Shown here: positions 1 through 64,000 of the stretch, in pieces
Position numbering within the stretch: position 1 is the first letter of the stretch
How the letters are laid out: every line of letters begins with the position of its first letter
The notes under the pieces: generated by a model
Database searches by the model: none
The model's input: the letters and a program-made list of their open reading frames with translations, nothing else
What the model was told of the DNA's origin: nothing
IMG/VR virus record: IMGVR_UViG_3300012953_000014
Location: 32,001 to 96,000 of that record
Direction: 5' to 3' (one strand)
Length of the DNA: 64,000 nucleotides
DNA from: a virus
Translations under genes and position numbers: made by a program

Positions 1-113
1 GTTGGTGGGTTATTGTCCCCAGCTGATGGCATCTTATACCAATGATCTAACTCGTCATCCCGTGTGAGTGTGTATGTCGCTCCACCCTTTACTCTAAAAA
101 CCAAACTTCCCAT
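1..113 (-). CDS. Partial hypothetical protein (runs off the window)
   Basis: ATG at 113 after an AAGGAG RBS; open frame MGSLVFRVKGGATYTLTRDDELDHW to the window edge. Confidence 0.6.
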   Translation of the reverse strand, partial: MGSLVFRVKGGATYTLTRDDELDHWYKMPSAGDNNPP

Positions 114-259
114 TTTTTTCTCCTTTATTTTACCTAATCTTAGTCTTGTGTTTGAATGTTATTTGTTATACTCAGTTTTCTTAATGTGTGGTTGTAATAA
201 AATAATGTATGATAATGTAAATAGATTTTAATGACGTGAAAAGGTTAAAAAATGTTTAT

Positions 260-535
260 TTATTTGGGGATTGCATTTTTGACATCATTAGATAAATCTC
301 TGACAAGTTTTGCAACATCATCTTTGTTGTCCATAAAATACTCTACACTCTTATCTTTTAAGAACTGATAAACTCCTTCAAGAGCTTCTTTGCTGCCATG
401 AGCTTTGCCATTTTCATAAGCATTGTTGACCAATTCATTAATCCGATCCTGACTGCTGTCTGGCGGAGGTGGGCTTGAAGTGAAATTACTTCCTCTTTCT
501 TCTTGGTCTTTTGTGTTTTGTTTTTTTGAAGCCAT
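260..535 (-). CDS. Hypothetical protein
   Basis: 91-aa ORF with GAGAGG RBS. Confidence 0.7.
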   Translation of the reverse strand: MASKKQNTKDQEERGSNFTSSPPPPDSSQDRINELVNNAYENGKAHGSKEALEGVYQFLKDKSVEYFMDNKDDVAKLVRDLSNDVKNAIPK

Positions 536-590
536 ATTTTTATCCTCTCATATAAATACTTTTTTCAAATAGATAATACCCCACTTTATT

Positions 591-598
591 ACTATTTA
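591..598 (+). promoter_or_regulatory. ACTATTTA putative late promoter (plus-strand copy)
   Basis: 8 nt upstream of ATG 607; the same word precedes many structural genes in sense orientation. Confidence 0.6.
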
Positions 599-606
599 TT
601 GTAGCA

Positions 607-1032
607 ATGGGATTCGGTGGAGGCTTTAGCGGCGGCAAAAAAGGCGGCGGATTGAATGTGGTAAGCGGTTCCCACGGTCAAATATTACGATTTTGCTCTG
701 GCTCCGGTGCAGTAATTGGCACAGAAGAGTGGACCATTGGTGACGATGGGTGTTTTGACATTACCGGATCAATGAAAATAAAAGGTGAAGTAAGGCATTC
801 TGGCACTATCGCTTCTGAAAATGGAAGTGACAATCTCGGAACATCACAGAATAAATATGCCAACGTAAACGTCAAAGACATTCAAGCGACGAATGTATAC
901 ACTGGTGATTTACACATGAAAAATGAAAGGGGAGATTGGACTTTACACGAGGAACCCGACTGCCTAGTAGTGAGAAATAATTTAACCGGTGAAAAATTCA
1001 AACTTGTATTAGAAAAAATTGAAAAAAAATAA
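607..1032 (+). CDS. Short tail-fibre-related protein
   Basis: C-terminal NVYTGDLHMKNERGDWTLHEE..VRNNLTG module shared with the downstream fibre; Gly-rich N-terminus. Confidence 0.6.
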   Translation: MGFGGGFSGGKKGGGLNVVSGSHGQILRFCSGSGAVIGTEEWTIGDDGCFDITGSMKIKGEVRHSGTIASENGSDNLGTSQNKYANVNVKDIQATNVYTGDLHMKNERGDWTLHEEPDCLVVRNNLTGEKFKLVLEKIEKK

Positions 1033-1250
1033 TATGCCCTAAACAGCCGTTATTCCTTAAAATGGCTCAAATTAAGCAATACTACACGAATTTGTAACTT
1101 CCGAAAACAAATCGACTATCTATTTAGTTCGAAGTGCGATGGTTTATCAATAGGGTTAAACCGGGCACACTTTGGGGAAATAAACATAAAATAACTTTGG
1201 CATACTACTCAATGCAGTAGTGTGTTTGTTATTTTGGAGGATATAATACT

Positions 1251-3872
1251 ATGGCTAATTATCATGGTTTATTAAAGGGCGGATCCGGTAGTTTCGCCTC
1301 GGTCGTACTCGGTGGCAGCGGTGACTCTGCAACCGGTTATACCGTTATGAAGACATCTTCAGCTGGTAACTCGATTGACTTGGCAAACATTAACAAGTTG
1401 ACTGCTTCTTATGCTAAGATTACTGAACTTGATGTAGTAACACTTAACAGTATTACTCAAACTCAAGAAAATCTTAACGTTTCTGCTTCTTTGATTGTTG
1501 CATCTGATGGTGCGGGAGCATCTAATGAAGCTGATGGTTCTGGTCTCTACATTTCTGGTGCTAATGCATCATTAACATGGGACGACGGCAATAGCCGAAT
1601 GGCAATCAATAAATCGTTTTACGGTTCTGCGGCTGCTGAATTTGGTGGTAACGTTACTGCTGTCGGTTCATTCATTATCGGTTCTGCTGATTTGAATGAA
1701 GCTGATATGGAGAAGATTGATGGGATTACTGATGGAACTGTTGCTGCTAATAAGGCAGTAGTAGTTGATGCTAACAAAGATGCTGATGGTTTCCGTCACG
1801 TAACTTCAACTGGTGCTATCACTGCTGGTACTTCATTTATCATTGGCTCTGCTGATTTGAATGAAGCTGACATGGAAAAACTAGATGGGATTACTGATGG
1901 TGCTGTAGCAGCTTCGAAAGCAGTTGTTGTAGATTCTAACAAAGATGCTTCAGGTTTCCGTAACATAACTTTGGCTGGAATGTCTGGTTCAAGTACATTG
2001 GAAGCTGTTGGTGCGGCTACACTTGGTAGCACACTTGGAGTATCTGGTGCTGCTACATTTAGTGGTCTTATCAGCTCTAATGCTGGCGTAAAAGGTACCT
2101 CTTATAGTGGTTCAACCACATTAGAGGCTGTTGGTGCTGCTAGACTTGGTAGTACACTAAGTGTTACTGGTGCTGCTTCTTTTGCTAGCTACATCAGTGC
2201 TTCTAGTTATGTAAGTGCGTCTTCGTTTTCACTTGGTGAGAACTCAGCGACTATTGAATACAGCGATGCATTGGATTTGAGCCTTGGTTCAACCAAATAT
2301 GCTGCTCTTTCAACAGATTACTTTTCGGCGTCTGTCGAGCTTCAAGGCCCAACTGTTCACAGTTCTGGTTCTATTACTGCTGGCACCTCATTTATCATCG
2401 GTTCTGCTGATTTAAATGAAGCTGACATGGAAAAACTAGATGGGATTACTAATGGTTCTGTCGCTGCTAACAAAGCAGTGGTAGTTGACGGCAATGCTGA
2501 CGCTTCTGGTTTCCGCAATGTAACTGGCACAGGTGCTATCACCGCTGGTACTTCTTTCATTATTGGTTCTGCTGATTTGAACGAAGCTGACATGGAAAAA
2601 CTAGATGGAATTACTGACGGTGCTGGTGCGGCTAACAAGGCTCTTGTTCTTGATGGCAATGCTGATATCGCTTCTGGTCTACGTTCTTTAACTGGTTCAG
2701 GCGATCTTAAGTTTGTTAATGCTCATTTGTCAGGTGACTTATATGTTGCTGACGACCTTGAAGCTGATGCTGCTACCTTTAGTGGTCTTGTTAGTTCTAA
2801 TGCTGGTGTGAAAGGTACCTCTTATAGTGGTTCTTCTACACTCATTGCAATGGGAGCTGCGAATCTTGGTAGTACACTTGGAGTATCTGGCGCTGCAACA
2901 TTTGCAGGTAACGTTCAAACTGGTAAACTATTTGTAACCGACAAATTGAGTGGTTCAAGTGATGCAGAGTTTGTTGGTTCTGTTAAATCAATTGGCAACA
3001 TGGCATCTTCTGGTTCTATCACTGCTGGATCTTCGTTCATTATTGGCTCTGCTGATATTAACGAAACTGATCTTGAAAAGATTGACGGAATTACCAACGG
3101 TACTGTAGCGGCTGCGAAAGCAGTTGTTGTAGATTCTAATAAAGATGCTTCTGGATTCCGTAACGTAACTGCTGAAGGTTCATTTATTATCGGTTCTGCT
3201 GATTTAAATGAAACTGATATGGAGAAGATTGATGGGATTACCAATGGTGCTGGTGCAGCTAATAAGGCTCTTGTCTTAGATGCTAGTGCTGACGTTGCTT
3301 CCGGTCTACGCTCTGTAACAGGTTCAGGAGATCTTAAGTTTGTTAACGCTCACTTATCAGGTGACTTATATGTCGCTGATGATATCACTGCTGATGCTGC
3401 TACATTTAGTGGTCTTGTTTCTACGAATGCTGGTGCGAAGGGTACTTTCTTCAGTGGTTCAAGCACACTACAAGCTGTCGGTGCGGCTACCCTTGGTAGC
3501 ACATTGAATGTTTCTGGTGCTGCAACAATGAATGCTATCACAGCGACATCGGTTGCTGGTACTTCTTTCAGTGGCTCAAGCACACTACAAGCTGTTGGTG
3601 CAACTACCCTTGGTAGTACACTAAACGTTTCTGGTGCTGCTGTATTTGCTAGTACTGGTGAGTTTGGTGGTCATTTGACTCCAGGCTCCGATTCGACTTA
3701 TAACTTAGGTTCTACGGCGAAACGATGGGCTAACATTTACACAGGCGATCTCCACCTCAAGAATGAGCGTGGTAACTGGACTATCTTTGAGGAAGCTGAC
3801 CACTTGCGGGTCCGAAACAACCTCACTGGTAAGATGTACAAGATGGGTCTAACCCCACTTAGCGAAGATTAA
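1251..3872 (+). CDS. Repeat-rich tail fibre / virion fibre protein
   Basis: 873 aa, Gly/Ser/Ala/Thr-rich, two interleaved repeat types, C-terminal WANIYTGDLHL module; GGAGG RBS. Confidence 0.75.
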   Translation: MANYHGLLKGGSGSFASVVLGGSGDSATGYTVMKTSSAGNSIDLANINKLTASYAKITELDVVTLNSITQTQENLNVSASLIVASDGAGASNEADGSGLYISGANASLTWDDGNSRMAINKSFYGSAAAEFGGNVTAVGSFIIGSADLNEADMEKIDGITDGTVAANKAVVVDANKDADGFRHVTSTGAITAGTSFIIGSADLNEADMEKLDGITDGAVAASKAVVVDSNKDASGFRNITLAGMSGSSTLEAVGAATLGSTLGVSGAATFSGLISSNAGVKGTSYSGSTTLEAVGAARLGSTLSVTGAASFASYISASSYVSASSFSLGENSATIEYSDALDLSLGSTKYAALSTDYFSASVELQGPTVHSSGSITAGTSFIIGSADLNEADMEKLDGITNGSVAANKAVVVDGNADASGFRNVTGTGAITAGTSFIIGSADLNEADMEKLDGITDGAGAANKALVLDGNADIASGLRSLTGSGDLKFVNAHLSGDLYVADDLEADAATFSGLVSSNAGVKGTSYSGSSTLIAMGAANLGSTLGVSGAATFAGNVQTGKLFVTDKLSGSSDAEFVGSVKSIGNMASSGSITAGSSFIIGSADINETDLEKIDGITNGTVAAAKAVVVDSNKDASGFRNVTAEGSFIIGSADLNETDMEKIDGITNGAGAANKALVLDASADVASGLRSVTGSGDLKFVNAHLSGDLYVADDITADAATFSGLVSTNAGAKGTFFSGSSTLQAVGAATLGSTLNVSGAATMNAITATSVAGTSFSGSSTLQAVGATTLGSTLNVSGAAVFASTGEFGGHLTPGSDSTYNLGSTAKRWANIYTGDLHLKNERGNWTIFEEADHLRVRNNLTGKMYKMGLTPLSED
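1669..3650 (+). repeat. Intragenic repeats in the fibre gene
   Basis: 6 copies of SFIIGSAD(L/I)NE.D.EK.DGIT.G..AA.KA.V.D and 5 copies of SGS.TL.A.GAA.LGSTL.V.GAA; near-identical at DNA level. Confidence 0.9.
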
Positions 3873-3900
3873 TATCTACGTTAAACGTCAATAAGTGACA

Positions 3901-3945
3901 AAAAAGTCCTCCGTCCGATTTGTAATCGGGCGGGGGCATTTTTAT
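3901..3945. terminator. Bidirectional intrinsic terminator
   Basis: GTCCTCCGTCCGATT-TGT-AATCGGGCGGGGGC hairpin flanked by an A-run and a T-run, between convergent genes. Confidence 0.8.
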
Positions 3946-4148
3946 ATATTCTTTTTCAGTTTTATGATCACAACGCTTTTTGAAAATTTATTCCCGTCTT
4001 TATCTTCAAAGTTTGTTGGGCCAGCGTGCAAGAATGGTTGGTGGTCGACGACATAATACTCTTCTTTATCATCTTCTTTCAGGATGAAGACAACTTCTTC
4101 ATCGTGATATTCTTGTTTTAATCTTGATATAACTTCATCAATTCTCAT
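3942..4148 (-). CDS. Hypothetical protein (probable start MRIDEV)
   Basis: ATG at 4148 overlaps the upstream stop (ATGA coupling). Confidence 0.6.
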   Translation of the reverse strand: MRIDEVISRLKQEYHDEEVVFILKEDDKEEYYVVDHQPFLHAGPTNFEDKDGNKFSKSVVIIKLKKNI

Positions 4149-4444
4149 AAGAAATATCCCAATATAAATGAGTTTGTAACCAAAGAAGCAAAAAGAGACC
4201 AAGCCAAAAACTTTAACATTCGATCCCTTGCCCTTATTGAATCCGCCAAGATTATATATGATTCTTCGTTTTTTTGTATAATATCTTTTTCTATCCTATT
4301 CACTTCATTATCCAGTCTTTGTGAAATCTCACCAATAACTTCATTTCCAATTTTTTGTCTTTCTTGCTTATCTTTTTCTTTTTGTGCAGCTGCTTTTAAC
4401 ATTGCAGCACTATGAAAATCTCGACTAAAGCCACCTTGAGGCAT
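4145..4444 (-). CDS. Hypothetical membrane-anchored coiled-coil protein
   Basis: Charged helix followed by a C-terminal hydrophobic segment. Confidence 0.6.
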   Translation of the reverse strand: MPQGGFSRDFHSAAMLKAAAQKEKDKQERQKIGNEVIGEISQRLDNEVNRIEKDIIQKNEESYIILADSIRARDRMLKFLAWSLFASLVTNSFILGYFL

Positions 4445-4872
4445 TATCCTACTCCTTGTGAACCGCTCCAGTTATGAAACAGTTCTTTTGCGTCAATACT
4501 TGTTAAACCTGCAACAATGGATGCTGTGGCGTTTAAAGAGCCACCAGTTGGACTGACTCTCATATAAACTTCCTTGACTCTCCAATCGGCAGAATAAGAT
4601 TCTTGATTTGATAAAATAACCCAATTGTTATTTTCCGCTCCATTAACTCCATTTTGGGAAAACCCTACTCTCATATCCACTTCATTTGAACCATCAGGTC
4701 CAGAATTTTTTATGGTGATAAAGCGGGTTACGTTTGGTAAACTGATTTTTACAACCGTATTATCAGATGGAATATCGATTGATGATGATAAATAAGGTTG
4801 CGCACTTGCTTGGTACGATCCAACATTACCTACGCCCGCTCTATGATCAAAATATTGTTTAGCTACTGTCAA
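4444..4872 (-). CDS. Putative virion protein, paralog of the triplet at 37975-39229
   Basis: GVGNVGSYQ..IVAGLT..NWSGSQGVG motifs shared with the three head-module paralogs. Confidence 0.7.
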   Translation of the reverse strand: MTVAKQYFDHRAGVGNVGSYQASAQPYLSSSIDIPSDNTVVKISLPNVTRFITIKNSGPDGSNEVDMRVGFSQNGVNGAENNNWVILSNQESYSADWRVKEVYMRVSPTGGSLNATASIVAGLTSIDAKELFHNWSGSQGVG

Positions 4873-4893
4873 AATAAAAATTTCCTTCTTATA

Positions 4894-5838
4894 TTAAATA
4901 GTTTCAGGGTCATCTTCTCCCACTTTATTCCAAGTACGGTATTTTAAAAATGAAAGTTTTGGTTTCAACATCTTCTTACTTTCCTCGGAGCCCAAATATT
5001 TACACAAGTTTTCCCAACAACTAATATCATAATACCAATCCATTTCAATTTTAAATGATTTTTTTGTAATATTTAAGTGACTAAAAACATCTCTTACTTC
5101 AAAATATCTTCCTGAATATCTCTCTTCTTTGGGTAGAAGTTTCGTAATATACTTCCCATCTCTCCTCTCGCTAACTGGTTGAGATGGATCATACTTTCCT
5201 GTTTGTTTGTTCCAAAAATATTTAGTAAGCTGTCCGATTTCTTTTGAGTCAAATGCAAAACCAGCATACTCCCCGTCTAAAACAGAGTTTCCTTTATCAG
5301 TTAAGACAAAGAAAGTTCCATGATTTGATATTTCGGATCTATACCTTCTCAAGTGTTGCGAAGGATAAACAGCATATGGAAAGGCAACATAATATTTGTT
5401 TGGCGCTACCCATTGACTAAGTGCATTGCAAACTTTTTTTGCGACTTTGGCTCCATACAGGATAGCCCAAGCCATACAGTCACGCTTATCTTGATCTCTT
5501 GGGTGAGTTTCTACATAATAAATGGGTATCTCTCTTCTGGATTCCGACGGGAAGGCATCCATCTTACGACTAATCCACACAGGGTCTTGGACCATTTCTC
5601 CCAAACGATGTTTTAATAGTGGTTGCATGTTTGGTGGGCAAACAATCCAGATGGTTTCACAACCAGCTGTAGCGCACTCAAGAACAGCTCTCTCAATTGC
5701 CAAAAAGTTAGAAGATATTGGAACCAAACAATCGTGCCACGGGAACTGAAAATCCAAAGGTTGAGCAGCAACGGGAATAATCCCAGCAAGATGAAAAGAT
5801 TTAAGATTTACATGTTCGCTTGAAGATATTTGAGGCAT
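4894..5838 (-). CDS. Nucleotidyltransferase (NTP-transferase/GT-A)-like protein
   Basis: N-terminus AGIIPVAA..DCLVPI..AIERAVLECATAGCETIWIV resembles sugar-1-phosphate nucleotidyltransferases; GxGxR loop degenerate. Confidence 0.55.
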   Translation of the reverse strand: MPQISSSEHVNLKSFHLAGIIPVAAQPLDFQFPWHDCLVPISSNFLAIERAVLECATAGCETIWIVCPPNMQPLLKHRLGEMVQDPVWISRKMDAFPSESRREIPIYYVETHPRDQDKRDCMAWAILYGAKVAKKVCNALSQWVAPNKYYVAFPYAVYPSQHLRRYRSEISNHGTFFVLTDKGNSVLDGEYAGFAFDSKEIGQLTKYFWNKQTGKYDPSQPVSERRDGKYITKLLPKEERYSGRYFEVRDVFSHLNITKKSFKIEMDWYYDISCWENLCKYLGSEESKKMLKPKLSFLKYRTWNKVGEDDPETI

Positions 5839-6763
5839 AAGATTCTTTTAGGGGATTTTTGTTTATTATATCATCAAATGAGTCATAATTGAAAATAATA
5901 TTATCATATGATTTGTGAACGTTTTTAGGGTATACTATTTGCCTGGTTATGTTTTCGATTTTAACATCATAGTATTTAAACTTCGTTTTATCATTCATGT
6001 CTCTGCCGTTTCTTGCACCCTTTATTCCGGCTTCTTTCATCATATATTTTGTCTTGAACCTAGCATTAATGTCGGAATACTCAAAAGTGTTTAAATCTTT
6101 TTTTAGGATGTAAGAGATAGACACCGCATCTTTAAAATCATGATCTCCGGTGACACGCTCAGATGGGTAGAAAAGTATGCACTTAACAAAATCAGTAGCG
6201 TCTTCTATCCTGTCATACTTATGTTTCATTCCGCTTCGAACACGGAACCAGTCATAAACCTCGCATAAGTCACCAGTGGGTTGCCCCACTCTCAAGCCCT
6301 GCAACTTATTATCATCAAACACAATCAAATTTTTATAATGTATCTTCGCCATTCTCGCATTTGAGGTAGGTGCTTTTAAAATATTGTCTGATATCCTTAG
6401 AGACACTGGTTTATCCATCGTGGGAAAGAGACCAGCATTAGATAAAGAAAACAGGAGTCTCTCCCATAACCACAACTTATTTAACCCAACTTTCTTTTCT
6501 GCAAAATTTGTCTTTATTGTTTTGGTAACGTTTTCTAATCCAAAAACGGATAAATCTTGATTGTGCTCGAAGTTTTCGAAATGAAATGGGGGTGTCAAAT
6601 CAGAACTGATAATCGGAATATTATTTAGGAAGGAATAGGTTAGTGCCTCAAGAGAAGAGCCAACAACTAGGTTGTCGCACTTTATATTTATATCTCTTAT
6701 TTTTGAGTGAAGTTCACTGTTTGTCTGTAAATATGATGATTTCACAAGTGACCACCCACACAA
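5801..6763 (-). CDS. Hypothetical protein with a degenerate Rossmann-like N-terminus
   Basis: CDNLVVGSSLEALTYS resembles a dinucleotide-binding beta-alpha start. Confidence 0.45.
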   Translation of the reverse strand: MCGWSLVKSSYLQTNSELHSKIRDINIKCDNLVVGSSLEALTYSFLNNIPIISSDLTPPFHFENFEHNQDLSVFGLENVTKTIKTNFAEKKVGLNKLWLWERLLFSLSNAGLFPTMDKPVSLRISDNILKAPTSNARMAKIHYKNLIVFDDNKLQGLRVGQPTGDLCEVYDWFRVRSGMKHKYDRIEDATDFVKCILFYPSERVTGDHDFKDAVSISYILKKDLNTFEYSDINARFKTKYMMKEAGIKGARNGRDMNDKTKFKYYDVKIENITRQIVYPKNVHKSYDNIIFNYDSFDDIINKNPLKESYASNIFKRTCKS

Positions 6764-6781
6764 TAAGAACTATAAATAACT

Positions 6782-7105
6782 TTACTTCTTGCACCGATGT
6801 AGAGGCTCAAGCTTTTCTCTTATTTTTTTAGCCATTTCAAAGTTTTTAGCAGTTACAGACTTCAGCTCGCCGAAGACAAACTCTCTGTTTTCAGAATAAT
6901 TTTGCTCATCTAAAAGAACCTTTATCCCTTCACTCCTGGCGCAAACATCATTAAAGTCTGGTACAATGAATGAAATCATCTCTTGTTTTATTGGGTCATC
7001 ATCGCACAACGCAGCTGCATTGCGCAACTCGACGCTAGATTCTACAAACTCTGTACACATATTTATAAATTCAAATAACTCAAGCTCTGTCATAATCGTC
7101 CTCAT
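6782..7105 (-). CDS. Hypothetical protein
   Basis: ORF packed into the operon; start uncertain. Confidence 0.6.
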   Translation of the reverse strand: MRTIMTELELFEFINMCTEFVESSVELRNAAALCDDDPIKQEMISFIVPDFNDVCARSEGIKVLLDEQNYSENREFVFGELKSVTAKNFEMAKKIREKLEPLHRCKK

Positions 7106-7433
7106 ATCTTATTATGTCATCTTCTCCGAAGTAATCTCCAGTTTGAACCTCAACAAAAATCAGTTTCTTTTTACCCGTGCATTCAATGCGATGTCTCGAT
7201 TCTTTAGGGATAAAGAAAGAGCGACCAGGATAACAATCTAGCCCCTGATCTTCAAGGGTAACAATGCCTTCACCCTGAACAATAACCCAAATTTCTGATC
7301 TTCTGTGGTGTGACTGATAGCTCAGTCTTTGGCCTGGATTAACGACAATCTCTTTTAGTTTATAGTTTTTTCGATCTTGCAGAATTTCAAACGTTCCCCA
7401 AGGTCGCTCTTCAATGTTTTTTTGTTTCTTCAT
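7080..7433 (-). CDS. Mannose-6-phosphate isomerase type II cupin domain
   Basis: ERPWG..VNPGQRLSYQSHHRRSE.W..HRI..EVQTGDYFGEDDIIRYEDDY signature. Confidence 0.9.
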   Translation of the reverse strand: MKKQKNIEERPWGTFEILQDRKNYKLKEIVVNPGQRLSYQSHHRRSEIWVIVQGEGIVTLEDQGLDCYPGRSFFIPKESRHRIECTGKKKLIFVEVQTGDYFGEDDIIRYEDDYDRA

Positions 7434-8127
7434 ATGCTTTTACCGTTGCTGGATATAACTCCTTTGCTATACTTAAAAGAGCTTCTGCAACTTTCTGTAT
7501 TTCCCATTGTGCGCCCTCATGTGAGCGCAAGTCAATAAACTTCAGCAAATTGCTGAGGTTACATGAGCCATAATATTCTGTATACATGTTTTGTGGCAAG
7601 ACACCTCGGGCTTGCTCGCGACATACGCCTGCCGCAGTCAAATCGTCAAATAACTTTAAAGATTCCTTGTTATGCTTTTTTAATGCTTGAGCACAAGTGA
7701 ACTTGCTATTCAAAATACGATCTGGATATATCGGTGGATTAATCCGTTCTTCCGCATTGCTTGCTTGGCGATTGGACTTGTGTTGTGTTCTAAACGTAGC
7801 TGGCTCATAAAACTCAATATTGTATTGTGTGTATCTTCTACTGATTTCGTTATAGCTCCAGGTCCTGTGTCTGTGGTGTTGAGATCTGACGTATAGGGGC
7901 ACCTTAAACCTAAATGTTATCTGGCAATGCTCCAAAGTAGAGGTGTGTCGATGCTTAATCAGATATTTGATTAGTTTTTTATCTCCATCATCTAGTAGTT
8001 CTTTGTGCTTACCAAAAGATACACGAGCAGAATTAACGACACATAAGTCGCTACCCATGTGCTGGACATATTCCACTTTTCCTATACCATCTTCGTAAAG
8101 ATAAATTGGCTTTTCTAAGTTCGGCAT
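7411..8127 (-). CDS. thyX: Flavin-dependent thymidylate synthase
   Basis: NSARVS, H.STLEH, RHRTWSYNEISRRY motif, EQARGVLP, AQWEI. Confidence 0.95.
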   Translation of the reverse strand: MPNLEKPIYLYEDGIGKVEYVQHMGSDLCVVNSARVSFGKHKELLDDGDKKLIKYLIKHRHTSTLEHCQITFRFKVPLYVRSQHHRHRTWSYNEISRRYTQYNIEFYEPATFRTQHKSNRQASNAEERINPPIYPDRILNSKFTCAQALKKHNKESLKLFDDLTAAGVCREQARGVLPQNMYTEYYGSCNLSNLLKFIDLRSHEGAQWEIQKVAEALLSIAKELYPATVKAYEETKKH

Positions 8128-8135
8128 TTAATGAC

Positions 8136-8855
8136 CTACTCTGCTTCTGTCTTCTCGCTTTCATCGCTTATATTTGGTTTGGCACAACTTGGGTGAAAGC
8201 GATAGATTACGTCTTGTTTGCCATATTTTTGAACAAAATCTTTTGGAGCATAATCGGGATTGAAGTCATACCTCAAATACTCCTCAAAACCTAAATCTTC
8301 ATACAATCTTGATAAAAAACCATCAAAGTGATCCAAATAGCACCCTCCGTTGGAAATAGCGGATTTCATAAGCATTTTGCCAATCCCGCCGACTCCGGAC
8401 TCATTATTGTGAACCGCAACTACCTCTGATCTTCCAAATTCTTGATTATCTGTTACTGGATTTGTATATTGCTTTAGGGCGAAGCCAATGTTTTTTCCAG
8501 GGAGCTTAAACAACTCCATCTTGGACAACTCGCCTGTTGAATATTTAGTAAGCATTTCTGGCTTATCAGATCTCGACAGAGAGTCAAGAAACTCCTTCGG
8601 ACCAACTTCCTCATACTCGTTTTTGTTTATTAAATCAATAACTTCTTTTGTCTTCTCAGAATCTACCTCTTTCTCATCCAGTGAGAACATTTCTTTAATG
8701 AGGTATTCATTATACATTCTCTTCTCATAAGACAGATATCCAGAAGGAGACACGTGAGACTCCCACAAGTTTTGATGATATGCTCTTTTAGAATACTTTT
8801 TAATCTGTTCAGAGACTATGTTTTTTAATTCTTTTAACCCTATCTTTTTACTCAT
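8136..8855 (-). CDS. Leader-tagged protein with a GNAT-like C-terminal domain
   Basis: VAVHNN..GVGGIGKMLMKSA..LSRLYEDLGF resembles GNAT motifs A/B; probable start MSKKIG. Confidence 0.5.
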   Translation of the reverse strand: MSKKIGLKELKNIVSEQIKKYSKRAYHQNLWESHVSPSGYLSYEKRMYNEYLIKEMFSLDEKEVDSEKTKEVIDLINKNEYEEVGPKEFLDSLSRSDKPEMLTKYSTGELSKMELFKLPGKNIGFALKQYTNPVTDNQEFGRSEVVAVHNNESGVGGIGKMLMKSAISNGGCYLDHFDGFLSRLYEDLGFEEYLRYDFNPDYAPKDFVQKYGKQDVIYRFHPSCAKPNISDESEKTEAE

Positions 8856-9210
8856 CAATAACCCCAACAACATAGTTCTGATGTACTATATGGTATTGCT
8901 TAGTTTGAATGGTGACTTCTTCAATCATTCTCTTGTCTACTACTAAAGATATATCATCATTATTTTTGGCAGATGTTGTAAACACATCATCCATTGTTCC
9001 GGTTTGCGTTACCCATGTTTGTCGATCCTTGTTTAGGTTAAGTAAAAAAGTTTCACAATCGGACGAGGCACAAATAAATCTAACTTGACCATATCTTTCC
9101 TTATCCACTGTTTCAACCCCTTCAGGAATCAACACACCTGATGTTTGTTTCTCTGGGTGCTTGATCTTTTCTACCAAGATATGTTTGTTAAATGGTTTAA
9201 ACTTGCACAT
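8848..9210 (-). CDS. GroES/gp31-like co-chaperonin
   Basis: FKPFNKHILVE..QTSGVLIP..YHIVHQNYVVGVI. Confidence 0.7.
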   Translation of the reverse strand: MCKFKPFNKHILVEKIKHPEKQTSGVLIPEGVETVDKERYGQVRFICASSDCETFLLNLNKDRQTWVTQTGTMDDVFTTSAKNNDDISLVVDKRMIEEVTIQTKQYHIVHQNYVVGVIDE

Positions 9211-9219
9211 ATTTTCTCC

Positions 9220-11082
9220 TTAAATGTATTTTATCTCACATGCGCCACCGGCACAAGCAATTTCTCCACTTAGATTAGTATTATCATCAACTTCAATAAC
9301 TTTTGTTAAATCAACTTCTTGTAAAGACGACATCATTCTTTCGTATTCTAGTTTGTCGCAGTCTTCAAATGGAGCTTGCTTATATGTGCCGCCATTATAC
9401 GGAAGAACACTTAGACCATTGTAAAACTTGCGGTTTTCCCACATCCATTCACCGACGTTTTCCCATTCACCCTCTTTGATAGAGACTGTCGCAGAAATGT
9501 TGTGCGTATTATTCCCTCTCTTATGTCCGGGTTTGATCCAGTTTTTTGAAAACCACTTAACCCTTTTTAAGAGATCCATGGCCGTTTCATGACGTAAGGT
9601 GGAGCCCTCTGGAGCTTTTTGTGGAATAGAGATAACTGCCGTATCATGTGGTCTGAAGTATTCATCCTCAACTAGTTGTGGGTGATTTATCGATAAATAA
9701 TGATAAATGTCCTCATTCTTTCCAACTCGTATGCGGCGAATGTAATAGTCATTGTGCCAGGCATGAATACCACTAGAACAACCCAACACAAGCGAGGATG
9801 TTCCACTAGGCTTGATTGTGGTCACTCTTGAGGCGGGATTGATACCCAATAGGACGGCGACTCTTTCGTTTTCTTCCTTAGCAAATTTTGATGCCTCTTT
9901 CATGTCCAAGTTTTGCGCTAAGCCTGAACCAATGCCTGTCAAGCCGATGCCCAATAGAGCCTCTCTTTCAGTCGTTCGTTGCCACACAGGACGCAAGTAA
10001 TGAAAATCAGTGTAAGAAGCTTGAAGTGTCCCAACTAGGGCTGCTGCCTGAACTCTACTATTCAAATCTTCTTGAGACTCTACATTGGAAACGTTTACCT
10101 CACACAAGTTACAAAATTGGAAGGGCCTTAAGCCGATCTCACAACAAGGGTTTGTTCCCCAATCCTTATCATTGGTAAAATATATTCCTGGTTCACCAGA
10201 GTTTGAGTGTTCGATTCTCTCCCAAAGCTCCATGAAGAAGTCTTTTTCAACTCGATGACGAACTAAAGTTGCACTATTGTTTGCTCTTGCACGTTGAGGA
10301 TTTTTCTCCCACCAATTACCAGCTTTACAAGCGATCATTTCATCATCATCTGCCGAAAATAACGATATAAGTGCAGCACGCCTAATACCACCAGCGAGAA
10401 CGGCATCAGCAATATGACAAACAACATCATGGACCTCAATGGGTTCAAGTTGTGATCCTTCTTCTTTTTCATTTAAAATAGATTTGATTTGTCGAATACA
10501 AATTTTAAGGGGTTCAGGACCCGGTGCCTTGCCTCCAGAAGTAACTAGTTTTGCACCTTTAGCTCTGATGTCTGAAAAATCAAACTCAATAGTTGATGTT
10601 CCCTCAAAATATGATCGCATCAAAACCTTGACTGCGTCAGCCCAGCCTTCAATGGAGTCGCCAACAAGAAACCGGCGTTTGCGATCCAATCGAGGCTTAC
10701 GAATTTCTGGTAACTTCTCTACATGATGTTTTTGCACGGAAAAACCGATTCCAGTACCACCCAAAAGAAGAAAAAGTATTTCATTAAAAGCTCGGTAATC
10801 ATCAACAGGAATGAAGCCGCAATTGTAAACCCTATTAGGGCTAATTTCGATGGGCTTTCCTCCGAACTGAAGCGAACGCATTGAAGGTAAAATCTTTTTA
10901 TCATAAACATATTTATATGCCTCTTCAATATCCTTTCTCATAAAAGGAAATTTTTTGAGGTGCATTTCTTTGTTTCTGGTTACTAACTCCTCCCATGTTT
11001 CCCTTCTTCCCAAATCATCTCTGTATTTGGCGTATTTCATAAATACTGTAATATCTGATAAGATTTTACTCGACAGTTCCAT
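9220..11082 (-). CDS. nrdJ: Class II (adenosylcobalamin-dependent) ribonucleotide reductase
   Basis: PSMRSLQFGG, YNC, TNPCCEI, TTIKPSGT, C-terminal ACAGGACEI; no beta subunit nearby. Confidence 0.85.
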   Translation of the reverse strand: MELSSKILSDITVFMKYAKYRDDLGRRETWEELVTRNKEMHLKKFPFMRKDIEEAYKYVYDKKILPSMRSLQFGGKPIEISPNRVYNCGFIPVDDYRAFNEILFLLLGGTGIGFSVQKHHVEKLPEIRKPRLDRKRRFLVGDSIEGWADAVKVLMRSYFEGTSTIEFDFSDIRAKGAKLVTSGGKAPGPEPLKICIRQIKSILNEKEEGSQLEPIEVHDVVCHIADAVLAGGIRRAALISLFSADDDEMIACKAGNWWEKNPQRARANNSATLVRHRVEKDFFMELWERIEHSNSGEPGIYFTNDKDWGTNPCCEIGLRPFQFCNLCEVNVSNVESQEDLNSRVQAAALVGTLQASYTDFHYLRPVWQRTTEREALLGIGLTGIGSGLAQNLDMKEASKFAKEENERVAVLLGINPASRVTTIKPSGTSSLVLGCSSGIHAWHNDYYIRRIRVGKNEDIYHYLSINHPQLVEDEYFRPHDTAVISIPQKAPEGSTLRHETAMDLLKRVKWFSKNWIKPGHKRGNNTHNISATVSIKEGEWENVGEWMWENRKFYNGLSVLPYNGGTYKQAPFEDCDKLEYERMMSSLQEVDLTKVIEVDDNTNLSGEIACAGGACEIKYI

Positions 11083-11108
11083 ACATATCTTCTCCTTGGT
11101 TCATTATA

Positions 11109-12491
11109 TTAGGCGTTAGCCCCTTTCATCAATTTTTTATATTTATCCAGCATAAATTTTTGCTGTTCTTCTTGTGACAAAGTTGGTCTCGGGGTTTCAT
11201 CTGGCTCATAACGACTTAGTACCTTGATATCGATATTTGATGTATCCATAAAAATCGAAAATACTAAACCATCTTGCCCATTACGGTTTTTTGCAATATA
11301 CATCCTTCCACCATTTTTCTGTTTGTCTTCAGTTGTTCTGGACACCGAGAAAATAAGATCGGCGACAAAACATTTATTAAACGCTTCAGATATAGATTGC
11401 ATAGTAATGATTTCTGCTTGGAGGCCCGTTCTATTTGTTTGAGAAGCGGTCCAGCCAGCTACCTTATTCTCCATCATTATAGCACGAAGTTCTTCATAAA
11501 TTGATTCTAATTCTTCACGTTTTTCGCGGCGAGTGGACAATGTTCGAAGCAAATCTGCATAATCAACAATGATCATGTCTGGGACGATGCCTTGCTGCTT
11601 TAGTTTTTCCAAGTGAGCCCTGATTGTGTTGGTTGTTGCAGTCTTCGTTGGATACTCTTTAACAATCAATGTACCATCAATATCCTTTAGGAAATCTCGA
11701 ATCTCGTCTTTACGATCCATCAAATCATTCAATGGGATTCCGGTGATGCATGAATCATATCTGTTAGCAATGACAGTATCTTTTAGTTCAAGCGTATAGT
11801 GTACAACTGTCATGCCTGCCTTTAGAGCAGTGGCACCAAGATGTACCAGGACCATAGATTTACCAACACCAGTGGGAGCAATGACAACACCGAGTTCTCC
11901 GCGACCGCAACCGCCACCAGTGATCTCATCCATCTTCTGCCAACCAGTCGTTATTGTATCTCTGCCAGAAAATTCAAATCTTTGCTCAAAATCTTTGATA
12001 TAATCGTAACCAAAGTCTGCGTCTGCACCTGCTTTAAGGGCATCGTTAATCAACACAGAAATCTCGTCAAAAGAGCATTTTTGCAACAGAGTAGACGACT
12101 TCAACATCGCCTCTCTCAACTTTTGTTTTCTGCAAAAATCAAGTGCTGTCTCTTTGATATATTCAGCTGATTCCAGGACATTTATGTTTGATAAAACCCT
12201 AACATAATAATCACGGATCTGTTTTTGCAATGCCTCATTTAAATCTTCAATACCAGATTTGATAATCGTTTTCATAGTCTCATGTGAGGGTTGAGAACCA
12301 TATTTTCTTTTATATTGGAATATCTTTTCTACAAATGATTGCAGATACTTATATTCTAAAAATTCTACATTCAACACCTCAACCATCCTATCTGCAAAGA
12401 CACGATCGTCGAGAATAATGAAAGCTAGTTTTTCCTGGAAGGTTTTTCCATATTTTGAGAAAGATACTTTATCATTACCAGTTTTAGACAT
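11109..12491 (-). CDS. Replicative DnaB/gp41-like helicase
   Basis: Walker A APTGVGKS, YTLEL, IVDYAD, TASQTNR, AKNRNG. Confidence 0.92.
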   Translation of the reverse strand: MSKTGNDKVSFSKYGKTFQEKLAFIILDDRVFADRMVEVLNVEFLEYKYLQSFVEKIFQYKRKYGSQPSHETMKTIIKSGIEDLNEALQKQIRDYYVRVLSNINVLESAEYIKETALDFCRKQKLREAMLKSSTLLQKCSFDEISVLINDALKAGADADFGYDYIKDFEQRFEFSGRDTITTGWQKMDEITGGGCGRGELGVVIAPTGVGKSMVLVHLGATALKAGMTVVHYTLELKDTVIANRYDSCITGIPLNDLMDRKDEIRDFLKDIDGTLIVKEYPTKTATTNTIRAHLEKLKQQGIVPDMIIVDYADLLRTLSTRREKREELESIYEELRAIMMENKVAGWTASQTNRTGLQAEIITMQSISEAFNKCFVADLIFSVSRTTEDKQKNGGRMYIAKNRNGQDGLVFSIFMDTSNIDIKVLSRYEPDETPRPTLSQEEQQKFMLDKYKKLMKGANA

Positions 12492-12519
12492 TATAACCTC
12501 TTAGTTTTGATTTGATTTG

Positions 12520-12548
12520 ATCATATATTAGTTGCGAAAAAAAGTCAA
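12520..12548 (-). promoter_or_regulatory. Sigma70-type promoter upstream of the helicase
   Basis: TTGACT-17 nt-TATGAT. Confidence 0.75.
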
Positions 12549-12572
12549 GACATTTATGGGCGGCTTGAATAA

Positions 12573-13538
12573 CTAGTCCGCGAATGAGTCAATCATCAAT
12601 CTAAATTTTTGAAAAAGTGAGTTCCAATTGTTTTCACTTATTCCATCAACCGTCATCATTTTTAGAACTTCTGTCCTATTAAAAGTTGGTTTAAAATTTT
12701 TAATAGTATCTATAATATGTTGCGAGCTTTTTACAGAAATGTTGGGCGAATAAAGTTGCATCAATTTGTAGTTCAACTCAACTTTGTTTTTTTCAGATAA
12801 AATATTTTTATACAACTTTAACTTAGAATCGGAGGTTCTGCAAAACTTGAATAAATCATCTAACCCATAAGATTTTTCTTCGGCAAGGAAACCAAGGTTT
12901 TTGGATATAGTTTTTAAACCTGCACCCTTGATCCCTTCAAGATTATCTGACTTGTCGCCATCAATAGCTCTAGCGATGGCAAAGTTGTTTGGGTGAATGC
13001 CATATTTGTCAATGATTCTTTTTCTATTCAAAAATTCTTTTTGAACTGGACTGTAGATCATCGTCTCATCATCACACAATTGAATAAAGTCTTTATCCAT
13101 TGAAACAATAATCTTTATATTACCCTTCATAGCTGGCATTCTGCAAATATAAGCAATAACGTCATCTGCCTCGATGTCTTCAATCATGAGTTGGATAACC
13201 GGCATATCATTCAAGTATTCAATCGTCTTTTTCATCTGGTCGTAGCGGTTTTGTGATTCTTCTACGGAAGACATTCCATCATAAGCCCTATTGAGCTTCA
13301 ATGGCTTACGACCATCTTTATATTGTTTTGCAAGTGCTCGACGTTTGGCAGATCCGCCGCCGCCATCCCACACAACAATAACCTTAGTTGGGTTAATCTC
13401 ACGAATAAGCTTTTGAACCGTCATCAAAAAGCCTTTAGTTCCACCAATAGGAGAACCATCAGCGGCGAGGCTCGGGTTCATCACATAATTCCTGATGAAA
13501 GTGTTCATCGCGTCAAATATTAATACTTTTTCAGACAT
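12573..13538 (-). CDS. 5'-3' exonuclease / flap endonuclease (T4 RNase H-like)
   Basis: LIFDAMN, VVWDG, YKDGR, EADDVIA, SMDKDFIQL, GDKSDN. Confidence 0.92.
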   Translation of the reverse strand: MSEKVLIFDAMNTFIRNYVMNPSLAADGSPIGGTKGFLMTVQKLIREINPTKVIVVWDGGGGSAKRRALAKQYKDGRKPLKLNRAYDGMSSVEESQNRYDQMKKTIEYLNDMPVIQLMIEDIEADDVIAYICRMPAMKGNIKIIVSMDKDFIQLCDDETMIYSPVQKEFLNRKRIIDKYGIHPNNFAIARAIDGDKSDNLEGIKGAGLKTISKNLGFLAEEKSYGLDDLFKFCRTSDSKLKLYKNILSEKNKVELNYKLMQLYSPNISVKSSQHIIDTIKNFKPTFNRTEVLKMMTVDGISENNWNSLFQKFRLMIDSFAD

Positions 13539-14345
13539 TTATTCCTCACTGGATAGTTTATCGATGATACTCTCTATGATTTCGATTGTTTCATCAGTTG
13601 TTTTAACTTCAAATGCTCTTTCTGGGTTTGTTTCTTTGATTTTGTCATAAAGTGGTTTATCATTACCATCTTTGGCAGTACACCGATCTCCAATGAACCA
13701 AGGAGTGAGATTCCCACAATGATTTAGGGCGTATGTTTTGTCCCAACCTTTTGGATATATATCAATAGATGTGTTACCACCCATAGAGAAAGATAAAATA
13801 TTCGAAAGGTTGGTTGCTCGAAGAAGTTCTAAATTGTGTTGCCTTATTCCGTGGCGACGATCATATTCTATAAACTTTTTACGATCCTCATCATTTGCCA
13901 ATCGACCAACGGGGCACCAGTTTAATAGCGAACCTCGATAAGATATAAAGTGTCCCGTAGCAGGAAACTTCTTGTACTCTTTCATTAGTGTATAGTAAAG
14001 CCGCTCGGACAACATATACATCAAAAATCGAAATTTGTCTTCTCCAATATGCTCTCTCATATCCAATGAAGACTCTTTTCTCCATTTATCTCTTTCCCAC
14101 TCCGACTTGTCCCAAACATATTTCTGGGTTCCATTGCAGGGCATGATAGTAAAATCTGACAAATCCCTATTTGACTTCAAAAACGCGCCGCATTGCTGCA
14201 TAACATAATCATATCCACTGCCAGTGACAATACCAACTTTGGCAACCTTTGACAGCTCCAATAATGCATCTTGCATTTGTGGCTCCATAGGTTTTCGGGC
14301 TGGTGTTAGAGTTCCATCCATGTCAAATAAGATAATGTTATCCAT
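13539..14345 (-). CDS. HAD-family phosphomannomutase (PMM1/2, Sec53 type)
   Basis: LFDMDGTLTPAR, IVTGS, FISYRGSLLNWCPVGR, GGNTSIDIYPKGWDKTYAL, FIGD..GND. Confidence 0.88.
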   Translation of the reverse strand: MDNIILFDMDGTLTPARKPMEPQMQDALLELSKVAKVGIVTGSGYDYVMQQCGAFLKSNRDLSDFTIMPCNGTQKYVWDKSEWERDKWRKESSLDMREHIGEDKFRFLMYMLSERLYYTLMKEYKKFPATGHFISYRGSLLNWCPVGRLANDEDRKKFIEYDRRHGIRQHNLELLRATNLSNILSFSMGGNTSIDIYPKGWDKTYALNHCGNLTPWFIGDRCTAKDGNDKPLYDKIKETNPERAFEVKTTDETIEIIESIIDKLSSEE

Positions 14346-14348
14346 CGT

Positions 14349-15467
14349 TTACTCCTTTTCGGGAACAGCATCTAAACCATAAAAGTCTTCAGCTTTGCCG
14401 GTTTTATTTTCAAACTTTTGAATCACTTCTTCGTCCATGATATCATAAACGATCTTTGAAAACTTTGGATCACTTTGCATTAACTTAGGAAAAGTTGCTG
14501 CCTGGAACTTCTTTTCATATCCTTCCAAAGTAAACCATGCCCCACTGTTTTTAAGTTTATCAGATGGTTTGATTGCTGTCAAGAGAGATTCATCATTCAT
14601 GATGCCGACTTTCTCTCCACCCCACAAAATTTTAAAGTTACAAATACGACCTTGAGTTCCGAACTTGGATTTTTCGAGCTTGGCCTTGACCTCGCTTCCG
14701 ATTCTGTAGCCGTTATCGTCCTCAATAAACGTTTTCCTACCTTTCAAACCAGTCAACCAAATGCGCAATGAATAAGCATAGATCATGGCTTTGCCGCCTG
14801 GTGTGAACCATGGTTGTGAAAGCATCATCATTGGATTACTAACGTTAATATTTGTCTTTAATTGATTAAGGACAAGAAATGTTGATTGAGTTTTTGACAA
14901 AGAAACCACAAGTTTTTTCATGCCAATCGATAAAACTCGGGGCATTTGGGCCATAGATGACTGTGGGTTGAAGTCTTTCTCAAGATCTGCTCGGCAAGGA
15001 GTCATAGCAAGAGAATCCAGAACAAACAAATAACGATTGTCAGGATCATTTGACATGCACATCTCCATTGTTTCTAAAACTTGCTCAATATCTTCTGGTT
15101 GCAAGATAATGATTTGGTTCTCACCCTCCATGTCACAGCCGAGTTTTTCCAGAAACTCACTTGTCATCGTTGCTTCTGAGTCAAAATATAAAACTTTGAT
15201 TCCCATATCTTGGGCTTCTCTTGCGACTTGGCCAGCCATATAAGATTTACCAGAACTTTCTAAGCCTGCAATCTCCGTAATGCGGCCAACGGGAATACCA
15301 GCCACTTGACCCCTACACGCGATCGAATCAAGCCATCGTGAACCCGTTGGGATCCAGGCTTTGATGTCTGCTGGATTTTCTTGATCTCCTGTGAAAGCAA
15401 TCGTGCGACCTGCTTTTTTGTTGATCATTTTTAATATGTCTTTTGATGATAATTTTCCGTTGGTCAT
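14349..15467 (-). CDS. recA: RecA/UvsX recombinase
   Basis: GRITEIAGLESSGKS, YFDSE, LDSLA, LNQLK, TPGGKA. Confidence 0.9.
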   Translation of the reverse strand: MTNGKLSSKDILKMINKKAGRTIAFTGDQENPADIKAWIPTGSRWLDSIACRGQVAGIPVGRITEIAGLESSGKSYMAGQVAREAQDMGIKVLYFDSEATMTSEFLEKLGCDMEGENQIIILQPEDIEQVLETMEMCMSNDPDNRYLFVLDSLAMTPCRADLEKDFNPQSSMAQMPRVLSIGMKKLVVSLSKTQSTFLVLNQLKTNINVSNPMMMLSQPWFTPGGKAMIYAYSLRIWLTGLKGRKTFIEDDNGYRIGSEVKAKLEKSKFGTQGRICNFKILWGGEKVGIMNDESLLTAIKPSDKLKNSGAWFTLEGYEKKFQAATFPKLMQSDPKFSKIVYDIMDEEVIQKFENKTGKAEDFYGLDAVPEKE

Positions 15468-15483
15468 AATATTTTCCTAAAAT

Positions 15484-15525
15484 AAAAAGGAACCCCACGA
15501 CATTGAATAACACCGCAGGGTTCCC
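15484..15525 (-). terminator. Intrinsic terminator after the SSB gene
   Basis: GGAACCCTGCGGTG..TGTCGTGGGGTTCC stem followed by a T-run. Confidence 0.7.
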
Positions 15526-15555
15526 AAAAACTTAACTTTTAGTTTAGTTTTGTGT

Positions 15556-16287
15556 TTATGCGGACAATTCTCTAATAGCTTCATCGACGCTGCTTACGCC
15601 GGTATCTTCAGGGATCGGACCATCTTCGGGACTAAGGAATGATTCCAAAATCGCCTTTACATCAGATGGTGACTTTCTCTGAAATAGAGATTCAATATCC
15701 GGGACTCCTTCCAAAACTTCCTTGATCGCAGCCTTAGACGTTGCAAGAGCAGAGGACTTCCGCTTTGGAGTCAAGTTAGTTTGTGGAAATGCGCCCTTGG
15801 TTTTAGGGAGAGCGTAGTTCAGAGTAAAATCTACCCCATTATCAACATCAGTAATATCACCATAATCAGGATTAAGAACTAGACCAAGAAGTGTTTCATA
15901 AATGGTCTTTCCATAACCCCAAATGCGAGGGCCGTTTTCTTCTTCGCCACGCACAATCACTGGTGAGAAAAATCGCTGACGAACGAACAAAGACTTAGCA
16001 AGCTTCTTGCTATCATCAGTTCCTTCTTGCCACAATTTAGATGCAAAATCACAAATCGGACATTGCTCACCGAATTGACGTTTAGGACAAAGAACACCGC
16101 CCCGTGCGCCTTCTCCTAGGTTGTAATGAAAATGATAAACCTTAAATGGATCACCATCCTCTGTTGGTACAATGCGAATATCTTGATCACCTTCTTGTGG
16201 ACGCCACCAAACATTGTCTGATTTTTTGCCGCCACCGGATTCAAGTTCTTGAAGTTTGGCCTTCATTTTTGCCATATCTAATGCCAC
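15556..16287 (-). CDS. Single-stranded DNA-binding protein (gp32-like)
   Basis: IRIVP, H..C..CPIC Zn ligands, YGDITD..GVDF, acidic C-terminus; adjacent to recA. Confidence 0.8.
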   Translation of the reverse strand: MALDMAKMKAKLQELESGGGKKSDNVWWRPQEGDQDIRIVPTEDGDPFKVYHFHYNLGEGARGGVLCPKRQFGEQCPICDFASKLWQEGTDDSKKLAKSLFVRQRFFSPVIVRGEEENGPRIWGYGKTIYETLLGLVLNPDYGDITDVDNGVDFTLNYALPKTKGAFPQTNLTPKRKSSALATSKAAIKEVLEGVPDIESLFQRKSPSDVKAILESFLSPEDGPIPEDTGVSSVDEAIRELSA

Positions 16288-16341
16288 GTTATTTCTCCTT
16301 AAGGTAAGATTGGCAAATATCCCAATCTTCCAGTTTTTATT

Positions 16342-17172
16342 TTATTTTTGAATCATTGATGTATGATTCACACAATAAACGTAATCCTGGTCATAGTCTG
16401 TTTCAAAGATCCCATATGTAACTCTTACTCCGTTTTCTTTTTGCTCAATAACAGTTTTTTTAATATCTCTCATTAAGCCAGAATCTGATTCCAGTTTCTC
16501 TTTATTGTATGCATAATAATACACCACATCGGTGACATTGTCAAGAGAAAAAAACATCATATTCTCTTTTTTTGCCGGATCTGCTATGCCGATGGTGGAA
16601 ATCCTCGTTCCAAGTGGTGTATCACAGTAAGTATCCGTAATTGATTGGTTATTTTTGAACACATTAATCATGTGAAAAGTCGATACAATGATTTCGTTAA
16701 TCTTTTCATGATATTTCTTGACAGAAACACCGCCTATCACACCTTCAATTACTTCATTGGAAACAATAAACATTCGGTTAAACAATCCAGATCTCGTATA
16801 TTCTTGAAATACATTATAGGTCAACCTTTCTAGCGTTGCTTGCCTCTCATTCAGTAGTGAAACTTCGGGCCTAATATAAAGAATATTTATCCTTTGCTTT
16901 TTCAAATGTTTTAGTATAGAAAGCGAAGCAGATGATACTTCACCGGCTCCTCCAACGACGAAAAGCAAGTCGCCCTTGACATCCTTAAAAAATTGCTTCA
17001 ATGATGGCAGTTTTTCTTCATATTCTTCGATCTTTTCATACTTTTTTATTGGATAGGTGGTCTTGGTCCGTTTAAGTCCAACATCCAATTTATATACAGA
17101 ATATTGAGGATATTTGGCAAACTCGTCGGCGATGTTACATCCCGCGTTTCCTAAGCCAATAATAGTGTCCAT
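16342..17172 (-). CDS. Divergent tubulin/FtsZ-superfamily protein
   Basis: IIGLGNAGCNIA T1 loop; GGAGEVSS at the signature position; YIRPE; VSN. Confidence 0.65.
   Translation of the reverse strand: MDTIIGLGNAGCNIADEFAKYPQYSVYKLDVGLKRTKTTYPIKKYEKIEEYEEKLPSLKQFFKDVKGDLLFVVGGAGEVSSASLSILKHLKKQRINILYIRPEVSLLNERQATLERLTYNVFQEYTRSGLFNRMFIVSNEVIEGVIGGVSVKKYHEKINEIIVSTFHMINVFKNNQSITDTYCDTPLGTRISTIGIADPAKKENMMFFSLDNVTDVVYYYAYNKEKLESDSGLMRDIKKTVIEQKENGVRVTYGIFETDYDQDYVYCVNHTSMIQK
16516..16544 (-). promoter_or_regulatory. Intragenic sigma70-type promoter for ssb-recA
   Basis: TTGACA-17 nt-TATTAT inside the 3' end of the tubulin-like gene. Confidence 0.65.
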
Positions 17173-17175
17173 TGG

Positions 17176-17352
17176 TTATGCCTCTGATATTGCTTCGTAT
17201 GAAACTAGTTCGAACTTGGCACTGTTTCGATATTTACTTACATGAGCAGGGATCTTGTCGTTTAAGATAAGCAGTAAAACTTGTGGATCGTTACTGACTA
17301 CTGTCTTCATCTTGTCATTTTCTTTGTAAACAAGTTTATACTCTGTTTTCAC
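17176..17352 (-). CDS. Small hypothetical protein (58 aa, not in the ORF track)
   Basis: GTG overlapping the upstream TGA; MKTEYKLVYKENDKMKTVVSNDPQVLLLILNDKIPAHVSKYRNSAKFELVSYEAISEA exactly fills the gap. Confidence 0.65.
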   Translation of the reverse strand: MKTEYKLVYKENDKMKTVVSNDPQVLLLILNDKIPAHVSKYRNSAKFELVSYEAISEA

Positions 17353-17660
17353 TCTGAGATCTCCTCTAAAACAATCTTTTTGCTGAAAGAACCTCTGACT
17401 ATTTTTTTATATTTTTTATGGGCTTTGACACCGGTCAAGCTATATTCTTTCCGCAAAGCATCCATGACCTCTTGAATATCAGCAAACTCTTCAACACAAG
17501 GATTTTCAAAAAACTCTTGTGATTCTTCTAAAAGTTTTTCTTTTAGCTTTTGTCGATACTCTTCTGGATCTGCAATTCGATACTTACAAACCTTTCCCTC
17601 TTCTTTAATGATTTTTGGGATTTTGTCTCTTACAAGTTTATTAAACTTTTTAACTGTCAT
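17349..17660 (-). CDS. MazG-superfamily NTP pyrophosphohydrolase (PRA-PH-like)
   Basis: FNKLVRDKIP..KLLEE.QEF..EEFADIQEV. Confidence 0.85.
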   Translation of the reverse strand: MTVKKFNKLVRDKIPKIIKEEGKVCKYRIADPEEYRQKLKEKLLEESQEFFENPCVEEFADIQEVMDALRKEYSLTGVKAHKKYKKIVRGSFSKKIVLEEISE

Positions 17661-18859
17661 CTAAACCTCCGCATGTTACCGAAATCTGTTCCTAAGCTGG
17701 TATTTACTTTAAAAATGCCCAAATCTGTATTTCCAAATTCCTTTACTAGATTTTCAAGTAGATCTTTGTCATCACGATCAAAGTCAATCACCATACTATC
17801 ATGAATCAGCCCCATTGTAAAGGATTTTCTTCCTTCCAAAATCTTATTGACAGCGACTGCGCGGCGAAGGAACGTGTCTGATGTTGTGCTTTGGATTATA
17901 GCATTCAATGCATGGAACTGATCTGCTTTGATTCGCCTTCCGAAGTGATTTACGACTTCTTCGCCGTTCCAGTACTTTTCGACTGCACTTTGTTTATTGT
18001 AGTATCTCTCAATTTCGGGGATACCAAGAGAAACATTCGGTGGCCCATATAGCCAACTAAATATCTTACGCTTGATGTCATCTCTGTTCATTTCATGATC
18101 TGATAGTTTATTTATTATCTTTCCGTGCCACTCATGTATGTCTTCTCGTGGCTGTTTCGCACCGTTGAGTGCTAGCAAACAACGCAACTCAGCAGCATTG
18201 AAGTCCAACTCAATAAACCAATCATTTTGGGGTTTTATTATTTTTCTATAGTTCCTGTCCAGTGTTAATATCGGGAAAGAGTCTTTTTTTGTTGTCAATC
18301 GACCAGTTATGGTCCCAAAAATATTATAAGATACACGAGGGTCTGTCCTGGCTATCTTGTCTCTCATTTTTCGTGTTCGATACTGGTGAAGATCTGGATC
18401 CATCTTTGACAAATCTATATTTAACTTTTTAGACTGGATATCTGCTAATAACGAACTAAGATTTATTAGGAAATCATAATCACCTGGCCTATCATAGTTT
18501 TTTATAACATGATCCGTTATTTTTGTTCTGATGTCGAAATATTCCAAAAGAAAAGAATGTGGAACCAAGTCATAGAAGCAATAATCTGTCGCCTTGACTT
18601 TTGCTATATCAAAAGATTTAACAAAACACATATATTTTTTCTTAATATTTGACCAGGATTCCTTAAGATATTCAGGACAACATTCATCAAGCGGCTTACC
18701 ACCTGAATATAAGTGTCCATACTCGATATCATAACCCTTGAGAGCAGGATTGTAAGCCCAAGTCATAGAAAGTTCATCATAGTCTGGATCAGAATAAATC
18801 TGATTGTTACTATAAATGTTCTTACAATTTTGTTTTTGATCAATTATTTCAAATAACAT
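17657..18859 (-). CDS. Compact family A DNA polymerase
   Basis: TITGRL, motif A ELDFNAAELR, motif B RDDIKRKIFSWLYG, NAIIQS, motif C IHDS. Confidence 0.8.
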   Translation of the reverse strand: MLFEIIDQKQNCKNIYSNNQIYSDPDYDELSMTWAYNPALKGYDIEYGHLYSGGKPLDECCPEYLKESWSNIKKKYMCFVKSFDIAKVKATDYCFYDLVPHSFLLEYFDIRTKITDHVIKNYDRPGDYDFLINLSSLLADIQSKKLNIDLSKMDPDLHQYRTRKMRDKIARTDPRVSYNIFGTITGRLTTKKDSFPILTLDRNYRKIIKPQNDWFIELDFNAAELRCLLALNGAKQPREDIHEWHGKIINKLSDHEMNRDDIKRKIFSWLYGPPNVSLGIPEIERYYNKQSAVEKYWNGEEVVNHFGRRIKADQFHALNAIIQSTTSDTFLRRAVAVNKILEGRKSFTMGLIHDSMVIDFDRDDKDLLENLVKEFGNTDLGIFKVNTSLGTDFGNMRRFR

Positions 18860-18872
18860 AATGTTGTATAAG

Positions 18873-20468
18873 TCAATATGAACTGTTTGTCATATTTGAG
18901 TTATTCAAATTAATATCATCTTTTGGTTTCTTTGTCAAGCCTATTTTTGGCTTGAACACACCATTTAGTTTTAAGTTAATGAATTCAAGTGTCTGGGCAG
19001 AGCCCTTAAATTTATGCAAGTCCTTGATTCTGGTCATAAACTCGTTATATGTTTGCATGGAGGGCTCCCACTCAATTTCTGCGGCTCTGATTTCGGCATA
19101 AAATTTTAACCAATAATCTGGCGGGTATTTCATCGAAACTTTTTCTAAGTCTGTTGGCGATCTTCTGATTACTGTTGTTATGGACCTCTCCTTCTTAGTA
19201 CAATATTCTTTTATAGTGACAGTTGGGTTTGTATTTACATAAGCATTGTAAAATCTTATAACGTTGTCTCTCAAACTGTCAACATCACTTGAATATGCCC
19301 TATTATAATACCTTTTAAACAGATTGTCAACAGAAAGTGGTGGAATTGATGAATAAAGTTCTACTTCTTTTTTGTAATCATTTATAACATTAGCATAATC
19401 TTTTCTGTCTTGTCCGTCGATGACCAATTCCAATACTTCTAGCTCTGGTCCAGCAACGCCTGACCGTTGATATTTTTCATATAAAACACCAGTTGTGGAA
19501 GGGTGGTTTTCATAACCTGGAATGGGTGACAGAAACACACGTTTAGCCACAGGATCATACTCTCTGACTCTCATTTTAACTGGTCTTGAGCGATCTGCAT
19601 TCTTGTCAATAATAGTGGGATCAGATAACAGCAATGGAACTTCAACAATGTCTCCGCTGAAATAATCTTGTTTTCTTAATAATGGGGGCTCCGGTGGTCT
19701 TGGGTAGTTTTCCATAAATTTTTGCATGATTGGTGAGCCCAAGTCTGCGACAAGACGCCACGGAGCGTTCTTGTCAACTTTGAAACCATAACGTTGTGCA
19801 GAGTACAGATAAAAATTTATATTTGGATCGTTAATAAAAGAATCATATTTTTCTTGATCATCTCCGCAATCTACATTTTCTAAAATCTCTAACATTAATC
19901 CAGAAGTGAGGGGATCGTTTCTTTTGGATGATATATAACCAACTTTTGTAAACGGGAACCCTGGTACTGATTTTGATAAAAACTTTTTAAACATAATCAT
20001 GAAATCATCAAAGTTGGAAACCTTGTCATCACGTCCTTTTGCCATAAAAGAAGAGTTGAAAGTTTTGTAAAGAACATCAGACATATAAGATTCATATTGC
20101 TTGTCATGAGAAAACCAACCCTCTTTAGCTTCAAGAGTTACCAAGCTGCTGTTTTTTGTTTTTACTTTACCAACATTAATACCGATATTATAAAAATCAA
20201 CCATATTTTGGAATGCATCAACAACAAAGTTCAAAGCAAAAACATTTTTAGATTGATTATTGAACTGTTTTATATATTGATTTTTTACTGACACTGCATT
20301 TGCGTAGGAATCCATTCTGCCATAAAATGGCTTGTCGTACCACAAATCAATTGGAGTTGGTCGCTTAGTTGGATATTCCCAAGCAGAATCACTATACTCT
20401 TTTCTGTTTACAAAAAGCCTATAAGCACCTTGTTCATTATTTGCTGCTGCCATAACTGTTAACCTCAC
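18873..20468 (-). CDS. Hypothetical protein at the end of the tail operon
   Basis: 531-aa ORF coupled to the upstream tail gene. Confidence 0.6.
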   Translation of the reverse strand: MRLTVMAAANNEQGAYRLFVNRKEYSDSAWEYPTKRPTPIDLWYDKPFYGRMDSYANAVSVKNQYIKQFNNQSKNVFALNFVVDAFQNMVDFYNIGINVGKVKTKNSSLVTLEAKEGWFSHDKQYESYMSDVLYKTFNSSFMAKGRDDKVSNFDDFMIMFKKFLSKSVPGFPFTKVGYISSKRNDPLTSGLMLEILENVDCGDDQEKYDSFINDPNINFYLYSAQRYGFKVDKNAPWRLVADLGSPIMQKFMENYPRPPEPPLLRKQDYFSGDIVEVPLLLSDPTIIDKNADRSRPVKMRVREYDPVAKRVFLSPIPGYENHPSTTGVLYEKYQRSGVAGPELEVLELVIDGQDRKDYANVINDYKKEVELYSSIPPLSVDNLFKRYYNRAYSSDVDSLRDNVIRFYNAYVNTNPTVTIKEYCTKKERSITTVIRRSPTDLEKVSMKYPPDYWLKFYAEIRAAEIEWEPSMQTYNEFMTRIKDLHKFKGSAQTLEFINLKLNGVFKPKIGLTKKPKDDINLNNSNMTNSSY

Positions 20469-23200
20469 TTTCCGCCTTCATCAAGCGGTTGTTTTGCTAT
20501 TATTGCGGTTTCGAGAGCGGTCTTATTTTCATATGGTTTTACCAAAGGTTTTATTACATTTTCAACAGGTGATTCAACCATAGATTTAAATTTTGATATA
20601 ATAGCATTTGTTGCTCGTGTTTCTCTTCCCACGCTTGGATCTGACATTTCTCTGAGATTTTCTGACTTTTGATATGAAATTTTATATGAAGTCGGATTTA
20701 TAGGAGGGGATGGTGATTCATAATGCATCTCCAAGGATGTCTCATAAGAGCCGTTTGAAATGTTATTGCTAACTTTTGTTATGGTGTAGTATCCGCCGAA
20801 GCCAAGCTGAGCATACTTTGATTTTTTACCTATTCCAAATCCTCGTGGATTAATGTTTGTTAACATACCAGGCTTAAATACCGGACACCCTAATGTATTG
20901 ACCTGGGCTGAATACTTGTTGCTGTATAATAAATTTCTTTTTGACGCTTTTTCGTTTTTTTCAATATTTGCTTCTCGAAAACCTGGGATGTCTACTTTTG
21001 AAAAGTTAATATTCTTGACTATTCCTCTATCTTGAGCTATTTCAAAATGAGGAATCCCCATCTTTGAGTCTGTGACAAAATCTCCAGTTAACTGATTGGA
21101 TATTGGACCTGCAAAATACATCATGAAATAATCTCTGGTTTTTGCTGCACTCCTAAAGACATTATAGAAGTCTGGATATGTCATCTTATCTATATCAATT
21201 CGGTTTCTGTCTTTAGCTCCGGAGCGAAACGGATTTTTTTTTGAAGTTGGTAGAGAGAATGTATTAAAACTCATTTTAGTTTTTTGTTTTGCGCCAATCG
21301 GACCATAGATTGGTGGTGCCAACATACCTTGAACTAACTCTGCTGCGACCATCCTGAGAAACTGCTTTAGTGTCAATGTTTCTCTCATTGGTTTAATAAT
21401 GTTCTTTGCAAACCACATGCCAAATAACTTTGTTGATATCGGTATGTCACACAATGGAACGGATGTAACCTCAACTCTGTCGCCTTCAAAATATTCAAAC
21501 ATTTCTATTGGACCCAAAAGAAAGTCAAAATCACTTTTATCAATTTTTCTTTTGTTTCCGTCTCCCAAAAGATTATACCTTCCCTGCTTACCTTCTAACA
21601 CGACATTTATTGCAGCCTCTAAAAGGTCCCCAAAAAAGAAAAAACTAACATATGTTTCTCCGTCTTCTGGTATATCGTCTGCTTTTCTAGCTTCAAAATA
21701 TTTATTTAAGGCAGCTTGACGTTTTATTGTTCCGTCTTCACCATCAAGGGCGGCGGCTTCTATAAATTCTCTATTCAACTCTAAGTTGTCAAACTTGCCC
21801 TTTCTTTCGTTAATATTTTGACCTTCCAAACTTTTGTTCACAACATTTTTGGAGTTTGTTCTTTTTTTGAGTATTTCTTCATTTCGTTCTTCAACAGTTT
21901 TTTTGTCTGTAGCTCTGTCCATTGAAGCAACCCAAGCCTCCACCATTTTTGGGGTAACTGCAATTTGATATATTCTTGCACTTTCCTCAATCTGCTTCAT
22001 TATTCTTCTGTATGATTGTGCTTTTTGTTCATATCTTGCTTCTCTTAAAAGTTTTTCTTGGACTTTTTTTCTAACACTTAAACTTTCTAGTTCTTTGGCT
22101 TCTTTTTGATTGACTTTTGTTAACTCTCTTTGCCCTTCGCCGCTAGACAAAGTTCCCCCGCCAACAAGAACGCCAGTATATTCGTCTGCCATTTGTTGGT
22201 TTGCCGCTTTTCTTTTTTTTGTGGCTTCTGCACCGATTTTTCTTTCGTCTTTTTTTATTTGCTCCACTGTTCTTTTAATAACATCAACAACCTTAACAAG
22301 TGGAGAACCATCTTCAATATATAATAAATCTGCGTTTGCACTATTGAGCATTCGCCCTTCAATTCTGGCAAGATAAGTCAGGTCTAACTCAACAGTTCCG
22401 TCAGCATTTAAGTTTATTGAGTGATCGTTTAGTGATAATATATAAGAGATTCTCTGCCTCTTGATAGCTTCTAAAATGCGCTTATCTTTTGGAGAAAAAA
22501 CAGCATTGCCTGGGTCTTGTGGTACAGACCAGCCAACAGCAAGTTTAATAAGAAAATCTTTATCATGATAAGGAATTTTGCCTGTATCTGCATCCATTCC
22601 AATGTCCGCCTTCTGCGGGTTTTTAAGTTCGCCAGAGGGGGTTACTAAGTCTGCCCATGCGGTCTTGACGGTTTCTCTTTTGCCGTTCAACAATCCTGTT
22701 GTGGACCATTCCCTAAACAGAGCATCCATGCTTTGGAAGAACAAAGACAGATTAACCTTAAATGAGAAGCCTGAGTCTGCTGGTGTTGTTCCTAGATCTT
22801 CCCAGCTCACGTTTTTTAAACCAACTGCCGATCCTCTTGCAAGACGGGATGCTAGTATATCTCCTGTTTTGAACTCACCAGCTTGACTATTTAGGCTGAA
22901 CGGAAGATTGATCTCCATGGAAGTGTCTCCATAAAGTTTCTTCCCAGATTCTTTGTTTTTCTCAGGATATACAACTTTAAAAAGCTCAATATGTGGAATC
23001 AACATTGATGCTTGAGCTGTTGTTATTTTTGAAAAATCGTTTAGTGAACCTTCTGAATATATTTTATTTACCAATGCAGATGGATCACCGGTTATTTGAA
23101 CAAAGTTATTATATTTCTTATCACGGTTTAAATGCAACCATTGTTTATAAAAATCTAATAAGAATGCTTGTTCATTCCATTTTGCATCTGTATTCGCCAT
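20465..23200 (-). CDS. Putative baseplate hub / tail protein
   Basis: Follows the LysM-type gene; C-terminal LG.P..PG..GGYYTITKVSNNISNGSYETSL typical of hub proteins. Confidence 0.55.
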   Translation of the reverse strand: MANTDAKWNEQAFLLDFYKQWLHLNRDKKYNNFVQITGDPSALVNKIYSEGSLNDFSKITTAQASMLIPHIELFKVVYPEKNKESGKKLYGDTSMEINLPFSLNSQAGEFKTGDILASRLARGSAVGLKNVSWEDLGTTPADSGFSFKVNLSLFFQSMDALFREWSTTGLLNGKRETVKTAWADLVTPSGELKNPQKADIGMDADTGKIPYHDKDFLIKLAVGWSVPQDPGNAVFSPKDKRILEAIKRQRISYILSLNDHSINLNADGTVELDLTYLARIEGRMLNSANADLLYIEDGSPLVKVVDVIKRTVEQIKKDERKIGAEATKKRKAANQQMADEYTGVLVGGGTLSSGEGQRELTKVNQKEAKELESLSVRKKVQEKLLREARYEQKAQSYRRIMKQIEESARIYQIAVTPKMVEAWVASMDRATDKKTVEERNEEILKKRTNSKNVVNKSLEGQNINERKGKFDNLELNREFIEAAALDGEDGTIKRQAALNKYFEARKADDIPEDGETYVSFFFFGDLLEAAINVVLEGKQGRYNLLGDGNKRKIDKSDFDFLLGPIEMFEYFEGDRVEVTSVPLCDIPISTKLFGMWFAKNIIKPMRETLTLKQFLRMVAAELVQGMLAPPIYGPIGAKQKTKMSFNTFSLPTSKKNPFRSGAKDRNRIDIDKMTYPDFYNVFRSAAKTRDYFMMYFAGPISNQLTGDFVTDSKMGIPHFEIAQDRGIVKNINFSKVDIPGFREANIEKNEKASKRNLLYSNKYSAQVNTLGCPVFKPGMLTNINPRGFGIGKKSKYAQLGFGGYYTITKVSNNISNGSYETSLEMHYESPSPPINPTSYKISYQKSENLREMSDPSVGRETRATNAIISKFKSMVESPVENVIKPLVKPYENKTALETAIIAKQPLDEGGK

Positions 23201-23201
23201 A

Positions 23202-23540
23202 TCAAACGTCGTAAAAATCTAAAATTCTGTCCAAAGGAAGTGGTACACTGATTGTATCGCCAAGTTGGAAATGAGATTCAGTTGGAGCTTGATTGTACCA
23301 AGCAATAACCCACCATAACTCTGGATCACCATAATAAGTATTTGCAAGTTTATAAAACCTGTCTCCTTGTGACCATATAAGATCTACTGTTTGTAACTCC
23401 TCAAGTTCGCCTTCGGTTGGATATTTTAACTTTGGAGTGAAATACTGAACAATAGATTTTGTGTTTCTATTCTTCAATAGTCTTTTATATATTGAGGCTC
23501 TGTTGCGTCCCTTTTCTCTGCTATCGTATCTTGAAGTCAT
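23202..23540 (-). CDS. LysM/gp53-like baseplate protein
   Basis: GDRFYKLANTYYGDPELWWVIAWYN. Confidence 0.8.
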   Translation of the reverse strand: MTSRYDSREKGRNRASIYKRLLKNRNTKSIVQYFTPKLKYPTEGELEELQTVDLIWSQGDRFYKLANTYYGDPELWWVIAWYNQAPTESHFQLGDTISVPLPLDRILDFYDV

Positions 23541-23574
23541 TAGTCAAAGTATCCTTTCGCTTTGGGTCAACCAT

Positions 23575-24615
23575 TTACAGTCCAATTTTTTCCTTTTCTT
23601 TGTATCCAGGCTCACCAGCTTTGCGGGTGTCTTGCCCTTTCTTGGTAGGTGACTTGGGATAAATGTCCAATATCTCGCTTGAAGTCAGTGTGTCTGCCTT
23701 TATGGTTTCCATTGCATCGCCCTGAACGCCACGAAGGACATTTTTCTTTCGGGCGCTGCCTTTCGCATTTACAGGTTTCTTTTTCTTGTTCTTCCCGGCA
23801 GCTTTCTTGGGCTTAGTCGCGGAGGCAGTTCCTTCGCCGGTTCTTTTAGGTTTTGGGTTTCCTGATAAATCATGCCCTGTCTCGGCTTGAAGTGCTCCCT
23901 GTTCTTCTAATAAATTTATTTCATCGGGTGTGAGCCCTGCTGCCTTTAAATCTTGCTTTATCGCTGCCAACGGTTTGTCATCATAAAACTGTTTTCCGCC
24001 ATATGGAAATTTGTCGTTTCTTGCTTTATTCTTATTCCATCCAAGACGATTTTCGTGCAACACAGTAAACTGACAACTTAGGTTCGCGACTTTTGCAAAA
24101 TGACCATATCCCCTTACAGGCTCTTCGCCCGTGTATAAGACATAAGAACCAACATCAACGTTTGGTGAATAATCGATTCCGCCGAGAAAACCCAACAATC
24201 CACGACCATCGACTGTGTTCTGAATGAGATTTCCAAACTTAATCTCCATCATTGGACTATTTTTCATGGTATTTCCAGAATAAACTGGGTAAAGCATTTG
24301 AATAAGAGCTTGGATTCTTGTTAAGTTTTCTTCAGCCTCAAATTGATTACCTGCTACAACGTCAAAAGAAAAGTTTATAACTCGTCCTGTTTTTTGAAAT
24401 GTTGCAATCGGATCCATTCTGCCATAAACATCTTCAGCATTCCAGTTTGACGTATATTGATCACTAAAATCTGTTATCATTGCCTTGAACTTTGTAGAAT
24501 ATCCAGTTGGCACGTGATAAAAGTCAATAAACTGTAGTCCGTCATTTGCGATGTTGTTTGTCTGGTCTGAGCCGAACGACCTAAACATGTTATTTAACTT
24601 GGGTGTATATGCCAT
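23575..24615 (-). CDS. Putative tail-tube initiator / baseplate protein
   Basis: DQYTSNW..YGRMDP..R.INFSF; lies between the tape measure and LysM genes; Lys-rich tail. Confidence 0.6.
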   Translation of the reverse strand: MAYTPKLNNMFRSFGSDQTNNIANDGLQFIDFYHVPTGYSTKFKAMITDFSDQYTSNWNAEDVYGRMDPIATFQKTGRVINFSFDVVAGNQFEAEENLTRIQALIQMLYPVYSGNTMKNSPMMEIKFGNLIQNTVDGRGLLGFLGGIDYSPNVDVGSYVLYTGEEPVRGYGHFAKVANLSCQFTVLHENRLGWNKNKARNDKFPYGGKQFYDDKPLAAIKQDLKAAGLTPDEINLLEEQGALQAETGHDLSGNPKPKRTGEGTASATKPKKAAGKNKKKKPVNAKGSARKKNVLRGVQGDAMETIKADTLTSSEILDIYPKSPTKKGQDTRKAGEPGYKEKEKIGL

Positions 24616-24631
24616 TGTCTCAAATCTACCT

Positions 24632-26890
24632 TTAAACGACGTTTAAGTCCATTTCCCTCTCTAAACTATTTAGTACCGCTCTTCCAAATTCTCTGTTATT
24701 TATCTTTAAAACGACTGTTGTGTTGCCACTGTTTCCTCCGCCGCCACTACTTGATTGGACACCAGATGGGGCAGCACTGGAAAATGCTGCTGCTGAGGCT
24801 GCTGCGTTTTGCGCGGACATCGCTTTGACCAATGCCGTCGCTCGGTTGATTGTGTCGTCGCCTGCTGCGTTTGCTGCAACAAATGCCTCTTTCAAACTGA
24901 CCATTGCTTGTGTTACGCCAGAAACATTTCCTGTCGCAAGTTTTCCAAGCCCACTTGAAAATAGACCTAATGCTATCAAGTCAGAGCTGCTTATTAATCG
25001 AAGGGCGATTCCGATTGCGCCAATACCTGCTGCGAGCGCAAAAAAGCCCGGACCAACAAGCATCGCTATTCCGGCAGCAGCCAATAATAAACCGGTTATT
25101 GCAGTTAAACCAACAATGACCTCTGTTAAGATTCCACCTGCTGCGGCTTCAGATAAGACACTAAACATGTCGACAAAGCCTTTTACTGCTAAATATATTC
25201 CTGCACCCACCAAAGCAACGCCTGCGCCCACAGCTAACATTGATAGTCCAAGGGTGGCTAATCCAGGTGCTGCTGCTGTAGAAGCTGCGCCTAAAGCTGT
25301 AACACCTCCGCTGGCGGTTTTTGCGCCGAAGCCAAAGGCCGGAAGTAATTTGCCTGCGATGGTTAAAGCGGGACCAAGAGCAAAAACTATAACTTTAAAA
25401 GCCAATGATGCAGCCACAAGAAGCCCTATTGCTGTTGCAGCATTTCTGTTTTCTTCTGCAAACTTAGTCATGGAAGTTATAAAACCTGAAATCTTGTCAA
25501 TCGCTGGCCCCATCGTTATTGCAAAAGATTGCATTAAGAAGTTCAACTTATCCATTACAGAATTAACTGCTGCAATCCTCTCTTCCTTTTGTCTCTCTTT
25601 TGCTATCTGCTCAGCAGACTGGATCGTAAAAAGTTTTGAAGCTTTGGTTAGATCCCCTTGTGTTGCAATGTTTGCAAACATTTGTTTTTCATGTTGGTTC
25701 ATCGCTGAAAAGTTGCGACCAGTTTGCAAGAAACTTTCACGAAGCATCTCAATTCTTTCTGCATCTGTTGCGGTCAAAAGTTCAACACTGTTTAGCAAGT
25801 TTCCACCAAGAACTGCGTTTAGTTGACCTGCCATCATTGCGGCTGATTCAAACGTATTTAGACCTTGTGTGATTGATATCAAATCTCTCATCGCTATGCC
25901 TAAGTTCTTCGACTGAAGGGATAGTTCGGTGAATACTTGTTTTCCAACCACATCACCAAATCTTATAAATATATCTGTCGCTTCAGATATGTTTTGAGCA
26001 ATTTGTTGTGTTGAAACACCAATATCAAGATTTGTGATATCGTCTAATAGTGATGCGGCGGCCTGTGAAGACATTCCAAGACCTTTTGTAAAGGTGTTGA
26101 GTATATCTGCTGAAGTTCCTGCATCAACTCCGAGTTTGTCCAACTTTGACACGAGACCTGTAAGTTGTTTTTGTGTTTCGGCGGATTCGTTTGTAAATGC
26201 CGCCATATTTGTATAAAGTGCGCCCATTGAGGCTGCATTTTCTCTAACACCAATGCCAAACTGTAAATTTCCAGTTGACATTTCATTAATCATTTGATTA
26301 TATCGTCCACCCTCACCAGTTAGTTCGTTAAAACTGGCTGCGGCGGAATCATACATTCCCGCTACGAGAATTGTTGAATCAAGAATGTGATCAAACACAC
26401 CCGCTACTAAATTCGACACGGAAAATGTTTTTTTCAGTTGTTCTGTAAAACTTTTTTGATATTCTTCGTTTTTGCCCAGTAAGTGAAGCCTGTTTGTTAG
26501 TTTGCCGACTATTGTTTCTTCATAACTTGCTTGAAGGCCAAGCATTTCTCCAAAACCTTTGGCAAGCTGCTGAGCATCACCTCTGAGTTCGTTTTGTTTT
26601 TCAATATCTTTATTAGAATCTTGAATAGCACTGCTATTTTCGGCTAATAAATCTTGTATTTCACTATATCTCTTGCTAGCCTTATCTAAACCGATGAGTT
26701 CGATTCTTAATTCTGCATTGGCTTGTTCTCTGGCAGCAACATTTTGTTTAATTAAATTTGAAGTTGTTTGTTCTTGTTCATATCGTTCTTTGGCAAGCTC
26801 AAACGCTTCCTTTTGCAGTTGGAGCGCTTCTTGAAGCCTTGCGAGTTGTTCGGGGCTTGGGGTGTTCCCGTTATCGTTGCCATTAGCCAT
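24632..26890 (-). CDS. Tape measure protein
   Basis: Helical, Ala/Gly-rich, with hydrophobic segments; downstream of the tail chaperone. Confidence 0.8.
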   Translation of the reverse strand: MANGNDNGNTPSPEQLARLQEALQLQKEAFELAKERYEQEQTTSNLIKQNVAAREQANAELRIELIGLDKASKRYSEIQDLLAENSSAIQDSNKDIEKQNELRGDAQQLAKGFGEMLGLQASYEETIVGKLTNRLHLLGKNEEYQKSFTEQLKKTFSVSNLVAGVFDHILDSTILVAGMYDSAAASFNELTGEGGRYNQMINEMSTGNLQFGIGVRENAASMGALYTNMAAFTNESAETQKQLTGLVSKLDKLGVDAGTSADILNTFTKGLGMSSQAAASLLDDITNLDIGVSTQQIAQNISEATDIFIRFGDVVGKQVFTELSLQSKNLGIAMRDLISITQGLNTFESAAMMAGQLNAVLGGNLLNSVELLTATDAERIEMLRESFLQTGRNFSAMNQHEKQMFANIATQGDLTKASKLFTIQSAEQIAKERQKEERIAAVNSVMDKLNFLMQSFAITMGPAIDKISGFITSMTKFAEENRNAATAIGLLVAASLAFKVIVFALGPALTIAGKLLPAFGFGAKTASGGVTALGAASTAAAPGLATLGLSMLAVGAGVALVGAGIYLAVKGFVDMFSVLSEAAAGGILTEVIVGLTAITGLLLAAAGIAMLVGPGFFALAAGIGAIGIALRLISSSDLIALGLFSSGLGKLATGNVSGVTQAMVSLKEAFVAANAAGDDTINRATALVKAMSAQNAAASAAAFSSAAPSGVQSSSGGGGNSGNTTVVLKINNREFGRAVLNSLEREMDLNVV

Positions 26891-26903
26891 GTTTATTTAC
26901 CGT

Positions 26904-27224
26904 TTATTTTATTGGCCATTTAAGACCGGTTTTCCTCTCAAATGATCTTACAGCAGAATCTAACACAGACTTGTTTTTATATGTTCTTGGGTTATCTAAT
27001 CCGTATTTCATATACGAATCCATGTATCTTTTCTCTTTTGATATTGTGCTTGCAAAAGAAGCAACATCGGACTTTGATCCACGAACGGTAACAGGCACTG
27101 ATGAATCACCAAACATTCTTTTCAAAAGCACTTTAGTCCAAAAGCCGAACATTCTAAGCCAACCTTCATCAAGTTGGTTCTTGTTTGTTAAATCTATTAC
27201 AATTGGTGTGAGTTCTTTGTCCAT
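26904..27224 (-). CDS. Hypothetical protein
   Basis: 106-aa ORF with AGGAG RBS and an upstream ACTAATTA element. Confidence 0.7.
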   Translation of the reverse strand: MDKELTPIVIDLTNKNQLDEGWLRMFGFWTKVLLKRMFGDSSVPVTVRGSKSDVASFASTISKEKRYMDSYMKYGLDNPRTYKNKSVLDSAVRSFERKTGLKWPIK

Positions 27225-27264
27225 AATACTTCTCCTAATATATTAATTAGTAACTCAATAAAAT

Positions 27265-27289
27265 AAAAAGCCCTCGCAAGGAGGGCTTG
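27265..27289 (-). terminator. Intrinsic terminator
   Basis: AAGCCCTC-CTTGC-GAGGGCTT then a T-run on the minus strand. Confidence 0.8.
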
Positions 27290-27292
27290 AAA

Positions 27293-27494
27293 TTAGCGGC
27301 TACGAGACTTCCTCATAGCACTATCATATTCTTCTTTTTCGTCTTCAAAGTGTTTTACCAATCTTTTGACGAACCACTCTCTGAGTCCGATGGGCAAGTT
27401 ATAAGCCTCTGTAAAACTCCAACCTCCATGAAACTTTAATATAAAGAATTCTTCATAGAGGTTTTTAGTATACTCATCGGTCAGGCCAAAAAAA
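27293..27494 (-). CDS. Frameshift-extension ORF of the tail chaperone (gpT/gp51-like)
   Basis: Frame GLTDEYTKNLYEEFFILKFHGGWSFTEAYNLPIGLREWFVKRL.. opens at a T7 run and has no ATG/GTG near its 5' end. Confidence 0.75.
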
Positions 27495-28310
27495 GTTGGC
27501 TGAAAACGGAATATTTACTTGTGATACTTGTTCGCATTCTGGACAAGCAAACTCGTGTTTCATATCCACATTTGGAGCGACTTTATCATACATTTTAATC
27601 AAATATGAGGCATCAAATGCGGGCATGACATCAATAAACTTTTCAACCAACCCCCTTTCTGTTTCTCCATTTAGGGAAACAATGAGCATTTTATATTGTT
27701 CTGTCAAAGTTGTGTCTGGTAGTTTCAACTTCTTCCGTTTTTCTGCAACTTGGAAAAGTTTCTTTTCGTCATTTCCATCAAACAGGCGACACTCAACCTC
27801 AACTTGAGATCTTGGTAATGTTACAGTAAATGTTCCATTCTCTGACACTTCAATATCATCTGAAGCTTCTTTAATATTGATTTCCTGCAAATCAAATGAA
27901 TGATCTGTAGTAGCTGTACAGTTTGGGCATGTGACCTTAACATCATAGTTGGGTCCAAATCCGTTAATCCTGCAAGCAACAATGATTGCGTTTCTGTCGC
28001 CAGAATATAAATCATTTACTTTAATGTCTGAATCTACAATTACGTTTTGTAGCATTCGCTCCACTGCAACACCTTTCTTTAATAATGACTTTGATGTTAA
28101 GATATCTGTATCTTTCGCTGTCATGTGTCGAATTTCGATTGAATCCACATTATGAAGTGGATGTCCTTCGGCATAAAACTTACCCCTTGATGGTAAGTCT
28201 ACAAATTCTGTTGGTGTTACAAAGTTGAAAATAGATTCTTTATTATCTACAACTGGTGGTGGCGAATTCTTTGCTTTTTTCGCTTCGAGGCGACCCTCGT
28301 TTCTTGGCAT
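27474..28310 (-). CDS. Tail/baseplate assembly chaperone (gp26-like)
   Basis: VDLPSRG, MTAKDTDIL, two CPxC motifs, ends NFFWP; between tube and tape measure genes. Confidence 0.75.
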   Translation of the reverse strand: MPRNEGRLEAKKAKNSPPPVVDNKESIFNFVTPTEFVDLPSRGKFYAEGHPLHNVDSIEIRHMTAKDTDILTSKSLLKKGVAVERMLQNVIVDSDIKVNDLYSGDRNAIIVACRINGFGPNYDVKVTCPNCTATTDHSFDLQEINIKEASDDIEVSENGTFTVTLPRSQVEVECRLFDGNDEKKLFQVAEKRKKLKLPDTTLTEQYKMLIVSLNGETERGLVEKFIDVMPAFDASYLIKMYDKVAPNVDMKHEFACPECEQVSQVNIPFSANFFWPDR

Positions 28311-28331
28311 ATAAACCTCTTCTTTATATTA

Positions 28332-28892
28332 TTATAATAAGTCAGCAGATACCGCATTAGAAGGTAGCTTGCCGCGACCTTTAAACTGACTAATGGCGTT
28401 ATCATACCGCAAGGTGATTTCAACGTTCAAAAGATCTTCTGAATCATAATCTAAATCACCAAAATTGACATCTTTAATCCATGGATTGTGAAGCTTCCAT
28501 GCTTCGACATTCTTACCTTCAGAATCAATCTGGCGAATGATGACTGAACTCATTGCACCAACAGACAACTCTTTCGAGATTGTGGAGGTAACTCCCTCAC
28601 TCACTGGTGTTCTGTAGCCGGAGGCTTCAAGGATTTCCATCACTGCTGCCGATGCATTATCAACTGGGTCGACAACATCAACAATAGTGAAGTTAACTTC
28701 ATTCCACGTTAGTTTACCAGGATAGTAAAAAGTATGATTCAGGAACTTGTGCTCGCTTTCACTAATCGAGAAAGATGGTTTTGTTACCTTCTTGATTAAA
28801 AAGTTTTTTACTGCTGTATTAGCACCCACAACACTCATCAAAAATCGATAAGATCTCTTTGGTTGTATTTTTGCGTCATTCCAAAATGTCAT
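28332..28892 (-). CDS. Tail tube protein (gp19-like)
   Basis: PKRSYRF, YYPGKLTW, WKL..WIKDVNFGDLDY, ITLRYD; follows the sheath gene. Confidence 0.88.
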   Translation of the reverse strand: MTFWNDAKIQPKRSYRFLMSVVGANTAVKNFLIKKVTKPSFSISESEHKFLNHTFYYPGKLTWNEVNFTIVDVVDPVDNASAAVMEILEASGYRTPVSEGVTSTISKELSVGAMSSVIIRQIDSEGKNVEAWKLHNPWIKDVNFGDLDYDSEDLLNVEITLRYDNAISQFKGRGKLPSNAVSADLL

Positions 28893-28915
28893 ATATTTGT
28901 TCTCCTAGTTATTCT

Positions 28916-28923
28916 TAAATAGT
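28916..28923 (-). promoter_or_regulatory. ACTATTTA putative late promoter (tail tube)
   Basis: Intergenic, sense orientation. Confidence 0.65.
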
Positions 28924-28936
28924 ATCCTTTATACTT

Positions 28937-31900
28937 TTAGTCCTCAAATGAGGCTCCGGTTCTTGTAATAATGAAGTCAATCGCAATAAACTCAATAGCT
29001 CTTGCAGGTTTGAGATAAATCTTCGCATACAAAATGTTTCTATCAACCAAATCTGGTGTGGTTGTTGTCTCATCAAGGATTATTCGGTAATCCATCAAGC
29101 CTTGTCCAGCAACAATGCTGTCTAGGAATGGGCCAACCTGTCCAGTAAAACGATCCCATGTCGATTGAACATTTTGTTCGAACAACAATCTGGATGCAAT
29201 GAATGAAACTTGACGCTTAACCAGAATCAATAGTCTTCTGACGTTGATTCTGTCCAGTGCAGATGGGGTCACTTGCAAGGTCTTCTGTCCGAAGATTACA
29301 ATGCCTTCCGCTGGGAATTGTGCGATTGGGTTAATGTTTGCTCCGTATAAATCATCTCGATCTTTTGAGCGCAATCGTTGTTTAACACCAGTCACTGGAA
29401 TGCCAGCAGCACCTTCGCTTAGTCCGCCGCGAGTAAACCCGGCTGGCGCAAACCAAACATCAGATTTTGCTTGAGCACTAGAAAGAGTTCCGAGTGCAAC
29501 AACCGATGGAGGAACAAAAATGTTTCTTCCACTATCGCGGTCGCGAACTTGAACGAACGGGTAATATGCGGCTGCATAACTCGTGTTCAACGCTCGGGAT
29601 TCAAGGTTACTGATTGTTGTATCAACATCACCTTTTCGGTCAGCTTCTGTTTGATTGCTCAAACCTTCGGCTGGTGGCGTATAATCGCCAGCCAAATCGA
29701 TGATTGCCAAAGCATCTGCTCTGTTTTCACATGTAGAAATCATATGGTCTTGAGCAGGGGTTGATGTGATACCTGGCATTGCAATCATGTTCATTTGAAC
29801 ATCTTCTGGGTCTGCCACTACATCAACTGCCATCTTGACCGAGTTCATTGCATAGCTTGTTAATTCTGTCTTACCGGAAGCAAGAGCGCGAGTATTATTA
29901 AATGGTTCGGCTTCTTGGATATTAAGTCCGTCGAAACCGCCGATAAGTGGCATTGTGAACTTATCAAATCCATTATCAAGAACAGTCTTATAACCGCTAC
30001 TGCCTGTTGAAGTCATAGAAGAACCACTCCAGAACGCAGCAGTAGTAGCACCGCCTTTTCCTTGATGAGAACCTGAAAGCCATACTGCAATCGTTCCACT
30101 ACCATGACCTGATGTTCCTGTTAGGCAAAGATCATCAAGTGTGAACAAGTATGAGTATTCGAGACCTCCATCATTTGTTGTAGCTCCATTATTTGTTGGT
30201 ATTGAAACCGCACTTGAATATCCATCTTGTGCTGAAATACCGCTTGGGAATGCTCTTACTAGATCCTGATAGGACTCGTCATATCGGGAAAAGTCATTTG
30301 GTCTACTTGTGGAAGATCCAAAGTAAGCATCTTGATTGCTATTTAAACTACCTTGACTTGAACTGTCTCTTATCGTAATAGATGGGAAGAATACTGATGC
30401 AGAAATTTTGCTAGCATCTGTCCAAGCAAATGAAGAAGTTGATTGAGGAAAATGTCTAAATGATTTTTCAGATCCAGTTGAAGGAACAAAACCAGACCAG
30501 TTCTCTGTACCTTGACGGCCTTCGAGGTCATCGGCACCACCGGCAAGACGTGATTTGATATAAGAGCCACTGAAGAAGGAATAACCTTTCCACCGAACAG
30601 GTCCATAGAAACCAAATGGTAAGAACGCTGCATTGGTTTTTGCGGTCTCAACGGCAGAGTTCATCTCAACTCTAATATATTTTGAGTTTGCCGCATAACC
30701 TCCATAGGTACGATATTCTCTCTTTGTATCATCAAACTCGACATATTGATCGCCAATCTTTCTTGCAATAAAGTTTGGAGAATTTGGATCCAAGTTGCAC
30801 ATCGTAAACTGTTCTACGATTTGTGGAGCTTCATCGACATCTCGTGCAAGTCTTACTTGGACTGTAAATGTTCCGTACTCATCAAACTGATTTGTTGGTC
30901 CTCTAATGTCTGCAATAGAAATCTTGAGATTTTGAGCTTCCCAAGCACCGGCATTGTGAGTTACAAACCTAAATAGTTTTTGTTGATTTTGCGGCTGAAA
31001 ACTACCTGTCGCACCAAAATTCTGGGCAAAGGTCCAGCCAGTTCTTGCATTAGCAGTACTTCTCAGGTGTTCGTTTTGTGTAGCCGAGGCTGAAATTAAT
31101 GGCGCTGTATAAGCGTAAAAAGTGTCTGTATTGATGTACTTATCAACCATGCTTTCAAAAGATTCGCCCAAGAAATAGGTTTTTGCTGTGCCACCAACAC
31201 TTGTTTCATCGTTTGTTAATGTTGGGTTTGTGTTGAATGCTCTTCGGATAAAGTTCTTGCTAGTTCGGCTAAAGTTAAATAAAATACTTCGGTCACCATC
31301 ACTACCGGTTAAGCCCTGTTCGGCGCTTGTTTCTTTTCCAGCGCCTGCGCCGATGATGTTTGCTCTTATGTTGCCATTCGAGTCGGATTGAACCACGACA
31401 TTAGCGCCTGAAACAGCATTGCCGCCGTTTTCTGCAATACTCTTACCAGCAACCTCAACGGTTCCAGTCACACAATAAAAAACTGCGGCCAAGGTTCCTG
31501 TGAGTTGAGTGGTTCCGCTTCCTGAAGGAAGTAGGAATAGCCCGATGCCTCCGCCTGGTCCTTGAGTAGTCGGAGCAGAACCAATCTTCCAACCAGCAGC
31601 ACCTTCTGCTTGTGTTGTGCCAGCATTTGTGTGTGCTTTGCCAAGAAGTCTAACGTAAGTGATTGGTGTACTGTTCCGCAAATAGGCTTCTGCTGCGTAT
31701 GTTCCGTATGCGGGAGATAGAACATCAGGACCATCTCTCCATGGATCCCGGCCAGAGTTACCTGGTACTGGGTTTCCAAAAATTTCTACAAAATCAGACA
31801 TCGAGTCTACTTGAACAGCTCGAAGTCCTGGTCCTCTATTTGCGCGACCGATGATGACTGGTCCTACATCTGCGGGGGTATCTGGTAGTTGAGAGTTGTC

Positions 31901-31954
31901 GATTTCTGCAACTTTAACTCCAGGGGATACAAATCTAAACTTATTGATTGGCAT
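28937..31954 (-). CDS. Contractile tail sheath protein (gp18-like)
   Basis: FVSPGV..EID, WFAPAGFTRG, INPIA.F, GQKTLQ..SALDRINVRRL. Confidence 0.95.
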   Translation of the reverse strand: MPINKFRFVSPGVKVAEIDNSQLPDTPADVGPVIIGRANRGPGLRAVQVDSMSDFVEIFGNPVPGNSGRDPWRDGPDVLSPAYGTYAAEAYLRNSTPITYVRLLGKAHTNAGTTQAEGAAGWKIGSAPTTQGPGGGIGLFLLPSGSGTTQLTGTLAAVFYCVTGTVEVAGKSIAENGGNAVSGANVVVQSDSNGNIRANIIGAGAGKETSAEQGLTGSDGDRSILFNFSRTSKNFIRRAFNTNPTLTNDETSVGGTAKTYFLGESFESMVDKYINTDTFYAYTAPLISASATQNEHLRSTANARTGWTFAQNFGATGSFQPQNQQKLFRFVTHNAGAWEAQNLKISIADIRGPTNQFDEYGTFTVQVRLARDVDEAPQIVEQFTMCNLDPNSPNFIARKIGDQYVEFDDTKREYRTYGGYAANSKYIRVEMNSAVETAKTNAAFLPFGFYGPVRWKGYSFFSGSYIKSRLAGGADDLEGRQGTENWSGFVPSTGSEKSFRHFPQSTSSFAWTDASKISASVFFPSITIRDSSSQGSLNSNQDAYFGSSTSRPNDFSRYDESYQDLVRAFPSGISAQDGYSSAVSIPTNNGATTNDGGLEYSYLFTLDDLCLTGTSGHGSGTIAVWLSGSHQGKGGATTAAFWSGSSMTSTGSSGYKTVLDNGFDKFTMPLIGGFDGLNIQEAEPFNNTRALASGKTELTSYAMNSVKMAVDVVADPEDVQMNMIAMPGITSTPAQDHMISTCENRADALAIIDLAGDYTPPAEGLSNQTEADRKGDVDTTISNLESRALNTSYAAAYYPFVQVRDRDSGRNIFVPPSVVALGTLSSAQAKSDVWFAPAGFTRGGLSEGAAGIPVTGVKQRLRSKDRDDLYGANINPIAQFPAEGIVIFGQKTLQVTPSALDRINVRRLLILVKRQVSFIASRLLFEQNVQSTWDRFTGQVGPFLDSIVAGQGLMDYRIILDETTTTPDLVDRNILYAKIYLKPARAIEFIAIDFIITRTGASFED

Positions 31955-32001
31955 TTATAACGTTCTCCTTAAATAACAACTGACACTTTTAAAGTCTTTA
32001 A

Positions 32002-32009
32002 TAAATAGT
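32002..32009 (-). promoter_or_regulatory. ACTATTTA putative late promoter (sheath)
   Basis: Intergenic, sense orientation. Confidence 0.65.
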
Positions 32010-32039
32010 ATCTTATGGCCCGAAAAGACATGTGAATCA

Positions 32040-32930
32040 TTATCTGGGCAATTTTCCATGATTCCAAGGAAGCTCATCGTCCATGATAGTTCTTTCACGC
32101 GGTTTTTTGACATCAACTGCCGTTTCGCGAATAACAACTTTTGGTGACTCTTGGTTTTTGTCTCCACCAACAAGATGACCAAGAACTTTTAACTGAAAAG
32201 AGGTATGGTAGATTCGACTCTCCTCTGCAATCTCCGTTATGGTGTTGTTTTCTGTAAAATCTTGCTGAATAAACAACTCATACTGGTGTTTGTGCTTCTC
32301 TATTACCTCATAGTTGATGCCATCTGTTTTTGTTAAAAATGGTTGGATTATTTCATTGATCTGTTGTTGATATTCAGTGCGAATATCGATTGTGTATGTT
32401 ACATCAACATAAACTGGCATCGGAATTGAAATTATTTCATAAACTGGCTTGGGATCTAACTTTTTGCTTGGGAAGTTTATACCTTTTTGGCCCGAACCTA
32501 CTGTTTTGTTGTCTTTTCTTGCCGAATATGAGTTTTTAAAGCCTGCTGTCTTGTCTTGCTGTATTCTTCTGGCGATTTCAATCGAACCACCCTTGAATTG
32601 GTTGACTGGGTTAGCTGCTTTGGGATCTATGTTGCCGTAAAACATGCCTTTACGTGCAGGATCCTTTACCATACCATCACGTTTTAAAGTGATCATTGGA
32701 AATATCAAAGCTCCATTGTCATCTCTCAGATCTTTGTTGCTTTTAACCTGATGCGCACGCTCTCCAGCTACCCACAAGACAGGAACTTTTTTAAATCCTT
32801 TGTTTGTTGTGCAAAAGACATCCATTTCTTTGTTCAGCCAGTCGTATGTGGCAAAGTCTATTGTCTCAATTGTTGAAGGGGTAAACGGAAGAATCGTCCG
32901 TATCTCGCCTTTATCATCATTCGCCATCAA
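32040..32930 (-). CDS. Tail terminator / sheath stabiliser (gp15-like)
   Basis: Lies between neck and sheath genes; PMPVYVDVTY..QQINEIIQ. Confidence 0.6.
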   Translation of the reverse strand: MMANDDKGEIRTILPFTPSTIETIDFATYDWLNKEMDVFCTTNKGFKKVPVLWVAGERAHQVKSNKDLRDDNGALIFPMITLKRDGMVKDPARKGMFYGNIDPKAANPVNQFKGGSIEIARRIQQDKTAGFKNSYSARKDNKTVGSGQKGINFPSKKLDPKPVYEIISIPMPVYVDVTYTIDIRTEYQQQINEIIQPFLTKTDGINYEVIEKHKHQYELFIQQDFTENNTITEIAEESRIYHTSFQLKVLGHLVGGDKNQESPKVVIRETAVDVKKPRERTIMDDELPWNHGKLPR

Positions 32931-33408
32931 ACAACCCCTCTCTGGCCCTGTAACACTGAGCCGAAGTTTCTATTTTATGTTCTGTGCGTCCAAAGATTTC
33001 TCTTGGTTGGCTCAAACTTAAAATTTCATAGTAACTATCGCCGTAGAGGAGGAAATCACCCTCTCGGACGTATAGATTTTGGTCCTCTGTCAACCTTCTA
33101 TCATGAAAATGAACAGTTATTGAGGCCAAAACATCAAGACCAAATGTGCTTTGGGCTGTGGTTTCGATTCCGCCGTGCTCCACAAGTGCATAAACCCTAA
33201 TAGGTGGAAGCCAAGTTTTTTTGATTGCTTCTCCGTATAGTTGGTGATAGTTGGTGTGCTCCATGCTTATTGGATAATAAATAACACTTTGGCCGATGAC
33301 CCTTTCTATCAACTCATCGTTTACTTGTTTTACTAGATCTCTTTCTTTTTGCCCAGTAAAGAGAGGTGGAGGAGGAGCGTCCGGTCGATTCCATTTATTG
33401 TTTGCCAT
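32917..33408 (-). CDS. Neck / head-closure protein (gp14-like)
   Basis: ELIE..GQ.V.YY..LYGE..EGD..YEI; follows the gp13-like gene. Confidence 0.7.
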   Translation of the reverse strand: MANNKWNRPDAPPPPLFTGQKERDLVKQVNDELIERVIGQSVIYYPISMEHTNYHQLYGEAIKKTWLPPIRVYALVEHGGIETTAQSTFGLDVLASITVHFHDRRLTEDQNLYVREGDFLLYGDSYYEILSLSQPREIFGRTEHKIETSAQCYRAREGLFDGE

Positions 33409-33420
33409 TTATTCTCCTCC

Positions 33421-34737
33421 TTATCCTACGATTATATTCAGTGGAACTCCGATCTGTATTCTGTTTGAAGCATCAACAGTGTCTGCATCTTTACTTGCCA
33501 AGGATGAATATGTCAACTCATCAAGAAGTGTCTTTAGATCTTCCTTAAGCGCGGATTGTTCATCTTTTGCCTGAGACATGAGTTCTGAAGCATTTAATGT
33601 GATATCGTTGCCCGGTATTGGTATTGATCCGAATTTTCCACGCACTTGAGCTAGCATCTCTTTTGAAACAGCTAGGGCGTACTTTCGAATCCATTGTTTG
33701 CCCATGCTATTTATATTTTGGTATGGTATGTTCGCAAATGGTAAAGTGTTATAGTTGTTTACTCCATTAACACCATCTTTGCGATCAGAACTTCCGGTTG
33801 AATAAGAGTCTGTTCTAACAGCAAACTCAAACCAAATTTTTGTTGGAGCACCTGTTCCTGGCTCTGCTGGTGGTGGATATACTCTGATTCTGTTATCTCT
33901 TATCTCATATGAATAATGAGAAGCCCGAGTATAAATATTTGTCTCATATGCCATGGCCTGGGCCTTGTTTTGCCATGTTGGTACCAACTCAAAGGTCGAA
34001 TCATCAGAGTATTGACCATAACTTTGCAGGTTCCCTACAACATTCAATCCTCCATAATATGCATAAAATCTCCACATAGCTCGTGGAGATCTATAATAAA
34101 CTCTTTTTATTTCAATTCTTTTATTATCAACTTTGTTTGCGAAGTCTTGGCCCATCTCTGAGCCGTCCGTTGAAGCATCTTGCACAACCTCTTGCAGATC
34201 ATAATCTTGCTTATCATTAATAAGAGTGATTGATGCTGAATAGATTCGTGCGTCTCCCATGGCCGCTTCAGTTGATAAACCGCTTGCGACTCGCTTACTT
34301 GCTTCGAATGTAAACTTAGGATATTTTAATGAGGCTTGGGTTCCCAATAAACTGGAAGATAACTCACCAGACTTTAAAATACCATCTTGGTCAAAGGTAC
34401 CAGTTGGTGAGCCAAGAAAGTCTGATAAGACATTTTTTGCCTGATGGCTGTTGATTATATAACAGTATTCTAGTGTCGCTATTTCATAAGAAGAATATAC
34501 ATTATTTTCTGTTATCTCAACATCAAGTACGTCACCACCGAGCATCTTGTAGGTAAAAGATACTTGATCAACTGCTCCCGAAATCCAACCCACAGAGTAC
34601 AAAGCACTTCCGGTATTCGCATACAATCCATACGGTAATGATGACGAAGGTGGGAAATTTCCACTAGCATGTGTGCCTGTTACTGGCAATATAATGGAGC
34701 TAGTGACGCTTTGTGGGGTTAGGTTTGGTGCAGCCAT
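33421..34737 (-). CDS. Neck / head-tail adaptor (gp13-like)
   Basis: LGGDVLDVEIT, WIRKYALA..KE.L..VRGKF..IPG..ITLN. Confidence 0.75.
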   Translation of the reverse strand: MAAPNLTPQSVTSSIILPVTGTHASGNFPPSSSLPYGLYANTGSALYSVGWISGAVDQVSFTYKMLGGDVLDVEITENNVYSSYEIATLEYCYIINSHQAKNVLSDFLGSPTGTFDQDGILKSGELSSSLLGTQASLKYPKFTFEASKRVASGLSTEAAMGDARIYSASITLINDKQDYDLQEVVQDASTDGSEMGQDFANKVDNKRIEIKRVYYRSPRAMWRFYAYYGGLNVVGNLQSYGQYSDDSTFELVPTWQNKAQAMAYETNIYTRASHYSYEIRDNRIRVYPPPAEPGTGAPTKIWFEFAVRTDSYSTGSSDRKDGVNGVNNYNTLPFANIPYQNINSMGKQWIRKYALAVSKEMLAQVRGKFGSIPIPGNDITLNASELMSQAKDEQSALKEDLKTLLDELTYSSLASKDADTVDASNRIQIGVPLNIIVG

Positions 34738-34782
34738 GTTTTGTTCTCCTATATCTTAAGTAGTTAAATGGGGCTTTAAATG

Positions 34783-34823
34783 AAAAAGAAAACCCCACCT
34801 CTCATAAGAAAGATGGGGCTTCT
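34783..34823 (-). terminator. Intrinsic terminator after the capsid gene
   Basis: GCCCCATCTTTC..GAGAGGTGGGGT stem followed by a T-run. Confidence 0.75.
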
Positions 34824-34851
34824 ATGTTTTAAAGAATGTTAACTAATCAGA

Positions 34852-36672
34852 TTAGCCGAGCATATCTTCGATGATAACAAGACCATACATGTCAGAACGA
34901 ACCATCTTCTTACCGTATCGAGTCATAACACCCTTTCTTGGGGTGAAGTCATCGACACCGAAAATGGTAGGAGTAACTTGTAGTGGCACATAAGGTGCGT
35001 ATACGTAGCCACTCTCAAGGAAGCTACCGCCCTTGCGACCAACTAGGATTACGTTACGTGGGAAATATGGGTCAACATAAACGTCCCACTTCTTGCTAAT
35101 AGCACCAACTTTGACTGCACCAGCAGTTCCGCGAGCTTCGTCAGCGGTTGTGTCAGCACGGAATCCAGCGGTGAACTCAAGGATGTTAGCAGCCTCTGGG
35201 CCACAAACCAAGAAGTTCGCTCCGCCACGCAAAGTTTTGCGGTGGATGTTAGCAGAAACATCGTTAACTGTCTCAAGAAGAGTCTCATACCATTCTGATA
35301 CTGTACCAGTAAAATCAGGTAGGACTGTAGCTCCTGGTTGTCCGAGGATTTGCTTGCCAGTATCTTTGATGACAAACTTACCTGGGCGACGTGACCAGTA
35401 GTATGTTCCAGCACTAGAATCCTTAACAAGATCTTCAAGAATCTCTTGGTCAATTTCAAGAGCAATATGCTCAGAAAGAATACCAGTCAATTCTACCTCT
35501 GCATCCAAGTTGTGGTATGCATTGATATCTTGCTGTAGTTCTGGTGTCCATTTAGCCTTCAACTTCTTGGTCATTGCAGTGATTGATACACTGTCAACCT
35601 TGATGTCGATTTCTGGAATGTTGCCAGAGTTTTCTAGGTTCCACATAGTAGCACCGACAACACCACCGGTAGAATCAGCAGCATTAAAGTTGTCTTTGAT
35701 TGCATAAGTTAACTTACGGGTTGAGCCAGCCGCTTTTCCAGCAGTACCAAGTGTGGCACGAGTTGTAACAGTGTGGCCATTTTCCGCATCTTGATCACAA
35801 AGAGCAGAAGGTTTAACTGCACCGTCAACGCTAGCAAATACAAGATAGAAATGAGTTTTCGCATCTCCAGCTTGTCGCTTACCACGATGACTACCAGACC
35901 ACTGTGTCAAACGACGTACTTGAGTACCAGTAAGCTCAGCGGCAGAACCTGTGTAAGTAACAGTAATAGAAACTAGGTCAGATTCATTAAGTTGTGATGT
36001 AAGTGAAGAAGAAACCTTCAAAACACCAACAGTGGTTGTACCAGAAATAAAGTCTGGGTCATATCGCAAAAGGCTGTCAAGTGCGAAACCTTCGTCAGCA
36101 CCTTGGGCAACTTCACCAGCAGGGAATGCTGAACCGGTTCCACCAAAAGTACCAGATGCAAATTGAACAGGTGTACACTCAACTGATCCAGTTGGGGAAG
36201 AGTAACCATTATTCAAAGAATAAAAGCTGTCTTCGCTTGAATCAAGATCAGAAAGGTTAACACCACCAGTGATTTGGCTACCAACAGCTCCACCACCGTA
36301 TACTGACTCGCCAGCTTCTGCTCCGAGTCGTCGAGAGTTGGTCTTAAAGTCTAGGAAGAAAATAAGGCCAGATGGCAAACTCATTGGTTGAACAGAAACA
36401 AGTTCATTTGCGATAAGTCCACCAAATACTCGGCGAACGATTGGGAATGCAACAGCAGCGAAACCTTCGACATCGCCAGCCATCATTGTAGAAGCTTCAC
36501 GAAGAAGCTCTTTTGCTTGGTTTTCAAGAAGACAAGCCATGTTATTACGTGACCAGTCGTTTTGAATACCTTCAAGAAGTCCAGTCTTTTCCCATTTGTT
36601 GAGAAGAGCTTGACCTTCTTTTTGGACATCACGTTTCATGACGCCCTCAGTTAGTTTTTCAATAATACTCAT
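34852..36672 (-). CDS. Major capsid protein (gp23-like)
   Basis: LLENQ, FPIVRRVF, VSVQPMSLPSGLIF, KLKAKWTPE..QD, YAPYVPL, MTRYG. Confidence 0.95.
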   Translation of the reverse strand: MSIIEKLTEGVMKRDVQKEGQALLNKWEKTGLLEGIQNDWSRNNMACLLENQAKELLREASTMMAGDVEGFAAVAFPIVRRVFGGLIANELVSVQPMSLPSGLIFFLDFKTNSRRLGAEAGESVYGGGAVGSQITGGVNLSDLDSSEDSFYSLNNGYSSPTGSVECTPVQFASGTFGGTGSAFPAGEVAQGADEGFALDSLLRYDPDFISGTTTVGVLKVSSSLTSQLNESDLVSITVTYTGSAAELTGTQVRRLTQWSGSHRGKRQAGDAKTHFYLVFASVDGAVKPSALCDQDAENGHTVTTRATLGTAGKAAGSTRKLTYAIKDNFNAADSTGGVVGATMWNLENSGNIPEIDIKVDSVSITAMTKKLKAKWTPELQQDINAYHNLDAEVELTGILSEHIALEIDQEILEDLVKDSSAGTYYWSRRPGKFVIKDTGKQILGQPGATVLPDFTGTVSEWYETLLETVNDVSANIHRKTLRGGANFLVCGPEAANILEFTAGFRADTTADEARGTAGAVKVGAISKKWDVYVDPYFPRNVILVGRKGGSFLESGYVYAPYVPLQVTPTIFGVDDFTPRKGVMTRYGKKMVRSDMYGLVIIEDMLG

Positions 36673-36695
36673 TGTATTAAATCTCCTTAAATATT

Positions 36696-37880
36696 TTAAA
36701 TAATTCCAGCAAGCTTCTTCATTCTCGCGGCTGCGGAAGTGCCAGCTTGCGCTTCTTTTTTGTTAGATTTCAAAACAAGCCTGCTATTTTTGCTCACAGC
36801 CTCACTTAAGTTCTTAGGTGCTTCTTGCGCCTTAGAGGTAAGTGATTCTTGTAAAGTTTCAAAAATAACTTTAGCTTCTTCAGGTGAATTCGCGTTTGAA
36901 ACCGCTTCGACAAGTTTAAATTTTTGTCGCTCATTCAAGGAGGAGGATTCCAGAATACGATTCTGATATACCAACTTAGCGTTGGTTGTATTAAGTTCAG
37001 TTAGTTTTTCACTAACTTGACGGGCAAGACTTTTAAGCTCACTGTGCTCTGCTACAAGACTATTCTTTTCAGTCTTGAGAGATTTTACTTGCTCTTCTAA
37101 ATTTGCGATTTTTTTAACGGCTTCTTCAAATTCTTCGTTCTGCTCTTTCATTTCGGTATCTTCGTCAGCAGCTGCTGCAACTTCTACAGCTCGAACTTGT
37201 TCGCCTTCTGTTGGGTGCGTTGTTCCGATTGCACCTCTTGGTTGGTTTTTTAAATCAACAGTTAAGGCTTCGGTGTTTAAAATTTCTTCGATGGCAGCTT
37301 TGAGAGTTTCTTCGTCGAGTTCTAACTCTTCTTCAACTTTATCTTCTTTATCGTCATTCGCCATTGATTTTTCGATAGCGGCACCGCGCTTCTTTTCATA
37401 GCTAGACAACTTTCCGTCATCATCTAAGTCGGCTTTGTCAGGATTCTTGAGTTTTTCTTCAATGGTATCATCCTCATCTTCTGTTAAAAGGGACAATAAG
37501 TCTTCTTCTGTAGACTCAAACATCATTTCATCACCCATTGGCATTTCTTCTGCCTCATCAGACTGCGCTAGGGCAATCAGCTCTGGTAGATCGATCTCGA
37601 TCTCCTCTTCTTCATCTGGACATGGACATGCTTTTTCGCCATCCATCGCCTTCATTGGAAGTTCATCTACAATCTCGTCTCGATCGACAGATGCATCGGC
37701 GTCCATTGCCATTTCTTCACCAGCAAATGGATCGTCGTCTTGCTCTAAAAGAGCATCAACAGCCTCTTTAATTTCGCTCGAATATTTTGCGATGACTTCT
37801 TGTTCTGCATTTTTGATTGCAGCTTCTTTTAAATTTTGTGCGTCGATGACCGCCTGTTCTAACATTGATGATGACATCAT
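36696..37880 (-). CDS. Prohead scaffold/core protein (gp22-like)
   Basis: Acidic coiled coil directly upstream of the capsid gene; ends RMKKLAGI. Confidence 0.75.
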   Translation of the reverse strand: MMSSSMLEQAVIDAQNLKEAAIKNAEQEVIAKYSSEIKEAVDALLEQDDDPFAGEEMAMDADASVDRDEIVDELPMKAMDGEKACPCPDEEEEIEIDLPELIALAQSDEAEEMPMGDEMMFESTEEDLLSLLTEDEDDTIEEKLKNPDKADLDDDGKLSSYEKKRGAAIEKSMANDDKEDKVEEELELDEETLKAAIEEILNTEALTVDLKNQPRGAIGTTHPTEGEQVRAVEVAAAADEDTEMKEQNEEFEEAVKKIANLEEQVKSLKTEKNSLVAEHSELKSLARQVSEKLTELNTTNAKLVYQNRILESSSLNERQKFKLVEAVSNANSPEEAKVIFETLQESLTSKAQEAPKNLSEAVSKNSRLVLKSNKKEAQAGTSAAARMKKLAGII

Positions 37881-37909
37881 AATCTCCTAATAATAGTTTT
37901 TGTCCTAGA

Positions 37910-37917
37910 TAAATAGT
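37910..37917 (-). promoter_or_regulatory. ACTATTTA putative late promoter (scaffold-capsid)
   Basis: Intergenic, sense orientation. Confidence 0.65.
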
Positions 37918-37974
37918 CTTGAAAAGACTAAAGTGCTATAAAATGTACCCATTTGAGGTATGATGGGCTATTGT

Positions 37975-38385
37975 CTAACCAACTCCAAGCGACCCAGACC
38001 AGTTATTGATGATAGACCCGGTTGGTATGTTTGTTAATCCGGCAACGATATCAAACGGTATAGTAGCACTTGCTGGTCTTTTATAATAAAGTTTGGTTAC
38101 TTTTAAATAAAAAATATTGCCTGCACCCTCATTTATAACATTTGAAGATAAAGATTGAAAATAATTGTTTGTATCCATACCGTTTTCAGAAAAAGAAATT
38201 AGTGGGCCGTCCGACGTTCTGTCTGTGCTTAGATTTCTTATGTGAATCCAATTTGTTACGTATGGAAACTCAATAACTCTAACAACGTTATCAGCCGATA
38301 AGCTACCTCTAAAAAATGGCTGTCCTGAAACTTGATATGATCCAACATCACCTAATGCCGGTCGGCCTGGAGTGTAAATTCCCAT
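37975..38385 (-). CDS. Putative virion protein, paralog 3
   Basis: LGDVGSYQVSG..IEFPYVT..AGLT..NWSGSLGVG. Confidence 0.7.
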   Translation of the reverse strand: MGIYTPGRPALGDVGSYQVSGQPFFRGSLSADNVVRVIEFPYVTNWIHIRNLSTDRTSDGPLISFSENGMDTNNYFQSLSSNVINEGAGNIFYLKVTKLYYKRPASATIPFDIVAGLTNIPTGSIINNWSGSLGVG

Positions 38386-38813
38386 TATCCTACTCCCGTG
38401 GATCCAGACCAGTTGTCCAATATTGAACTAGTGTGAATACCAGTTAAACCAGCGAGCACCTCAACATTGTCTGAAGATCCTGTTAAATATAATCTTGTTA
38501 ATTTAAGTTCTAATCGAGGGGTTTGACCATCGCGCAAACCTGGTGCTCCTGTATAGTTGTCATTGACTCTAAAATAGTTGTCATTTTTAAGACCAACTTC
38601 AGAGACTCCTACCTTAATTTGCTTAGAGTTATCGCTTGAATTTCCAAAGTTTTTAACAATAATCCACCTTGTAACATTTGGAAACTCAATAACTAATGGC
38701 GTATCATCTGGTTGGGATGACAAGTCAATACTGGCAGACACGAATGGAACACCAGATACTCGATAAGACCCAACATTTCCTAAGCCGGGTGAATTTGGAT
38801 CATATCCTGGCAC
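38385..38813 (-). CDS. Putative virion protein, paralog 2 (probable GTG start at 38813)
   Basis: GTG overlaps the upstream TAG; length then matches its paralogs; same motifs. Confidence 0.7.
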   Translation of the reverse strand: MPGYDPNSPGLGNVGSYRVSGVPFVSASIDLSSQPDDTPLVIEFPNVTRWIIVKNFGNSSDNSKQIKVGVSEVGLKNDNYFRVNDNYTGAPGLRDGQTPRLELKLTRLYLTGSSDNVEVLAGLTGIHTSSILDNWSGSTGVG

Positions 38814-39229
38814 TAACCAACTCCAAGTGACCCTGACCAGTTGTCGGGAATAGAGCTTGTTTGAATTCCTGTTAAACCTGCAATAACATCGCAGTTTGTG
38901 CAAGCCCCTGTAAGATATAGTCGCGCTGTTTTGAGTTCCAATCGCGCAGTCATAGTGTCGCCATAATCATTTGCATCTCTTGAGACTGTAAAGTAGTTAC
39001 TCCCATTCAATCCAAGATGTGAAAAAGATACTTTAACGTCACCATCTGATGTGGTATCATGATTTGTGACTGTAATCCATCTTGTTACATACGGAAACTC
39101 AATGACCAATGGTGTGTTATCTGGTTGTGACGATAAGTCAATACCGCCTGATGCGAACGGAACACCGGAAACTTGATATGATCCGACATTTCCTAATCCT
39201 GGTGGTCCGTAGTTAAATCTATTTGACAT
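38813..39229 (-). CDS. Putative virion protein, paralog 1
   Basis: GLGNVGSYQVSG..NWSGSLGVG; preceded by ACTATTTA and GAGG. Confidence 0.7.
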   Translation of the reverse strand: MSNRFNYGPPGLGNVGSYQVSGVPFASGGIDLSSQPDNTPLVIEFPYVTRWITVTNHDTTSDGDVKVSFSHLGLNGSNYFTVSRDANDYGDTMTARLELKTARLYLTGACTNCDVIAGLTGIQTSSIPDNWSGSLGVG

Positions 39230-39256
39230 GTTTTACCTCGTTAATATAAATAGTTA

Positions 39257-39463
39257 TTAGCCTTCTCTTTCCCGTTTTTCTTTTTGCTTAACCTTTTCAT
39301 TCTCCGAATCGCGGCGAGCTTGCTCTTCTCTTTTTACTTGAGATGGTTTTTTAAAATATCTCCTATCTAAGAACTCCTCAACTATTTTTTCTTTTTTTGT
39401 TTTTCTTATGAATCTTTTGATAAGGTTTTCAGATGATTCATTTTTTCTGCGTTTGACTTGCAT
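39257..39463 (-). CDS. rpsU: Ribosomal protein bS21 homolog
   Basis: MQVKRRKNESSENLIKRFIRKTKKEKIVEEFLDRRYFKKPSQVKR matches the bS21 pattern; 68 aa, AGAGG RBS. Confidence 0.85.
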   Translation of the reverse strand: MQVKRRKNESSENLIKRFIRKTKKEKIVEEFLDRRYFKKPSQVKREEQARRDSENEKVKQKEKREREG

Positions 39464-39471
39464 TTTTCCTC

Positions 39472-39894
39472 TTATTTTAATTGACCCCAAGCGTTGCCAG
39501 CAACGCTTAAGATGCCTGTGATATCAACCCCTGCATCACCTGGATCGCGATCTCTTAATGAGCTGTATTGAGAGTTTTCACCTTGTCGTGATTGGTGCAT
39601 GGGTTGGGTTCCTTCGAAAATTCCCTTTAAACCAGTTGAGTTTTCTAACTTCTTTTTTGATTCTTCAAGGTGTTTTTTAATTTCATTACTTGCACCTAGG
39701 TTTTCTCGAACTCTGTTAAAGTTTTGTTTAGGCTTTGATGATGCCTCTACAATAGTTTGGGTTGTATTTGTATTTCCTAATCCCTTAGCTACTTCTGAAA
39801 TAATACCTGAAAGTGTGCCATCTTCAAAGATGACTTCTTTGATGCATTCTTTAATAAGTGGTTTCAAAAGTTTTTTAAGTTCTGTTTTCTTCAT
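39472..39894 (-). CDS. Hypothetical head-module protein
   Basis: N-terminus MKKTELKKLLKPLIKECIKE. Confidence 0.65.
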   Translation of the reverse strand: MKKTELKKLLKPLIKECIKEVIFEDGTLSGIISEVAKGLGNTNTTQTIVEASSKPKQNFNRVRENLGASNEIKKHLEESKKKLENSTGLKGIFEGTQPMHQSRQGENSQYSSLRDRDPGDAGVDITGILSVAGNAWGQLK

Positions 39895-39896
39895 TG

Positions 39897-40952
39897 TTAC
39901 CTTCTTAACATATTCCTTAGTTGTTTATCAATTTGCAGTTGAGTTTCTGCAATCATCATTGTTTTGACAATTCTTTTTTGATTGTCGTCGATTTGTATAA
40001 CACCTTGCTCACTTAGATTGTATAAGTGGCGGAAGATGGTTTCGCTTTGAAATGCCGGTGTTGGGCCGGATAGCGGGCTTTGGCTTGGATTATATTGAGT
40101 TGTGTTTTTTTGGGGCACATCTTTTTTGTCATCTCGCTTCATATAAAAGACTTTCTCAGGAGTAACTTCAGGGGATAAATATCCACTATCCATCAAATAC
40201 TTGTAAATACTATTTGCTATCCCAGCGATTTTTTCTTTTTTGGCGTTGCCTAGCATACCAATAAGTTGTCCGATTTGCTTTTGAACATCTGAACTGGCTT
40301 GTTCAAGCAACAACCCTTCAACCTTTAGGTTGTTGATTTCTGTTAGTATTTCGTTTTTCATTTCTCTTTTAACAAGAGATGAGATAGATTCTTCGAGTTC
40401 TATGACATTATTTTCATTTAAAAAGTTGACAATTGTGTAAACAAATTTTCTTGATTCAAGATTTTCGTTTTGGAAGTTTATGACTTTGGCTCTTGTCAAG
40501 TCTCTTACTAGTTCGTTTCGGGCTTGACCGGGGGTAAGTTTTCCTGTTTTTAAGTTGATTAGGGTGGTAACAATGTCAACTTGATCTTCTTCTGGTAAAG
40601 TATCGACGGTTTGCTCTGTAGGTTCATCTGGTGAGGTCCCTAGGACTTTGTCGATTGTTCCCGCCTTGTTAAGGGCGGCTTCCAACATATCCAACGCTTT
40701 ATCAACTTCTCCCGATTGAACATTGTCGTCCTTTGCATATTGCACAAGCAGTTTGTATATACCTGCGATCCTTTGCAGTTCGCCTTTTTGGACACCTTGG
40801 AAGTCTTCTGGTTCTGACTTCTTTAGATCTTTCAAAAAATCTGAAGCTTTAATTGCTTTTAGCCTTTGGAGCCACCCTCTAATATCTATTTCGCTTAAGG
40901 ATTCAGCCTCTTCTTGTATCAGGCTTTCAAGGTTTTGTTTTGAAAGTTTCAT
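39897..40952 (-). CDS. Putative internal head protein
   Basis: Leader MKLSKQNLESLIQEE; adjacent to the protease gene. Confidence 0.55.
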   Translation of the reverse strand: MKLSKQNLESLIQEEAESLSEIDIRGWLQRLKAIKASDFLKDLKKSEPEDFQGVQKGELQRIAGIYKLLVQYAKDDNVQSGEVDKALDMLEAALNKAGTIDKVLGTSPDEPTEQTVDTLPEEDQVDIVTTLINLKTGKLTPGQARNELVRDLTRAKVINFQNENLESRKFVYTIVNFLNENNVIELEESISSLVKREMKNEILTEINNLKVEGLLLEQASSDVQKQIGQLIGMLGNAKKEKIAGIANSIYKYLMDSGYLSPEVTPEKVFYMKRDDKKDVPQKNTTQYNPSQSPLSGPTPAFQSETIFRHLYNLSEQGVIQIDDNQKRIVKTMMIAETQLQIDKQLRNMLRR

Positions 40953-40956
40953 AAAT

Positions 40957-41562
40957 TTATTTTTCCTTCAAAATATCATTCAACATTCTATTGATACGAT
41001 CTGCTTTTGAATAGATTTGTTTTTGTTTTGATTCTGTCATCGACATGTAAGCACCTTGAGTTGAGGGCTCTGATACAATATCAAAACAAATGAGTTGGAA
41101 ATCATCTTCAACGAGAGTTTGCCCCTGTTGTTCGACGACCGAGCCAAGACCACGAGATGAAATACCAAGTGTAACTCCATCATTAATGAGAGACTTTAGG
41201 ATGTTCCCGGATGGCGTAGTTAATACTTTAATCTTACCCATTAAATCTTGACCTTCCCACCACAATGAAGTGACCATGTGAGAAGCATTTTTTAAGTTCA
41301 CTACAGAGTCTTCAGGGTGATCAAGCTCTCCGCAAGAGCGATATTCTTTTACCGACTTCATATAGTTCTCAACTTCTCTTTTTAGGATATCCATAGGATA
41401 AACTCTACCATTTCCATTCTTAGCATCTGCACGCTGCATCACGCCTGTAAGAAAAATTGTACCACTTTTTACTTGAATCTTTTCCTCTTCGGTTAAAAGA
41501 TCTTGGCAAATGCCGCCTGGACAAAGTTCATAATATTCTCTTAAAAGATATTTGTTACTCAT
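40957..41562 (-). CDS. Prohead protease (gp21-like)
   Basis: NGNGRVYP, GELDHP, SH, GISSRGLGS, DIVSEPS. Confidence 0.93.
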   Translation of the reverse strand: MSNKYLLREYYELCPGGICQDLLTEEEKIQVKSGTIFLTGVMQRADAKNGNGRVYPMDILKREVENYMKSVKEYRSCGELDHPEDSVVNLKNASHMVTSLWWEGQDLMGKIKVLTTPSGNILKSLINDGVTLGISSRGLGSVVEQQGQTLVEDDFQLICFDIVSEPSTQGAYMSMTESKQKQIYSKADRINRMLNDILKEK

Positions 41563-42271
41563 CGTTTTTGTCCTCTGCTATTGAGGTGACTCTGCGGCGG
41601 GGGTCTGTTTTAATGGTGGTCGTTCGACCACGTCGAGGAACAACATAGCCGATTTCTTTTCCGCGAGCACCAAGAGATTTTTCTAATGATCTTATTTCTT
41701 CAGAGACTGCAATAACCGCACTGGTCAGATCATTCCTTTTTCGATCATCTGCTAACTCATTAATGTAAGAAGTTATTTTCGCTAAAGCTTGTGCGATCTC
41801 TTCTTTAACTTCATTTATGTTTTTAGTTGGGGTTGCGGATTGTTCCTCATACAGTGAAGTTTTTAACTCATTTCTTACTATTTCTTGAGCTGCCTCGATC
41901 GCACTTTTATCAGATGGATTTGCCAACGCAGTGGAAATCAACATCAAATCTGTATCATTCATCACTGTTTTGTTTTTATCAGATTGTGACATATAGTTGC
42001 CGAAATCGACATCTTTACCACTTAAAATCTGTTGAATTAAACTATAAGAATCATTTAGCAAAGAGTTAACAATCTCTACACCTTTATGCGTAGACTCATT
42101 GTCGTTGTCAATATTCGTATGCTGCATGACCACATCAATGGCTTTATCGAGAGCTTGACTGACTGCTCTTAAAGTTCCAGTGTCCTCTGGTGTGAGTCTT
42201 TCGTTTTCTTTTAAGACAGACTCCAGTTCTTCTCTAATAATCTTTACAATATTGCTTTTGCTAAACTTCAT
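41555..42271 (-). CDS. Putative internal head protein
   Basis: Leader MKFSKSNIVKIIREELE. Confidence 0.55.
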   Translation of the reverse strand: MKFSKSNIVKIIREELESVLKENERLTPEDTGTLRAVSQALDKAIDVVMQHTNIDNDNESTHKGVEIVNSLLNDSYSLIQQILSGKDVDFGNYMSQSDKNKTVMNDTDLMLISTALANPSDKSAIEAAQEIVRNELKTSLYEEQSATPTKNINEVKEEIAQALAKITSYINELADDRKRNDLTSAVIAVSEEIRSLEKSLGARGKEIGYVVPRRGRTTTIKTDPRRRVTSIAEDKNDE

Positions 42272-42314
42272 GTTATTGTTCCTTATAAATAGTTGCGGGC
42301 GCTACCCGCACGAG

Positions 42315-42386
42315 TCAACAGCCTGACTTACATCGTCGAACTGGACGAAGCATTCGCTTTTTAGTTGTCCATACACCTTCAAACAT
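42315..42386 (-). CDS. Putative 23-aa basic peptide MFEGVWTTKKRMLRPVRRCKSGC
   Basis: AGGAG 8 nt upstream of the ATG; overlaps the upstream stop; fills the gap. Confidence 0.45.
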   Translation of the reverse strand: MFEGVWTTKKRMLRPVRRCKSGC

Positions 42387-42699
42387 TGTCATTGCTCCTG
42401 TTAACAAGATTTATTCCTTCATCTCCGAAAATCATACTTAAAATATATGACGTTCCAGATCCAAGGCACCCCAATAAAAATGCACTAGATATGGAATATT
42501 CATAGGTAAATAGTTCTGTAAAGTCGTTTATTGCCCACAAAAAGATTCCAATCCAAAAGCCCATACACATAGGGCAATGAAATAGTTTGCCAAAACCTGA
42601 TAGCCAGTCTTTTGATGGTCGAATGTTATCGAAAATACTTCCGTAAACTAAAATTTGAGTAAGACCATATCCACAGAGGATAAAATAGGTTAGCTCCAT
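42379..42699 (-). CDS. Small membrane protein with CxxC (DUF1360-like)
   Basis: Three hydrophobic segments, LFHCPMCMGFW. Confidence 0.6.
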   Translation of the reverse strand: MELTYFILCGYGLTQILVYGSIFDNIRPSKDWLSGFGKLFHCPMCMGFWIGIFLWAINDFTELFTYEYSISSAFLLGCLGSGTSYILSMIFGDEGINLVNRSNDNV

Positions 42700-43253
42700 T
42701 AATATTGTCCGTAACCACTTAAGTATTTTCGGACTTTATCTGGACCTAATGAGCCCTTTTTTGGCTCTTGCGGGACTTCACCAAGTTCAGTAGAGTCTTC
42801 TGCCGTTGGATCTATTAGATGATTTTCCATTTCATCATCAAGATATTGCATCATATCAAGTTGAGGTTTGTTTTCAAGAATAAACTTTGATGTCGATAAG
42901 ATAACAACTTGTGTTGAGTTTATTGATTCATCAGCAGACTCAGGATAATCTCCCTGTAAGCTGCCATAGACATTGCCCGATATAACACTCTCTGGTTTTA
43001 CAACACCCTCTTTTACCAAATACTTAAAATAGCTATTTTGATATTGGTATGTTTCGTCATTGATTTGTTCTTTCGGGAAGGTTAAAACTTTTTTGGATGC
43101 TGTGTCAAGAATAATATCAAAAAACATATGATCCAGTATCATTATTTTCCCATCAAGAGTTTTTCTTATATCAAGAGATACACTTATATCTTTTTGCTCT
43201 TCGACTGGTTTTTGTTCTGGACCATCTGGTTCAATATTAATCTTGATTGACAT
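42699..43253 (-). CDS. Hypothetical protein
   Basis: 184-aa ORF in the head operon. Confidence 0.65.
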   Translation of the reverse strand: MSIKINIEPDGPEQKPVEEQKDISVSLDIRKTLDGKIMILDHMFFDIILDTASKKVLTFPKEQINDETYQYQNSYFKYLVKEGVVKPESVISGNVYGSLQGDYPESADESINSTQVVILSTSKFILENKPQLDMMQYLDDEMENHLIDPTAEDSTELGEVPQEPKKGSLGPDKVRKYLSGYGQY

Positions 43254-44070
43254 GATTGTTTATTTCCTGTACTAGTTCTTGTATCTTAATTACTTCCTCA
43301 ACCATCTTTTGGTCCGGTGCTTTGTTTTTATATGACTCTAAAAGACCAATAACATTTTTCGCGTTGTTGTGCATGTCTTCATCATCAACGAACTCTGGGT
43401 TATCTAAAGAGGATTTTATGCTACTTTTAAGTCTACCAACCTCTTCATTTAAGTAAGTCGACAATTCAATTCCGTTATTATAAAAAGAAGTTACGAATTT
43501 GTTCAATAGTGTTTTTTGTTCTGGTAATAACTTACTTCCATATTCGTTATTAAACCTTTGAGCAAACGATTTAAAAACCAGGTTATCCATTGGTACCATT
43601 TCGTTCGTTTGATCTTGTTCTGTCATGTTTTTAATGATTTCGTTCTCCAAAAGAACCTTTGATTTGACTGAAATCCTTTGATTAAAAATCTGGCTAATCG
43701 AGGCAAGATCTTTGTAGTTTGGAACAAAATTTGAAAATGCATCGTCGGTCATCATTTTTTTTATTTTACGAACGAGTTTGTTTTGTTCCGAAACCAATTG
43801 TTTTTTATCAATCTCTTTGTGTCTTGATTTGACCTCATTGATAATTTTTTCTGCGATGTGGACTTTAATACCTTTTGAGCGAGAAATGGCCCTGTAAAGC
43901 TTAAGCTCTCTATACATCATCGACTCTCTTGAGAAAGATTCTTTAATGGCTTTGGTTAGGCTTTCTTTTAGTTTCAAATCTTTATTGATTATTGATTTTG
44001 TTAACTCTTGAACCAACACCTCATAAAGAAACGCACTATTTCGTTTTTTGTTATGTTTAAACTTTATCAT
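43237..44070 (-). CDS. Hypothetical head-module protein following the portal
   Basis: Probable start MIKFKHNKKRN; helical. Confidence 0.65.
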   Translation of the reverse strand: MIKFKHNKKRNSAFLYEVLVQELTKSIINKDLKLKESLTKAIKESFSRESMMYRELKLYRAISRSKGIKVHIAEKIINEVKSRHKEIDKKQLVSEQNKLVRKIKKMMTDDAFSNFVPNYKDLASISQIFNQRISVKSKVLLENEIIKNMTEQDQTNEMVPMDNLVFKSFAQRFNNEYGSKLLPEQKTLLNKFVTSFYNNGIELSTYLNEEVGRLKSSIKSSLDNPEFVDDEDMHNNAKNVIGLLESYKNKAPDQKMVEEVIKIQELVQEINNHVNQD

Positions 44071-46030
44071 TTTTCTTCTCTTTATTTCCCTTTTTTTCAA
44101 GATTTTGAATTATCTTTTGAATTTCAATATCATTTTCCAACACTCTCATCTCTTCTAAGTGAGACTTGTTTTCATAATTAGTTTCTAAATTTTCATAAAT
44201 ACCGTTGGTAAGTCCTTTAAGACCTTCTAACCCAGGATGAATGTTTCTTGTTGTATTTTTTCCCTTTTCTTCGGAATATTTAGACTTATAACTTCTTTTA
44301 CGAGCGCCCATGTTTCTCTTATCAGATTTTACAGGGGTATATTTTTTGCCTTTGGCACCGGGAGTTGTGTATGAATCTTTATCTGGTTTTTTCCAGCTAA
44401 ACTCATTTCTCTTACCCGGAGTTGCCAGTAGAGTTTCTTCTTCGCCCGCAGCAGCAGTGTCTCCTGTATCGGCGTCACCAGCATCATCAGTGTCGCCAGC
44501 GTCGGCTCCAGTGTCACCACCGAACAAGTCATCCCCACCGCCAGTTGCGGTGGTGCCCATGCCGCCCTCATCGGTTGCGGCTGCAATGTCTAACATGCCA
44601 TCAAGCTGCCTATCGTAAAACATTTCTCTTTGATTGCGAACAACTTCTTCATCAGAGAGATCAAAAATGTTTTTAGCAACCCATCTACGACTGAAAAATC
44701 CATCAGTTGCAGAGGAACCGATTTCGAACTTTGTTCTCCAATGTTCAAGCTCTTGAAGTTCCATAATTTTTGAAGGAGAGTTTAAACTGAGGCCGAAAGA
44801 AACCAAGTCTTTTCCAGTATAACCAAGAGTGTATAGATGGATAACTGCCATTTTTTCTAACTCTGAAACCATGCTTCTCTGCAACCTCATAATGGTTCTG
44901 GCGAATCTAATGTCTTTTTGAGCAAGGGTTGTCTTATCTTCTGAACCTTCTTCTCCCTGTGTTAAGTAAGAAGGTGGAACTTTCAAGGCAGAAAACAATT
45001 TATCGCGAAGATATTTTACATCATCAATATCTCCAGTATAAGTTCCACCGGGCAAAGACTCGATTCGTGTTCCCGCTTGCCCTCCACGGACAGGAATAAA
45101 ATAATCTTCATCAACAGACATTGGGTTGTATCTTAAATCAACCCGGCCCGTATCTTGTGAAATAACTTGATTTCTCTTCATTTGGGTGACGATTCTTTGC
45201 ATGTGTTGCTCGACATCGTTTTCGGGGATACCACCAACGTCGATATAAAAGACTCGCCTTTCTGGTGAGCGAACGACACGGTAAGCCATCATAGCATCTT
45301 CAAGTAGAGTAAGTTGTCTCCAAATCCTTCGTGATGACTCTAAGGCAGAACTTCCATACGGGGCATACTTATCGTTTCCTAAAATACGAAAATGAGCAAT
45401 CTGCCAGTTTTCAAATGTTAAGCCACCGCTATTCCACTGAAACTGTACATAACTTGGATTTGTTTTGTCTTCACCTTCAAGGCGTTCTACTTCTGAGGTT
45501 GGCAAACCAATAACGGACTTAAGTCCCAACTTTTCATCAACATCCAAATAAAGAAAATAGTCTCCGTATTTACACAGCGATCGACACCAGCCGAACAGAT
45601 TAAACTCAATGTTTAGTGTGCTATAAAAAAGAGTATTCAAGATTTCTTTGATTTCTTCATTTGGACAGCTTATGTTAAGAAGGCTTTGTAACGGCGAAGA
45701 CACAGTCATTTCGTCAGCATAAATATCTAACGCAGAGGCGATTTCAGGCATATACTCCATTTGATCGAAGTCAACATAACGCTCTGCTCTTGCCATGTTT
45801 GCGCTGGCGTTGCCGAATGCATTATCAAATGCGCCCATTCCATAAGAAGATTTTTTAAAACTAAGGCCACCAGCAGATTGAAATTTGTATTTGTCAAGTT
45901 GCCATCTTTTAAGTTGTCTTGGGTTCTGTCTTTGATGAGTAGTCAGCGGACCAGAAAGCAATCTTGTCAATGCTTTAAACAGAAGTGAGTCTGGGTTTCT
46001 ATTATTATTTTTGTTATTGTTGTTTGCCAT
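44057..46030 (-). CDS. Portal protein (gp20-like)
   Basis: EIASALDIYADE, LLEDAMMAYR..RSPERRVFYIDVG, EDYFIP.RG, IESLPGG, ALKVP. Confidence 0.95.
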   Translation of the reverse strand: MANNNNKNNNRNPDSLLFKALTRLLSGPLTTHQRQNPRQLKRWQLDKYKFQSAGGLSFKKSSYGMGAFDNAFGNASANMARAERYVDFDQMEYMPEIASALDIYADEMTVSSPLQSLLNISCPNEEIKEILNTLFYSTLNIEFNLFGWCRSLCKYGDYFLYLDVDEKLGLKSVIGLPTSEVERLEGEDKTNPSYVQFQWNSGGLTFENWQIAHFRILGNDKYAPYGSSALESSRRIWRQLTLLEDAMMAYRVVRSPERRVFYIDVGGIPENDVEQHMQRIVTQMKRNQVISQDTGRVDLRYNPMSVDEDYFIPVRGGQAGTRIESLPGGTYTGDIDDVKYLRDKLFSALKVPPSYLTQGEEGSEDKTTLAQKDIRFARTIMRLQRSMVSELEKMAVIHLYTLGYTGKDLVSFGLSLNSPSKIMELQELEHWRTKFEIGSSATDGFFSRRWVAKNIFDLSDEEVVRNQREMFYDRQLDGMLDIAAATDEGGMGTTATGGGDDLFGGDTGADAGDTDDAGDADTGDTAAAGEEETLLATPGKRNEFSWKKPDKDSYTTPGAKGKKYTPVKSDKRNMGARKRSYKSKYSEEKGKNTTRNIHPGLEGLKGLTNGIYENLETNYENKSHLEEMRVLENDIEIQKIIQNLEKKGNKEKKNDKV

Positions 46031-46033
46031 TGT

Positions 46034-47623
46034 TTATCCTTTTATCAACCATCCAAAATTTGTATAATCTTCTTTGGCTTTGTCCATTTTATCAAGACTT
46101 TGGTCTTTTTTGTAGCCATGCATACCAGGAATTGTAGTATTAATCTGAGTATTTGTAAAAATCATTGAATTTAGGAATGCTTTTTTGTACTTTAAGTCTC
46201 TTGTATTTTCTTCTAATACGGTATCCCTTACCCAAACAGCGATAGATAGTGACATTACTAAATCATCATTATATCCACGTTGAGCCTCGGGTCTTCCGTT
46301 TTTCCAAACAAAAGTCTTCAATTCCTGATAAGACCTTATAGAATTTATATTAATTAGTTCGTTTCGTATGAACTCTTCCAGTTTTGCAACTATGAGCGGT
46401 CTTGTCTTTTGGGAGGTGGTAAAACCTGGAATAGAGTTTGACATATGTTCTGCTTGGTGTTGTTCGATGTATTCGTGGCTTCCCTTGGTCGAATAATATA
46501 AATTTGGATAGCCTGCATCAATGAGTTTTTCTAATACCGAATAGCCAATATTATTGTTTTCAACCACCAACATTGCATCGCCATATTCTTTTCCCGCGTC
46601 AAATAATATTCTTGAAAACATATCTGTTGTTGGCTTGCCGCGATATTCAGCCACTTGTTCCATTGTTTTTGTATTGAAGATATGAAAAACTGAATAATCA
46701 TTACCGTCACCGCGAGCGACATCGCCAACGAGCAGGTATTTGTTTTCAGGATCATACTCTTCCCAAATCCAAAAGTTTCTGTCAAACCCTGTTTGATGTT
46801 TTGGATCAGAACACAAACTTTCAATTTTGTTTAAATTGTCTGGATGTATTACAGTTTCGCCTGAAGCATTAAAGTTACATTCATACTCTTGTGCCACTCT
46901 TCTTCTTGAAAGATTTTTTGTTGTGTCATCGAACCATTTTTGATCTCTTTCTGGGTGTAACGTCCAATGTAGGCGAGTTGGGTGAAAATCATTTTCTCCG
47001 CTTTCTGCTGATATATATGTTTTATGAAACCAGTTGCCTACACCGTTTGGGGAAGAAAGAGCAATGCATCGACCGCCTGCTGCCATTGTAGGTTGAAGCG
47101 CCGTCCAGAGATCATCAAAGCCTTCAATATGAGCAGCCTCGTCGATTACCAATAATGACAGAGCTTCTGAACGACCGGCATCTGCTGATGTCGAGGATGC
47201 CTTGATTTCCGATCCGTTATTCAAAACAAACGAGGAACGGTTGTCGATTGCGATTTGAGCCAACTGATCAAACCAAGGGGGCAATAACTTAATCATTGCT
47301 TTAACTTTTTTAACTAAGTTGGCGGCGGTGCTGAACTTTGTCGCAATAACTAATATGTTCTTGTCTCTATGGAACAACATCATCCATGAAACGTATGCAG
47401 CTGATATTGTTGAGATTCCCATTTGACGGGATTTCAAAATAACATTATTGCGATAATCGTTAAACTTATGCAACAGATCTTGTTGAAAGTCCCAAGTTTT
47501 AAATGATATTTGTCCGCGAGTAGGGTGAGCTATCTTACAGTAGTTATCAATAAAATATACAGGATCTTTGCCGCATTTGACGATCTCTTTAACGAGATCT
47601 TTTTTTGATAGATATTGCGACAT
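46034..47623 (-). CDS. terL: Terminase large subunit (gp17-like)
   Basis: KSRQMGIST, LLVIDEAA, SSPNG, QEYECNF, DVARGDG.D, NDDLVMS. Confidence 0.95.
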   Translation of the reverse strand: MSQYLSKKDLVKEIVKCGKDPVYFIDNYCKIAHPTRGQISFKTWDFQQDLLHKFNDYRNNVILKSRQMGISTISAAYVSWMMLFHRDKNILVIATKFSTAANLVKKVKAMIKLLPPWFDQLAQIAIDNRSSFVLNNGSEIKASSTSADAGRSEALSLLVIDEAAHIEGFDDLWTALQPTMAAGGRCIALSSPNGVGNWFHKTYISAESGENDFHPTRLHWTLHPERDQKWFDDTTKNLSRRRVAQEYECNFNASGETVIHPDNLNKIESLCSDPKHQTGFDRNFWIWEEYDPENKYLLVGDVARGDGNDYSVFHIFNTKTMEQVAEYRGKPTTDMFSRILFDAGKEYGDAMLVVENNNIGYSVLEKLIDAGYPNLYYSTKGSHEYIEQHQAEHMSNSIPGFTTSQKTRPLIVAKLEEFIRNELININSIRSYQELKTFVWKNGRPEAQRGYNDDLVMSLSIAVWVRDTVLEENTRDLKYKKAFLNSMIFTNTQINTTIPGMHGYKKDQSLDKMDKAKEDYTNFGWLIKG

Positions 47624-47632
47624 ACATGTTAA

Positions 47633-48253
47633 TTAGCCTCTCGGCTCCTCATCGCGCTTTCCTTTGACGTTTTGTGGCTTTTTAGTACCAGGATATTGTT
47701 TTAAGCCTTGTAGTGGTGTAACATTGTATCTGCTGTTTGCTTTGTCAGTTTTGCCCATTCCAAGCCAACTTTTGATAGAGTTATCAAGCCTTTCTTCCAC
47801 AGATGTGCCAAGCTCTGGTTCAGCAGGTATACCACCGATTTCATATTTACAATCTGCTTGGACCCAAGAGCGGACCTTACTCATACTTTGAACAAGCACA
47901 TTTGGTTCTTTGCTTAACTTCTTAAGAGTAAGAGTGTTTCCGGTGATCTTTTTATATTCTTTCTTAAGAAACGAAATAATGTCAGCCATCATCTGATCAA
48001 TCTCACCTTCGAAATCTCCGCGATGAACGTCTTTTAATAAAATTTCACCATGATACTTAACAGTCATTGTGTTGCCTGACAGAAGGACATTGAAACCATC
48101 CATGACTCTTTTATCCAAAATGGGATCACCTTCCTCTCGTTTGAGGCCGACCTTGATTGGTTCTCCGTTCTCATCTAGTGCTCCATCGTATGCATTCGCG
48201 GCGGCTTGGGAAATGCCGTTTACGATGTCTAAGATATTATTTTTTTCTGCCAT
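47633..48253 (-). CDS. Hypothetical protein
   Basis: 206-aa ORF with GAGG RBS. Confidence 0.7.
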   Translation of the reverse strand: MAEKNNILDIVNGISQAAANAYDGALDENGEPIKVGLKREEGDPILDKRVMDGFNVLLSGNTMTVKYHGEILLKDVHRGDFEGEIDQMMADIISFLKKEYKKITGNTLTLKKLSKEPNVLVQSMSKVRSWVQADCKYEIGGIPAEPELGTSVEERLDNSIKSWLGMGKTDKANSRYNVTPLQGLKQYPGTKKPQNVKGKRDEEPRG

Positions 48254-48256
48254 TTG

Positions 48257-48625
48257 TTATTCCTCTTGTTCCAAGTTTAGTTTTTCGAACCACTTTTCTT
48301 CTCTGTCTTCAACATATTCAACATAACATTTGTAACAGCATTTAAACTTGGCCATATATAAATCATCTTTCATTTCGAAAGAATATTTTTTACACGAAGG
48401 ACAAGTGCGATTTGATTCTTTATTAAATAGTTTCTTGGGCATTAAAATGCCATCAACCTCTACTTTCTCTTTTGGTCTGCGAGTTTTAGCTATCTTTTTA
48501 ATCTGATTCAGATATTCTTTTTCTTTCTCTTCGTCCCAATTTGCTTTTGGGTTTTGAATAGCATCTTCACCATATTTATCTAAAATAGCTTTTTCAACTT
48601 TTATTAAATGATTTGGGTCTTTCAT
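48257..48625 (-). CDS. Hypothetical Zn-finger protein
   Basis: CPSC..CYKC. Confidence 0.6.
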   Translation of the reverse strand: MKDPNHLIKVEKAILDKYGEDAIQNPKANWDEEKEKEYLNQIKKIAKTRRPKEKVEVDGILMPKKLFNKESNRTCPSCKKYSFEMKDDLYMAKFKCCYKCYVEYVEDREEKWFEKLNLEQEE

Positions 48626-49071
48626 TTTGCTACTTCAACCGCTGCGAAAAATATAGCAATGGAAGTAACGGTTCCAATACCAAAACCAATTACAGCCCAT
48701 AGAGTATTGTCAGTTCCTTTTGCCAAGTTTCGTAGTGTCTCGATCTCTTCCTTCTGTGCTTGGATTATCAGATTGTTCTTGTGCTTTTCGATCTTTAACT
48801 CTGATTTTAACAGGCTTGTGTCTCTTTCACACTTAGCCCCCAACAAGTCCTTCTGGTGGCTTACTTTGAGATTACATTGTTTTTCTGCCAGTTTTCTTTC
48901 TGTCAATATTTTGGCAACTGCAACAGGATCAAAAATAGTCCCATCAAAGGGAGCAGGATCTCCCTCGTTTAGAAAAGTAAACTTTCCAGTTGTACTTGTA
49001 GATGTTTGTGCGTATGAAGTTGACGAAACAAGCGTCAGGCTAATCAGAACTATCGCTATCTTTTTTAACAT
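48622..49071 (-). CDS. Exported protein with a C-terminal TM segment (spanin-like candidate)
   Basis: Signal peptide ending SYA, coiled coil, C-terminal hydrophobic helix. Confidence 0.5.
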   Translation of the reverse strand: MLKKIAIVLISLTLVSSTSYAQTSTSTTGKFTFLNEGDPAPFDGTIFDPVAVAKILTERKLAEKQCNLKVSHQKDLLGAKCERDTSLLKSELKIEKHKNNLIIQAQKEEIETLRNLAKGTDNTLWAVIGFGIGTVTSIAIFFAAVEVAK

Positions 49072-49435
49072 GTGTTAAGTTGAGAACCTTAGAAATTTCT
49101 AAAGACATTTCTTTAGGATTATTATAATGCTTTTCGACAAGTTTTTTAATCTCTTTTTTCGTTTCTTGACGAATTTCTTTTTGTTGTTTCTTGTGAGCAT
49201 TCTCTAAAGCTCCAACAACTCTGCTATATTCTTTATCTATTTCTTTCTTTTCAGCTTTCTTTTTAGCTTCTGCTTCCGAGATTGCTGCTTTCTGTTTCTG
49301 TTCTGATTTTTCTTGTGCATCGGAGATTTTTTCAGCAGTGTTTGAGCGGCTTTTTAATATAACACCAATCAATGCCACAATAGGAAGATACCAATGTGTT
49401 TTCAAAAAAGCCCAGATTTTTTTCAGTGCGCTCAT
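49040..49435 (-). CDS. N-anchored coiled-coil membrane protein (i-spanin-like candidate)
   Basis: N-terminal TM followed by a Lys/Glu coiled coil; overlaps the next gene. Confidence 0.5.
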   Translation of the reverse strand: MSALKKIWAFLKTHWYLPIVALIGVILKSRSNTAEKISDAQEKSEQKQKAAISEAEAKKKAEKKEIDKEYSRVVGALENAHKKQQKEIRQETKKEIKKLVEKHYNNPKEMSLEISKVLNLTHVKKDSDSSD

Positions 49436-49737
49436 TTTACAATCCGTATTTTTATCCCGCCCTTTTTAAGACGGGATTTTTCTTTTCTTCCTCGGTTTTT
49501 AGATACAGGTTCACATGCAACTTCGTCATTCTCTATTCCATTGACGTGATGAAGTTCTTGCCCTTCCGGGCATTCCCCATGTTCCTTATCGTGCTTTCTT
49601 TTATCTCTCTTGCGCTTGTTGCGCTCTTCTTGTTCTTTGGAGCCTGGCTCGTTATATTCTTTCGAATAATCGCGGGGCGTATCAGATTCTTTATTCCACT
49701 TTTGTTCGCTAAGAGTCTTTTTTATTTTTATCTTCAT
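49432..49737 (-). CDS. Small HNH-like protein
   Basis: RDYSKEY..ELHHVNG..SKNRGR; probable start MKIKIKK. Confidence 0.5.
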   Translation of the reverse strand: MKIKIKKTLSEQKWNKESDTPRDYSKEYNEPGSKEQEERNKRKRDKRKHDKEHGECPEGQELHHVNGIENDEVACEPVSKNRGRKEKSRLKKGGIKIRIVK

Positions 49738-50014
49738 CTTTGTCTCCCTCTTTCTCATCTTCAGGTCGTTCTAAAGTTGCTCCCTTAATTTTGGCAGTAT
49801 CTACGCATATTCTTGCGGCGGCTTGAACTAGTGTAGTCCCAGGTTCTGGGTCGACTTTTTTATCCTTTACGATATCGGCAATACATTGATTGCGAGTATC
49901 AGTTGCCTTTTCTTTAGATTGAGATTGACTAAAGTGTAGTTCACTCTTTTCGCGTAACAAGACCTCAAGCTCTTCTTGAATAAACTTTTCGAGTTGTGAT
50001 CTTGTCAGCTTCAT
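49709..50014 (-). CDS. Leader-tagged hypothetical protein
   Basis: MKLTRSQLEKFIQEELE. Confidence 0.65.
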   Translation of the reverse strand: MKLTRSQLEKFIQEELEVLLREKSELHFSQSQSKEKATDTRNQCIADIVKDKKVDPEPGTTLVQAAARICVDTAKIKGATLERPEDEKEGDKDEDKNKKDS

Positions 50015-50028
50015 AAAAAACCTATAAC

Positions 50029-50385
50029 TTACTTGTCTTCTTTTTTCTTTTTGTCAACGTGACGTTTGGCTGGATGTTCGTGGTGTCCCTCTGCCAAAGA
50101 AGCTTGAGTTACAAGAATATCATCAGTGGAAACATTTTCCATGATTGTACCATCTTCCAATTGCATATCATATGCTGTTACTTTTCCAAGGTCTTCATTC
50201 CAGTTGTGATTAACTGCTTTCGCCTCTTGGATTTGACCATCAACATTTACACCACCATGATGAACACAATAATGATTTGGAGCAAATACAGCTTCTTCCT
50301 CATTGATTTCTTCTTCATTGTTTGCTAAAACGTTGTCCATTTCTTCTTTGATAAGTTGCTTCAATTGAGCTTTTGTTAATTTCAT
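50029..50385 (-). CDS. Leader-tagged hypothetical protein
   Basis: MKLTKAQLKQLIKEEM; NHYCVHH motif. Confidence 0.65.
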   Translation of the reverse strand: MKLTKAQLKQLIKEEMDNVLANNEEEINEEEAVFAPNHYCVHHGGVNVDGQIQEAKAVNHNWNEDLGKVTAYDMQLEDGTIMENVSTDDILVTQASLAEGHHEHPAKRHVDKKKKEDK

Positions 50386-50397
50386 TTTTTTTATTCC

Positions 50398-50595
50398 TTA
50401 TTGTTTTCCAAATTTCCATTGTGTGGCAATATCAGCGATACCTTGGATACCAATGTACCCTAAAGATATAGCAACCCATTGGTCGCCCGTGATGCTACCG
50501 AGATATAGAAATATTGTTGATAGTGAAAATACTGTGAACTTTCGAGAAATGACTTTTCCCAAAAGATTGTCTAAAACTGGTTTAAGTTGACTCAT
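50398..50595 (-). CDS. Holin-like small membrane protein
   Basis: 65 aa, SRKF then two TM segments, YIGIQGIAD. Confidence 0.55.
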   Translation of the reverse strand: MSQLKPVLDNLLGKVISRKFTVFSLSTIFLYLGSITGDQWVAISLGYIGIQGIADIATQWKFGKQ

Positions 50596-50597
50596 GA

Positions 50598-50840
50598 TTA
50601 TTTTCTCCCCCTAAATAGTACAACAAGTACAAGAAGAGAAACTAGACCAGCAAAGCCGCTTGAACCAATATCGTTAACAAGCTTAGTAATGTTGCCAATC
50701 ACTCCCATTCCAAAAATACCTTGGCCGTAAATAACTTCAACCAAAATAGCAAGAGCGACGAGATTCATAACAACGCCAGTGATTCCGGCTACGCCTTCAC
50801 CGACTTTTTCAAAAATGTCTTTGATTTCCAAATCTTTCAT
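50598..50840 (-). CDS. Small two-TM membrane protein
   Basis: Two hydrophobic helices, basic C-terminus; AGGAGGTG RBS. Confidence 0.6.
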   Translation of the reverse strand: MKDLEIKDIFEKVGEGVAGITGVVMNLVALAILVEVIYGQGIFGMGVIGNITKLVNDIGSSGFAGLVSLLVLVVLFRGRK

Positions 50841-50875
50841 AATATATCACCTCCTTATAAATAGTTTCTTTTTTA

Positions 50876-53800
50876 TTAACAGTTCACATTTGCATAACCA
50901 TTTTTCTTTTCTATATTAATAACAGAATCAGCAGAGTCTTTTAGGCTATCTAAATGCGAAATAAGCATAACTGTTTTGAAAACTGATTTTACAATATCAA
51001 GAATTCTAGTAAAACCTTCCATCCTCTCTTCGTCTAAAGCAGTACCAGGTTCATCAAGAATGAATACTTGACTCCTGGGGATAGTAGAGACCGCTATGAA
51101 TGCTAATCGGATTGCCATTGCGGACACTGTCTTTTCAGCACCGCTGGCCATTTCCAATGGACTCGGATCCCTATTTGGGTGTTTTATATATATGTCCAAG
51201 CGATTATCCTCAGTTTCAAAAAACACTTCAAAGTCTACCACATTAGCAAGGACTTTTGAAATTTCAGAGTTGATTACTGGTAGGCTCTTTTTGATAATGT
51301 CATATGCGATTCCGTTTGGATGCATCGCCCTCATATAAAGATCGTAAGCCTCATATTCATTTTGAGCCTGTTCTTTATTTTCTTTTTGCTCTTTCAGGTT
51401 TTCAATCTTTTGCTCATAATATCCATGACTTTTATAAAGATCCAATAATATATCTTCACACTGTTCTAGATCTTTATTATTTTCTTCAAGTTCTTTTTGC
51501 TTGTCGTTTGTCTGTAAGATGATCTCATTAATGTTTTCGATCACCTCTTTGTTTTCTTCGTAAAGTTTTTCTTTTGCGACCAAATCTTTCAATTCAAGTT
51601 CTGCAATGGACTTTTTTGATTGAAGGTTTTCCAATATTAAGAAAGAGCCTTTAGAATCTAACTCTAACTGGTTTTTGATGCTCAAGAACTTTTCAAACTT
51701 ACTTAAGTTTTCTACCACACCTTCGATGCCTAGCTGGTCTGCTGAGCGTTGTAAGGCTGCTTTTGTATTCCCATCCTTAACTGTTGATAGCTGGACAAGG
51801 CTTACTTTGTCTTTTGCTTCATATGCCCCCTTGATAAACTTACAATGAGAATATTCCTGTCCACATGGCACTTCATCCAACAAACCAATCTGCTTATTTA
51901 AGCGATCGATTTGACTTTTATCATTTTTAATTTGCCTTGTTATTTCATCAATCTGTTCAGAGATATCAGAATGCTTTTGTTTTTTAGAAGTTAAAAGTTC
52001 AACATCAAAACTTTTCACAAATTTATTTGCTTTTTTTATTTTATCTGTGGTTTTTACGGTGTTTTCTTTCTCATTTGAGATTTCCTTTCCTAAAGTTGCA
52101 ATCTTGTTCTTGTGTTTTTCAATACCAAGCTTTACTTCAGATATGTTTATAATCTCTGTTGGGGCTGATTTTACTTTATCTTCAAGAGAAGCGATTGTAT
52201 CTTTTGTAGTTTCAATGTTCCCTTTTAATCTTTTGCATTGAGATTTTCTAGCTTCGGTGATGGCCTCGTTATTTAGTAGTTCTTTTTTAAGTTTTTTAAT
52301 CTCAACATCATGATCTACGTTGTCTAAATTTTTTATTGAAGCTTTCAGCTCGGCAGCATCATCTTTGGCGGTTTTGAACTTTTTATCAAGCAAGTCAAGA
52401 TCTAGGAACTTAGCTAGGATTTCTTTTCTCTTTGTTGAACCTTCGTTGATAAAAACTAAAGACCCTAGCTGAGATGACATTGAGGTTAAGAGGAAATCTT
52501 CAATGGTTCCAAAGTACTTAATAATATTTTTATCAGTATCTGATCTTGTCAGGCCATTTAGTGATTTAGATTCTTCAGTCACAACATCATAACAGGAAAA
52601 ATCTAAAAATGTTTTTGCCTCGACTGTCTCGTTTCCTTTTAGCTTCTTAAGGTATTTTTCTACCTTGCGATATATTGTGTATACTTTGTTGCCTCGGCGA
52701 ATCTTGACTCTTCCAGAACCAGCCTCTTTGTCATTGTTAACTATGTTCAAGTTCTTGCGAGAATTTTTTGAAATTGAGTTATAGATCGTAAACAAAAGTG
52801 AGTCGACAATGCTCGACTTACCGGAGAAGTTTTTGCCAAAAATACCAGTGATTCCAACATATTTTGTAAAATCCAAACGATTACTTTCACCATAATTAAA
52901 AAGGTTATCCCACTCAAGTTCAAGAATCTCATAGTTTGTGTTCCTGTAAGTCTCGTCATTTTGTTCAGCTATTTGGTTGTATTTTTTATTGAGATCTAAA
53001 ACTCGCTTATCAAGCTCATTTGATATCTTATAATCTTCCAAATACTCTCTAATGAGTTTTTCTTGAACTGCAATATCTCTTAAATCGTCTCTCCTAAAAT
53101 CATCTGATACTTCAACACCATCTGTGGAGATTGCGCGATTGATAACCGAAACTGACTCTGGCTTGAATCTTTTCTTAGCTACATCAACGGCTTTTTTTAG
53201 GGCAGTTGATGAAATACTATTCTCAACAACCAATCTAACACGGGCACCTTCAGGTACAGCTTTTGTGGGTAGCTTCCCACCCTTTGTCAAGTGAATTGAA
53301 ATAAATGGTTTGGAGCTTGTATATAAAAATGGTTCGCAAGTAAAGTCTTTTTTATTCTTTATATCCCAAAGCAAAAAACCTTTGTGTTCTGATTCACCAA
53401 AGTTCTGTTGAACCGTTGAGCCCGCATATCTAATGCGTCCGGCTTTATCGAGCTTTTGATTCTCTAAGTGAATGTCACCAAGCATTGCATAATCAAAATC
53501 TTTAAAGATTGACATGTCATTTTCGCCGTGTTCCATTTTCCAACCAATGTCTGTTGTACATCCTGTAATAGAACCATGATAGAGTGCAATATTTGTTCTC
53601 GATTTGCTCGCGGGTTTGGCCCAGTTATCAACGTCGAACACTGAAAGTACATTCAGGGCGAAATCCTTGTGGATGATTGTTTCCCCAGAATTTTTTAGAA
53701 GGTGTAGATTTTTGTGATCCAACGCATCAGCGATTGGAGTAATAGAATCTTGTCTGTTTCCATTTCTTAAGTTACCGTCATGATTTCCTAATATAACATA

Positions 53801-54019
53801 TGTCGGTGCAATATCCGCCAGGCTTGAAAGAAAGTTTGATGCCATTTCCACATACTCTGGTGAGATTTGTGTCTTTGTGTGGCATATATCTCCGCAATGA
53901 ATAATAAAATCTACCTTCTCTTTTTTAAGATCCGAATAGATTTTATTAAATATTTCTTTGTATTCTTTATGATATTTTAAGTTGCGGATATGGGTATCCG
54001 CAATGTGAGCAAACTTCAT
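50876..54019 (-). CDS. Fused Mre11/SbcD nuclease - Rad50/SbcC ATPase (gp47-gp46)
   Basis: ADTH, GD, GNHD, LGDIH phosphoesterase motifs; GKNFSGKS Walker A, coiled coil, SGAE signature, LDEP Walker B, ISH. Confidence 0.92.
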   Translation of the reverse strand: MKFAHIADTHIRNLKYHKEYKEIFNKIYSDLKKEKVDFIIHCGDICHTKTQISPEYVEMASNFLSSLADIAPTYVILGNHDGNLRNGNRQDSITPIADALDHKNLHLLKNSGETIIHKDFALNVLSVFDVDNWAKPASKSRTNIALYHGSITGCTTDIGWKMEHGENDMSIFKDFDYAMLGDIHLENQKLDKAGRIRYAGSTVQQNFGESEHKGFLLWDIKNKKDFTCEPFLYTSSKPFISIHLTKGGKLPTKAVPEGARVRLVVENSISSTALKKAVDVAKKRFKPESVSVINRAISTDGVEVSDDFRRDDLRDIAVQEKLIREYLEDYKISNELDKRVLDLNKKYNQIAEQNDETYRNTNYEILELEWDNLFNYGESNRLDFTKYVGITGIFGKNFSGKSSIVDSLLFTIYNSISKNSRKNLNIVNNDKEAGSGRVKIRRGNKVYTIYRKVEKYLKKLKGNETVEAKTFLDFSCYDVVTEESKSLNGLTRSDTDKNIIKYFGTIEDFLLTSMSSQLGSLVFINEGSTKRKEILAKFLDLDLLDKKFKTAKDDAAELKASIKNLDNVDHDVEIKKLKKELLNNEAITEARKSQCKRLKGNIETTKDTIASLEDKVKSAPTEIINISEVKLGIEKHKNKIATLGKEISNEKENTVKTTDKIKKANKFVKSFDVELLTSKKQKHSDISEQIDEITRQIKNDKSQIDRLNKQIGLLDEVPCGQEYSHCKFIKGAYEAKDKVSLVQLSTVKDGNTKAALQRSADQLGIEGVVENLSKFEKFLSIKNQLELDSKGSFLILENLQSKKSIAELELKDLVAKEKLYEENKEVIENINEIILQTNDKQKELEENNKDLEQCEDILLDLYKSHGYYEQKIENLKEQKENKEQAQNEYEAYDLYMRAMHPNGIAYDIIKKSLPVINSEISKVLANVVDFEVFFETEDNRLDIYIKHPNRDPSPLEMASGAEKTVSAMAIRLAFIAVSTIPRSQVFILDEPGTALDEERMEGFTRILDIVKSVFKTVMLISHLDSLKDSADSVINIEKKNGYANVNC

Positions 54020-54027
54020 ATAATATG

Positions 54028-54056
54028 ATTATATTATATTATTGAACTAATGTCAA
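54028..54056 (-). promoter_or_regulatory. Perfect sigma70 consensus promoter
   Basis: TTGACA-17 nt-TATAAT ending 8 nt before the ATG at 54019. Confidence 0.85.
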
Positions 54057-54064
54057 GGAGAAAA

Positions 54065-54445
54065 TTAAGTTCCGCGAGTGAATCTTTTTGGGTCTCTTTC
54101 TCGGGCTTTAGCCATAGATTTTAGAGAATCTTCATCGGAGACAGCGGGCTTGGGATCTTTGCGAGGATAAAGTTCCATCATCGCTTCGTTTTCAAGTCGC
54201 ATTACATCATCTCTGCTCAGGGGTGGAATCATGCCTTCATCGTCTTTTGCGCCGCCATCTGCAAGGATTCCACGCAAGCGGTCACGCATCTCCATAGGCA
54301 CAATTCTACCTTTTTCTTTCATCATGCTATGAACGCCCTTAAGCCACTCTTTAGCGCGATCATAATCTGGTGAAGCTTGTTCATTGACATGATTTTCTAG
54401 TTCTTCTTTAATAATTTGTTGTAGCTTATCTTTTGTTAGTTTCAT
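54065..54445 (-). CDS. Leader-tagged hypothetical protein
   Basis: MKLTKDKLQQIIKEELE. Confidence 0.65.
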   Translation of the reverse strand: MKLTKDKLQQIIKEELENHVNEQASPDYDRAKEWLKGVHSMMKEKGRIVPMEMRDRLRGILADGGAKDDEGMIPPLSRDDVMRLENEAMMELYPRKDPKPAVSDEDSLKSMAKARERDPKRFTRGT

Positions 54446-54466
54446 TTGTATTATCCTTTGTGTGTT

Positions 54467-54562
54467 TTAGCAACAACCTTTTTCGCATTGGCAGCAACCA
54501 CAACAACAACAACAGTGTTTACTATCAAACACTTTAATCAGTTTATGTAAAAAATTTTTCAC
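54467..54562 (-). CDS. Cys-rich 31-aa peptide (metallothionein-like)
   Basis: GGGGGTG RBS, GTG start, MKNFLHKLIKVFDSKHCCCCCGCCQCEKGCC; ACTATTTA element upstream. Confidence 0.6.
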   Translation of the reverse strand: MKNFLHKLIKVFDSKHCCCCCGCCQCEKGCC

Positions 54563-54631
54563 TTCATCACCCCCGTTAAAATGATTGATTCTCCAATAAA
54601 TAGTTCCAAGCACGAAGAAAAGTTTATATTA

Positions 54632-55384
54632 TTATTCTTTCACCCAAGTGGCGTACCACCCCTTCACATTTCTCCCTAAATGATCTAAGCTGGCTGGGGT
54701 CGCACTTTTAAAAATCAAATTGTCTATGCTGTCTATCCAAGGGCATACATTATCATGATTGATTTGGCAAATCAATTTCCCACCAGGTTTTAAAATTTCA
54801 TTAATTTTATACTTCTTAACAGCCGATTCAACACTAAAATGAAATCCAACAGCGGCCATAGAATATACTAAATCGACTTCTTCCAGTTTTGTTATCTCGT
54901 CAGTATCTAAATTAATGTTTTCATAGTTTTTAAGACCATAATAAGAAGAAAACAGATTCATCATCTTAAAGTCATTATAAGGTGATGGTTCAGCGTTTTT
55001 TTTATAACCTTGGCCTCCGGGGAAAACAGATCCGAACTCGGGTTTGGTTTTGGGATCAAAAAGTGTTCTATTAAAATCAGCTAAATAAAATTTTGTGTCT
55101 AGTAATTCATTTTTTAAATTCATGTTCACAAAGCAAGAAAAACGCCCACTACCACAACCTAAATCAACAATTTTTTTGGGTATAAAATTTTCATTACAAA
55201 TTTCTGAACTTATGCTTTCATAATCAATTATTGAAAATCTATCTAAAACTTCTTCCATAGTGTTTATTGACTTTGTCCAGGATTGCAATTGTAAACTTAT
55301 GTAATATTCAATTTCTTCTATTTGTTTCCAATACTCGTGGTCTTTGTCGTGAACAAAGTTGCTAAATGTTTTTAATTCTTTCAT
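54632..55384 (-). CDS. Class I SAM-dependent methyltransferase
   Basis: IVDLGCGSGRF motif I, YLAD, DLVYS, LKPGGKL. Confidence 0.8.
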   Translation of the reverse strand: MKELKTFSNFVHDKDHEYWKQIEEIEYYISLQLQSWTKSINTMEEVLDRFSIIDYESISSEICNENFIPKKIVDLGCGSGRFSCFVNMNLKNELLDTKFYLADFNRTLFDPKTKPEFGSVFPGGQGYKKNAEPSPYNDFKMMNLFSSYYGLKNYENINLDTDEITKLEEVDLVYSMAAVGFHFSVESAVKKYKINEILKPGGKLICQINHDNVCPWIDSIDNLIFKSATPASLDHLGRNVKGWYATWVKE

Positions 55385-55398
55385 TATCTTCCCAAACC

Positions 55399-56310
55399 TT
55401 AATAGTAAAACTTCTCCAATAAGTAGCTGTCTAAAGAAAGAAAAGTGGCAGCTTTCTTGCGAGTCTGGAATGTTTCCTTATCCATCTCTCCAACATCTCC
55501 AAAACCCGAAGTATCAACCCTGTAAACATCCACGCCATATGACATAAATAGTTGGCTTATTTTATCTTGTTTTGCTCTTGCATCAGAATCCAATGCGATA
55601 TATACCTTGTCACAGTTATTCACAATCTTTTGAAAAATATAACTATTTTCACGCAACGTAGAGCCAAGAAGAGGAATCGCATTGCCAGCCACGATTGCAT
55701 CGAAGGCACCTTCAACAATAGTTACGTCCTGGGTCCAATCCAAATATAATTCATTAAATATGAAATCTTTCTCGGCAGGCGGGTTTTTATATTTTTGCCA
55801 CTCGCCGGGTGCATAAGATCTAGCAACAAAATAATTTATATTTCCATCCAAACCAAAAGAAGGGATTATAAGTCTTTTAGAATAAGGACCATCAGGGCAA
55901 TAACCAATCTTCCACCACACTAAATCATCTCTTGTCAGGTTTCTACCCTTAAGATATCTTCTCGCCTCCAACGATAAAGGTTTGGCCTGTTTTCCTGTTA
56001 GTGTCATAAACTCATCAGGTAATGTGACGGCAATTTTTTCCTCTTTATTTTCGTCTTTAGAAAAATCAACTACTCCGGCGATTGATTTCCATTGAGATTT
56101 ATTTTCAGGGCTTCCATAAGAATATACTAACTTGGAAACATCTTTTCCGACGTAATCACAAATCCAACACTTAAAAACATTCTTATCAAAGTTTATTGAA
56201 AGCTTTCTTCTGTGGTGTTTACATTTGGGACAATGAAAAAGAAACTCGTCTTTGGTCTTATAGAAAGAGCCCAAGAAATCTTTTATTATTCTAAGTTTTC
56301 TTTCAGACAT
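55399..56310 (-). CDS. DNA primase (gp61/DnaG-like)
   Basis: CPKC..CWIC Zn finger, KYKNP, TOPRIM VEGAFDA, LDSD, DVGEM. Confidence 0.9.
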   Translation of the reverse strand: MSERKLRIIKDFLGSFYKTKDEFLFHCPKCKHHRRKLSINFDKNVFKCWICDYVGKDVSKLVYSYGSPENKSQWKSIAGVVDFSKDENKEEKIAVTLPDEFMTLTGKQAKPLSLEARRYLKGRNLTRDDLVWWKIGYCPDGPYSKRLIIPSFGLDGNINYFVARSYAPGEWQKYKNPPAEKDFIFNELYLDWTQDVTIVEGAFDAIVAGNAIPLLGSTLRENSYIFQKIVNNCDKVYIALDSDARAKQDKISQLFMSYGVDVYRVDTSGFGDVGEMDKETFQTRKKAATFLSLDSYLLEKFYY

Positions 56311-56813
56311 GCTAAACCTGCGCGGGCCATAACCAATGCATCTGCCTGATCGTAATATTTTGGTTTTGGATTTCCATGCTTTGTATATTCTACACGAAAG
56401 TCGGGTTCGTTGTCAAGAAAAAATTTCATAACCACTTCTTTAGCTTTTTGGCCACGAGTAATGGTAATCCCGCACTTCTTTCTTGCTGATATTGCTGGGA
56501 TAAACTCTGGTTTAAGTCCGAACTCCTCATAACACATCCAGGTTGTTATGCCATTAAATTTAATTAATGTTGAAATTGTATGAGAAGAGGATTTACCCGC
56601 CATAAACATGTTGAGGGCAGGTTCTATGAAAATGTGATCAATGGGATAATCTATTTCTTTTAGTTTTTCTTTAATAAATAAAGATTTAGAAAATATGTCT
56701 GGGAAATGTCTTTTGTTTCTCATATCCCAACTGCCGACTTCCATCGCCTTGCCTTTAAGATCGACGATGGCATATCCGGTGATTGATGTTGAAATGTCTA
56801 AGCCAAGAATCAT
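56286..56813 (-). CDS. RuvC-like Holliday junction resolvase
   Basis: ILGLDISTSITG, FIE, DQADA. Confidence 0.8.
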   Translation of the reverse strand: MILGLDISTSITGYAIVDLKGKAMEVGSWDMRNKRHFPDIFSKSLFIKEKLKEIDYPIDHIFIEPALNMFMAGKSSSHTISTLIKFNGITTWMCYEEFGLKPEFIPAISARKKCGITITRGQKAKEVVMKFFLDNEPDFRVEYTKHGNPKPKYYDQADALVMARAGLACLKENLE

Positions 56814-57163
56814 TAAATATTCACTTCTTCATAGCCATACTCACGACCGACTGTCAGACCCCTGATCTTGTTCAGACCTGGGATTAAGACATCATTGTAG
56901 TATGCTCGTGGATCTTTCCCACGAGGAAGAACGAAGCGAATGGTGTATTCAGCAACAAATGTTTGTTCAGTGGATGAAATCTCGTCACCTCTGGTTGCAG
57001 TTGTTACGTTGGGAATGGCTCTCATGTCATCCATGACAACAGTTCGATCAATGTCCTTTGCTTGAACAATTGACATCGTAAACTCGGCCATATATTTTTT
57101 TAACAGTTTGTCTTCGGATTCATTAACAAACTTTCGCCATTTATTAAATTCGTTTTTCATCAC
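56813..57163 (-). CDS. Hypothetical protein
   Basis: 116-aa ORF right after a CTATTTA element. Confidence 0.65.
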   Translation of the reverse strand: MMKNEFNKWRKFVNESEDKLLKKYMAEFTMSIVQAKDIDRTVVMDDMRAIPNVTTATRGDEISSTEQTFVAEYTIRFVLPRGKDPRAYYNDVLIPGLNKIRGLTVGREYGYEEVNI

Positions 57164-57184
57164 TATAAATAGAATATTATTGTA

Positions 57185-58402
57185 TCAAAAATCTAACTTT
57201 AATTTAAATGTTAAATCATCGATTTCTCGTTTCCTTATTGGTGTCGCAAGCTTAGCTATTGCGATTAAATTTTTATTGTCATCGTATATACCAATCTTAC
57301 TGATATATGTTGTCTTTTCAAAGTCTGCGCTGCCAGAAGACCCGCTGTAAGGACTTTTTGTGATATTTTTGATTGAAAGACCGGGATTCTCTCTGTATGC
57401 AAATGAGCTGCTATAAGCTGGGCCGAGTGAACCAGATTGCCCATACTCAACAAATGTCGGATTGTTTGATTGGTTTAAGTGGCCCTTACGAGCGTGCGCT
57501 AACATTGTTACGTTCGGAACAAAGTTGGTCCCACTAAATGACATATCAAAACTGGAATATACTGCTGAAGATCCTGTTTGTCCAAAATAAACCCATCGAG
57601 GATTGTCTGCACCTACTGAAGATTCATATGTTTCAACATGTGGAGAGCCGGACTTTGTTTCAACAAGCCAAGAGCCAGTTAACATGATGATTCCATCGTT
57701 ATATAAAACAACACCAGCGATCTTGTTGGCGTTTGTACCAGAACCAGTAACACGCAGAACACCATCTTTATAGCGATCTGTTACTTCTTCCTGCACGGTT
57801 CCTGACAAAAGATATTTTAACGAGACTGTTCCTTTTTGAATTGATGAACCATAATAAATTGATGGTATATCAATAAAGCGCATTTGTTGTCGCCCTTTGT
57901 CCCAACCTTCACCCAGTGTTGAACTTAAAGCATAATAAGGACTATAAACATTATAGTTGAATAAAATATTTTCCAAAGCACCAAAAAAAGAACCTGAGCG
58001 CCTGTTTGCCGTTTTGGTTGGCGAGTTTCTGTCTATCCCAGAACCTGAAAAGGCCGGATAATAGAAAGAAGAAATACTGGAGGACATGGGGTATGAGCTT
58101 GAAAAAATATGCCCATAATCTTGTTCGTTGTAAGAAGCGGTGGTTGTTGACTTAAATGTGGTTTGATTTGAACCTTTCGACAGAAATGGGTAAATCAGAA
58201 AAGAATCTGAACGATTTACATTATATTCATAAAGATTGACACAACCAACCGGAACACCAGAAGCGGAATCAGAATATGTTCCAGCTTCACCAACATGATT
58301 GTTCAGGTAAACTGAACCCGTATAGATAAAAAGATCAACTTGAGGATGAGTCTTTAGTTGATTATAGAATACATCATTTCTACCAAATTTATAAAACGAC
58401 AT
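57185..58402 (-). CDS. Putative baseplate/tail structural protein
   Basis: C-terminal YISKIGIYDDNKNLIAIAKL..P..K..KLKLDF domain shared with its neighbour. Confidence 0.6.
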   Translation of the reverse strand: MSFYKFGRNDVFYNQLKTHPQVDLFIYTGSVYLNNHVGEAGTYSDSASGVPVGCVNLYEYNVNRSDSFLIYPFLSKGSNQTTFKSTTTASYNEQDYGHIFSSSYPMSSSISSFYYPAFSGSGIDRNSPTKTANRRSGSFFGALENILFNYNVYSPYYALSSTLGEGWDKGRQQMRFIDIPSIYYGSSIQKGTVSLKYLLSGTVQEEVTDRYKDGVLRVTGSGTNANKIAGVVLYNDGIIMLTGSWLVETKSGSPHVETYESSVGADNPRWVYFGQTGSSAVYSSFDMSFSGTNFVPNVTMLAHARKGHLNQSNNPTFVEYGQSGSLGPAYSSSFAYRENPGLSIKNITKSPYSGSSGSADFEKTTYISKIGIYDDNKNLIAIAKLATPIRKREIDDLTFKLKLDF

Positions 58403-58425
58403 AACTGTAACTAAATAGTCGTGTT

Positions 58426-59544
58426 TTAATAATCAAGTCTTACGCGGATTGTCATCTCATTAGATGGATCCTTCTTAAGTGGCTCAGAAAGTTTTGCCAC
58501 CGCCAAAAGTTCATTATCTGGAGAATACAGACCAACTGTTGTAATGTACGATACAGGTGCATCAAGTTGATTGTTTTTAACACGAATCTTACTGCTGCTC
58601 AAGTAAGTTGGGTTTGCGCTGTAGTTAAACTCATTGTTGTTAGCGCGACAGAAATAAACTGAGGAGTTTAGTTCTGTTGTGTTATTGAAACTAACATTAT
58701 AAATTCTGTGCCTGATTGCATCACAACTAGCGGATATCGAAGAACCTGTCAGTTGAGCATTCATGTCTGGGCCAGTGGTTGAACCGGTGTTTGCGCCAAG
58801 ACCCAACATAACCATACTGCCGGATGCTCCAGCACCAGATTTACCATAAGCTTGGAAAATGCCTCCACTCAAAACTGCGACTCCAGCTTGATAGAACAGT
58901 AGACCAACTTTTGTATCCAGCGGCATGGTAGAACCAGAGCCATATAAGATAGAATATTCACCAGTAGGTGAGTTTACCAAATAGCTGGCTGTTGCTTTTG
59001 TGTCAGTAATCGTGATAAGATCTTGAAACTCAGAACCAACACTAGCCGAAGCATAAGATGCGCTCGCACCAAGCTTTAAACTAAACGAACCTTTTTTGAT
59101 TTCATCTTTTGACAGCAGTCTTGAAAAGTTTAAGAAAACACATTCTTTTAGTTTTGTGCCTCCGCTTGTTACATCACCGTCTTCGTCAAACTGTAAAATG
59201 TTTCCTGATGCATCGTGGCCTTGTAAGACCGCTGCCATTTGATTATAAATATTAATCTTTTTGGCGTTTTGGACATTTGTCGAGGAAGATAGCGCGGATC
59301 CCGTAGAATATCCCAAAGTAACATCAAAAATGTGATTTGCTGAAGAACTTAAATATGGGTAATCATAAACACTCTGGAACATACCATGTGAGTAGTTTTT
59401 GATATTCGGCTCGCTTCCGAGCGCAATCGTTGAACCGCCATATGTTCCAGAAACAATAGCTCCTGTAACCGGGATTGATTCGTGAAGGAGTGTTCTTGTA
59501 CTCGTTCGGTCGTTGTTTGTTAATGTTTTAAAAATTGTTGCCAT
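58426..59544 (-). CDS. Putative baseplate/tail structural protein
   Basis: C-terminal YITTVGLY..NELLAVAKLSEPLKK..RVRLDY. Confidence 0.6.
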   Translation of the reverse strand: MATIFKTLTNNDRTSTRTLLHESIPVTGAIVSGTYGGSTIALGSEPNIKNYSHGMFQSVYDYPYLSSSANHIFDVTLGYSTGSALSSSTNVQNAKKINIYNQMAAVLQGHDASGNILQFDEDGDVTSGGTKLKECVFLNFSRLLSKDEIKKGSFSLKLGASASYASASVGSEFQDLITITDTKATASYLVNSPTGEYSILYGSGSTMPLDTKVGLLFYQAGVAVLSGGIFQAYGKSGAGASGSMVMLGLGANTGSTTGPDMNAQLTGSSISASCDAIRHRIYNVSFNNTTELNSSVYFCRANNNEFNYSANPTYLSSSKIRVKNNQLDAPVSYITTVGLYSPDNELLAVAKLSEPLKKDPSNEMTIRVRLDY

Positions 59545-59560
59545 CTTTTATTCCTTTATA

Positions 59561-60502
59561 TTAGGTTGGTACTTTTACAAATCGAACTGGAATATCGATT
59601 CTGTACCCTGTTGTTGCTCCCGTTACTCTTACAATAGAATCAATGTATTTCACGATTTGTCCAGTTGGGTTCCCAGAGACTCCGACCGCTAAAGTGTTTC
59701 CAAGTTGGTCAAATAAATAATCACTTGTGTTTAGGTCAATCGACGCGCCGACAGAGAACGATAATGTTGTCCCTCTTGGTCCTGCGATTACTTGGCCGGG
59801 GCTAAATTTTTGTGATGAGCGTTGGGTATTTGAGCTTACGAAACCTGTGTCGCTAAGAGAAAGGAAATATGAAGCAACACTGTCATCATCAATAAATGAA
59901 ACTTGGGCTGTGCTTACCTGCGAACTAGCTCCAAGTGAAGGGCTTACAACACTTCCAAAACGGTTATCCATTTCGATAATATATTGTGTTTCATTTAAAT
60001 CTGCTGGGATTGTGAAGTTCGAAGATACTTCTTCTGTGTCTAAACCTTGATCGATTCTAATGAAACCTCCATCTAAAGACTCGCCACGAATGACTCCGTC
60101 TTCGTTTCCGTAACCGCCTTCTGCTTCGCTTTCTTCGGTTTTTGAATCAACTGCGACGACAAAGCCACCAGTTGAATATTCCTTGTGTGCGCCACCTTGC
60201 GCATTGATTTTTAACACTGGCAAATATAAGATATTTGTTCTTGGAATAGAAATAAGCTTACTATTCATTGTTGCCGTGTTATTTGTAAATGATTCTAAAA
60301 CAGGAGTTTGCATGATTTGCAAATCATAATATGCACTCCCACTAGCGTGATCTTTGTTGTAGAGTTCATAATTGATTTCATCGTCTCCAAGTGCAAATTT
60401 AACGATTCGGAATGAACCATCACCTTTTGCTAAACGAAATCTTCCAGTGTCAGTTAAAACTGCATCAAGAATAATATCTCCACTATTATCTAAAAAACCC
60501 AT
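59561..60502 (-). CDS. Putative baseplate/tail structural protein
   Basis: N-terminal DAVLTDTGR..LAKG..IVKFALGD, like tail-collar/wedge N-termini. Confidence 0.55.
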   Translation of the reverse strand: MGFLDNSGDIILDAVLTDTGRFRLAKGDGSFRIVKFALGDDEINYELYNKDHASGSAYYDLQIMQTPVLESFTNNTATMNSKLISIPRTNILYLPVLKINAQGGAHKEYSTGGFVVAVDSKTEESEAEGGYGNEDGVIRGESLDGGFIRIDQGLDTEEVSSNFTIPADLNETQYIIEMDNRFGSVVSPSLGASSQVSTAQVSFIDDDSVASYFLSLSDTGFVSSNTQRSSQKFSPGQVIAGPRGTTLSFSVGASIDLNTSDYLFDQLGNTLAVGVSGNPTGQIVKYIDSIVRVTGATTGYRIDIPVRFVKVPT

Positions 60503-60574
60503 ATTTTTCTCCTATTATTACCTAAATAGTTTCAAAATTACTTATTAGTCCCATATTTTTGCCCATTTATATTG

Positions 60575-63529
60575 TTAACAATCTTTGTTGCTTGGGTTTT
60601 TAATATGTTCTGTTGCAAAGTAAACATTGAAATCCATTTTTCTCCCCGTCTTTTTCGACGTTAATCTTATTTTAAACTTTTTAGGTTTCTCATCACTTGA
60701 CCATACACTCTGATCTTGATCAGTAAAACCGAAAACTGGTTTGTTCGAGTCCGCGTTTACCGTAGCTAGAGAAGGAATTTTTTGATTTGTTTCTTGATTC
60801 ATAAGTCCACTCTCCACTTCGTTCAAAGCTCCCTGATTAAATGATGGTTTAATCTGGATATATCTCTTAGCTGCTTTTGTTGGGACCCTTAAGTCTGGAG
60901 GAACGGGAGCTGGGAATGTTTCGATATCCAGCCAAACTGTTCCATTGTCATCATTCATTCTTATTTCATAAACTGCGGTTGGGTTTGATGTGTTTCCATG
61001 TACGTCGACAGATCTGAAGGTATACCAATATTTTTGATTTGGTTTTACATCATCTTTAATGTGCGCAGAAGATGCTTTTAAGCACGGATTATCAAAATAT
61101 ATTGAACTATCTGCCAGTGCATGAAACTTAAAATCTGTCCATTTAGTTGGTTTTTGGTCGGTTCGCCAAACCTCGAACATGGTTACAGGATCATCACTAC
61201 TAAACTCGATTGGTGGTGCGGGTGTCTGAGTCCTTGGTAGTTTTTGATTGACCAAATATTTCCTAAGCAACTCTTCGTCTTGATCCGACATGGTAATAAA
61301 TGGTGCTTTGAATTTTCCAACACTACCATTTAACAAAATAAGCATTTCATTGCTGTTGGCACGATAAGGAACTAAGTTGACATCTGGCGGGACAGGTGGT
61401 TTGTCAAGGACAATAGCATCAAACTCAAAGTGTGGGACCTCCATCAAAACAAGAGAAGGTTCTGATAAGACACATATCTCTGCCTTATTATAATCTAATG
61501 CATCTTGTGGTGATTCAGAATAAATCATTGAAGATGGCCCCTCATTTACTTCAGTAAACTGGTTTGAGTTAAAGGTTTGATTGACAAATGTTGCCCAATC
61601 TTTTGCTTTATGTGATTCAGATTCGCCTGCGTTTGCCGTTGGGGATGGTGGCGTCTGTGGGAAAACGGGTTGCTCAAGACCAGGAATACCACTATCAAAA
61701 GCTGTGCGATTTGCAACGGCAGAAGGAGAGCCGGTTGATGTGTTTTGTTCTTCAGAAAAAATTTGTTTTTCCCCATCAGAACATAGCGGCATATTATTTA
61801 TTTTATATCTATATTTTGTCCCTACGACAAACTGATAGGCAAACACATCATACTTGTATTCGACACCATATAAAACTTGGGTGTCTACGTATTTTACGAC
61901 ATCAATCTCACTTGAGTTTGGAATCCAAATATTTTGTACTATTTCGCCTGTATTTCGATTTCTTTTTTGAATCCTATAGAACAATGTTTCGGAATAGGCT
62001 TTTTTACCCTCATACACATCCTTATAGGTTCTAGCTAAACCTGGTTTTGATTTACTCGCATGGCCTTGACCAATGACCAAATTTTTAATCAAGACCTTTA
62101 ATGTATCAATATTGATTGCGCTTGTAGTTGTGCAGTTTTCAATTGCAGTGGCCAGCTCATCAAATGTCTCAAGGGTTGGGCTATATAAATAAATCCAATC
62201 CTCTCCACCGCCTGGTGAAACAGGGGTTGGATCTTGCAACAAGTCTGCTGCCTGTTTTGTCATAAGAAACTGTCCGATGTCCCAATATCTGTAATAACCA
62301 TCAGTTAAGCCTGCGAATGTTGGATCTACATTAGATACTCGATCCATTTTGATCCACCTATTCCATGGGCGCTCTTCATAAACTGGATTAAATAATGGTT
62401 GGCCTGGTGTAAACGCTCCGGCACCCTCGTATCTTGAGACGAACATCTCTTTATTTTCTAACACTTCTTTTATCAATGTTGTTGTCATGTTAGTTCTTAA
62501 TAAAGCATCTGCAAACTTTGTATTACAATCTGTGTTGAACTCAACATTGATGTTCATTGGAAACATCTTTTGCTTATCATTAACATCACTCAAGTATGGA
62601 ACACTTGCACCAGGGATAATAATGTTTTTAAAAGAATTTAAAAACGGAAACTCCACAAAATAATCTAATATTGCTGGTGCGTTTGCGGCAGCTGGGCTTA
62701 ATCCAGAAAACCTAAAATCAATAATATCTCTTGTAGAATTAAAACCAAAGAATCCACCACGGGCGAGGGCCGCTTGATCTGGCGTGCTTTCGACCTCTTG
62801 AACTGGTCTTGGAAGAATTGAGCCTATAGCTTTTGACCACTCTTCGTGATAAGATAGCCTATCCAGTTCTCCGACTTTTTCACCCTTTTCATTTGTTATA
62901 TCGATTAGTGTATCCTTTATTCTGCCACCAAGAGTAATATGATTAAAATAAATGCCGGAACCTGGAAAAGCGTATGGAAGACCACTGATTATGGTTCCTG
63001 GATCTCTTACTGACCTATTCATTTCTGTCAAAAACACATATAAGTTTGGAAGCAGAGCTTCGGGCAATTGGGCCAAAACTTTTTCATAGTCTCTAATAAA
63101 GAAGTTATAAACCGACTCGTACTCAAAATATAACCCACTAAGTTGTTTGGCTGCGGCAGTGTCGTCCCAGCTCAAAGGTTGTTCCATACCGAAAGCATAA
63201 TCAGTATAAACAATTTTCTCCATTGGAGATAATCTTCCTGGTTGTGGAGGGGGAGGCTCTGGTGCTAAATATACATCTGGTATTGGCTCAACTATTGTAC
63301 GTGTAGCAGGGGGTGTTATTGGGCCAATGTTAGGATTAACAGCAACACTTCCACCCTGATAATGACCTGAATAAACAGTCCTGTCATATGTTGTTGTGGT
63401 TGTTAGAGCCCTTATTGATCTGTCATCTATTTGTGAACTATCAGAAGAAGATTTCAACTCTGAGGTTGATAACTTGTTTTTAGAGGTGTCATTTAAGATT
63501 GTTTTAGTCCATATTCTTTTTTTAGCCAT
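60575..63529 (-). CDS. Large putative virion protein
   Basis: 984 aa with two FnIII-like segments (YVDTQV.YGVEYKY; IKDDVKPNQKYWYTFRSVD.HGN.S). Confidence 0.55.
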   Translation of the reverse strand: MAKKRIWTKTILNDTSKNKLSTSELKSSSDSSQIDDRSIRALTTTTTYDRTVYSGHYQGGSVAVNPNIGPITPPATRTIVEPIPDVYLAPEPPPPQPGRLSPMEKIVYTDYAFGMEQPLSWDDTAAAKQLSGLYFEYESVYNFFIRDYEKVLAQLPEALLPNLYVFLTEMNRSVRDPGTIISGLPYAFPGSGIYFNHITLGGRIKDTLIDITNEKGEKVGELDRLSYHEEWSKAIGSILPRPVQEVESTPDQAALARGGFFGFNSTRDIIDFRFSGLSPAAANAPAILDYFVEFPFLNSFKNIIIPGASVPYLSDVNDKQKMFPMNINVEFNTDCNTKFADALLRTNMTTTLIKEVLENKEMFVSRYEGAGAFTPGQPLFNPVYEERPWNRWIKMDRVSNVDPTFAGLTDGYYRYWDIGQFLMTKQAADLLQDPTPVSPGGGEDWIYLYSPTLETFDELATAIENCTTTSAINIDTLKVLIKNLVIGQGHASKSKPGLARTYKDVYEGKKAYSETLFYRIQKRNRNTGEIVQNIWIPNSSEIDVVKYVDTQVLYGVEYKYDVFAYQFVVGTKYRYKINNMPLCSDGEKQIFSEEQNTSTGSPSAVANRTAFDSGIPGLEQPVFPQTPPSPTANAGESESHKAKDWATFVNQTFNSNQFTEVNEGPSSMIYSESPQDALDYNKAEICVLSEPSLVLMEVPHFEFDAIVLDKPPVPPDVNLVPYRANSNEMLILLNGSVGKFKAPFITMSDQDEELLRKYLVNQKLPRTQTPAPPIEFSSDDPVTMFEVWRTDQKPTKWTDFKFHALADSSIYFDNPCLKASSAHIKDDVKPNQKYWYTFRSVDVHGNTSNPTAVYEIRMNDDNGTVWLDIETFPAPVPPDLRVPTKAAKRYIQIKPSFNQGALNEVESGLMNQETNQKIPSLATVNADSNKPVFGFTDQDQSVWSSDEKPKKFKIRLTSKKTGRKMDFNVYFATEHIKNPSNKDC

Positions 63530-63548
63530 TTTTTATTTCCTTGTACCT

Positions 63549-64000
63549 CTAGTATCCGCCCATGCCGCCCATGCCGCCGAAACCTCCACCAGCTCCTCCG
63601 AGCCCACCGGTACCGCCAAAACCACCGCCTCTAGTTCTTCTGGTTGTAGTTGTTTGATTAGAGGGCTGTTGGGTTCTGTTTGAGGTTGGGGCAGCTAATG
63701 GACCAGTCATGGGTCTGGAAAAGTCTCCTGGTAGTCTCGCATTTAATGCTGCTTGTCCTGGATTTTCTGCTGCTACAGAAGTTGCCACGGCGTCCATGTT
63801 TGGTGCAGGTGCGGTTGGGGGTGGTTCAGTTAAAACAATCGGATCTGTTGGAATAATAACTCCTTGCTCTGGACAGGGCATTGCGTCTTCCATGCTTCCA
63901 AAAACTGAAGGGTTTGCGGTAAGCTCAATAAGTTCTTTGTGGTGAACATTAAATGGGTTGTTTGTTGCAACATCGATTGCGCCGCCAATATCGCCCTGTT
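63549..64000 (-). CDS. 3' end of a protein with a Pro/Thr- and Gly-rich tail (partial)
   Basis: Frame stays open from the window edge to TAG at 63549. Confidence 0.7.
   Translation of the reverse strand, partial: QGDIGGAIDVATNNPFNVHHKELIELTANPSVFGSMEDAMPCPEQGVIIPTDPIVLTEPPPTAPAPNMDAVATSVAAENPGQAALNARLPGDFSRPMTGPLAAPTSNRTQQPSNQTTTTRRTRGGGFGGTGGLGGAGGGFGGMGGMGGY

Follow-up and report, generated by a model that had tools for sequence, protein, structure and literature searches.

The proteome analyzed here comes from an uncultured aquatic T4-like phage (G000), whose 156.6-kb record is ~71% complete. The window is a stretch of 64,000 nucleotides of this record and encodes a tail sheath, a gp23-type major capsid protein, a head-tail adaptor, fibre-like and baseplate-associated proteins, and two sugar enzymes (Table 1). 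A sequence-only reading of the window had proposed that [ST]-G-S tripeptides crowd the outer virion proteins and serve as acceptor sites for glycosylation. Its by-eye counts (10, 5, 8, 11, 3 and 4 sites in the 405-aa protein, 372-aa protein, sheath, fibre, 141-aa protein and capsid) all proved exact on recount. The same was true of its report that sites are lacking in the DnaB helicase, portal, terminase, scaffold-position gene, tape-measure-position gene and 1047-aa protein, each of which contains zero.

Table 1. Features bearing on the [ST]-G-S tripeptide; positions are those of the window unless marked as genome, and expected counts per protein are from shuffles
Feature	Position	Strand	Sites seen vs. 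expected	Evidence
141-aa Gly-rich protein, upstream of fibre	607..1032	+	3 vs. 0.2	p = 0.0025; contexts unique
873-aa repeat-rich fibre-like protein	1251..3872	+	11 vs. 3.4	
Fourth small paralog, NWSGSxGVG terminus	4444..4872	-		Same alignment as other three copies
117-aa cupin-type mannose-6-phosphate isomerase (PMI) domain	7080..7433	-		PF01050, 111.7 bits, genome 39098-39427 = window 7098-7427
Phosphomannomutase (PMM), eukaryotic-type, predicted mannose-1-phosphate supply	13539..14345	-		Pfam PMM, E = 5e-32
Tail tube	28332-28892		0 seen	
Tail sheath	28937..31954	-	8 vs. 1.6	Pfam Phage_sheath_1C and Phage_sheath_1 at residues 711-996
gp13-like head-tail adaptor	33421..34737	-	2 vs. 0.57, alone not significant	phrog_211, head-tail adaptor Ad2
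gp23-type major capsid protein	34852..36672	-	4 vs. 0.8	Pfam Gp23, E = 2.5e-68
Three small paralogs, C-terminus NWSGSxGVG	37975..39229	-		Terminus invariant in alignment
405-aa protein, baseplate/tail-fibre module	57185..58402	-	10 vs. 1.1	Densest carrier
372-aa protein, distant paralog of 405-aa protein	58426..59544	-	5 vs. 1.0	
425-aa GT4-type glycosyltransferase	genome 144920-146197, outside window			Glycos_transf_1 22.6 bits, below cut-off 26.4
466-aa GT4 glycosyltransferase	genome 146176-147576, outside window			Glycos_transf_1 42.7 bits vs. cut-off 26.4

Carriers of the tripeptide

The 405-aa protein had no match in Pfam, PHROG or fold searches. Its homologs in Flavobacterium phage immuto, gp105 and gp106, are flanked by baseplate wedge and tail-fibre genes, and phmmer ties the 372-aa protein to the same two genes. 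Across 120 metagenomic homologs of the 405-aa protein we counted 674 sites where 87 were expected, with at least two in every homolog. Orthologs of the 372-aa protein have 1-5 sites each, mostly in different columns. An AF2 model of the 405-aa protein (pLDDT 69) places all ten sites in coil or turn, some at strand ends and some between strands.

Sites in the sheath fall at residues 144-650, entirely N-terminal to the conserved core, and pooling five sheath orthologs gives 30 sites, all of them outside the C-terminal 295 aa (P = 6e-6). The four capsid sites (residues 161, 179, 241 and 259 of 606) all lie in the insertion region, as the sequence-only reading had placed them; this region could not be aligned to the immuto capsid. 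Taken alone, the capsid is statistically weak (p = 0.006 by whole-protein shuffle, 0.014 by block shuffle). Mapping of sites by domain, together with the AF2 model, thus points to outward domains and to coil or turn regions.

The remaining carriers are less independent. Of the 11 sites in the fibre, about 9 sit within three internally repeated contexts, leaving ~5 independent contexts against 3.4 expected, and the fibre-like protein has no homolog among the relatives examined. No Pfam or PHROG family matched the 141-aa protein. All four small paralogs do have the WSGS terminus noted earlier, which is one inherited motif spread by duplication rather than a case of convergence. The proposal that the carriers are unrelated and the pattern convergent therefore stands for most of them, but not for these paralogs, the repeats within the fibre, or the pair formed by the 405-aa and 372-aa proteins.

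Two proteins encoded beyond the window are the strongest carriers of all, one of 3269 aa (32 sites vs. 4.4 expected) and one of 536 aa (9 vs. 1.06). Enrichment was confined to three structural modules, and the non-structural modules (replication, metabolism and glycan) had 14 sites where 15.2 were expected. Presumed structural proteins of 984, 1197 and 2533 aa showed no excess.

Statistics and specificity of the motif

Among ~8000 tripeptides ranked across the whole 156.6-kb genome, TGS (47 seen vs. 15.8 expected, z 7.8) and SGS (58 vs. 22.4, z 7.5) were the first and second most over-represented. We considered whether Ser/Gly-rich composition, internal repeats or faulty ORF calls could have produced this excess as an artefact. 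S, G and T are abundant in the carriers, repeats hold most of the fibre sites, and the four WSGS termini share a common origin. A first-order dipeptide (Markov) expectation also reduces the excess to ~1.4 times (SGS 58 vs. 41.5; TGS 47 vs. 31.4), since SG, TG and GS are already over-represented as dipeptides. However, neither whole-protein shuffles nor shuffles within blocks of 15 or 30 residues reproduced the counts; in the block shuffles the eight richest proteins, chosen post hoc, had 82 sites against ~16.5 expected. In a 2x2 test of all x-G-y triplets, the odds ratio was 4.0 (p = 1e-16) for structural modules, compared with 0.68 for the rest. Unique contexts surround the sites in the 3269-, 536- and 405-aa proteins, and negative-control genomes run through the same pipeline showed nothing. 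An artefact is largely refuted and, in our judgment, highly improbable. The excess in the carriers is confirmed to be real, several times above chance and not due to Ser/Gly composition.

The motif is specific at each position. Of the residues preceding GS, only S and T were enriched; G between S/T and S was far above A and S; and S exceeded T in third place. SSG was not enriched in the proteome and AGS was below expectation, indicating that the motif is directional. The variants SAS, SSS and SGT, previously described as frequent, were indeed raised, but only mildly (1.4 to 1.7 times expectation). The turn-forming tripeptides DGS, NGS, SGN and SGD were near expectation in the same counts. Codons for [ST]GS were mixed, with no single DNA word predominating, and we found no consensus in its flanks; together these observations suggest selection at the protein level. 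Hydrophobic residues were enriched nearby at -1, +4 and +5.

Relatives and glycosyltransferases

The motif was enriched in G000, in its IMG/VR relatives G002-G009, and in the cultured phages Flavobacterium immuto, Microcystis Mel-JY01 and Rhodothermus RM378. This distribution suggests a lineage trait spanning unrelated hosts. In T4-like TG1 and jumbo phage LR756508, the same pipeline detected no enrichment, a result that extended to their orthologs of the sheath and baseplate proteins; the sheaths of LR756508 and the T4-like phage had no sites. Portal and gp6-like wedge proteins were without sites in every genome compared. At 42-60% identity, most site columns were private to one ortholog, although each ortholog was still several-fold enriched. 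A surface sequon would be expected to turn over its columns at maintained density in this way; a fold requirement would not.

These comparisons bear on whether the tripeptide is simply an unmodified structural or biophysical preference, for example a tight turn or a flexible hydrophilic loop in beta-rich outer domains. Every mapped site falls in coil or turn, with some between strands, hydrophobic residues are enriched at the flanking positions given above, and a few columns are near-invariant, such as TGS-W at residue 242 (50 of 52 homologs). Yet similar turn formers occur about as often as expected and AGS less often, and site positions mostly shift between orthologs while density is held. 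Moreover, the siteless sheath and baseplate orthologs of LR756508 and the T4-like phage imply that the folds do not need the motif. We regard a purely structural preference as rather unlikely.

A search of the remaining genome for glycosyltransferases, as suggested by the sequence-only reading, revealed many soluble ones. The complement comprises a GT2, two Glyco_trans_1_2, two GT4 and one GT29-like gene. The two GT4 enzymes are adjacent, and this soluble pair occurs in 12 of the 12 motif-positive genomes examined, with the RM378 pair found by profile search. Against a tight link, enrichment varies among genomes with the pair, with odds ratios of 1.4 to 2.9. The EX7E motif (E-G-F-G-L-x-x-x-E) is kept in the C-terminal domains of both transferases across G000, G002-G005 and immuto. 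Two genomes without the full pair, TG1 and LR756508, were not enriched, and LR756508 has the 466-type enzyme, GMD and other sugar genes but not the 425-type. The motif thus accompanies the conserved pair across relatives. However, TerL, MCP and DnaB trees leave the branching of LR756508 and RM378 unsettled, so the association may reflect very few evolutionary events and is confounded by shared ancestry.

G000 also has a 22-gene glycan island outside the window. None of its 22 proteins has a membrane segment, and Pfam scans of the island found no lipid-linked priming or export families, which fits a cytoplasmic acceptor. Within the window, the sugar enzymes proposed to feed glycosylation come down to PMM and a small cupin-type PMI; no NTP_transferase-type guanylyltransferase was detected, and the putative main machinery lies elsewhere in the genome. 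Two adjacent PF01973-like genes adjoin a PseF-like cytidylyltransferase. One scored 39.1 bits against a cut-off of 34.6 and the other 27.0 bits, below the cut-off; neither matches any NCBIfam family. Homologs of the two genes are lacking in G002-G005, immuto, Mel-JY01 and RM378, so these genes do not follow the distribution of the motif.

The motif's specificity, surface location and turnover imply that something reads it, without naming what. The tripeptide could instead be a tag for a non-sugar factor, through another modification (phosphorylation, acylation or cross-linking) or the binding of an assembly or decoration factor, with the glycan island serving DNA or the host surface. Phage glycosyltransferase clusters can also glycosylate DNA (bioRxiv 10.1101/2023.12.21.572611), and in G000, immuto and Mel-JY01 the GT4 pair adjoins a PD-(D/E)XK nuclease in synteny. 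Against this possibility, no other enzyme class tracks the motif among G000 proteins compared by sequence, and the three cultured positives have in common core replication and structural proteins plus the glycosyltransferase. A ThyA-type hydroxymethylase is the usual partner of DNA-glycosylating GT-B enzymes. This family (PF00303) is absent from the 156 kb of the ~71% complete record. Pyle et al. delineated DNA-glycosylating clusters by a neighbouring ThyA-like hydroxymethylase, or by a TET-type dioxygenase with a C5-methyltransferase. The PF12851 profile had no match in our search, but controls were likewise unmatched. Finally, immuto DNA is already modified via the 7-deazaguanine route, according to the annotation of its record. 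A non-sugar reader is, on this evidence, unlikely.

A candidate sequon for virion glycosylation

We tentatively favor the explanation, at slightly under even confidence, that exposed loops of virion proteins are O-glycosylated and that [ST]-G-S is the short signal marking the acceptor sites. The acceptor-site reading is thereby partly supported, each sequence-level check proposed with it having come out in its favor. The excess of the motif, where it sits, how it turns over and which lineages have it are observed, as are its specificity and the soluble transferases; that the motif is modified, that the modification is a sugar, which residue carries it and which enzyme writes it are inferred. 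The tolerated forms would be S or T at position 1, G at position 2 (A or S more rarely) and S at position 3 (T more rarely). A literature search found no paper on modification of virion proteins in G000 or its cultured relatives and turned up no mass-spectrometric data on their virions. Several observations count against the acceptor explanation. The motif is not avoided in the non-structural proteins of the phage, and a fully promiscuous cytoplasmic enzyme might have favored avoidance. Several large presumed structural proteins, named above, have no excess. The flanking hydrophobic residues and strand-end sites would also fit a simple beta-turn preference.

Known systems offer partial parallels. 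According to PMC12619734 and PMC12582341, which describe the work of Freeman et al. (2023, Cell Host Microbe), mycobacteriophages use glycosyltransferases of their own to decorate their virion proteins inside the cell; the glycans are portrayed as a shield and are located on the C-terminal ends of the capsid and tail-tube subunits. G000 shares the presence of phage-encoded glycosyltransferases. In contrast to those C-terminal positions, its tripeptide is dispersed over sheath, baseplate, fibre and capsid insertion, with a siteless tail tube and capsid sites confined to residues 161-259. The phages are also unrelated, being actinobacterial siphoviruses and aquatic T4-like myoviruses.

The closest solved structure to the 466-aa transferase is the virus-encoded GT4 B736L of chlorovirus NY-2A (3oy2, E = 6e-7, near full length). 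Glycosylation of the chlorovirus capsid protein is carried out by virus-encoded cytoplasmic enzymes and does not depend on membrane pathways; the capsid glycans described so far are N-linked, at sites that are atypical. To our knowledge, the acceptor of B736L has not been established. The similarity to the 466-aa enzyme is weak in sequence and, unlike G000, chloroviruses infect eukaryotes.

Other likenesses are by description. GtfA and GtfB form an adjacent cytoplasmic GT-B pair that adds the first sugar to Ser in short S-x-S motifs of a serine-rich-repeat adhesin before export. There, GtfB is non-catalytic and the substrates are long low-complexity tracts, whereas G000 keeps EX7E in both transferases and has isolated triplets in folded domains. 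Autotransporter heptosyltransferases (Aah/AIDA-I and TibC/TibA) carry out cytoplasmic O-glycosylation of many Ser residues in the turns of beta-rich surface proteins, recognizing local structure and not an extended sequon, but differ in enzyme family and sugar from the G000 candidates. Maf enzymes (MAF_flag10, PF01973) O-glycosylate exposed flagellin Ser/Thr with CMP-activated sugars; the PF01973-like genes of G000 encode products roughly half as long as a typical Maf protein.

Under the glycosylation model, virion proteins would fold in the cytoplasm, where a soluble phage-encoded transferase would add the first sugar to Ser or Thr in the motif. The conserved adjacent GT4 pair (425 aa and 466 aa) provides the best candidates for this step. 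Lineage-variable transferases would then lengthen the sugar with nucleotide sugars from the phage's GDP-, CMP- and amino-sugar enzymes. The outcome would be a glycan coat over the outer domains of the sheath and the insertion domain of the capsid, and also over the fibres and the peripheral proteins of the baseplate. Because the motif is in excess in the outward parts of the tail, baseplate, sheath and capsid, and in relatives sharing the transferase pair, it probably marks where a phage-made sugar coat is attached.

Counts of [ST]GS against expectation

The phage under study (an IMG/VR record of 156,635 bp, of which the window is bases 32001-96000, with completeness estimated at ~71%) is a T4-like myovirus. 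It encodes a gp23-type capsid protein and a sheath, a sheath stabiliser resembling gp15, and a baseplate protein of T4 type. Its closest cultured relatives by capsid similarity are Flavobacterium phage vB_FspM_immuto (47%), Microcystis phage Mel-JY01 (46%) and Rhodothermus phage RM378 (40%), and ordinary T4-like phages fall below 31%. A megablast of 20 kb of its DNA against cultured phages returned no match.

To quantify SGS and TGS tripeptides ([ST]GS), we translated 67 ORFs of the window and scored each protein against 2000 shuffles. All by-eye counts of the sequence-only reading proved exact on recount, and the helicase, portal, terminase, and scaffold- and tape-measure-position genes, where it had seen no sites, each contained zero. 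Across the whole genome, with expectations drawn from each protein's own composition, TGS (47 versus 15.8 expected) and SGS (58 versus 22.4) ranked first and second of all tripeptides in over-representation. Direction mattered, as SGT (23 versus 15.8), SSG (20 versus 22.4) and AGS (11 versus 17.3) behaved differently. Before GS, enrichment was limited to T and S (3.0 and 2.6 times, respectively), and G stood well above A between S/T and S. The flanks had a mild hydrophobic preference at -1, +4 and +5, and no flanking consensus beyond this was found. Codons at the sites were mixed (Ser by TCN and AGY, Gly by all four codons), which points to selection at the protein level. Some other tripeptides were also raised: CDG in this phage (13 versus 2.4) and in its IMG/VR relative G004 (10 versus 1.2), EEV in this phage (43 versus 16.6), and ENW and NWR in the relatives G004 and G009.

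The shuffle test that the earlier reading had proposed left the excess standing, with whole proteins and with blocks alike. Block shuffles of 15 or 30 residues, which keep local composition, gave 82 sites versus ~16.5 expected in the eight richest proteins, a post hoc choice. A 2x2 table of all x-G-y triplets, made without such a choice, put the odds ratio at 4.0 for structural modules (p = 1e-16) and at 0.68 for all the others. The fibre-like protein has most of its sites inside three internally repeated contexts, leaving ~5 independent sites versus 3.4 expected, and the 405-aa and 372-aa proteins are distant paralogs. Every site occupies a unique context in the 3269-aa and 536-aa proteins, the strongest carriers past the window's end. 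All gene sets were called by a simple longest-ORF rule and so include a few spurious ORFs, one of them a low-complexity S-G-T-S frame of Mel-JY01. The main cause of the excess is neither composition nor repeats nor ORF calling, and we regard an artefact as very improbable.

Features of the phage and their [ST]GS counts (window coordinates unless marked genome)
Feature	Coordinates	Strand	Seen	Expected	Remark
141-aa protein	607-1032		3	0.2	
873-aa fibre-like protein	1251-3872		11	3.4	
Small paralog	4444-4872	-			
PMM	13539-14345	-			PF03332
Sheath	28937-31954		8	1.6	
Capsid	34852-36672		4	0.8	
Small paralog	37975-38385	-			
Small paralog	38385-38903	-			called start looks ~30 codons too long
Small paralog	38813-39229	-			
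405-aa protein	57185-58402		10	1.1	
372-aa protein	58426-59544		5	1.0	
1197-aa protein	genome 96792-100385				no excess
2533-aa protein	genome 115124-122725				no excess
3269-aa protein			32	4.4	
536-aa protein			9	1.06	
Glycan island	genome 126945-147576				22 genes
425-aa GT4	genome 144920-146197				
466-aa GT4	genome 146176-147576				
Fibre pair module			14	3.6	
Sheath-to-capsid block			18	3.9	
Baseplate and fibre module			59	13.9	P = 2.5e-19
All other modules pooled			14	15.2	

Location and turnover of sites

When the genome was split by position into modules, enrichment was confined to the fibre pair, the sheath-to-capsid block and the baseplate and fibre module. The other modules showed none, and avoidance of the motif in non-structural proteins was looked for and not seen (ratio 0.92). 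Within the baseplate module only 4 of 14 proteins had an excess; those lacking one include the gp6-like wedge and the 984-aa, 1197-aa and 2533-aa proteins. The last two contrast sharply with the neighbouring 3269-aa protein, and the 1197-aa protein had no Pfam match. Most carrier proteins likewise had no match in Pfam or PHROGs.

Sites in the sheath all lie N-terminal to the conserved Pfam core, and pooling five orthologs gave 30 sites, of which the C-terminal 295 residues held none (P = 6e-6). In the structure of T4 gp18, this C-terminal domain makes up the inner layer, with the remaining domains turned to the outside. All four capsid sites fall in an inserted region that is not alignable with the immuto capsid. 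The AlphaFold prediction for the 405-aa protein (from 52 aligned sequences, pLDDT 69) has all ten sites in coil or turn, some between strands; Foldseek matched this model to nothing in the PDB at E ≤ 0.001.

Among orthologs at 42-60% identity, site columns were mostly found in one sequence only (15 of 17 in the sheath, 19 of 24 in the 405-aa family), despite which each ortholog stays several-fold enriched. The 405-aa protein belongs to a family of ~2900; the 120 metagenomic homologs taken from it held 674 sites versus 87 expected, with at least two in each. Variable columns replace TGS or SGS by near-motifs (TSS, TAS, SAS, SGT) or unrelated residues, and a few columns are near-invariant, for example TGS-W at residue 242. 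That density is kept while positions move favours selection for how many sites are exposed over a requirement of the fold.

The four small paralogs (~135 aa each) end in an invariant NWSGSxGVG, and three of them sit between the scaffold-position gene and the prohead protease. Their four terminal WSGS are one inherited motif.

Sugar genes and distribution across phages

The sequence-only reading had placed a set of sugar enzymes in the window. A eukaryotic-type PMM and a small cupin-type PMI were confirmed, and an NTP_transferase-type guanylyltransferase was not found. The PMM belongs to the eukaryotic family rather than the bacterial PGM/PMM type and is embedded among replication genes (5'-3' exonuclease, RecA). 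Searching the rest of the genome for glycosyltransferases, as had been suggested, yielded several at 126.9-147.6 kb. They form part of a glycan island of 22 co-oriented genes, whose nucleotide-sugar enzymes are a GDP-mannose dehydratase, several epimerases and reductases, and a PseF-like cytidylyltransferase fused to a cupin. It also encodes class III and DegT aminotransferases, a SIS protein, an AroB-related cyclising enzyme and a split transketolase, and its transferases comprise two PF01973 (Maf-like), a GT29-like, a GT2, two CgeB-like and two GT4 proteins. None of the 22 proteins has a membrane segment, and family scans of the island found no lipid-linked priming or export families.

One island module is unusual in combining the AroB-related cyclising sugar-phosphate enzyme (TIGR04425, above cut-off) with the class III aminotransferase, SIS and SDR proteins, the cytidylyltransferase-cupin fusion, the GT29-like gene and the two Maf-like genes. 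It suggests a CMP-activated non-standard sugar and is specific to this phage among the relatives examined. The Maf-like genes were rejected as writers of the motif, being specific to this phage; PF01973 matches in the relatives G002 and G003 were weak and all below cut-off.

Only the two adjacent GT4 genes and a neighbouring PD-(D/E)XK nuclease are kept in G002-G005, immuto (GT4 copies gp180 and gp181) and Mel-JY01, the rest of the island being variable. Both GT4 enzymes keep the EX7E motif, the 425-aa type occurs at ≥590 IMG/VR loci, and among solved structures the 466-aa enzyme is closest to B736L, a chlorovirus glycosyltransferase.

We ran the same pipeline unchanged on other genomes. SGS or TGS was the top tripeptide in G002, G003, G006, G008 and immuto; [ST]GS was clearly enriched in G004, RM378 and Mel-JY01, and more weakly in G005, G007 and G009. 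Enrichment was not seen in Yersinia phage TG1, a T4-like phage scored over its whole genome (odds ratio 1.23, not significant), in Paraglaciecola GD1, in two marine T4-like fragments, or in Tetrasphaera phage TJE1, which has one distant glycosyltransferase homolog and is uninformative on the link between motif and enzyme. There was essentially none in the jumbo phage LR756508 (odds ratio 1.16, not significant), whose orthologs of the sheath, 405-aa and 536-aa proteins have no sites and of the 372-aa protein three. In Mel-JY01, extreme S-G-T-S repeats lead the tripeptide ranking (SGT 93 versus 20.8, TSG 84, GTS 82) and are separate from the dispersed [ST]GS sites of its baseplate proteins; the long plus-strand repeat ORF disagrees with the annotation on record and is possibly spurious.

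These comparisons bear on whether the motif is simply an unmodified structural preference, such as a plain beta-turn. We consider this unlikely because turn formers of similar chemistry show no enrichment, motif-negative phages have the orthologous folds without the motif, and site positions turn over.

A profile of the 425-aa type found a divergent adjacent copy in RM378, visible by this profile only, and none in LR756508, which keeps a 466-type GT4, GMD, an epimerase and other sugar genes (~305-322 kb of LR756508.1). Hence, for the co-occurrence that the earlier reading had proposed to test, every examined genome with the full pair is enriched and the two without it are not. LR756508 (uncultured, 484 kb), with neither a 425-type GT4 nor an [ST]GS excess, is a useful natural contrast. 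Trees of TerL, MCP and DnaB did not resolve the deep branching, so the association may rest on very few evolutionary events. Enrichment strength varies among genomes with the pair, and single-sequence phmmer profiling did not single out any gene shared by all positives but missing from LR756508. Hosts of motif-positive phages span Bacteroidota, Rhodothermota and Cyanobacteria, a diversity that makes a phage-encoded reader of the motif more likely than a host-specific one.

A candidate virion glycosylation system

With artefact excluded as the main cause and plain turn preference unlikely, the sequence data make the existence of a reader probable, and the leading candidate is a soluble phage glycosyltransferase, since no other enzyme class was found to follow the trait. 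That [ST]GS may be a glycosylation sequon is accordingly a serious possibility, which we hold at a little short of an even chance. Some other reader or modification is improbable. A weak point of the sequon reading is that phage glycosyltransferase clusters can glycosylate DNA too (bioRxiv 10.1101/2023.12.21.572611); no ThyA-type partner occurs in the 156 kb of this record.

More tentatively, we propose that an abundant aquatic T4-like lineage, with thousands of metagenomic members besides immuto, Mel-JY01 and RM378, might coat its outward virion surfaces through a true [ST]-G-S O-glycosylation sequon. The conserved GT4 pair would write on the sequon in the cytoplasm and lineage-variable sugar islands would extend the glycan, in what could be the first sequon-directed protein glycosylation in tailed phages. 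Our literature search found no report of the motif or of virion glycosylation in this group. In mycobacteriophages, virion glycans are described as attached to capsid and tail-tube subunits at their C-termini (PMC12619734; PMC12582341). Relative to that description, the acceptor proposed here is a dispersed tripeptide, the targets are sheath, baseplate, fibres and a capsid insertion with none in the tube, and the phage lineage is different. Paired GT-B enzymes that O-glycosylate surface proteins in the cytoplasm, and autotransporter heptosyltransferases, resemble the proposed system in mode of action.

Since motif and transferase pair occur together in three cultured phages, the idea is directly testable. 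If true, it would account for large "auxiliary" sugar islands without membrane machinery in these phages, site turnover would resemble the glycan shields of animal viruses, and a three-residue sequon with soluble enzymes would offer a compact glyco-engineering tool for the bacterial cytoplasm. Should glycans attach at the motif, genomics has overlooked a sugar coat on a very common aquatic phage group, and such a coat could alter how the particles adsorb, how well they resist proteases and grazers, how sticky they are and how much carbon they contain.

Follow-up and report, generated by a model that had tools for sequence, protein, structure and literature searches.

Leader genes of the window

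The window, a 64,000-nucleotide stretch of a 156.6-kb viral contig, comes from an uncultured marine T4-like phage. Five of its minus-strand genes open with the same 15-residue leader, hereafter type A, which follows the pattern MK[LF][ST][KR]xx[LI]xx[LIF]IxEE. These N termini had been quoted in the first-pass annotation, and all five were found on the minus strand, with starts at 40952, 42271, 50014, 50385, and 54445. A sixth strict copy lies beyond the window, at 7476 to 7769 of the genome, on the same contig. Scored with a position matrix, the six copies reached 15.8 to 42 bits, and the best of the 4,404 remaining candidate starts genome-wide reached 3.8 bits. The leader genes of the window are listed here with their matrix scores.

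39897 to 40952, minus strand: type-A leader gene, 351 aa (MKLSKQNLESLIQEE...), 15.8 bits; in a variable slot from the protease gene to the 140-aa gene
41555 to 42271, minus strand: type-A leader gene, 238 aa (MKFSKSNIVKIIREE...), 21.4 bits; in a variable slot directly upstream of the prohead protease gene
49709 to 50014, minus strand: type-A leader gene, 101 aa (MKLTRSQLEKFIQEE...), 26.4 bits
50029 to 50385, minus strand: type-A leader gene, 118 aa (MKLTKAQLKQLIKEE...), 39.9 bits
54065 to 54445, minus strand: type-A leader gene, 126 aa (MKLTKDKLQQIIKEE...), 38.6 bits; directly upstream of the gp47/46 fusion gene

When the matrix was run over 48,692 peptide windows from the 169 predicted proteins, leader N termini accounted for five of the top six scores, and the sixth copy ranked 7th. 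All six copies were at offset 0, the extreme N terminus of the protein, and all had [LI]-x-E ending at residue 14. A match of 10.5 bits at offset 6 in a MazG-like protein (17349 to 17660) was rejected as coincidence because the N terminus of this protein (KLVRDKIP...) is one that we take to be typical of the MazG family. The bodies behind the leader are unrelated, as first proposed: past residue 22, the best pairwise BLASTP E value was 0.07, which is not significant. Leader bodies in the window are acidic (pI 4.1 to 6.2). A look-up of the 118-aa protein in a protein atlas matched only unnamed viral clusters.

Conservation of the leader peptide

The leader consensus, 15 to 16 residues long, is MKITKxQLKQIIKEEL. 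Among 163 leaders, collected with a search pattern that constrained residue 12 and required T as the middle base of codons 8 and 11, L8 was present in 95%, I11 in 82%, and I12 in 100%. Positions that the pattern left unconstrained had ~2 bits of conservation each. E15 was invariant in the pattern-selected leaders, but the pattern itself demanded E15; residue 16 was enriched for hydrophobic residues (~80% L/I/V).

Such a likeness could in principle reflect a signal in the nucleic acid, be it a translation enhancer or a site for recombination, or else a recent duplication within one family, with no selected peptide. The A-rich 5' coding region and the tandem leader-gene arrays that occur in relatives would fit this explanation, and cassette exchange could gain from conserved leader DNA. 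However, of the 132 residues that were identical between pairs of leaders, only 74 were encoded by the same codon, with Leu and Ile codons varying freely, and the DNA upstream of the leader genes was unrelated, without conservation. Conservation is therefore at the protein level, and codon usage at identical residues indicates that selection acts on the leader peptide. Considering also that the pattern-free positions retain their information content and that the bodies share no similarity, we regard a DNA-level or duplication origin as very unlikely.

Leader genes beside the prohead protease

Two leader genes flank the prohead protease gene, as the first-pass annotation had noted, with the 238-aa gene upstream and the 351-aa gene downstream. 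The protease and the two conserved genes that bound its variable slots are as follows.

40957 to 41562, minus strand: prohead protease of the T4 gp21 type, Peptidase_S77 (Pfam PF03420, E = 7.8e-30; phrog_207, E = 2e-57)
39472 to 39894, minus strand: conserved 140-aa core-module protein, downstream edge of the slot that follows the protease
42379 to 42699, minus strand: conserved 106-aa protein with a weak DUF1360 match, upstream edge of the slot that precedes the protease

The protease bears GELDHP and SSRG motifs. Neither the 238-aa nor the 351-aa protein matched a Pfam or PHROG family. The 351-aa protein is predicted to be all helical and has a strongly conserved basic C terminus, and its orthologues retain both the leader and L/M-x-E at residue 21; its AF2 model was of low confidence (pLDDT 46) and too poor for a fold search. 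Short contig pieces from one metatranscriptome, with 0 to 1 differences, lay within the 351-aa and 238-aa genes; since carry-over of DNA is possible, they were set aside as a sign of expression.

Looser versions of the leader had been proposed at 39894 and 8855. Both N termini are present as quoted, but with scores of 5.3 and 1.1 bits they did not stand out. The first of them belongs to the 140-aa protein, whose N terminus (MKKTELKKLLKPLIKECIKE) has the h-x-x-h-h-x-E skeleton discussed below, with Glu at residue 16. This protein is not swapped cargo: its gene belongs to the conserved core and follows the protease gene at no fewer than 60 of the 80 related loci. The 106-aa protein has a predicted hydrophobic N terminus, and its gene directly abuts the protease gene in many relatives.

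Between these fixed genes, the slots vary. Leader open reading frames (ORFs) were present at 46 of the 80 related protease loci (61 ORFs, all on the coding strand and 0 on the opposite strand), and a leader gene was directly upstream of the protease in 21 loci and directly downstream in 16. The 38 protease-flanking leader genes, including the two in the window, fell into 21 body families. Bodies turn over like cassettes while the leader stays constant, in agreement with the original proposal of a portable leader on varied bodies. The proposed tie to a gp21-type protease was likewise borne out, in that the leader ends in the I-x-E motif of this protease and co-occurs with it: an S77 protease was found in 29 of 49 leader-bearing contigs of at least 30 kb and in 13 of 15 that were at least 57% complete, both being raw counts among leader-bearing contigs.

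The remainder of the head module is of recognizable T4 type.

36696 to 37880, minus strand: acidic scaffold protein similar to gp22, 394 aa, whose gene immediately precedes the capsid gene
34852 to 36672, minus strand: major capsid protein, gp23 family (Pfam Gp23, E = 2.5e-68)
44057 to 46030, minus strand: T4-type portal, gp20 (Pfam Portal_T4, E = 2.9e-79)

The N terminus of the scaffold is similar to that of a gene in the equivalent position in Flavobacterium phage immuto, and the protein, to which the leader presumably docks, contains 16 [LI]-x-E sites. An internal scaffold helix, LDEETLKAAIEE, that had been likened to the leader is present, but its likeness is not above chance: it is out of register and outside the 30 best-scoring windows, and we treat it as a chance match. 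In the capsid protein, L57-R-E59/A60 aligns with the T4 gp23 maturation cut, L-T-E65/A66.

The T4 late-promoter consensus, TATAAATA, was not enriched on the coding strand, and the empirically enriched motif ACTATTTA (18 occurrences versus 3 expected) was used in its place. It lies 9 to 48 nt before the tail tube, sheath, scaffold, and 238-aa leader genes (15 nt upstream of the 238-aa gene start and 30 nt upstream of the scaffold) and before an operon with two other leader genes; the operon holding the 118-aa gene has upstream motifs at 50858 and 50612. We read ACTATTTA as a putative late promoter; its distance to the 126-aa gene start, however, is 152 nt.

Leader genes beside the gp47/46 fusion and a second leader type

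Three further features bear on leader genes outside the head module.

50876 to 54019, minus strand: gp47/gp46-like (Mre11/Rad50-type) fusion, 1047 aa (Pfam Metallophos, AAA_23, SMC_N)
56813 to 57160, minus strand: type-B leader gene, 115 aa (MKNEFNKWRKFVNESE...), from another leader family built on the same skeleton
8136 to 8855, minus strand: GNAT-like protein, 239 aa from MSKKIGLKELKNIVSEQ, leader score 1.1 bits

The gp47/46 fusion is a conserved anchor that separates two hot spots of leader genes. In relatives, 92 leader ORFs were found around it, with 0 on the opposite strand, and at 33 of 80 related loci the slot upstream of it was occupied by leader genes. Next to the protease and the fusion, leader genes numbered 0 to 6 per slot and were always on the coding strand. 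The 45-nt gap upstream of the fusion contains a sigma-70-like TTGACA...TATAAT.

Three of the five leader genes in the window are located away from the head module, next to a recombination gene with an early-type promoter, an arrangement that counts against a role of the leader in head loading.

The type-B family has the consensus MKLLLENWRKFLNE, in which conservation ends at E14. Its skeleton residues, W8, F11, L12, and E14, have the same spacing from the Glu as L8, I11, I12, and E14 of type A. The proteins that carry type-B leaders are larger, and enzyme-like bodies are frequent among their relatives.

One GNAT-like protein had been named among the cargo. A GNAT-like fold is likely: in an AF2 model with pLDDT 85, the top Foldseek matches were all GNAT acetyltransferases (best E = 5e-4, TM ~0.45 to 0.5), together with a weak, below-cutoff match to Pfam Acetyltransf_7 (E = 0.006) and no match in a PDB profile search. 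Its status as cargo fared less well, given that the N terminus is only weakly leader-like and the gene sits among nucleotide metabolism genes. Homologues bear other short h-x-E N termini, type B among them, and it is possible that this protein carries a degenerate leader.

Distribution of the leader

The leader genes numbered 3 to 17 in each of five long related genomes (84 to 100% complete). Most leader-tagged proteins have no known family; elsewhere, tagged bodies include GNAT, TseH-like, Zeta-toxin/AAA_33 kinase, NUDIX, and HAD RNA-repair domains. Internal leader copies, without a starting Met, occur in many public proteins and also in multi-unit proteins, so the leader peptide need not be N terminal.

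Among cultured phages, a tblastn search of 50,697 records with the 22-aa leader and the 126-aa and 140-aa proteins returned nothing usable, and the strict pattern, allowing up to 2 mismatches, had no match in S-PM2, Melnitz, or Flavobacterium phage immuto. Immuto has looser forms only, MKKSQLRQIIKEALD and MKKSQIVKAVQEVLEE. In cellular genome collections, scores at the pattern-free positions served to tell true leaders from chance matches; true-type leaders were found on metagenome-assembled genome (MAG) contigs only, and an S77 gene was present in two of the three MAGs searched. Many other cellular matches were due to chance, e.g., MKMWQCLVCGFIYEEE, which resembles a rubredoxin start. A full-text literature search on the leader peptide and capsid targeting found no account of this leader.

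Comparison with the T4 capsid-targeting sequence

The T4 prohead protease, gp21, cuts after L/I-X-E, and experimental mapping of the capsid-targeting sequence (CTS) of T4 IPIII, MKTYQEFIAE, assigned targeting to residues 4 and 7 and processing to residues 8 and 10 (PMC9026906). The first-pass annotation had described the leader as distinct from the T4 CTS, a description we do not retain, as the same h-x-x-h-h-x-E skeleton is present in T4 IPIII (PMC9026906). IPIII residues 4, 7, 8, and 10 are spaced as leader residues 8, 11, 12, and 14, and both sequences end in I-x-E. Both are also N-terminal propeptides on otherwise unrelated proteins of T4-type phages with a gp21-family protease, and for both the cargo genes (IPI, IPII, and IPIII in T4) are at variable loci (PMC9026906, PMC3012670). 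In the genome of the window, the skeleton fits 17 N termini versus 5.7 expected.

The two differ in the position of the Glu, which is residue 14 in the leader and residue 10 in the CTS. Past MK, the leader has no detectable identity to MKTYQEFIAE, a sequence of ten residues that is too short for a statistical test, with MK and the skeleton in common. Over a large uncultured clade, the leader is also conserved far more strongly and used far more widely: its profile matched 15,945 protein clusters (50% identity). Unlike the CTS, it occurs on protease-flanking genes, and a second leader type is present in the same genome. T4 internal proteins are basic, whereas the leader bodies in the window are acidic, which makes their retention with DNA uncertain.

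The leader is probably an enlarged propeptide of the CTS type that targets proteins to the capsid, with docking, cutting, and encapsidation being inferred. It would fold as a short amphipathic helix, through which L8 and I11 would dock the tagged protein on the scaffolding core during prohead assembly. The S77 gp21-type protease would then cut after E14 of I12-x-E14, or at a weaker second h-x-E at residues ~19 to 22, and so free the body within the head. E15 and residue 16 lie beyond the predicted cut; thus, this model may misplace the cut site or the element that is recognized.

That extension of conservation to residue 16 also suits another explanation, in which the leader is a general interaction helix that draws diverse phage proteins to some other hub and is neither cut nor packaged. 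A charged amphipathic helix that is internal in multi-unit proteins too, with some copies outside the head module, could act in this way. A mere interaction helix would hardly be expected, however, to end in a protease motif spaced as in the mapped T4 CTS (PMC9026906) or to be so strongly clustered directly beside the gene for that protease, with which it co-occurs. The unrelated type-B leader, moreover, has only the skeleton in common with type A and is conserved up to the Glu and no further. Taken together, these features make the interaction helix quite improbable.

If the leader is a capsid-targeting propeptide, its bodies might nonetheless serve only as auxiliary scaffold or core parts that enter the prohead and are cleaved and expelled before DNA packaging, such that the host receives nothing. 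The two protease-flanking genes sit where T4 has gp67, gp68, and gp22 around gene 21. T4 core proteins are acidic, as are the leader bodies, and the 351-aa and 238-aa proteins resemble them further in having several internal [LI]-x-E sites. T4 gp22 even has a CTS-like start itself, MLKEQLIAE. There is also precedent for such a fate, since T4 core proteins, including gp22, gp67, and gp68, are cut to fragments, which exit the head (PMC9026906). In contrast to T4, the phage of the window has its separate gp22-like scaffold at 36696 to 37880, and the flanking slots, fixed in T4, are variable in relatives. A range of 0 to 17 copies per genome with turnover of bodies in fixed slots is ill suited to a structural role, as are the enzyme and toxin-like domains among the tagged bodies of relatives; past residue 14, [LI]-x-E sites are absent from the 126-aa protein. 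A purely core role for all leader proteins is therefore considered unlikely, yet an accessory role in the core is probable for the two protease-flanking proteins of 238 and 351 aa, both of medium size and helical. Variable loci of the genome encode at least four further leader proteins, which are small and acidic.

Delivery of tagged cargo to the host is conceivable, and we advance it tentatively. In the giant phages phiKZ, 201phi2-1, and SPN3US, many head proteins are cut after Glu by a diverged gp21 homologue, and in phiKZ-like phages part of the head cargo is ejected into the host (PMC9026906). Those phages differ from the phage of the window in their cleavage motif (S/A-x-E), capsid lineage, and size class, and their head proteins are not known to share one conserved N-terminal leader.

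Implications for T4-like phages

Capsid loading as a concept is already established for T-even phages; what is gained here is scale, breadth, and prediction, with no new principle. In its broadest and rather speculative form, the interpretation would be that a 14-residue "zip code" in two dialects, MKITKxQLKQIIKE/E and MKLLLENWRKFLNE/ (slashes mark the predicted cut), directs >15,000 protein families into the capsid for coinjection throughout the clade, with kinases, GNAT, NUDIX, RNA-repair, and toxin-like enzymes among the cargo, some of it as protease-cut polyproteins. If true, this set would far exceed any other catalogue of phage-delivered effectors, with every member recognizable from sequence alone.

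If the leader works as we read it, a 15-residue string would pick out the capsid-loaded proteins of abundant ocean phages, and these would be candidates for the first phage proteins at the host, such as antidefense or takeover factors. It would also supply a natural, strongly conserved tag with which foreign proteins might be loaded into T4-like capsids other than those of coli phages, and the two dialects on one skeleton would offer comparative data on how the scaffold core and gp21-type proteases recognize their substrates.

Source contig and head module

Bases 32001 to 96000 of a linear viral contig of 156,635 bp (estimated as ~71% complete) make up the window, and almost all of its genes lie on the minus strand. 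The head module is T4-like, with the tail sheath and tail tube genes located beyond the following genes:

46034-47623, large terminase
44057-46030, gp20 portal
40957-41562, Peptidase_S77 (gp21-type) prohead protease
36696-37880, gp22-like acidic scaffold
34852-36672, gp23 capsid protein

By protease, the closest cultured phage was Flavobacterium phage immuto (52% identity; marine cyanophages, ~40%). Leader and core genes of the window had no counterpart in any cultured phage among the cultured-phage records searched. Two adjacent immuto genes (5937-6236 and 4936-5937), one annotated as cob(I)alamin adenosyltransferase, both start with M(A/E)(D)NF(N/D)L(R/K)(S/K)FL(T/V)ENKLT, which may be yet another common N-terminal peptide, in the closest cultured relative.

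A shared leader on unrelated proteins

The type-A leader is an N-terminal peptide of 15 to 16 residues with the pattern MK[LF][ST][KR]xx[LI]xx[LIF]IxEE. The first-pass annotation had described it on five proteins with unrelated bodies, and both points held: each N-terminus is an ORF start, and past residue 22 the top pairwise BLASTP E value was 0.07, over 18 residues.

39897-40952, minus, 351 aa
41555-42271, minus, 238 aa
49709-50014, minus, 101 aa
50029-50385, minus, 118 aa
54065-54445, minus, 126 aa

A regular-expression scan of 5,117 candidate starts across the whole contig matched those five and one more at genome 7476-7769. With a position matrix derived from independent environmental leaders, the six copies scored 15.8 to 42 bits and the top other start 3.8. 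When 48,692 peptide windows from 169 predicted proteins were scored, leader N-termini took five of the top six places; the sixth copy ranked seventh, below a near-N-terminal stretch of one protein outside the window. Of 132 leader residues identical between pairs of copies, just 74 share their codon, and the DNA upstream of leader genes differs between copies; the constraint thus acts on the peptide rather than on the DNA. Outside the window, a 328-aa protein (genome 155342-156328, minus) carries a metallopeptidase-like motif, HExxH, then the internal leader-like sequence ITESRLREIIKGVIQE, which scores 13.3 bits, and after these a long tail of acidic repeats.

Bodies behind the window's leaders are small and acidic, and none matched a known family. 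In the 351-aa family the N-terminal part is conserved, the middle variable and acidic, and the C-terminal basic helix nearly invariant, a layout that would be fitting in a core or scaffold-like protein; the structure model was too weak to decide this role. Of 45 longer type-A bodies from elsewhere, 43 had no Pfam match and the other two were TseH-like and GNAT.

The looser copies proposed earlier fared less evenly. The 140-aa protein starting at 39894 fits the leader skeleton with Glu at residue 16, but it is a conserved head-module member (family N-terminus MKKSELKKxLKPxxKECxxE) and is probably a core protein rather than swapped cargo. A GNAT-like fold was modeled for the protein at 8136-8855, whose leader score is 1.1 bits. 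By eye, the N-termini of its neighbors resemble those of a GroES-type co-chaperonin, a thymidylate synthase, and a ribonucleotide reductase. Homologs in other phages start with assorted short h-x-E N-termini, including type B (below), and one true GNAT domain is carried behind a strict leader elsewhere; that 8136-8855 encodes cargo is plausible. An internal scaffold helix, also suggested as leader-like, was dismissed, as its register does not match the leader.

A second leader family

Four proteins of the genome carry, by strict pattern, a second N-terminal peptide, MKLL[LM]ExW[RK][RK][FY][LV][NK]E (type B), and three further N-termini at genome 8 to 14 kb resemble it by eye. The four strict copies are:

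56813-57160 (window), minus, type-B leader gene
6161-6706 (genome, outside the window), minus, type-B leader gene
11503-11964 (genome, outside the window), minus, type-B leader gene
14342-15310 (genome, outside the window), minus, type-B leader gene

The core W-x-x-[FY]-[LV]-x-E has no internal occurrence in the genome. The consensus, MKLLLENWRKFLNE, was found at no fewer than 120 loci in IMG/VR, where the two types occur together on contigs; among the matches listed, conservation ends abruptly at E14. Type-B bodies are larger (median 200 aa, among the matches listed) and often enzyme-like, with AAA_33 and Zeta-toxin-type kinase, HAD RNA-repair, NUDIX, tRNA-ligase CPD, protein kinase, 5'-nucleotidase, DNA methylase, and HNH domains. 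An island outside the window (genome 6161-15310, minus) comprises some eight genes, consecutive or nearly so, whose N-termini are type-A or type-B-like; one body is P-loop kinase-like, and a loose type-A copy, MKLNEQNLLEIIEEVLEE, immediately follows the strict copy at 7476-7769.

Variable slots beside the protease and gp47/46

The observation that two leader genes flank the protease was confirmed, with the 238-aa and 351-aa genes occupying both slots. The conserved order is a ~100-aa DUF1360-like gene (42379-42699), the protease (40957-41562), and the 140-aa gene (39472-39894), and across related loci both junctions are slots, empty or occupied. Among 80 related loci sampled via the protease, not via the leader, leader genes lay within 6 kb of the protease in 46, ended at its start in 21, and started directly past its stop in 16; the coding strand carried all 61 leader ORFs, the opposite strand none. 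The 38 protease-slot genes, the window's two included, fell into 21 body families (BLASTP E ≤ 1e-4).

A second slot pair borders a gene (50876-54019, minus; 1047 aa) that joins an Mre11-like phosphoesterase (gp47-like) to a Rad50/SMC-like ATPase (gp46-like); this fusion is kept in at least 376 IMG/VR contigs. In 80 related loci, leader genes lay upstream of it in 33 and downstream in 25 (0 to 6 per side; 92 leader ORFs, none on the opposite strand). The window's 126-aa, 118-aa, and 101-aa genes hold these positions.

Of 49 leader-bearing contigs of at least 30 kb, 29 had an S77 protease, as did 13 of the 15 that were at least 57% complete (the two without it, 62% and 68%). The remaining contigs without S77 are fragments, estimated at 11 to 49% of large genomes. 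Two of three leader-bearing MAGs searched also had the gene.

Reach and conservation

A degenerate DNA pattern found at least 120 loci and at least 172 ORFs in IMG/VR. Among the matches listed, 163 distinct leaders conserve the free pattern positions at 1.5 to 2.1 bits each (7, Q/R/K; 9, K/R; 10, Q/E/R/K; 13, K/R; 16, L/I/V), with ~0.5 bit at positions 17 to 22 and background from 23 on. Five long relatives (84 to 100% complete) had 3 to 17 copies per genome (reversed control pattern, 0), in four of them all on a single strand. A 32-position profile matched 15,945 clusters (50% identity) at E ≤ 0.001, out of 1.84 billion representatives. Its top matches were proteins that join two to four leader-body units in a single frame; since the internal leader lacks an initial Met in 65 cases, often with E-N-K or E-S-K just before it, some are true multi-unit proteins, and from their sequences they look like protease-cut cargo polyproteins.

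In cellular genome collections, leader-type matches were confined to MAG contigs, with only chance matches in isolate genomes. IMGVR_UViG_GVMAG-S-1030632-100_000001, labeled a giant-virus MAG, has three tandem leader genes (MKISKRQL[KR]RIIKEEK...) and probably represents a fragment of a T4-like phage that was mis-binned.

Candidate promoter motifs and inferred timing

The motif ACTATTTA occurs 18 times in the window against 3.06 expected, 15 times on the coding strand, and 11 copies sit 9 to 48 nt upstream of gene starts. Genes so preceded include the tail tube, sheath, gp22-like scaffold, and 238-aa leader genes, and two small genes heading the operon of the 118-aa and 101-aa leader genes.

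Examples of ACTATTTA sites, all on the minus strand
28916-28923
32002-32009
37910-37917
39247-39254
42286-42293
50858-50865
58412-58419
60523-60530

ACTATTTA is a candidate late promoter element, unlike T4's TATAAATA, which showed no enrichment in the window. The gp47/46 fusion gene is instead preceded by a near-consensus, promoter-like TTGACA-17-TATAAT. Timing of the 126-aa gene is less clear because the nearest ACTATTTA lies 152 nt upstream. Three ~140-aa paralogs (4444-4872, 37975-38385, and 38813-39229, all minus) share an N-terminal G(N/D)VGSYQ(V/A)SG and had no family match; two are located between the genes for the scaffold and the 140-aa core protein, and two have ACTATTTA upstream.

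Comparison with the T4 capsid targeting sequence

In T4, internal proteins carry an N-terminal capsid targeting sequence (CTS) of 10 to 19 residues that gives core affinity and is later removed, and the prohead protease gp21 cleaves after L/I-X-E; in the IPIII CTS, MKTYQEFIAE, residues 4 and 7 serve targeting and 8 and 10 processing, and T-even internal proteins vary widely outside the CTS (PMC9026906; PMC3012670). Leader residues L8, I11, I12, and E14 are spaced from the Glu exactly as the IPIII targeting and processing residues. This skeleton, h-x-x-h-h-x-E, falls within the first 20 residues of 17 N-termini in the genome, where the internal rate would give 5.7, with Glu as residue 14 in 11 of the 17. 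W8, F11, L12, and E14 of type B reproduce it; that two unrelated leaders agree only at the mapped T4 positions is the strongest internal argument for the CTS reading. The capsid protein aligns L57-R-E59|A60 with T4 gp23 L-T-E65|A66, and this kept site suggests that protease specificity is conserved.

On these sequence comparisons, the leader is fairly likely to be an enlarged and highly conserved peptide related by design to the T4 CTS. We are cautious about retention of the bodies in the head and their entry into the host, because they are acidic and residues 15 and 16 are conserved past the predicted cut. Both protease-adjacent proteins and a varying set of small proteins bear the leader; the principle is already known from T-even phages, and its form, scale, and clade are new relative to the literature searched.
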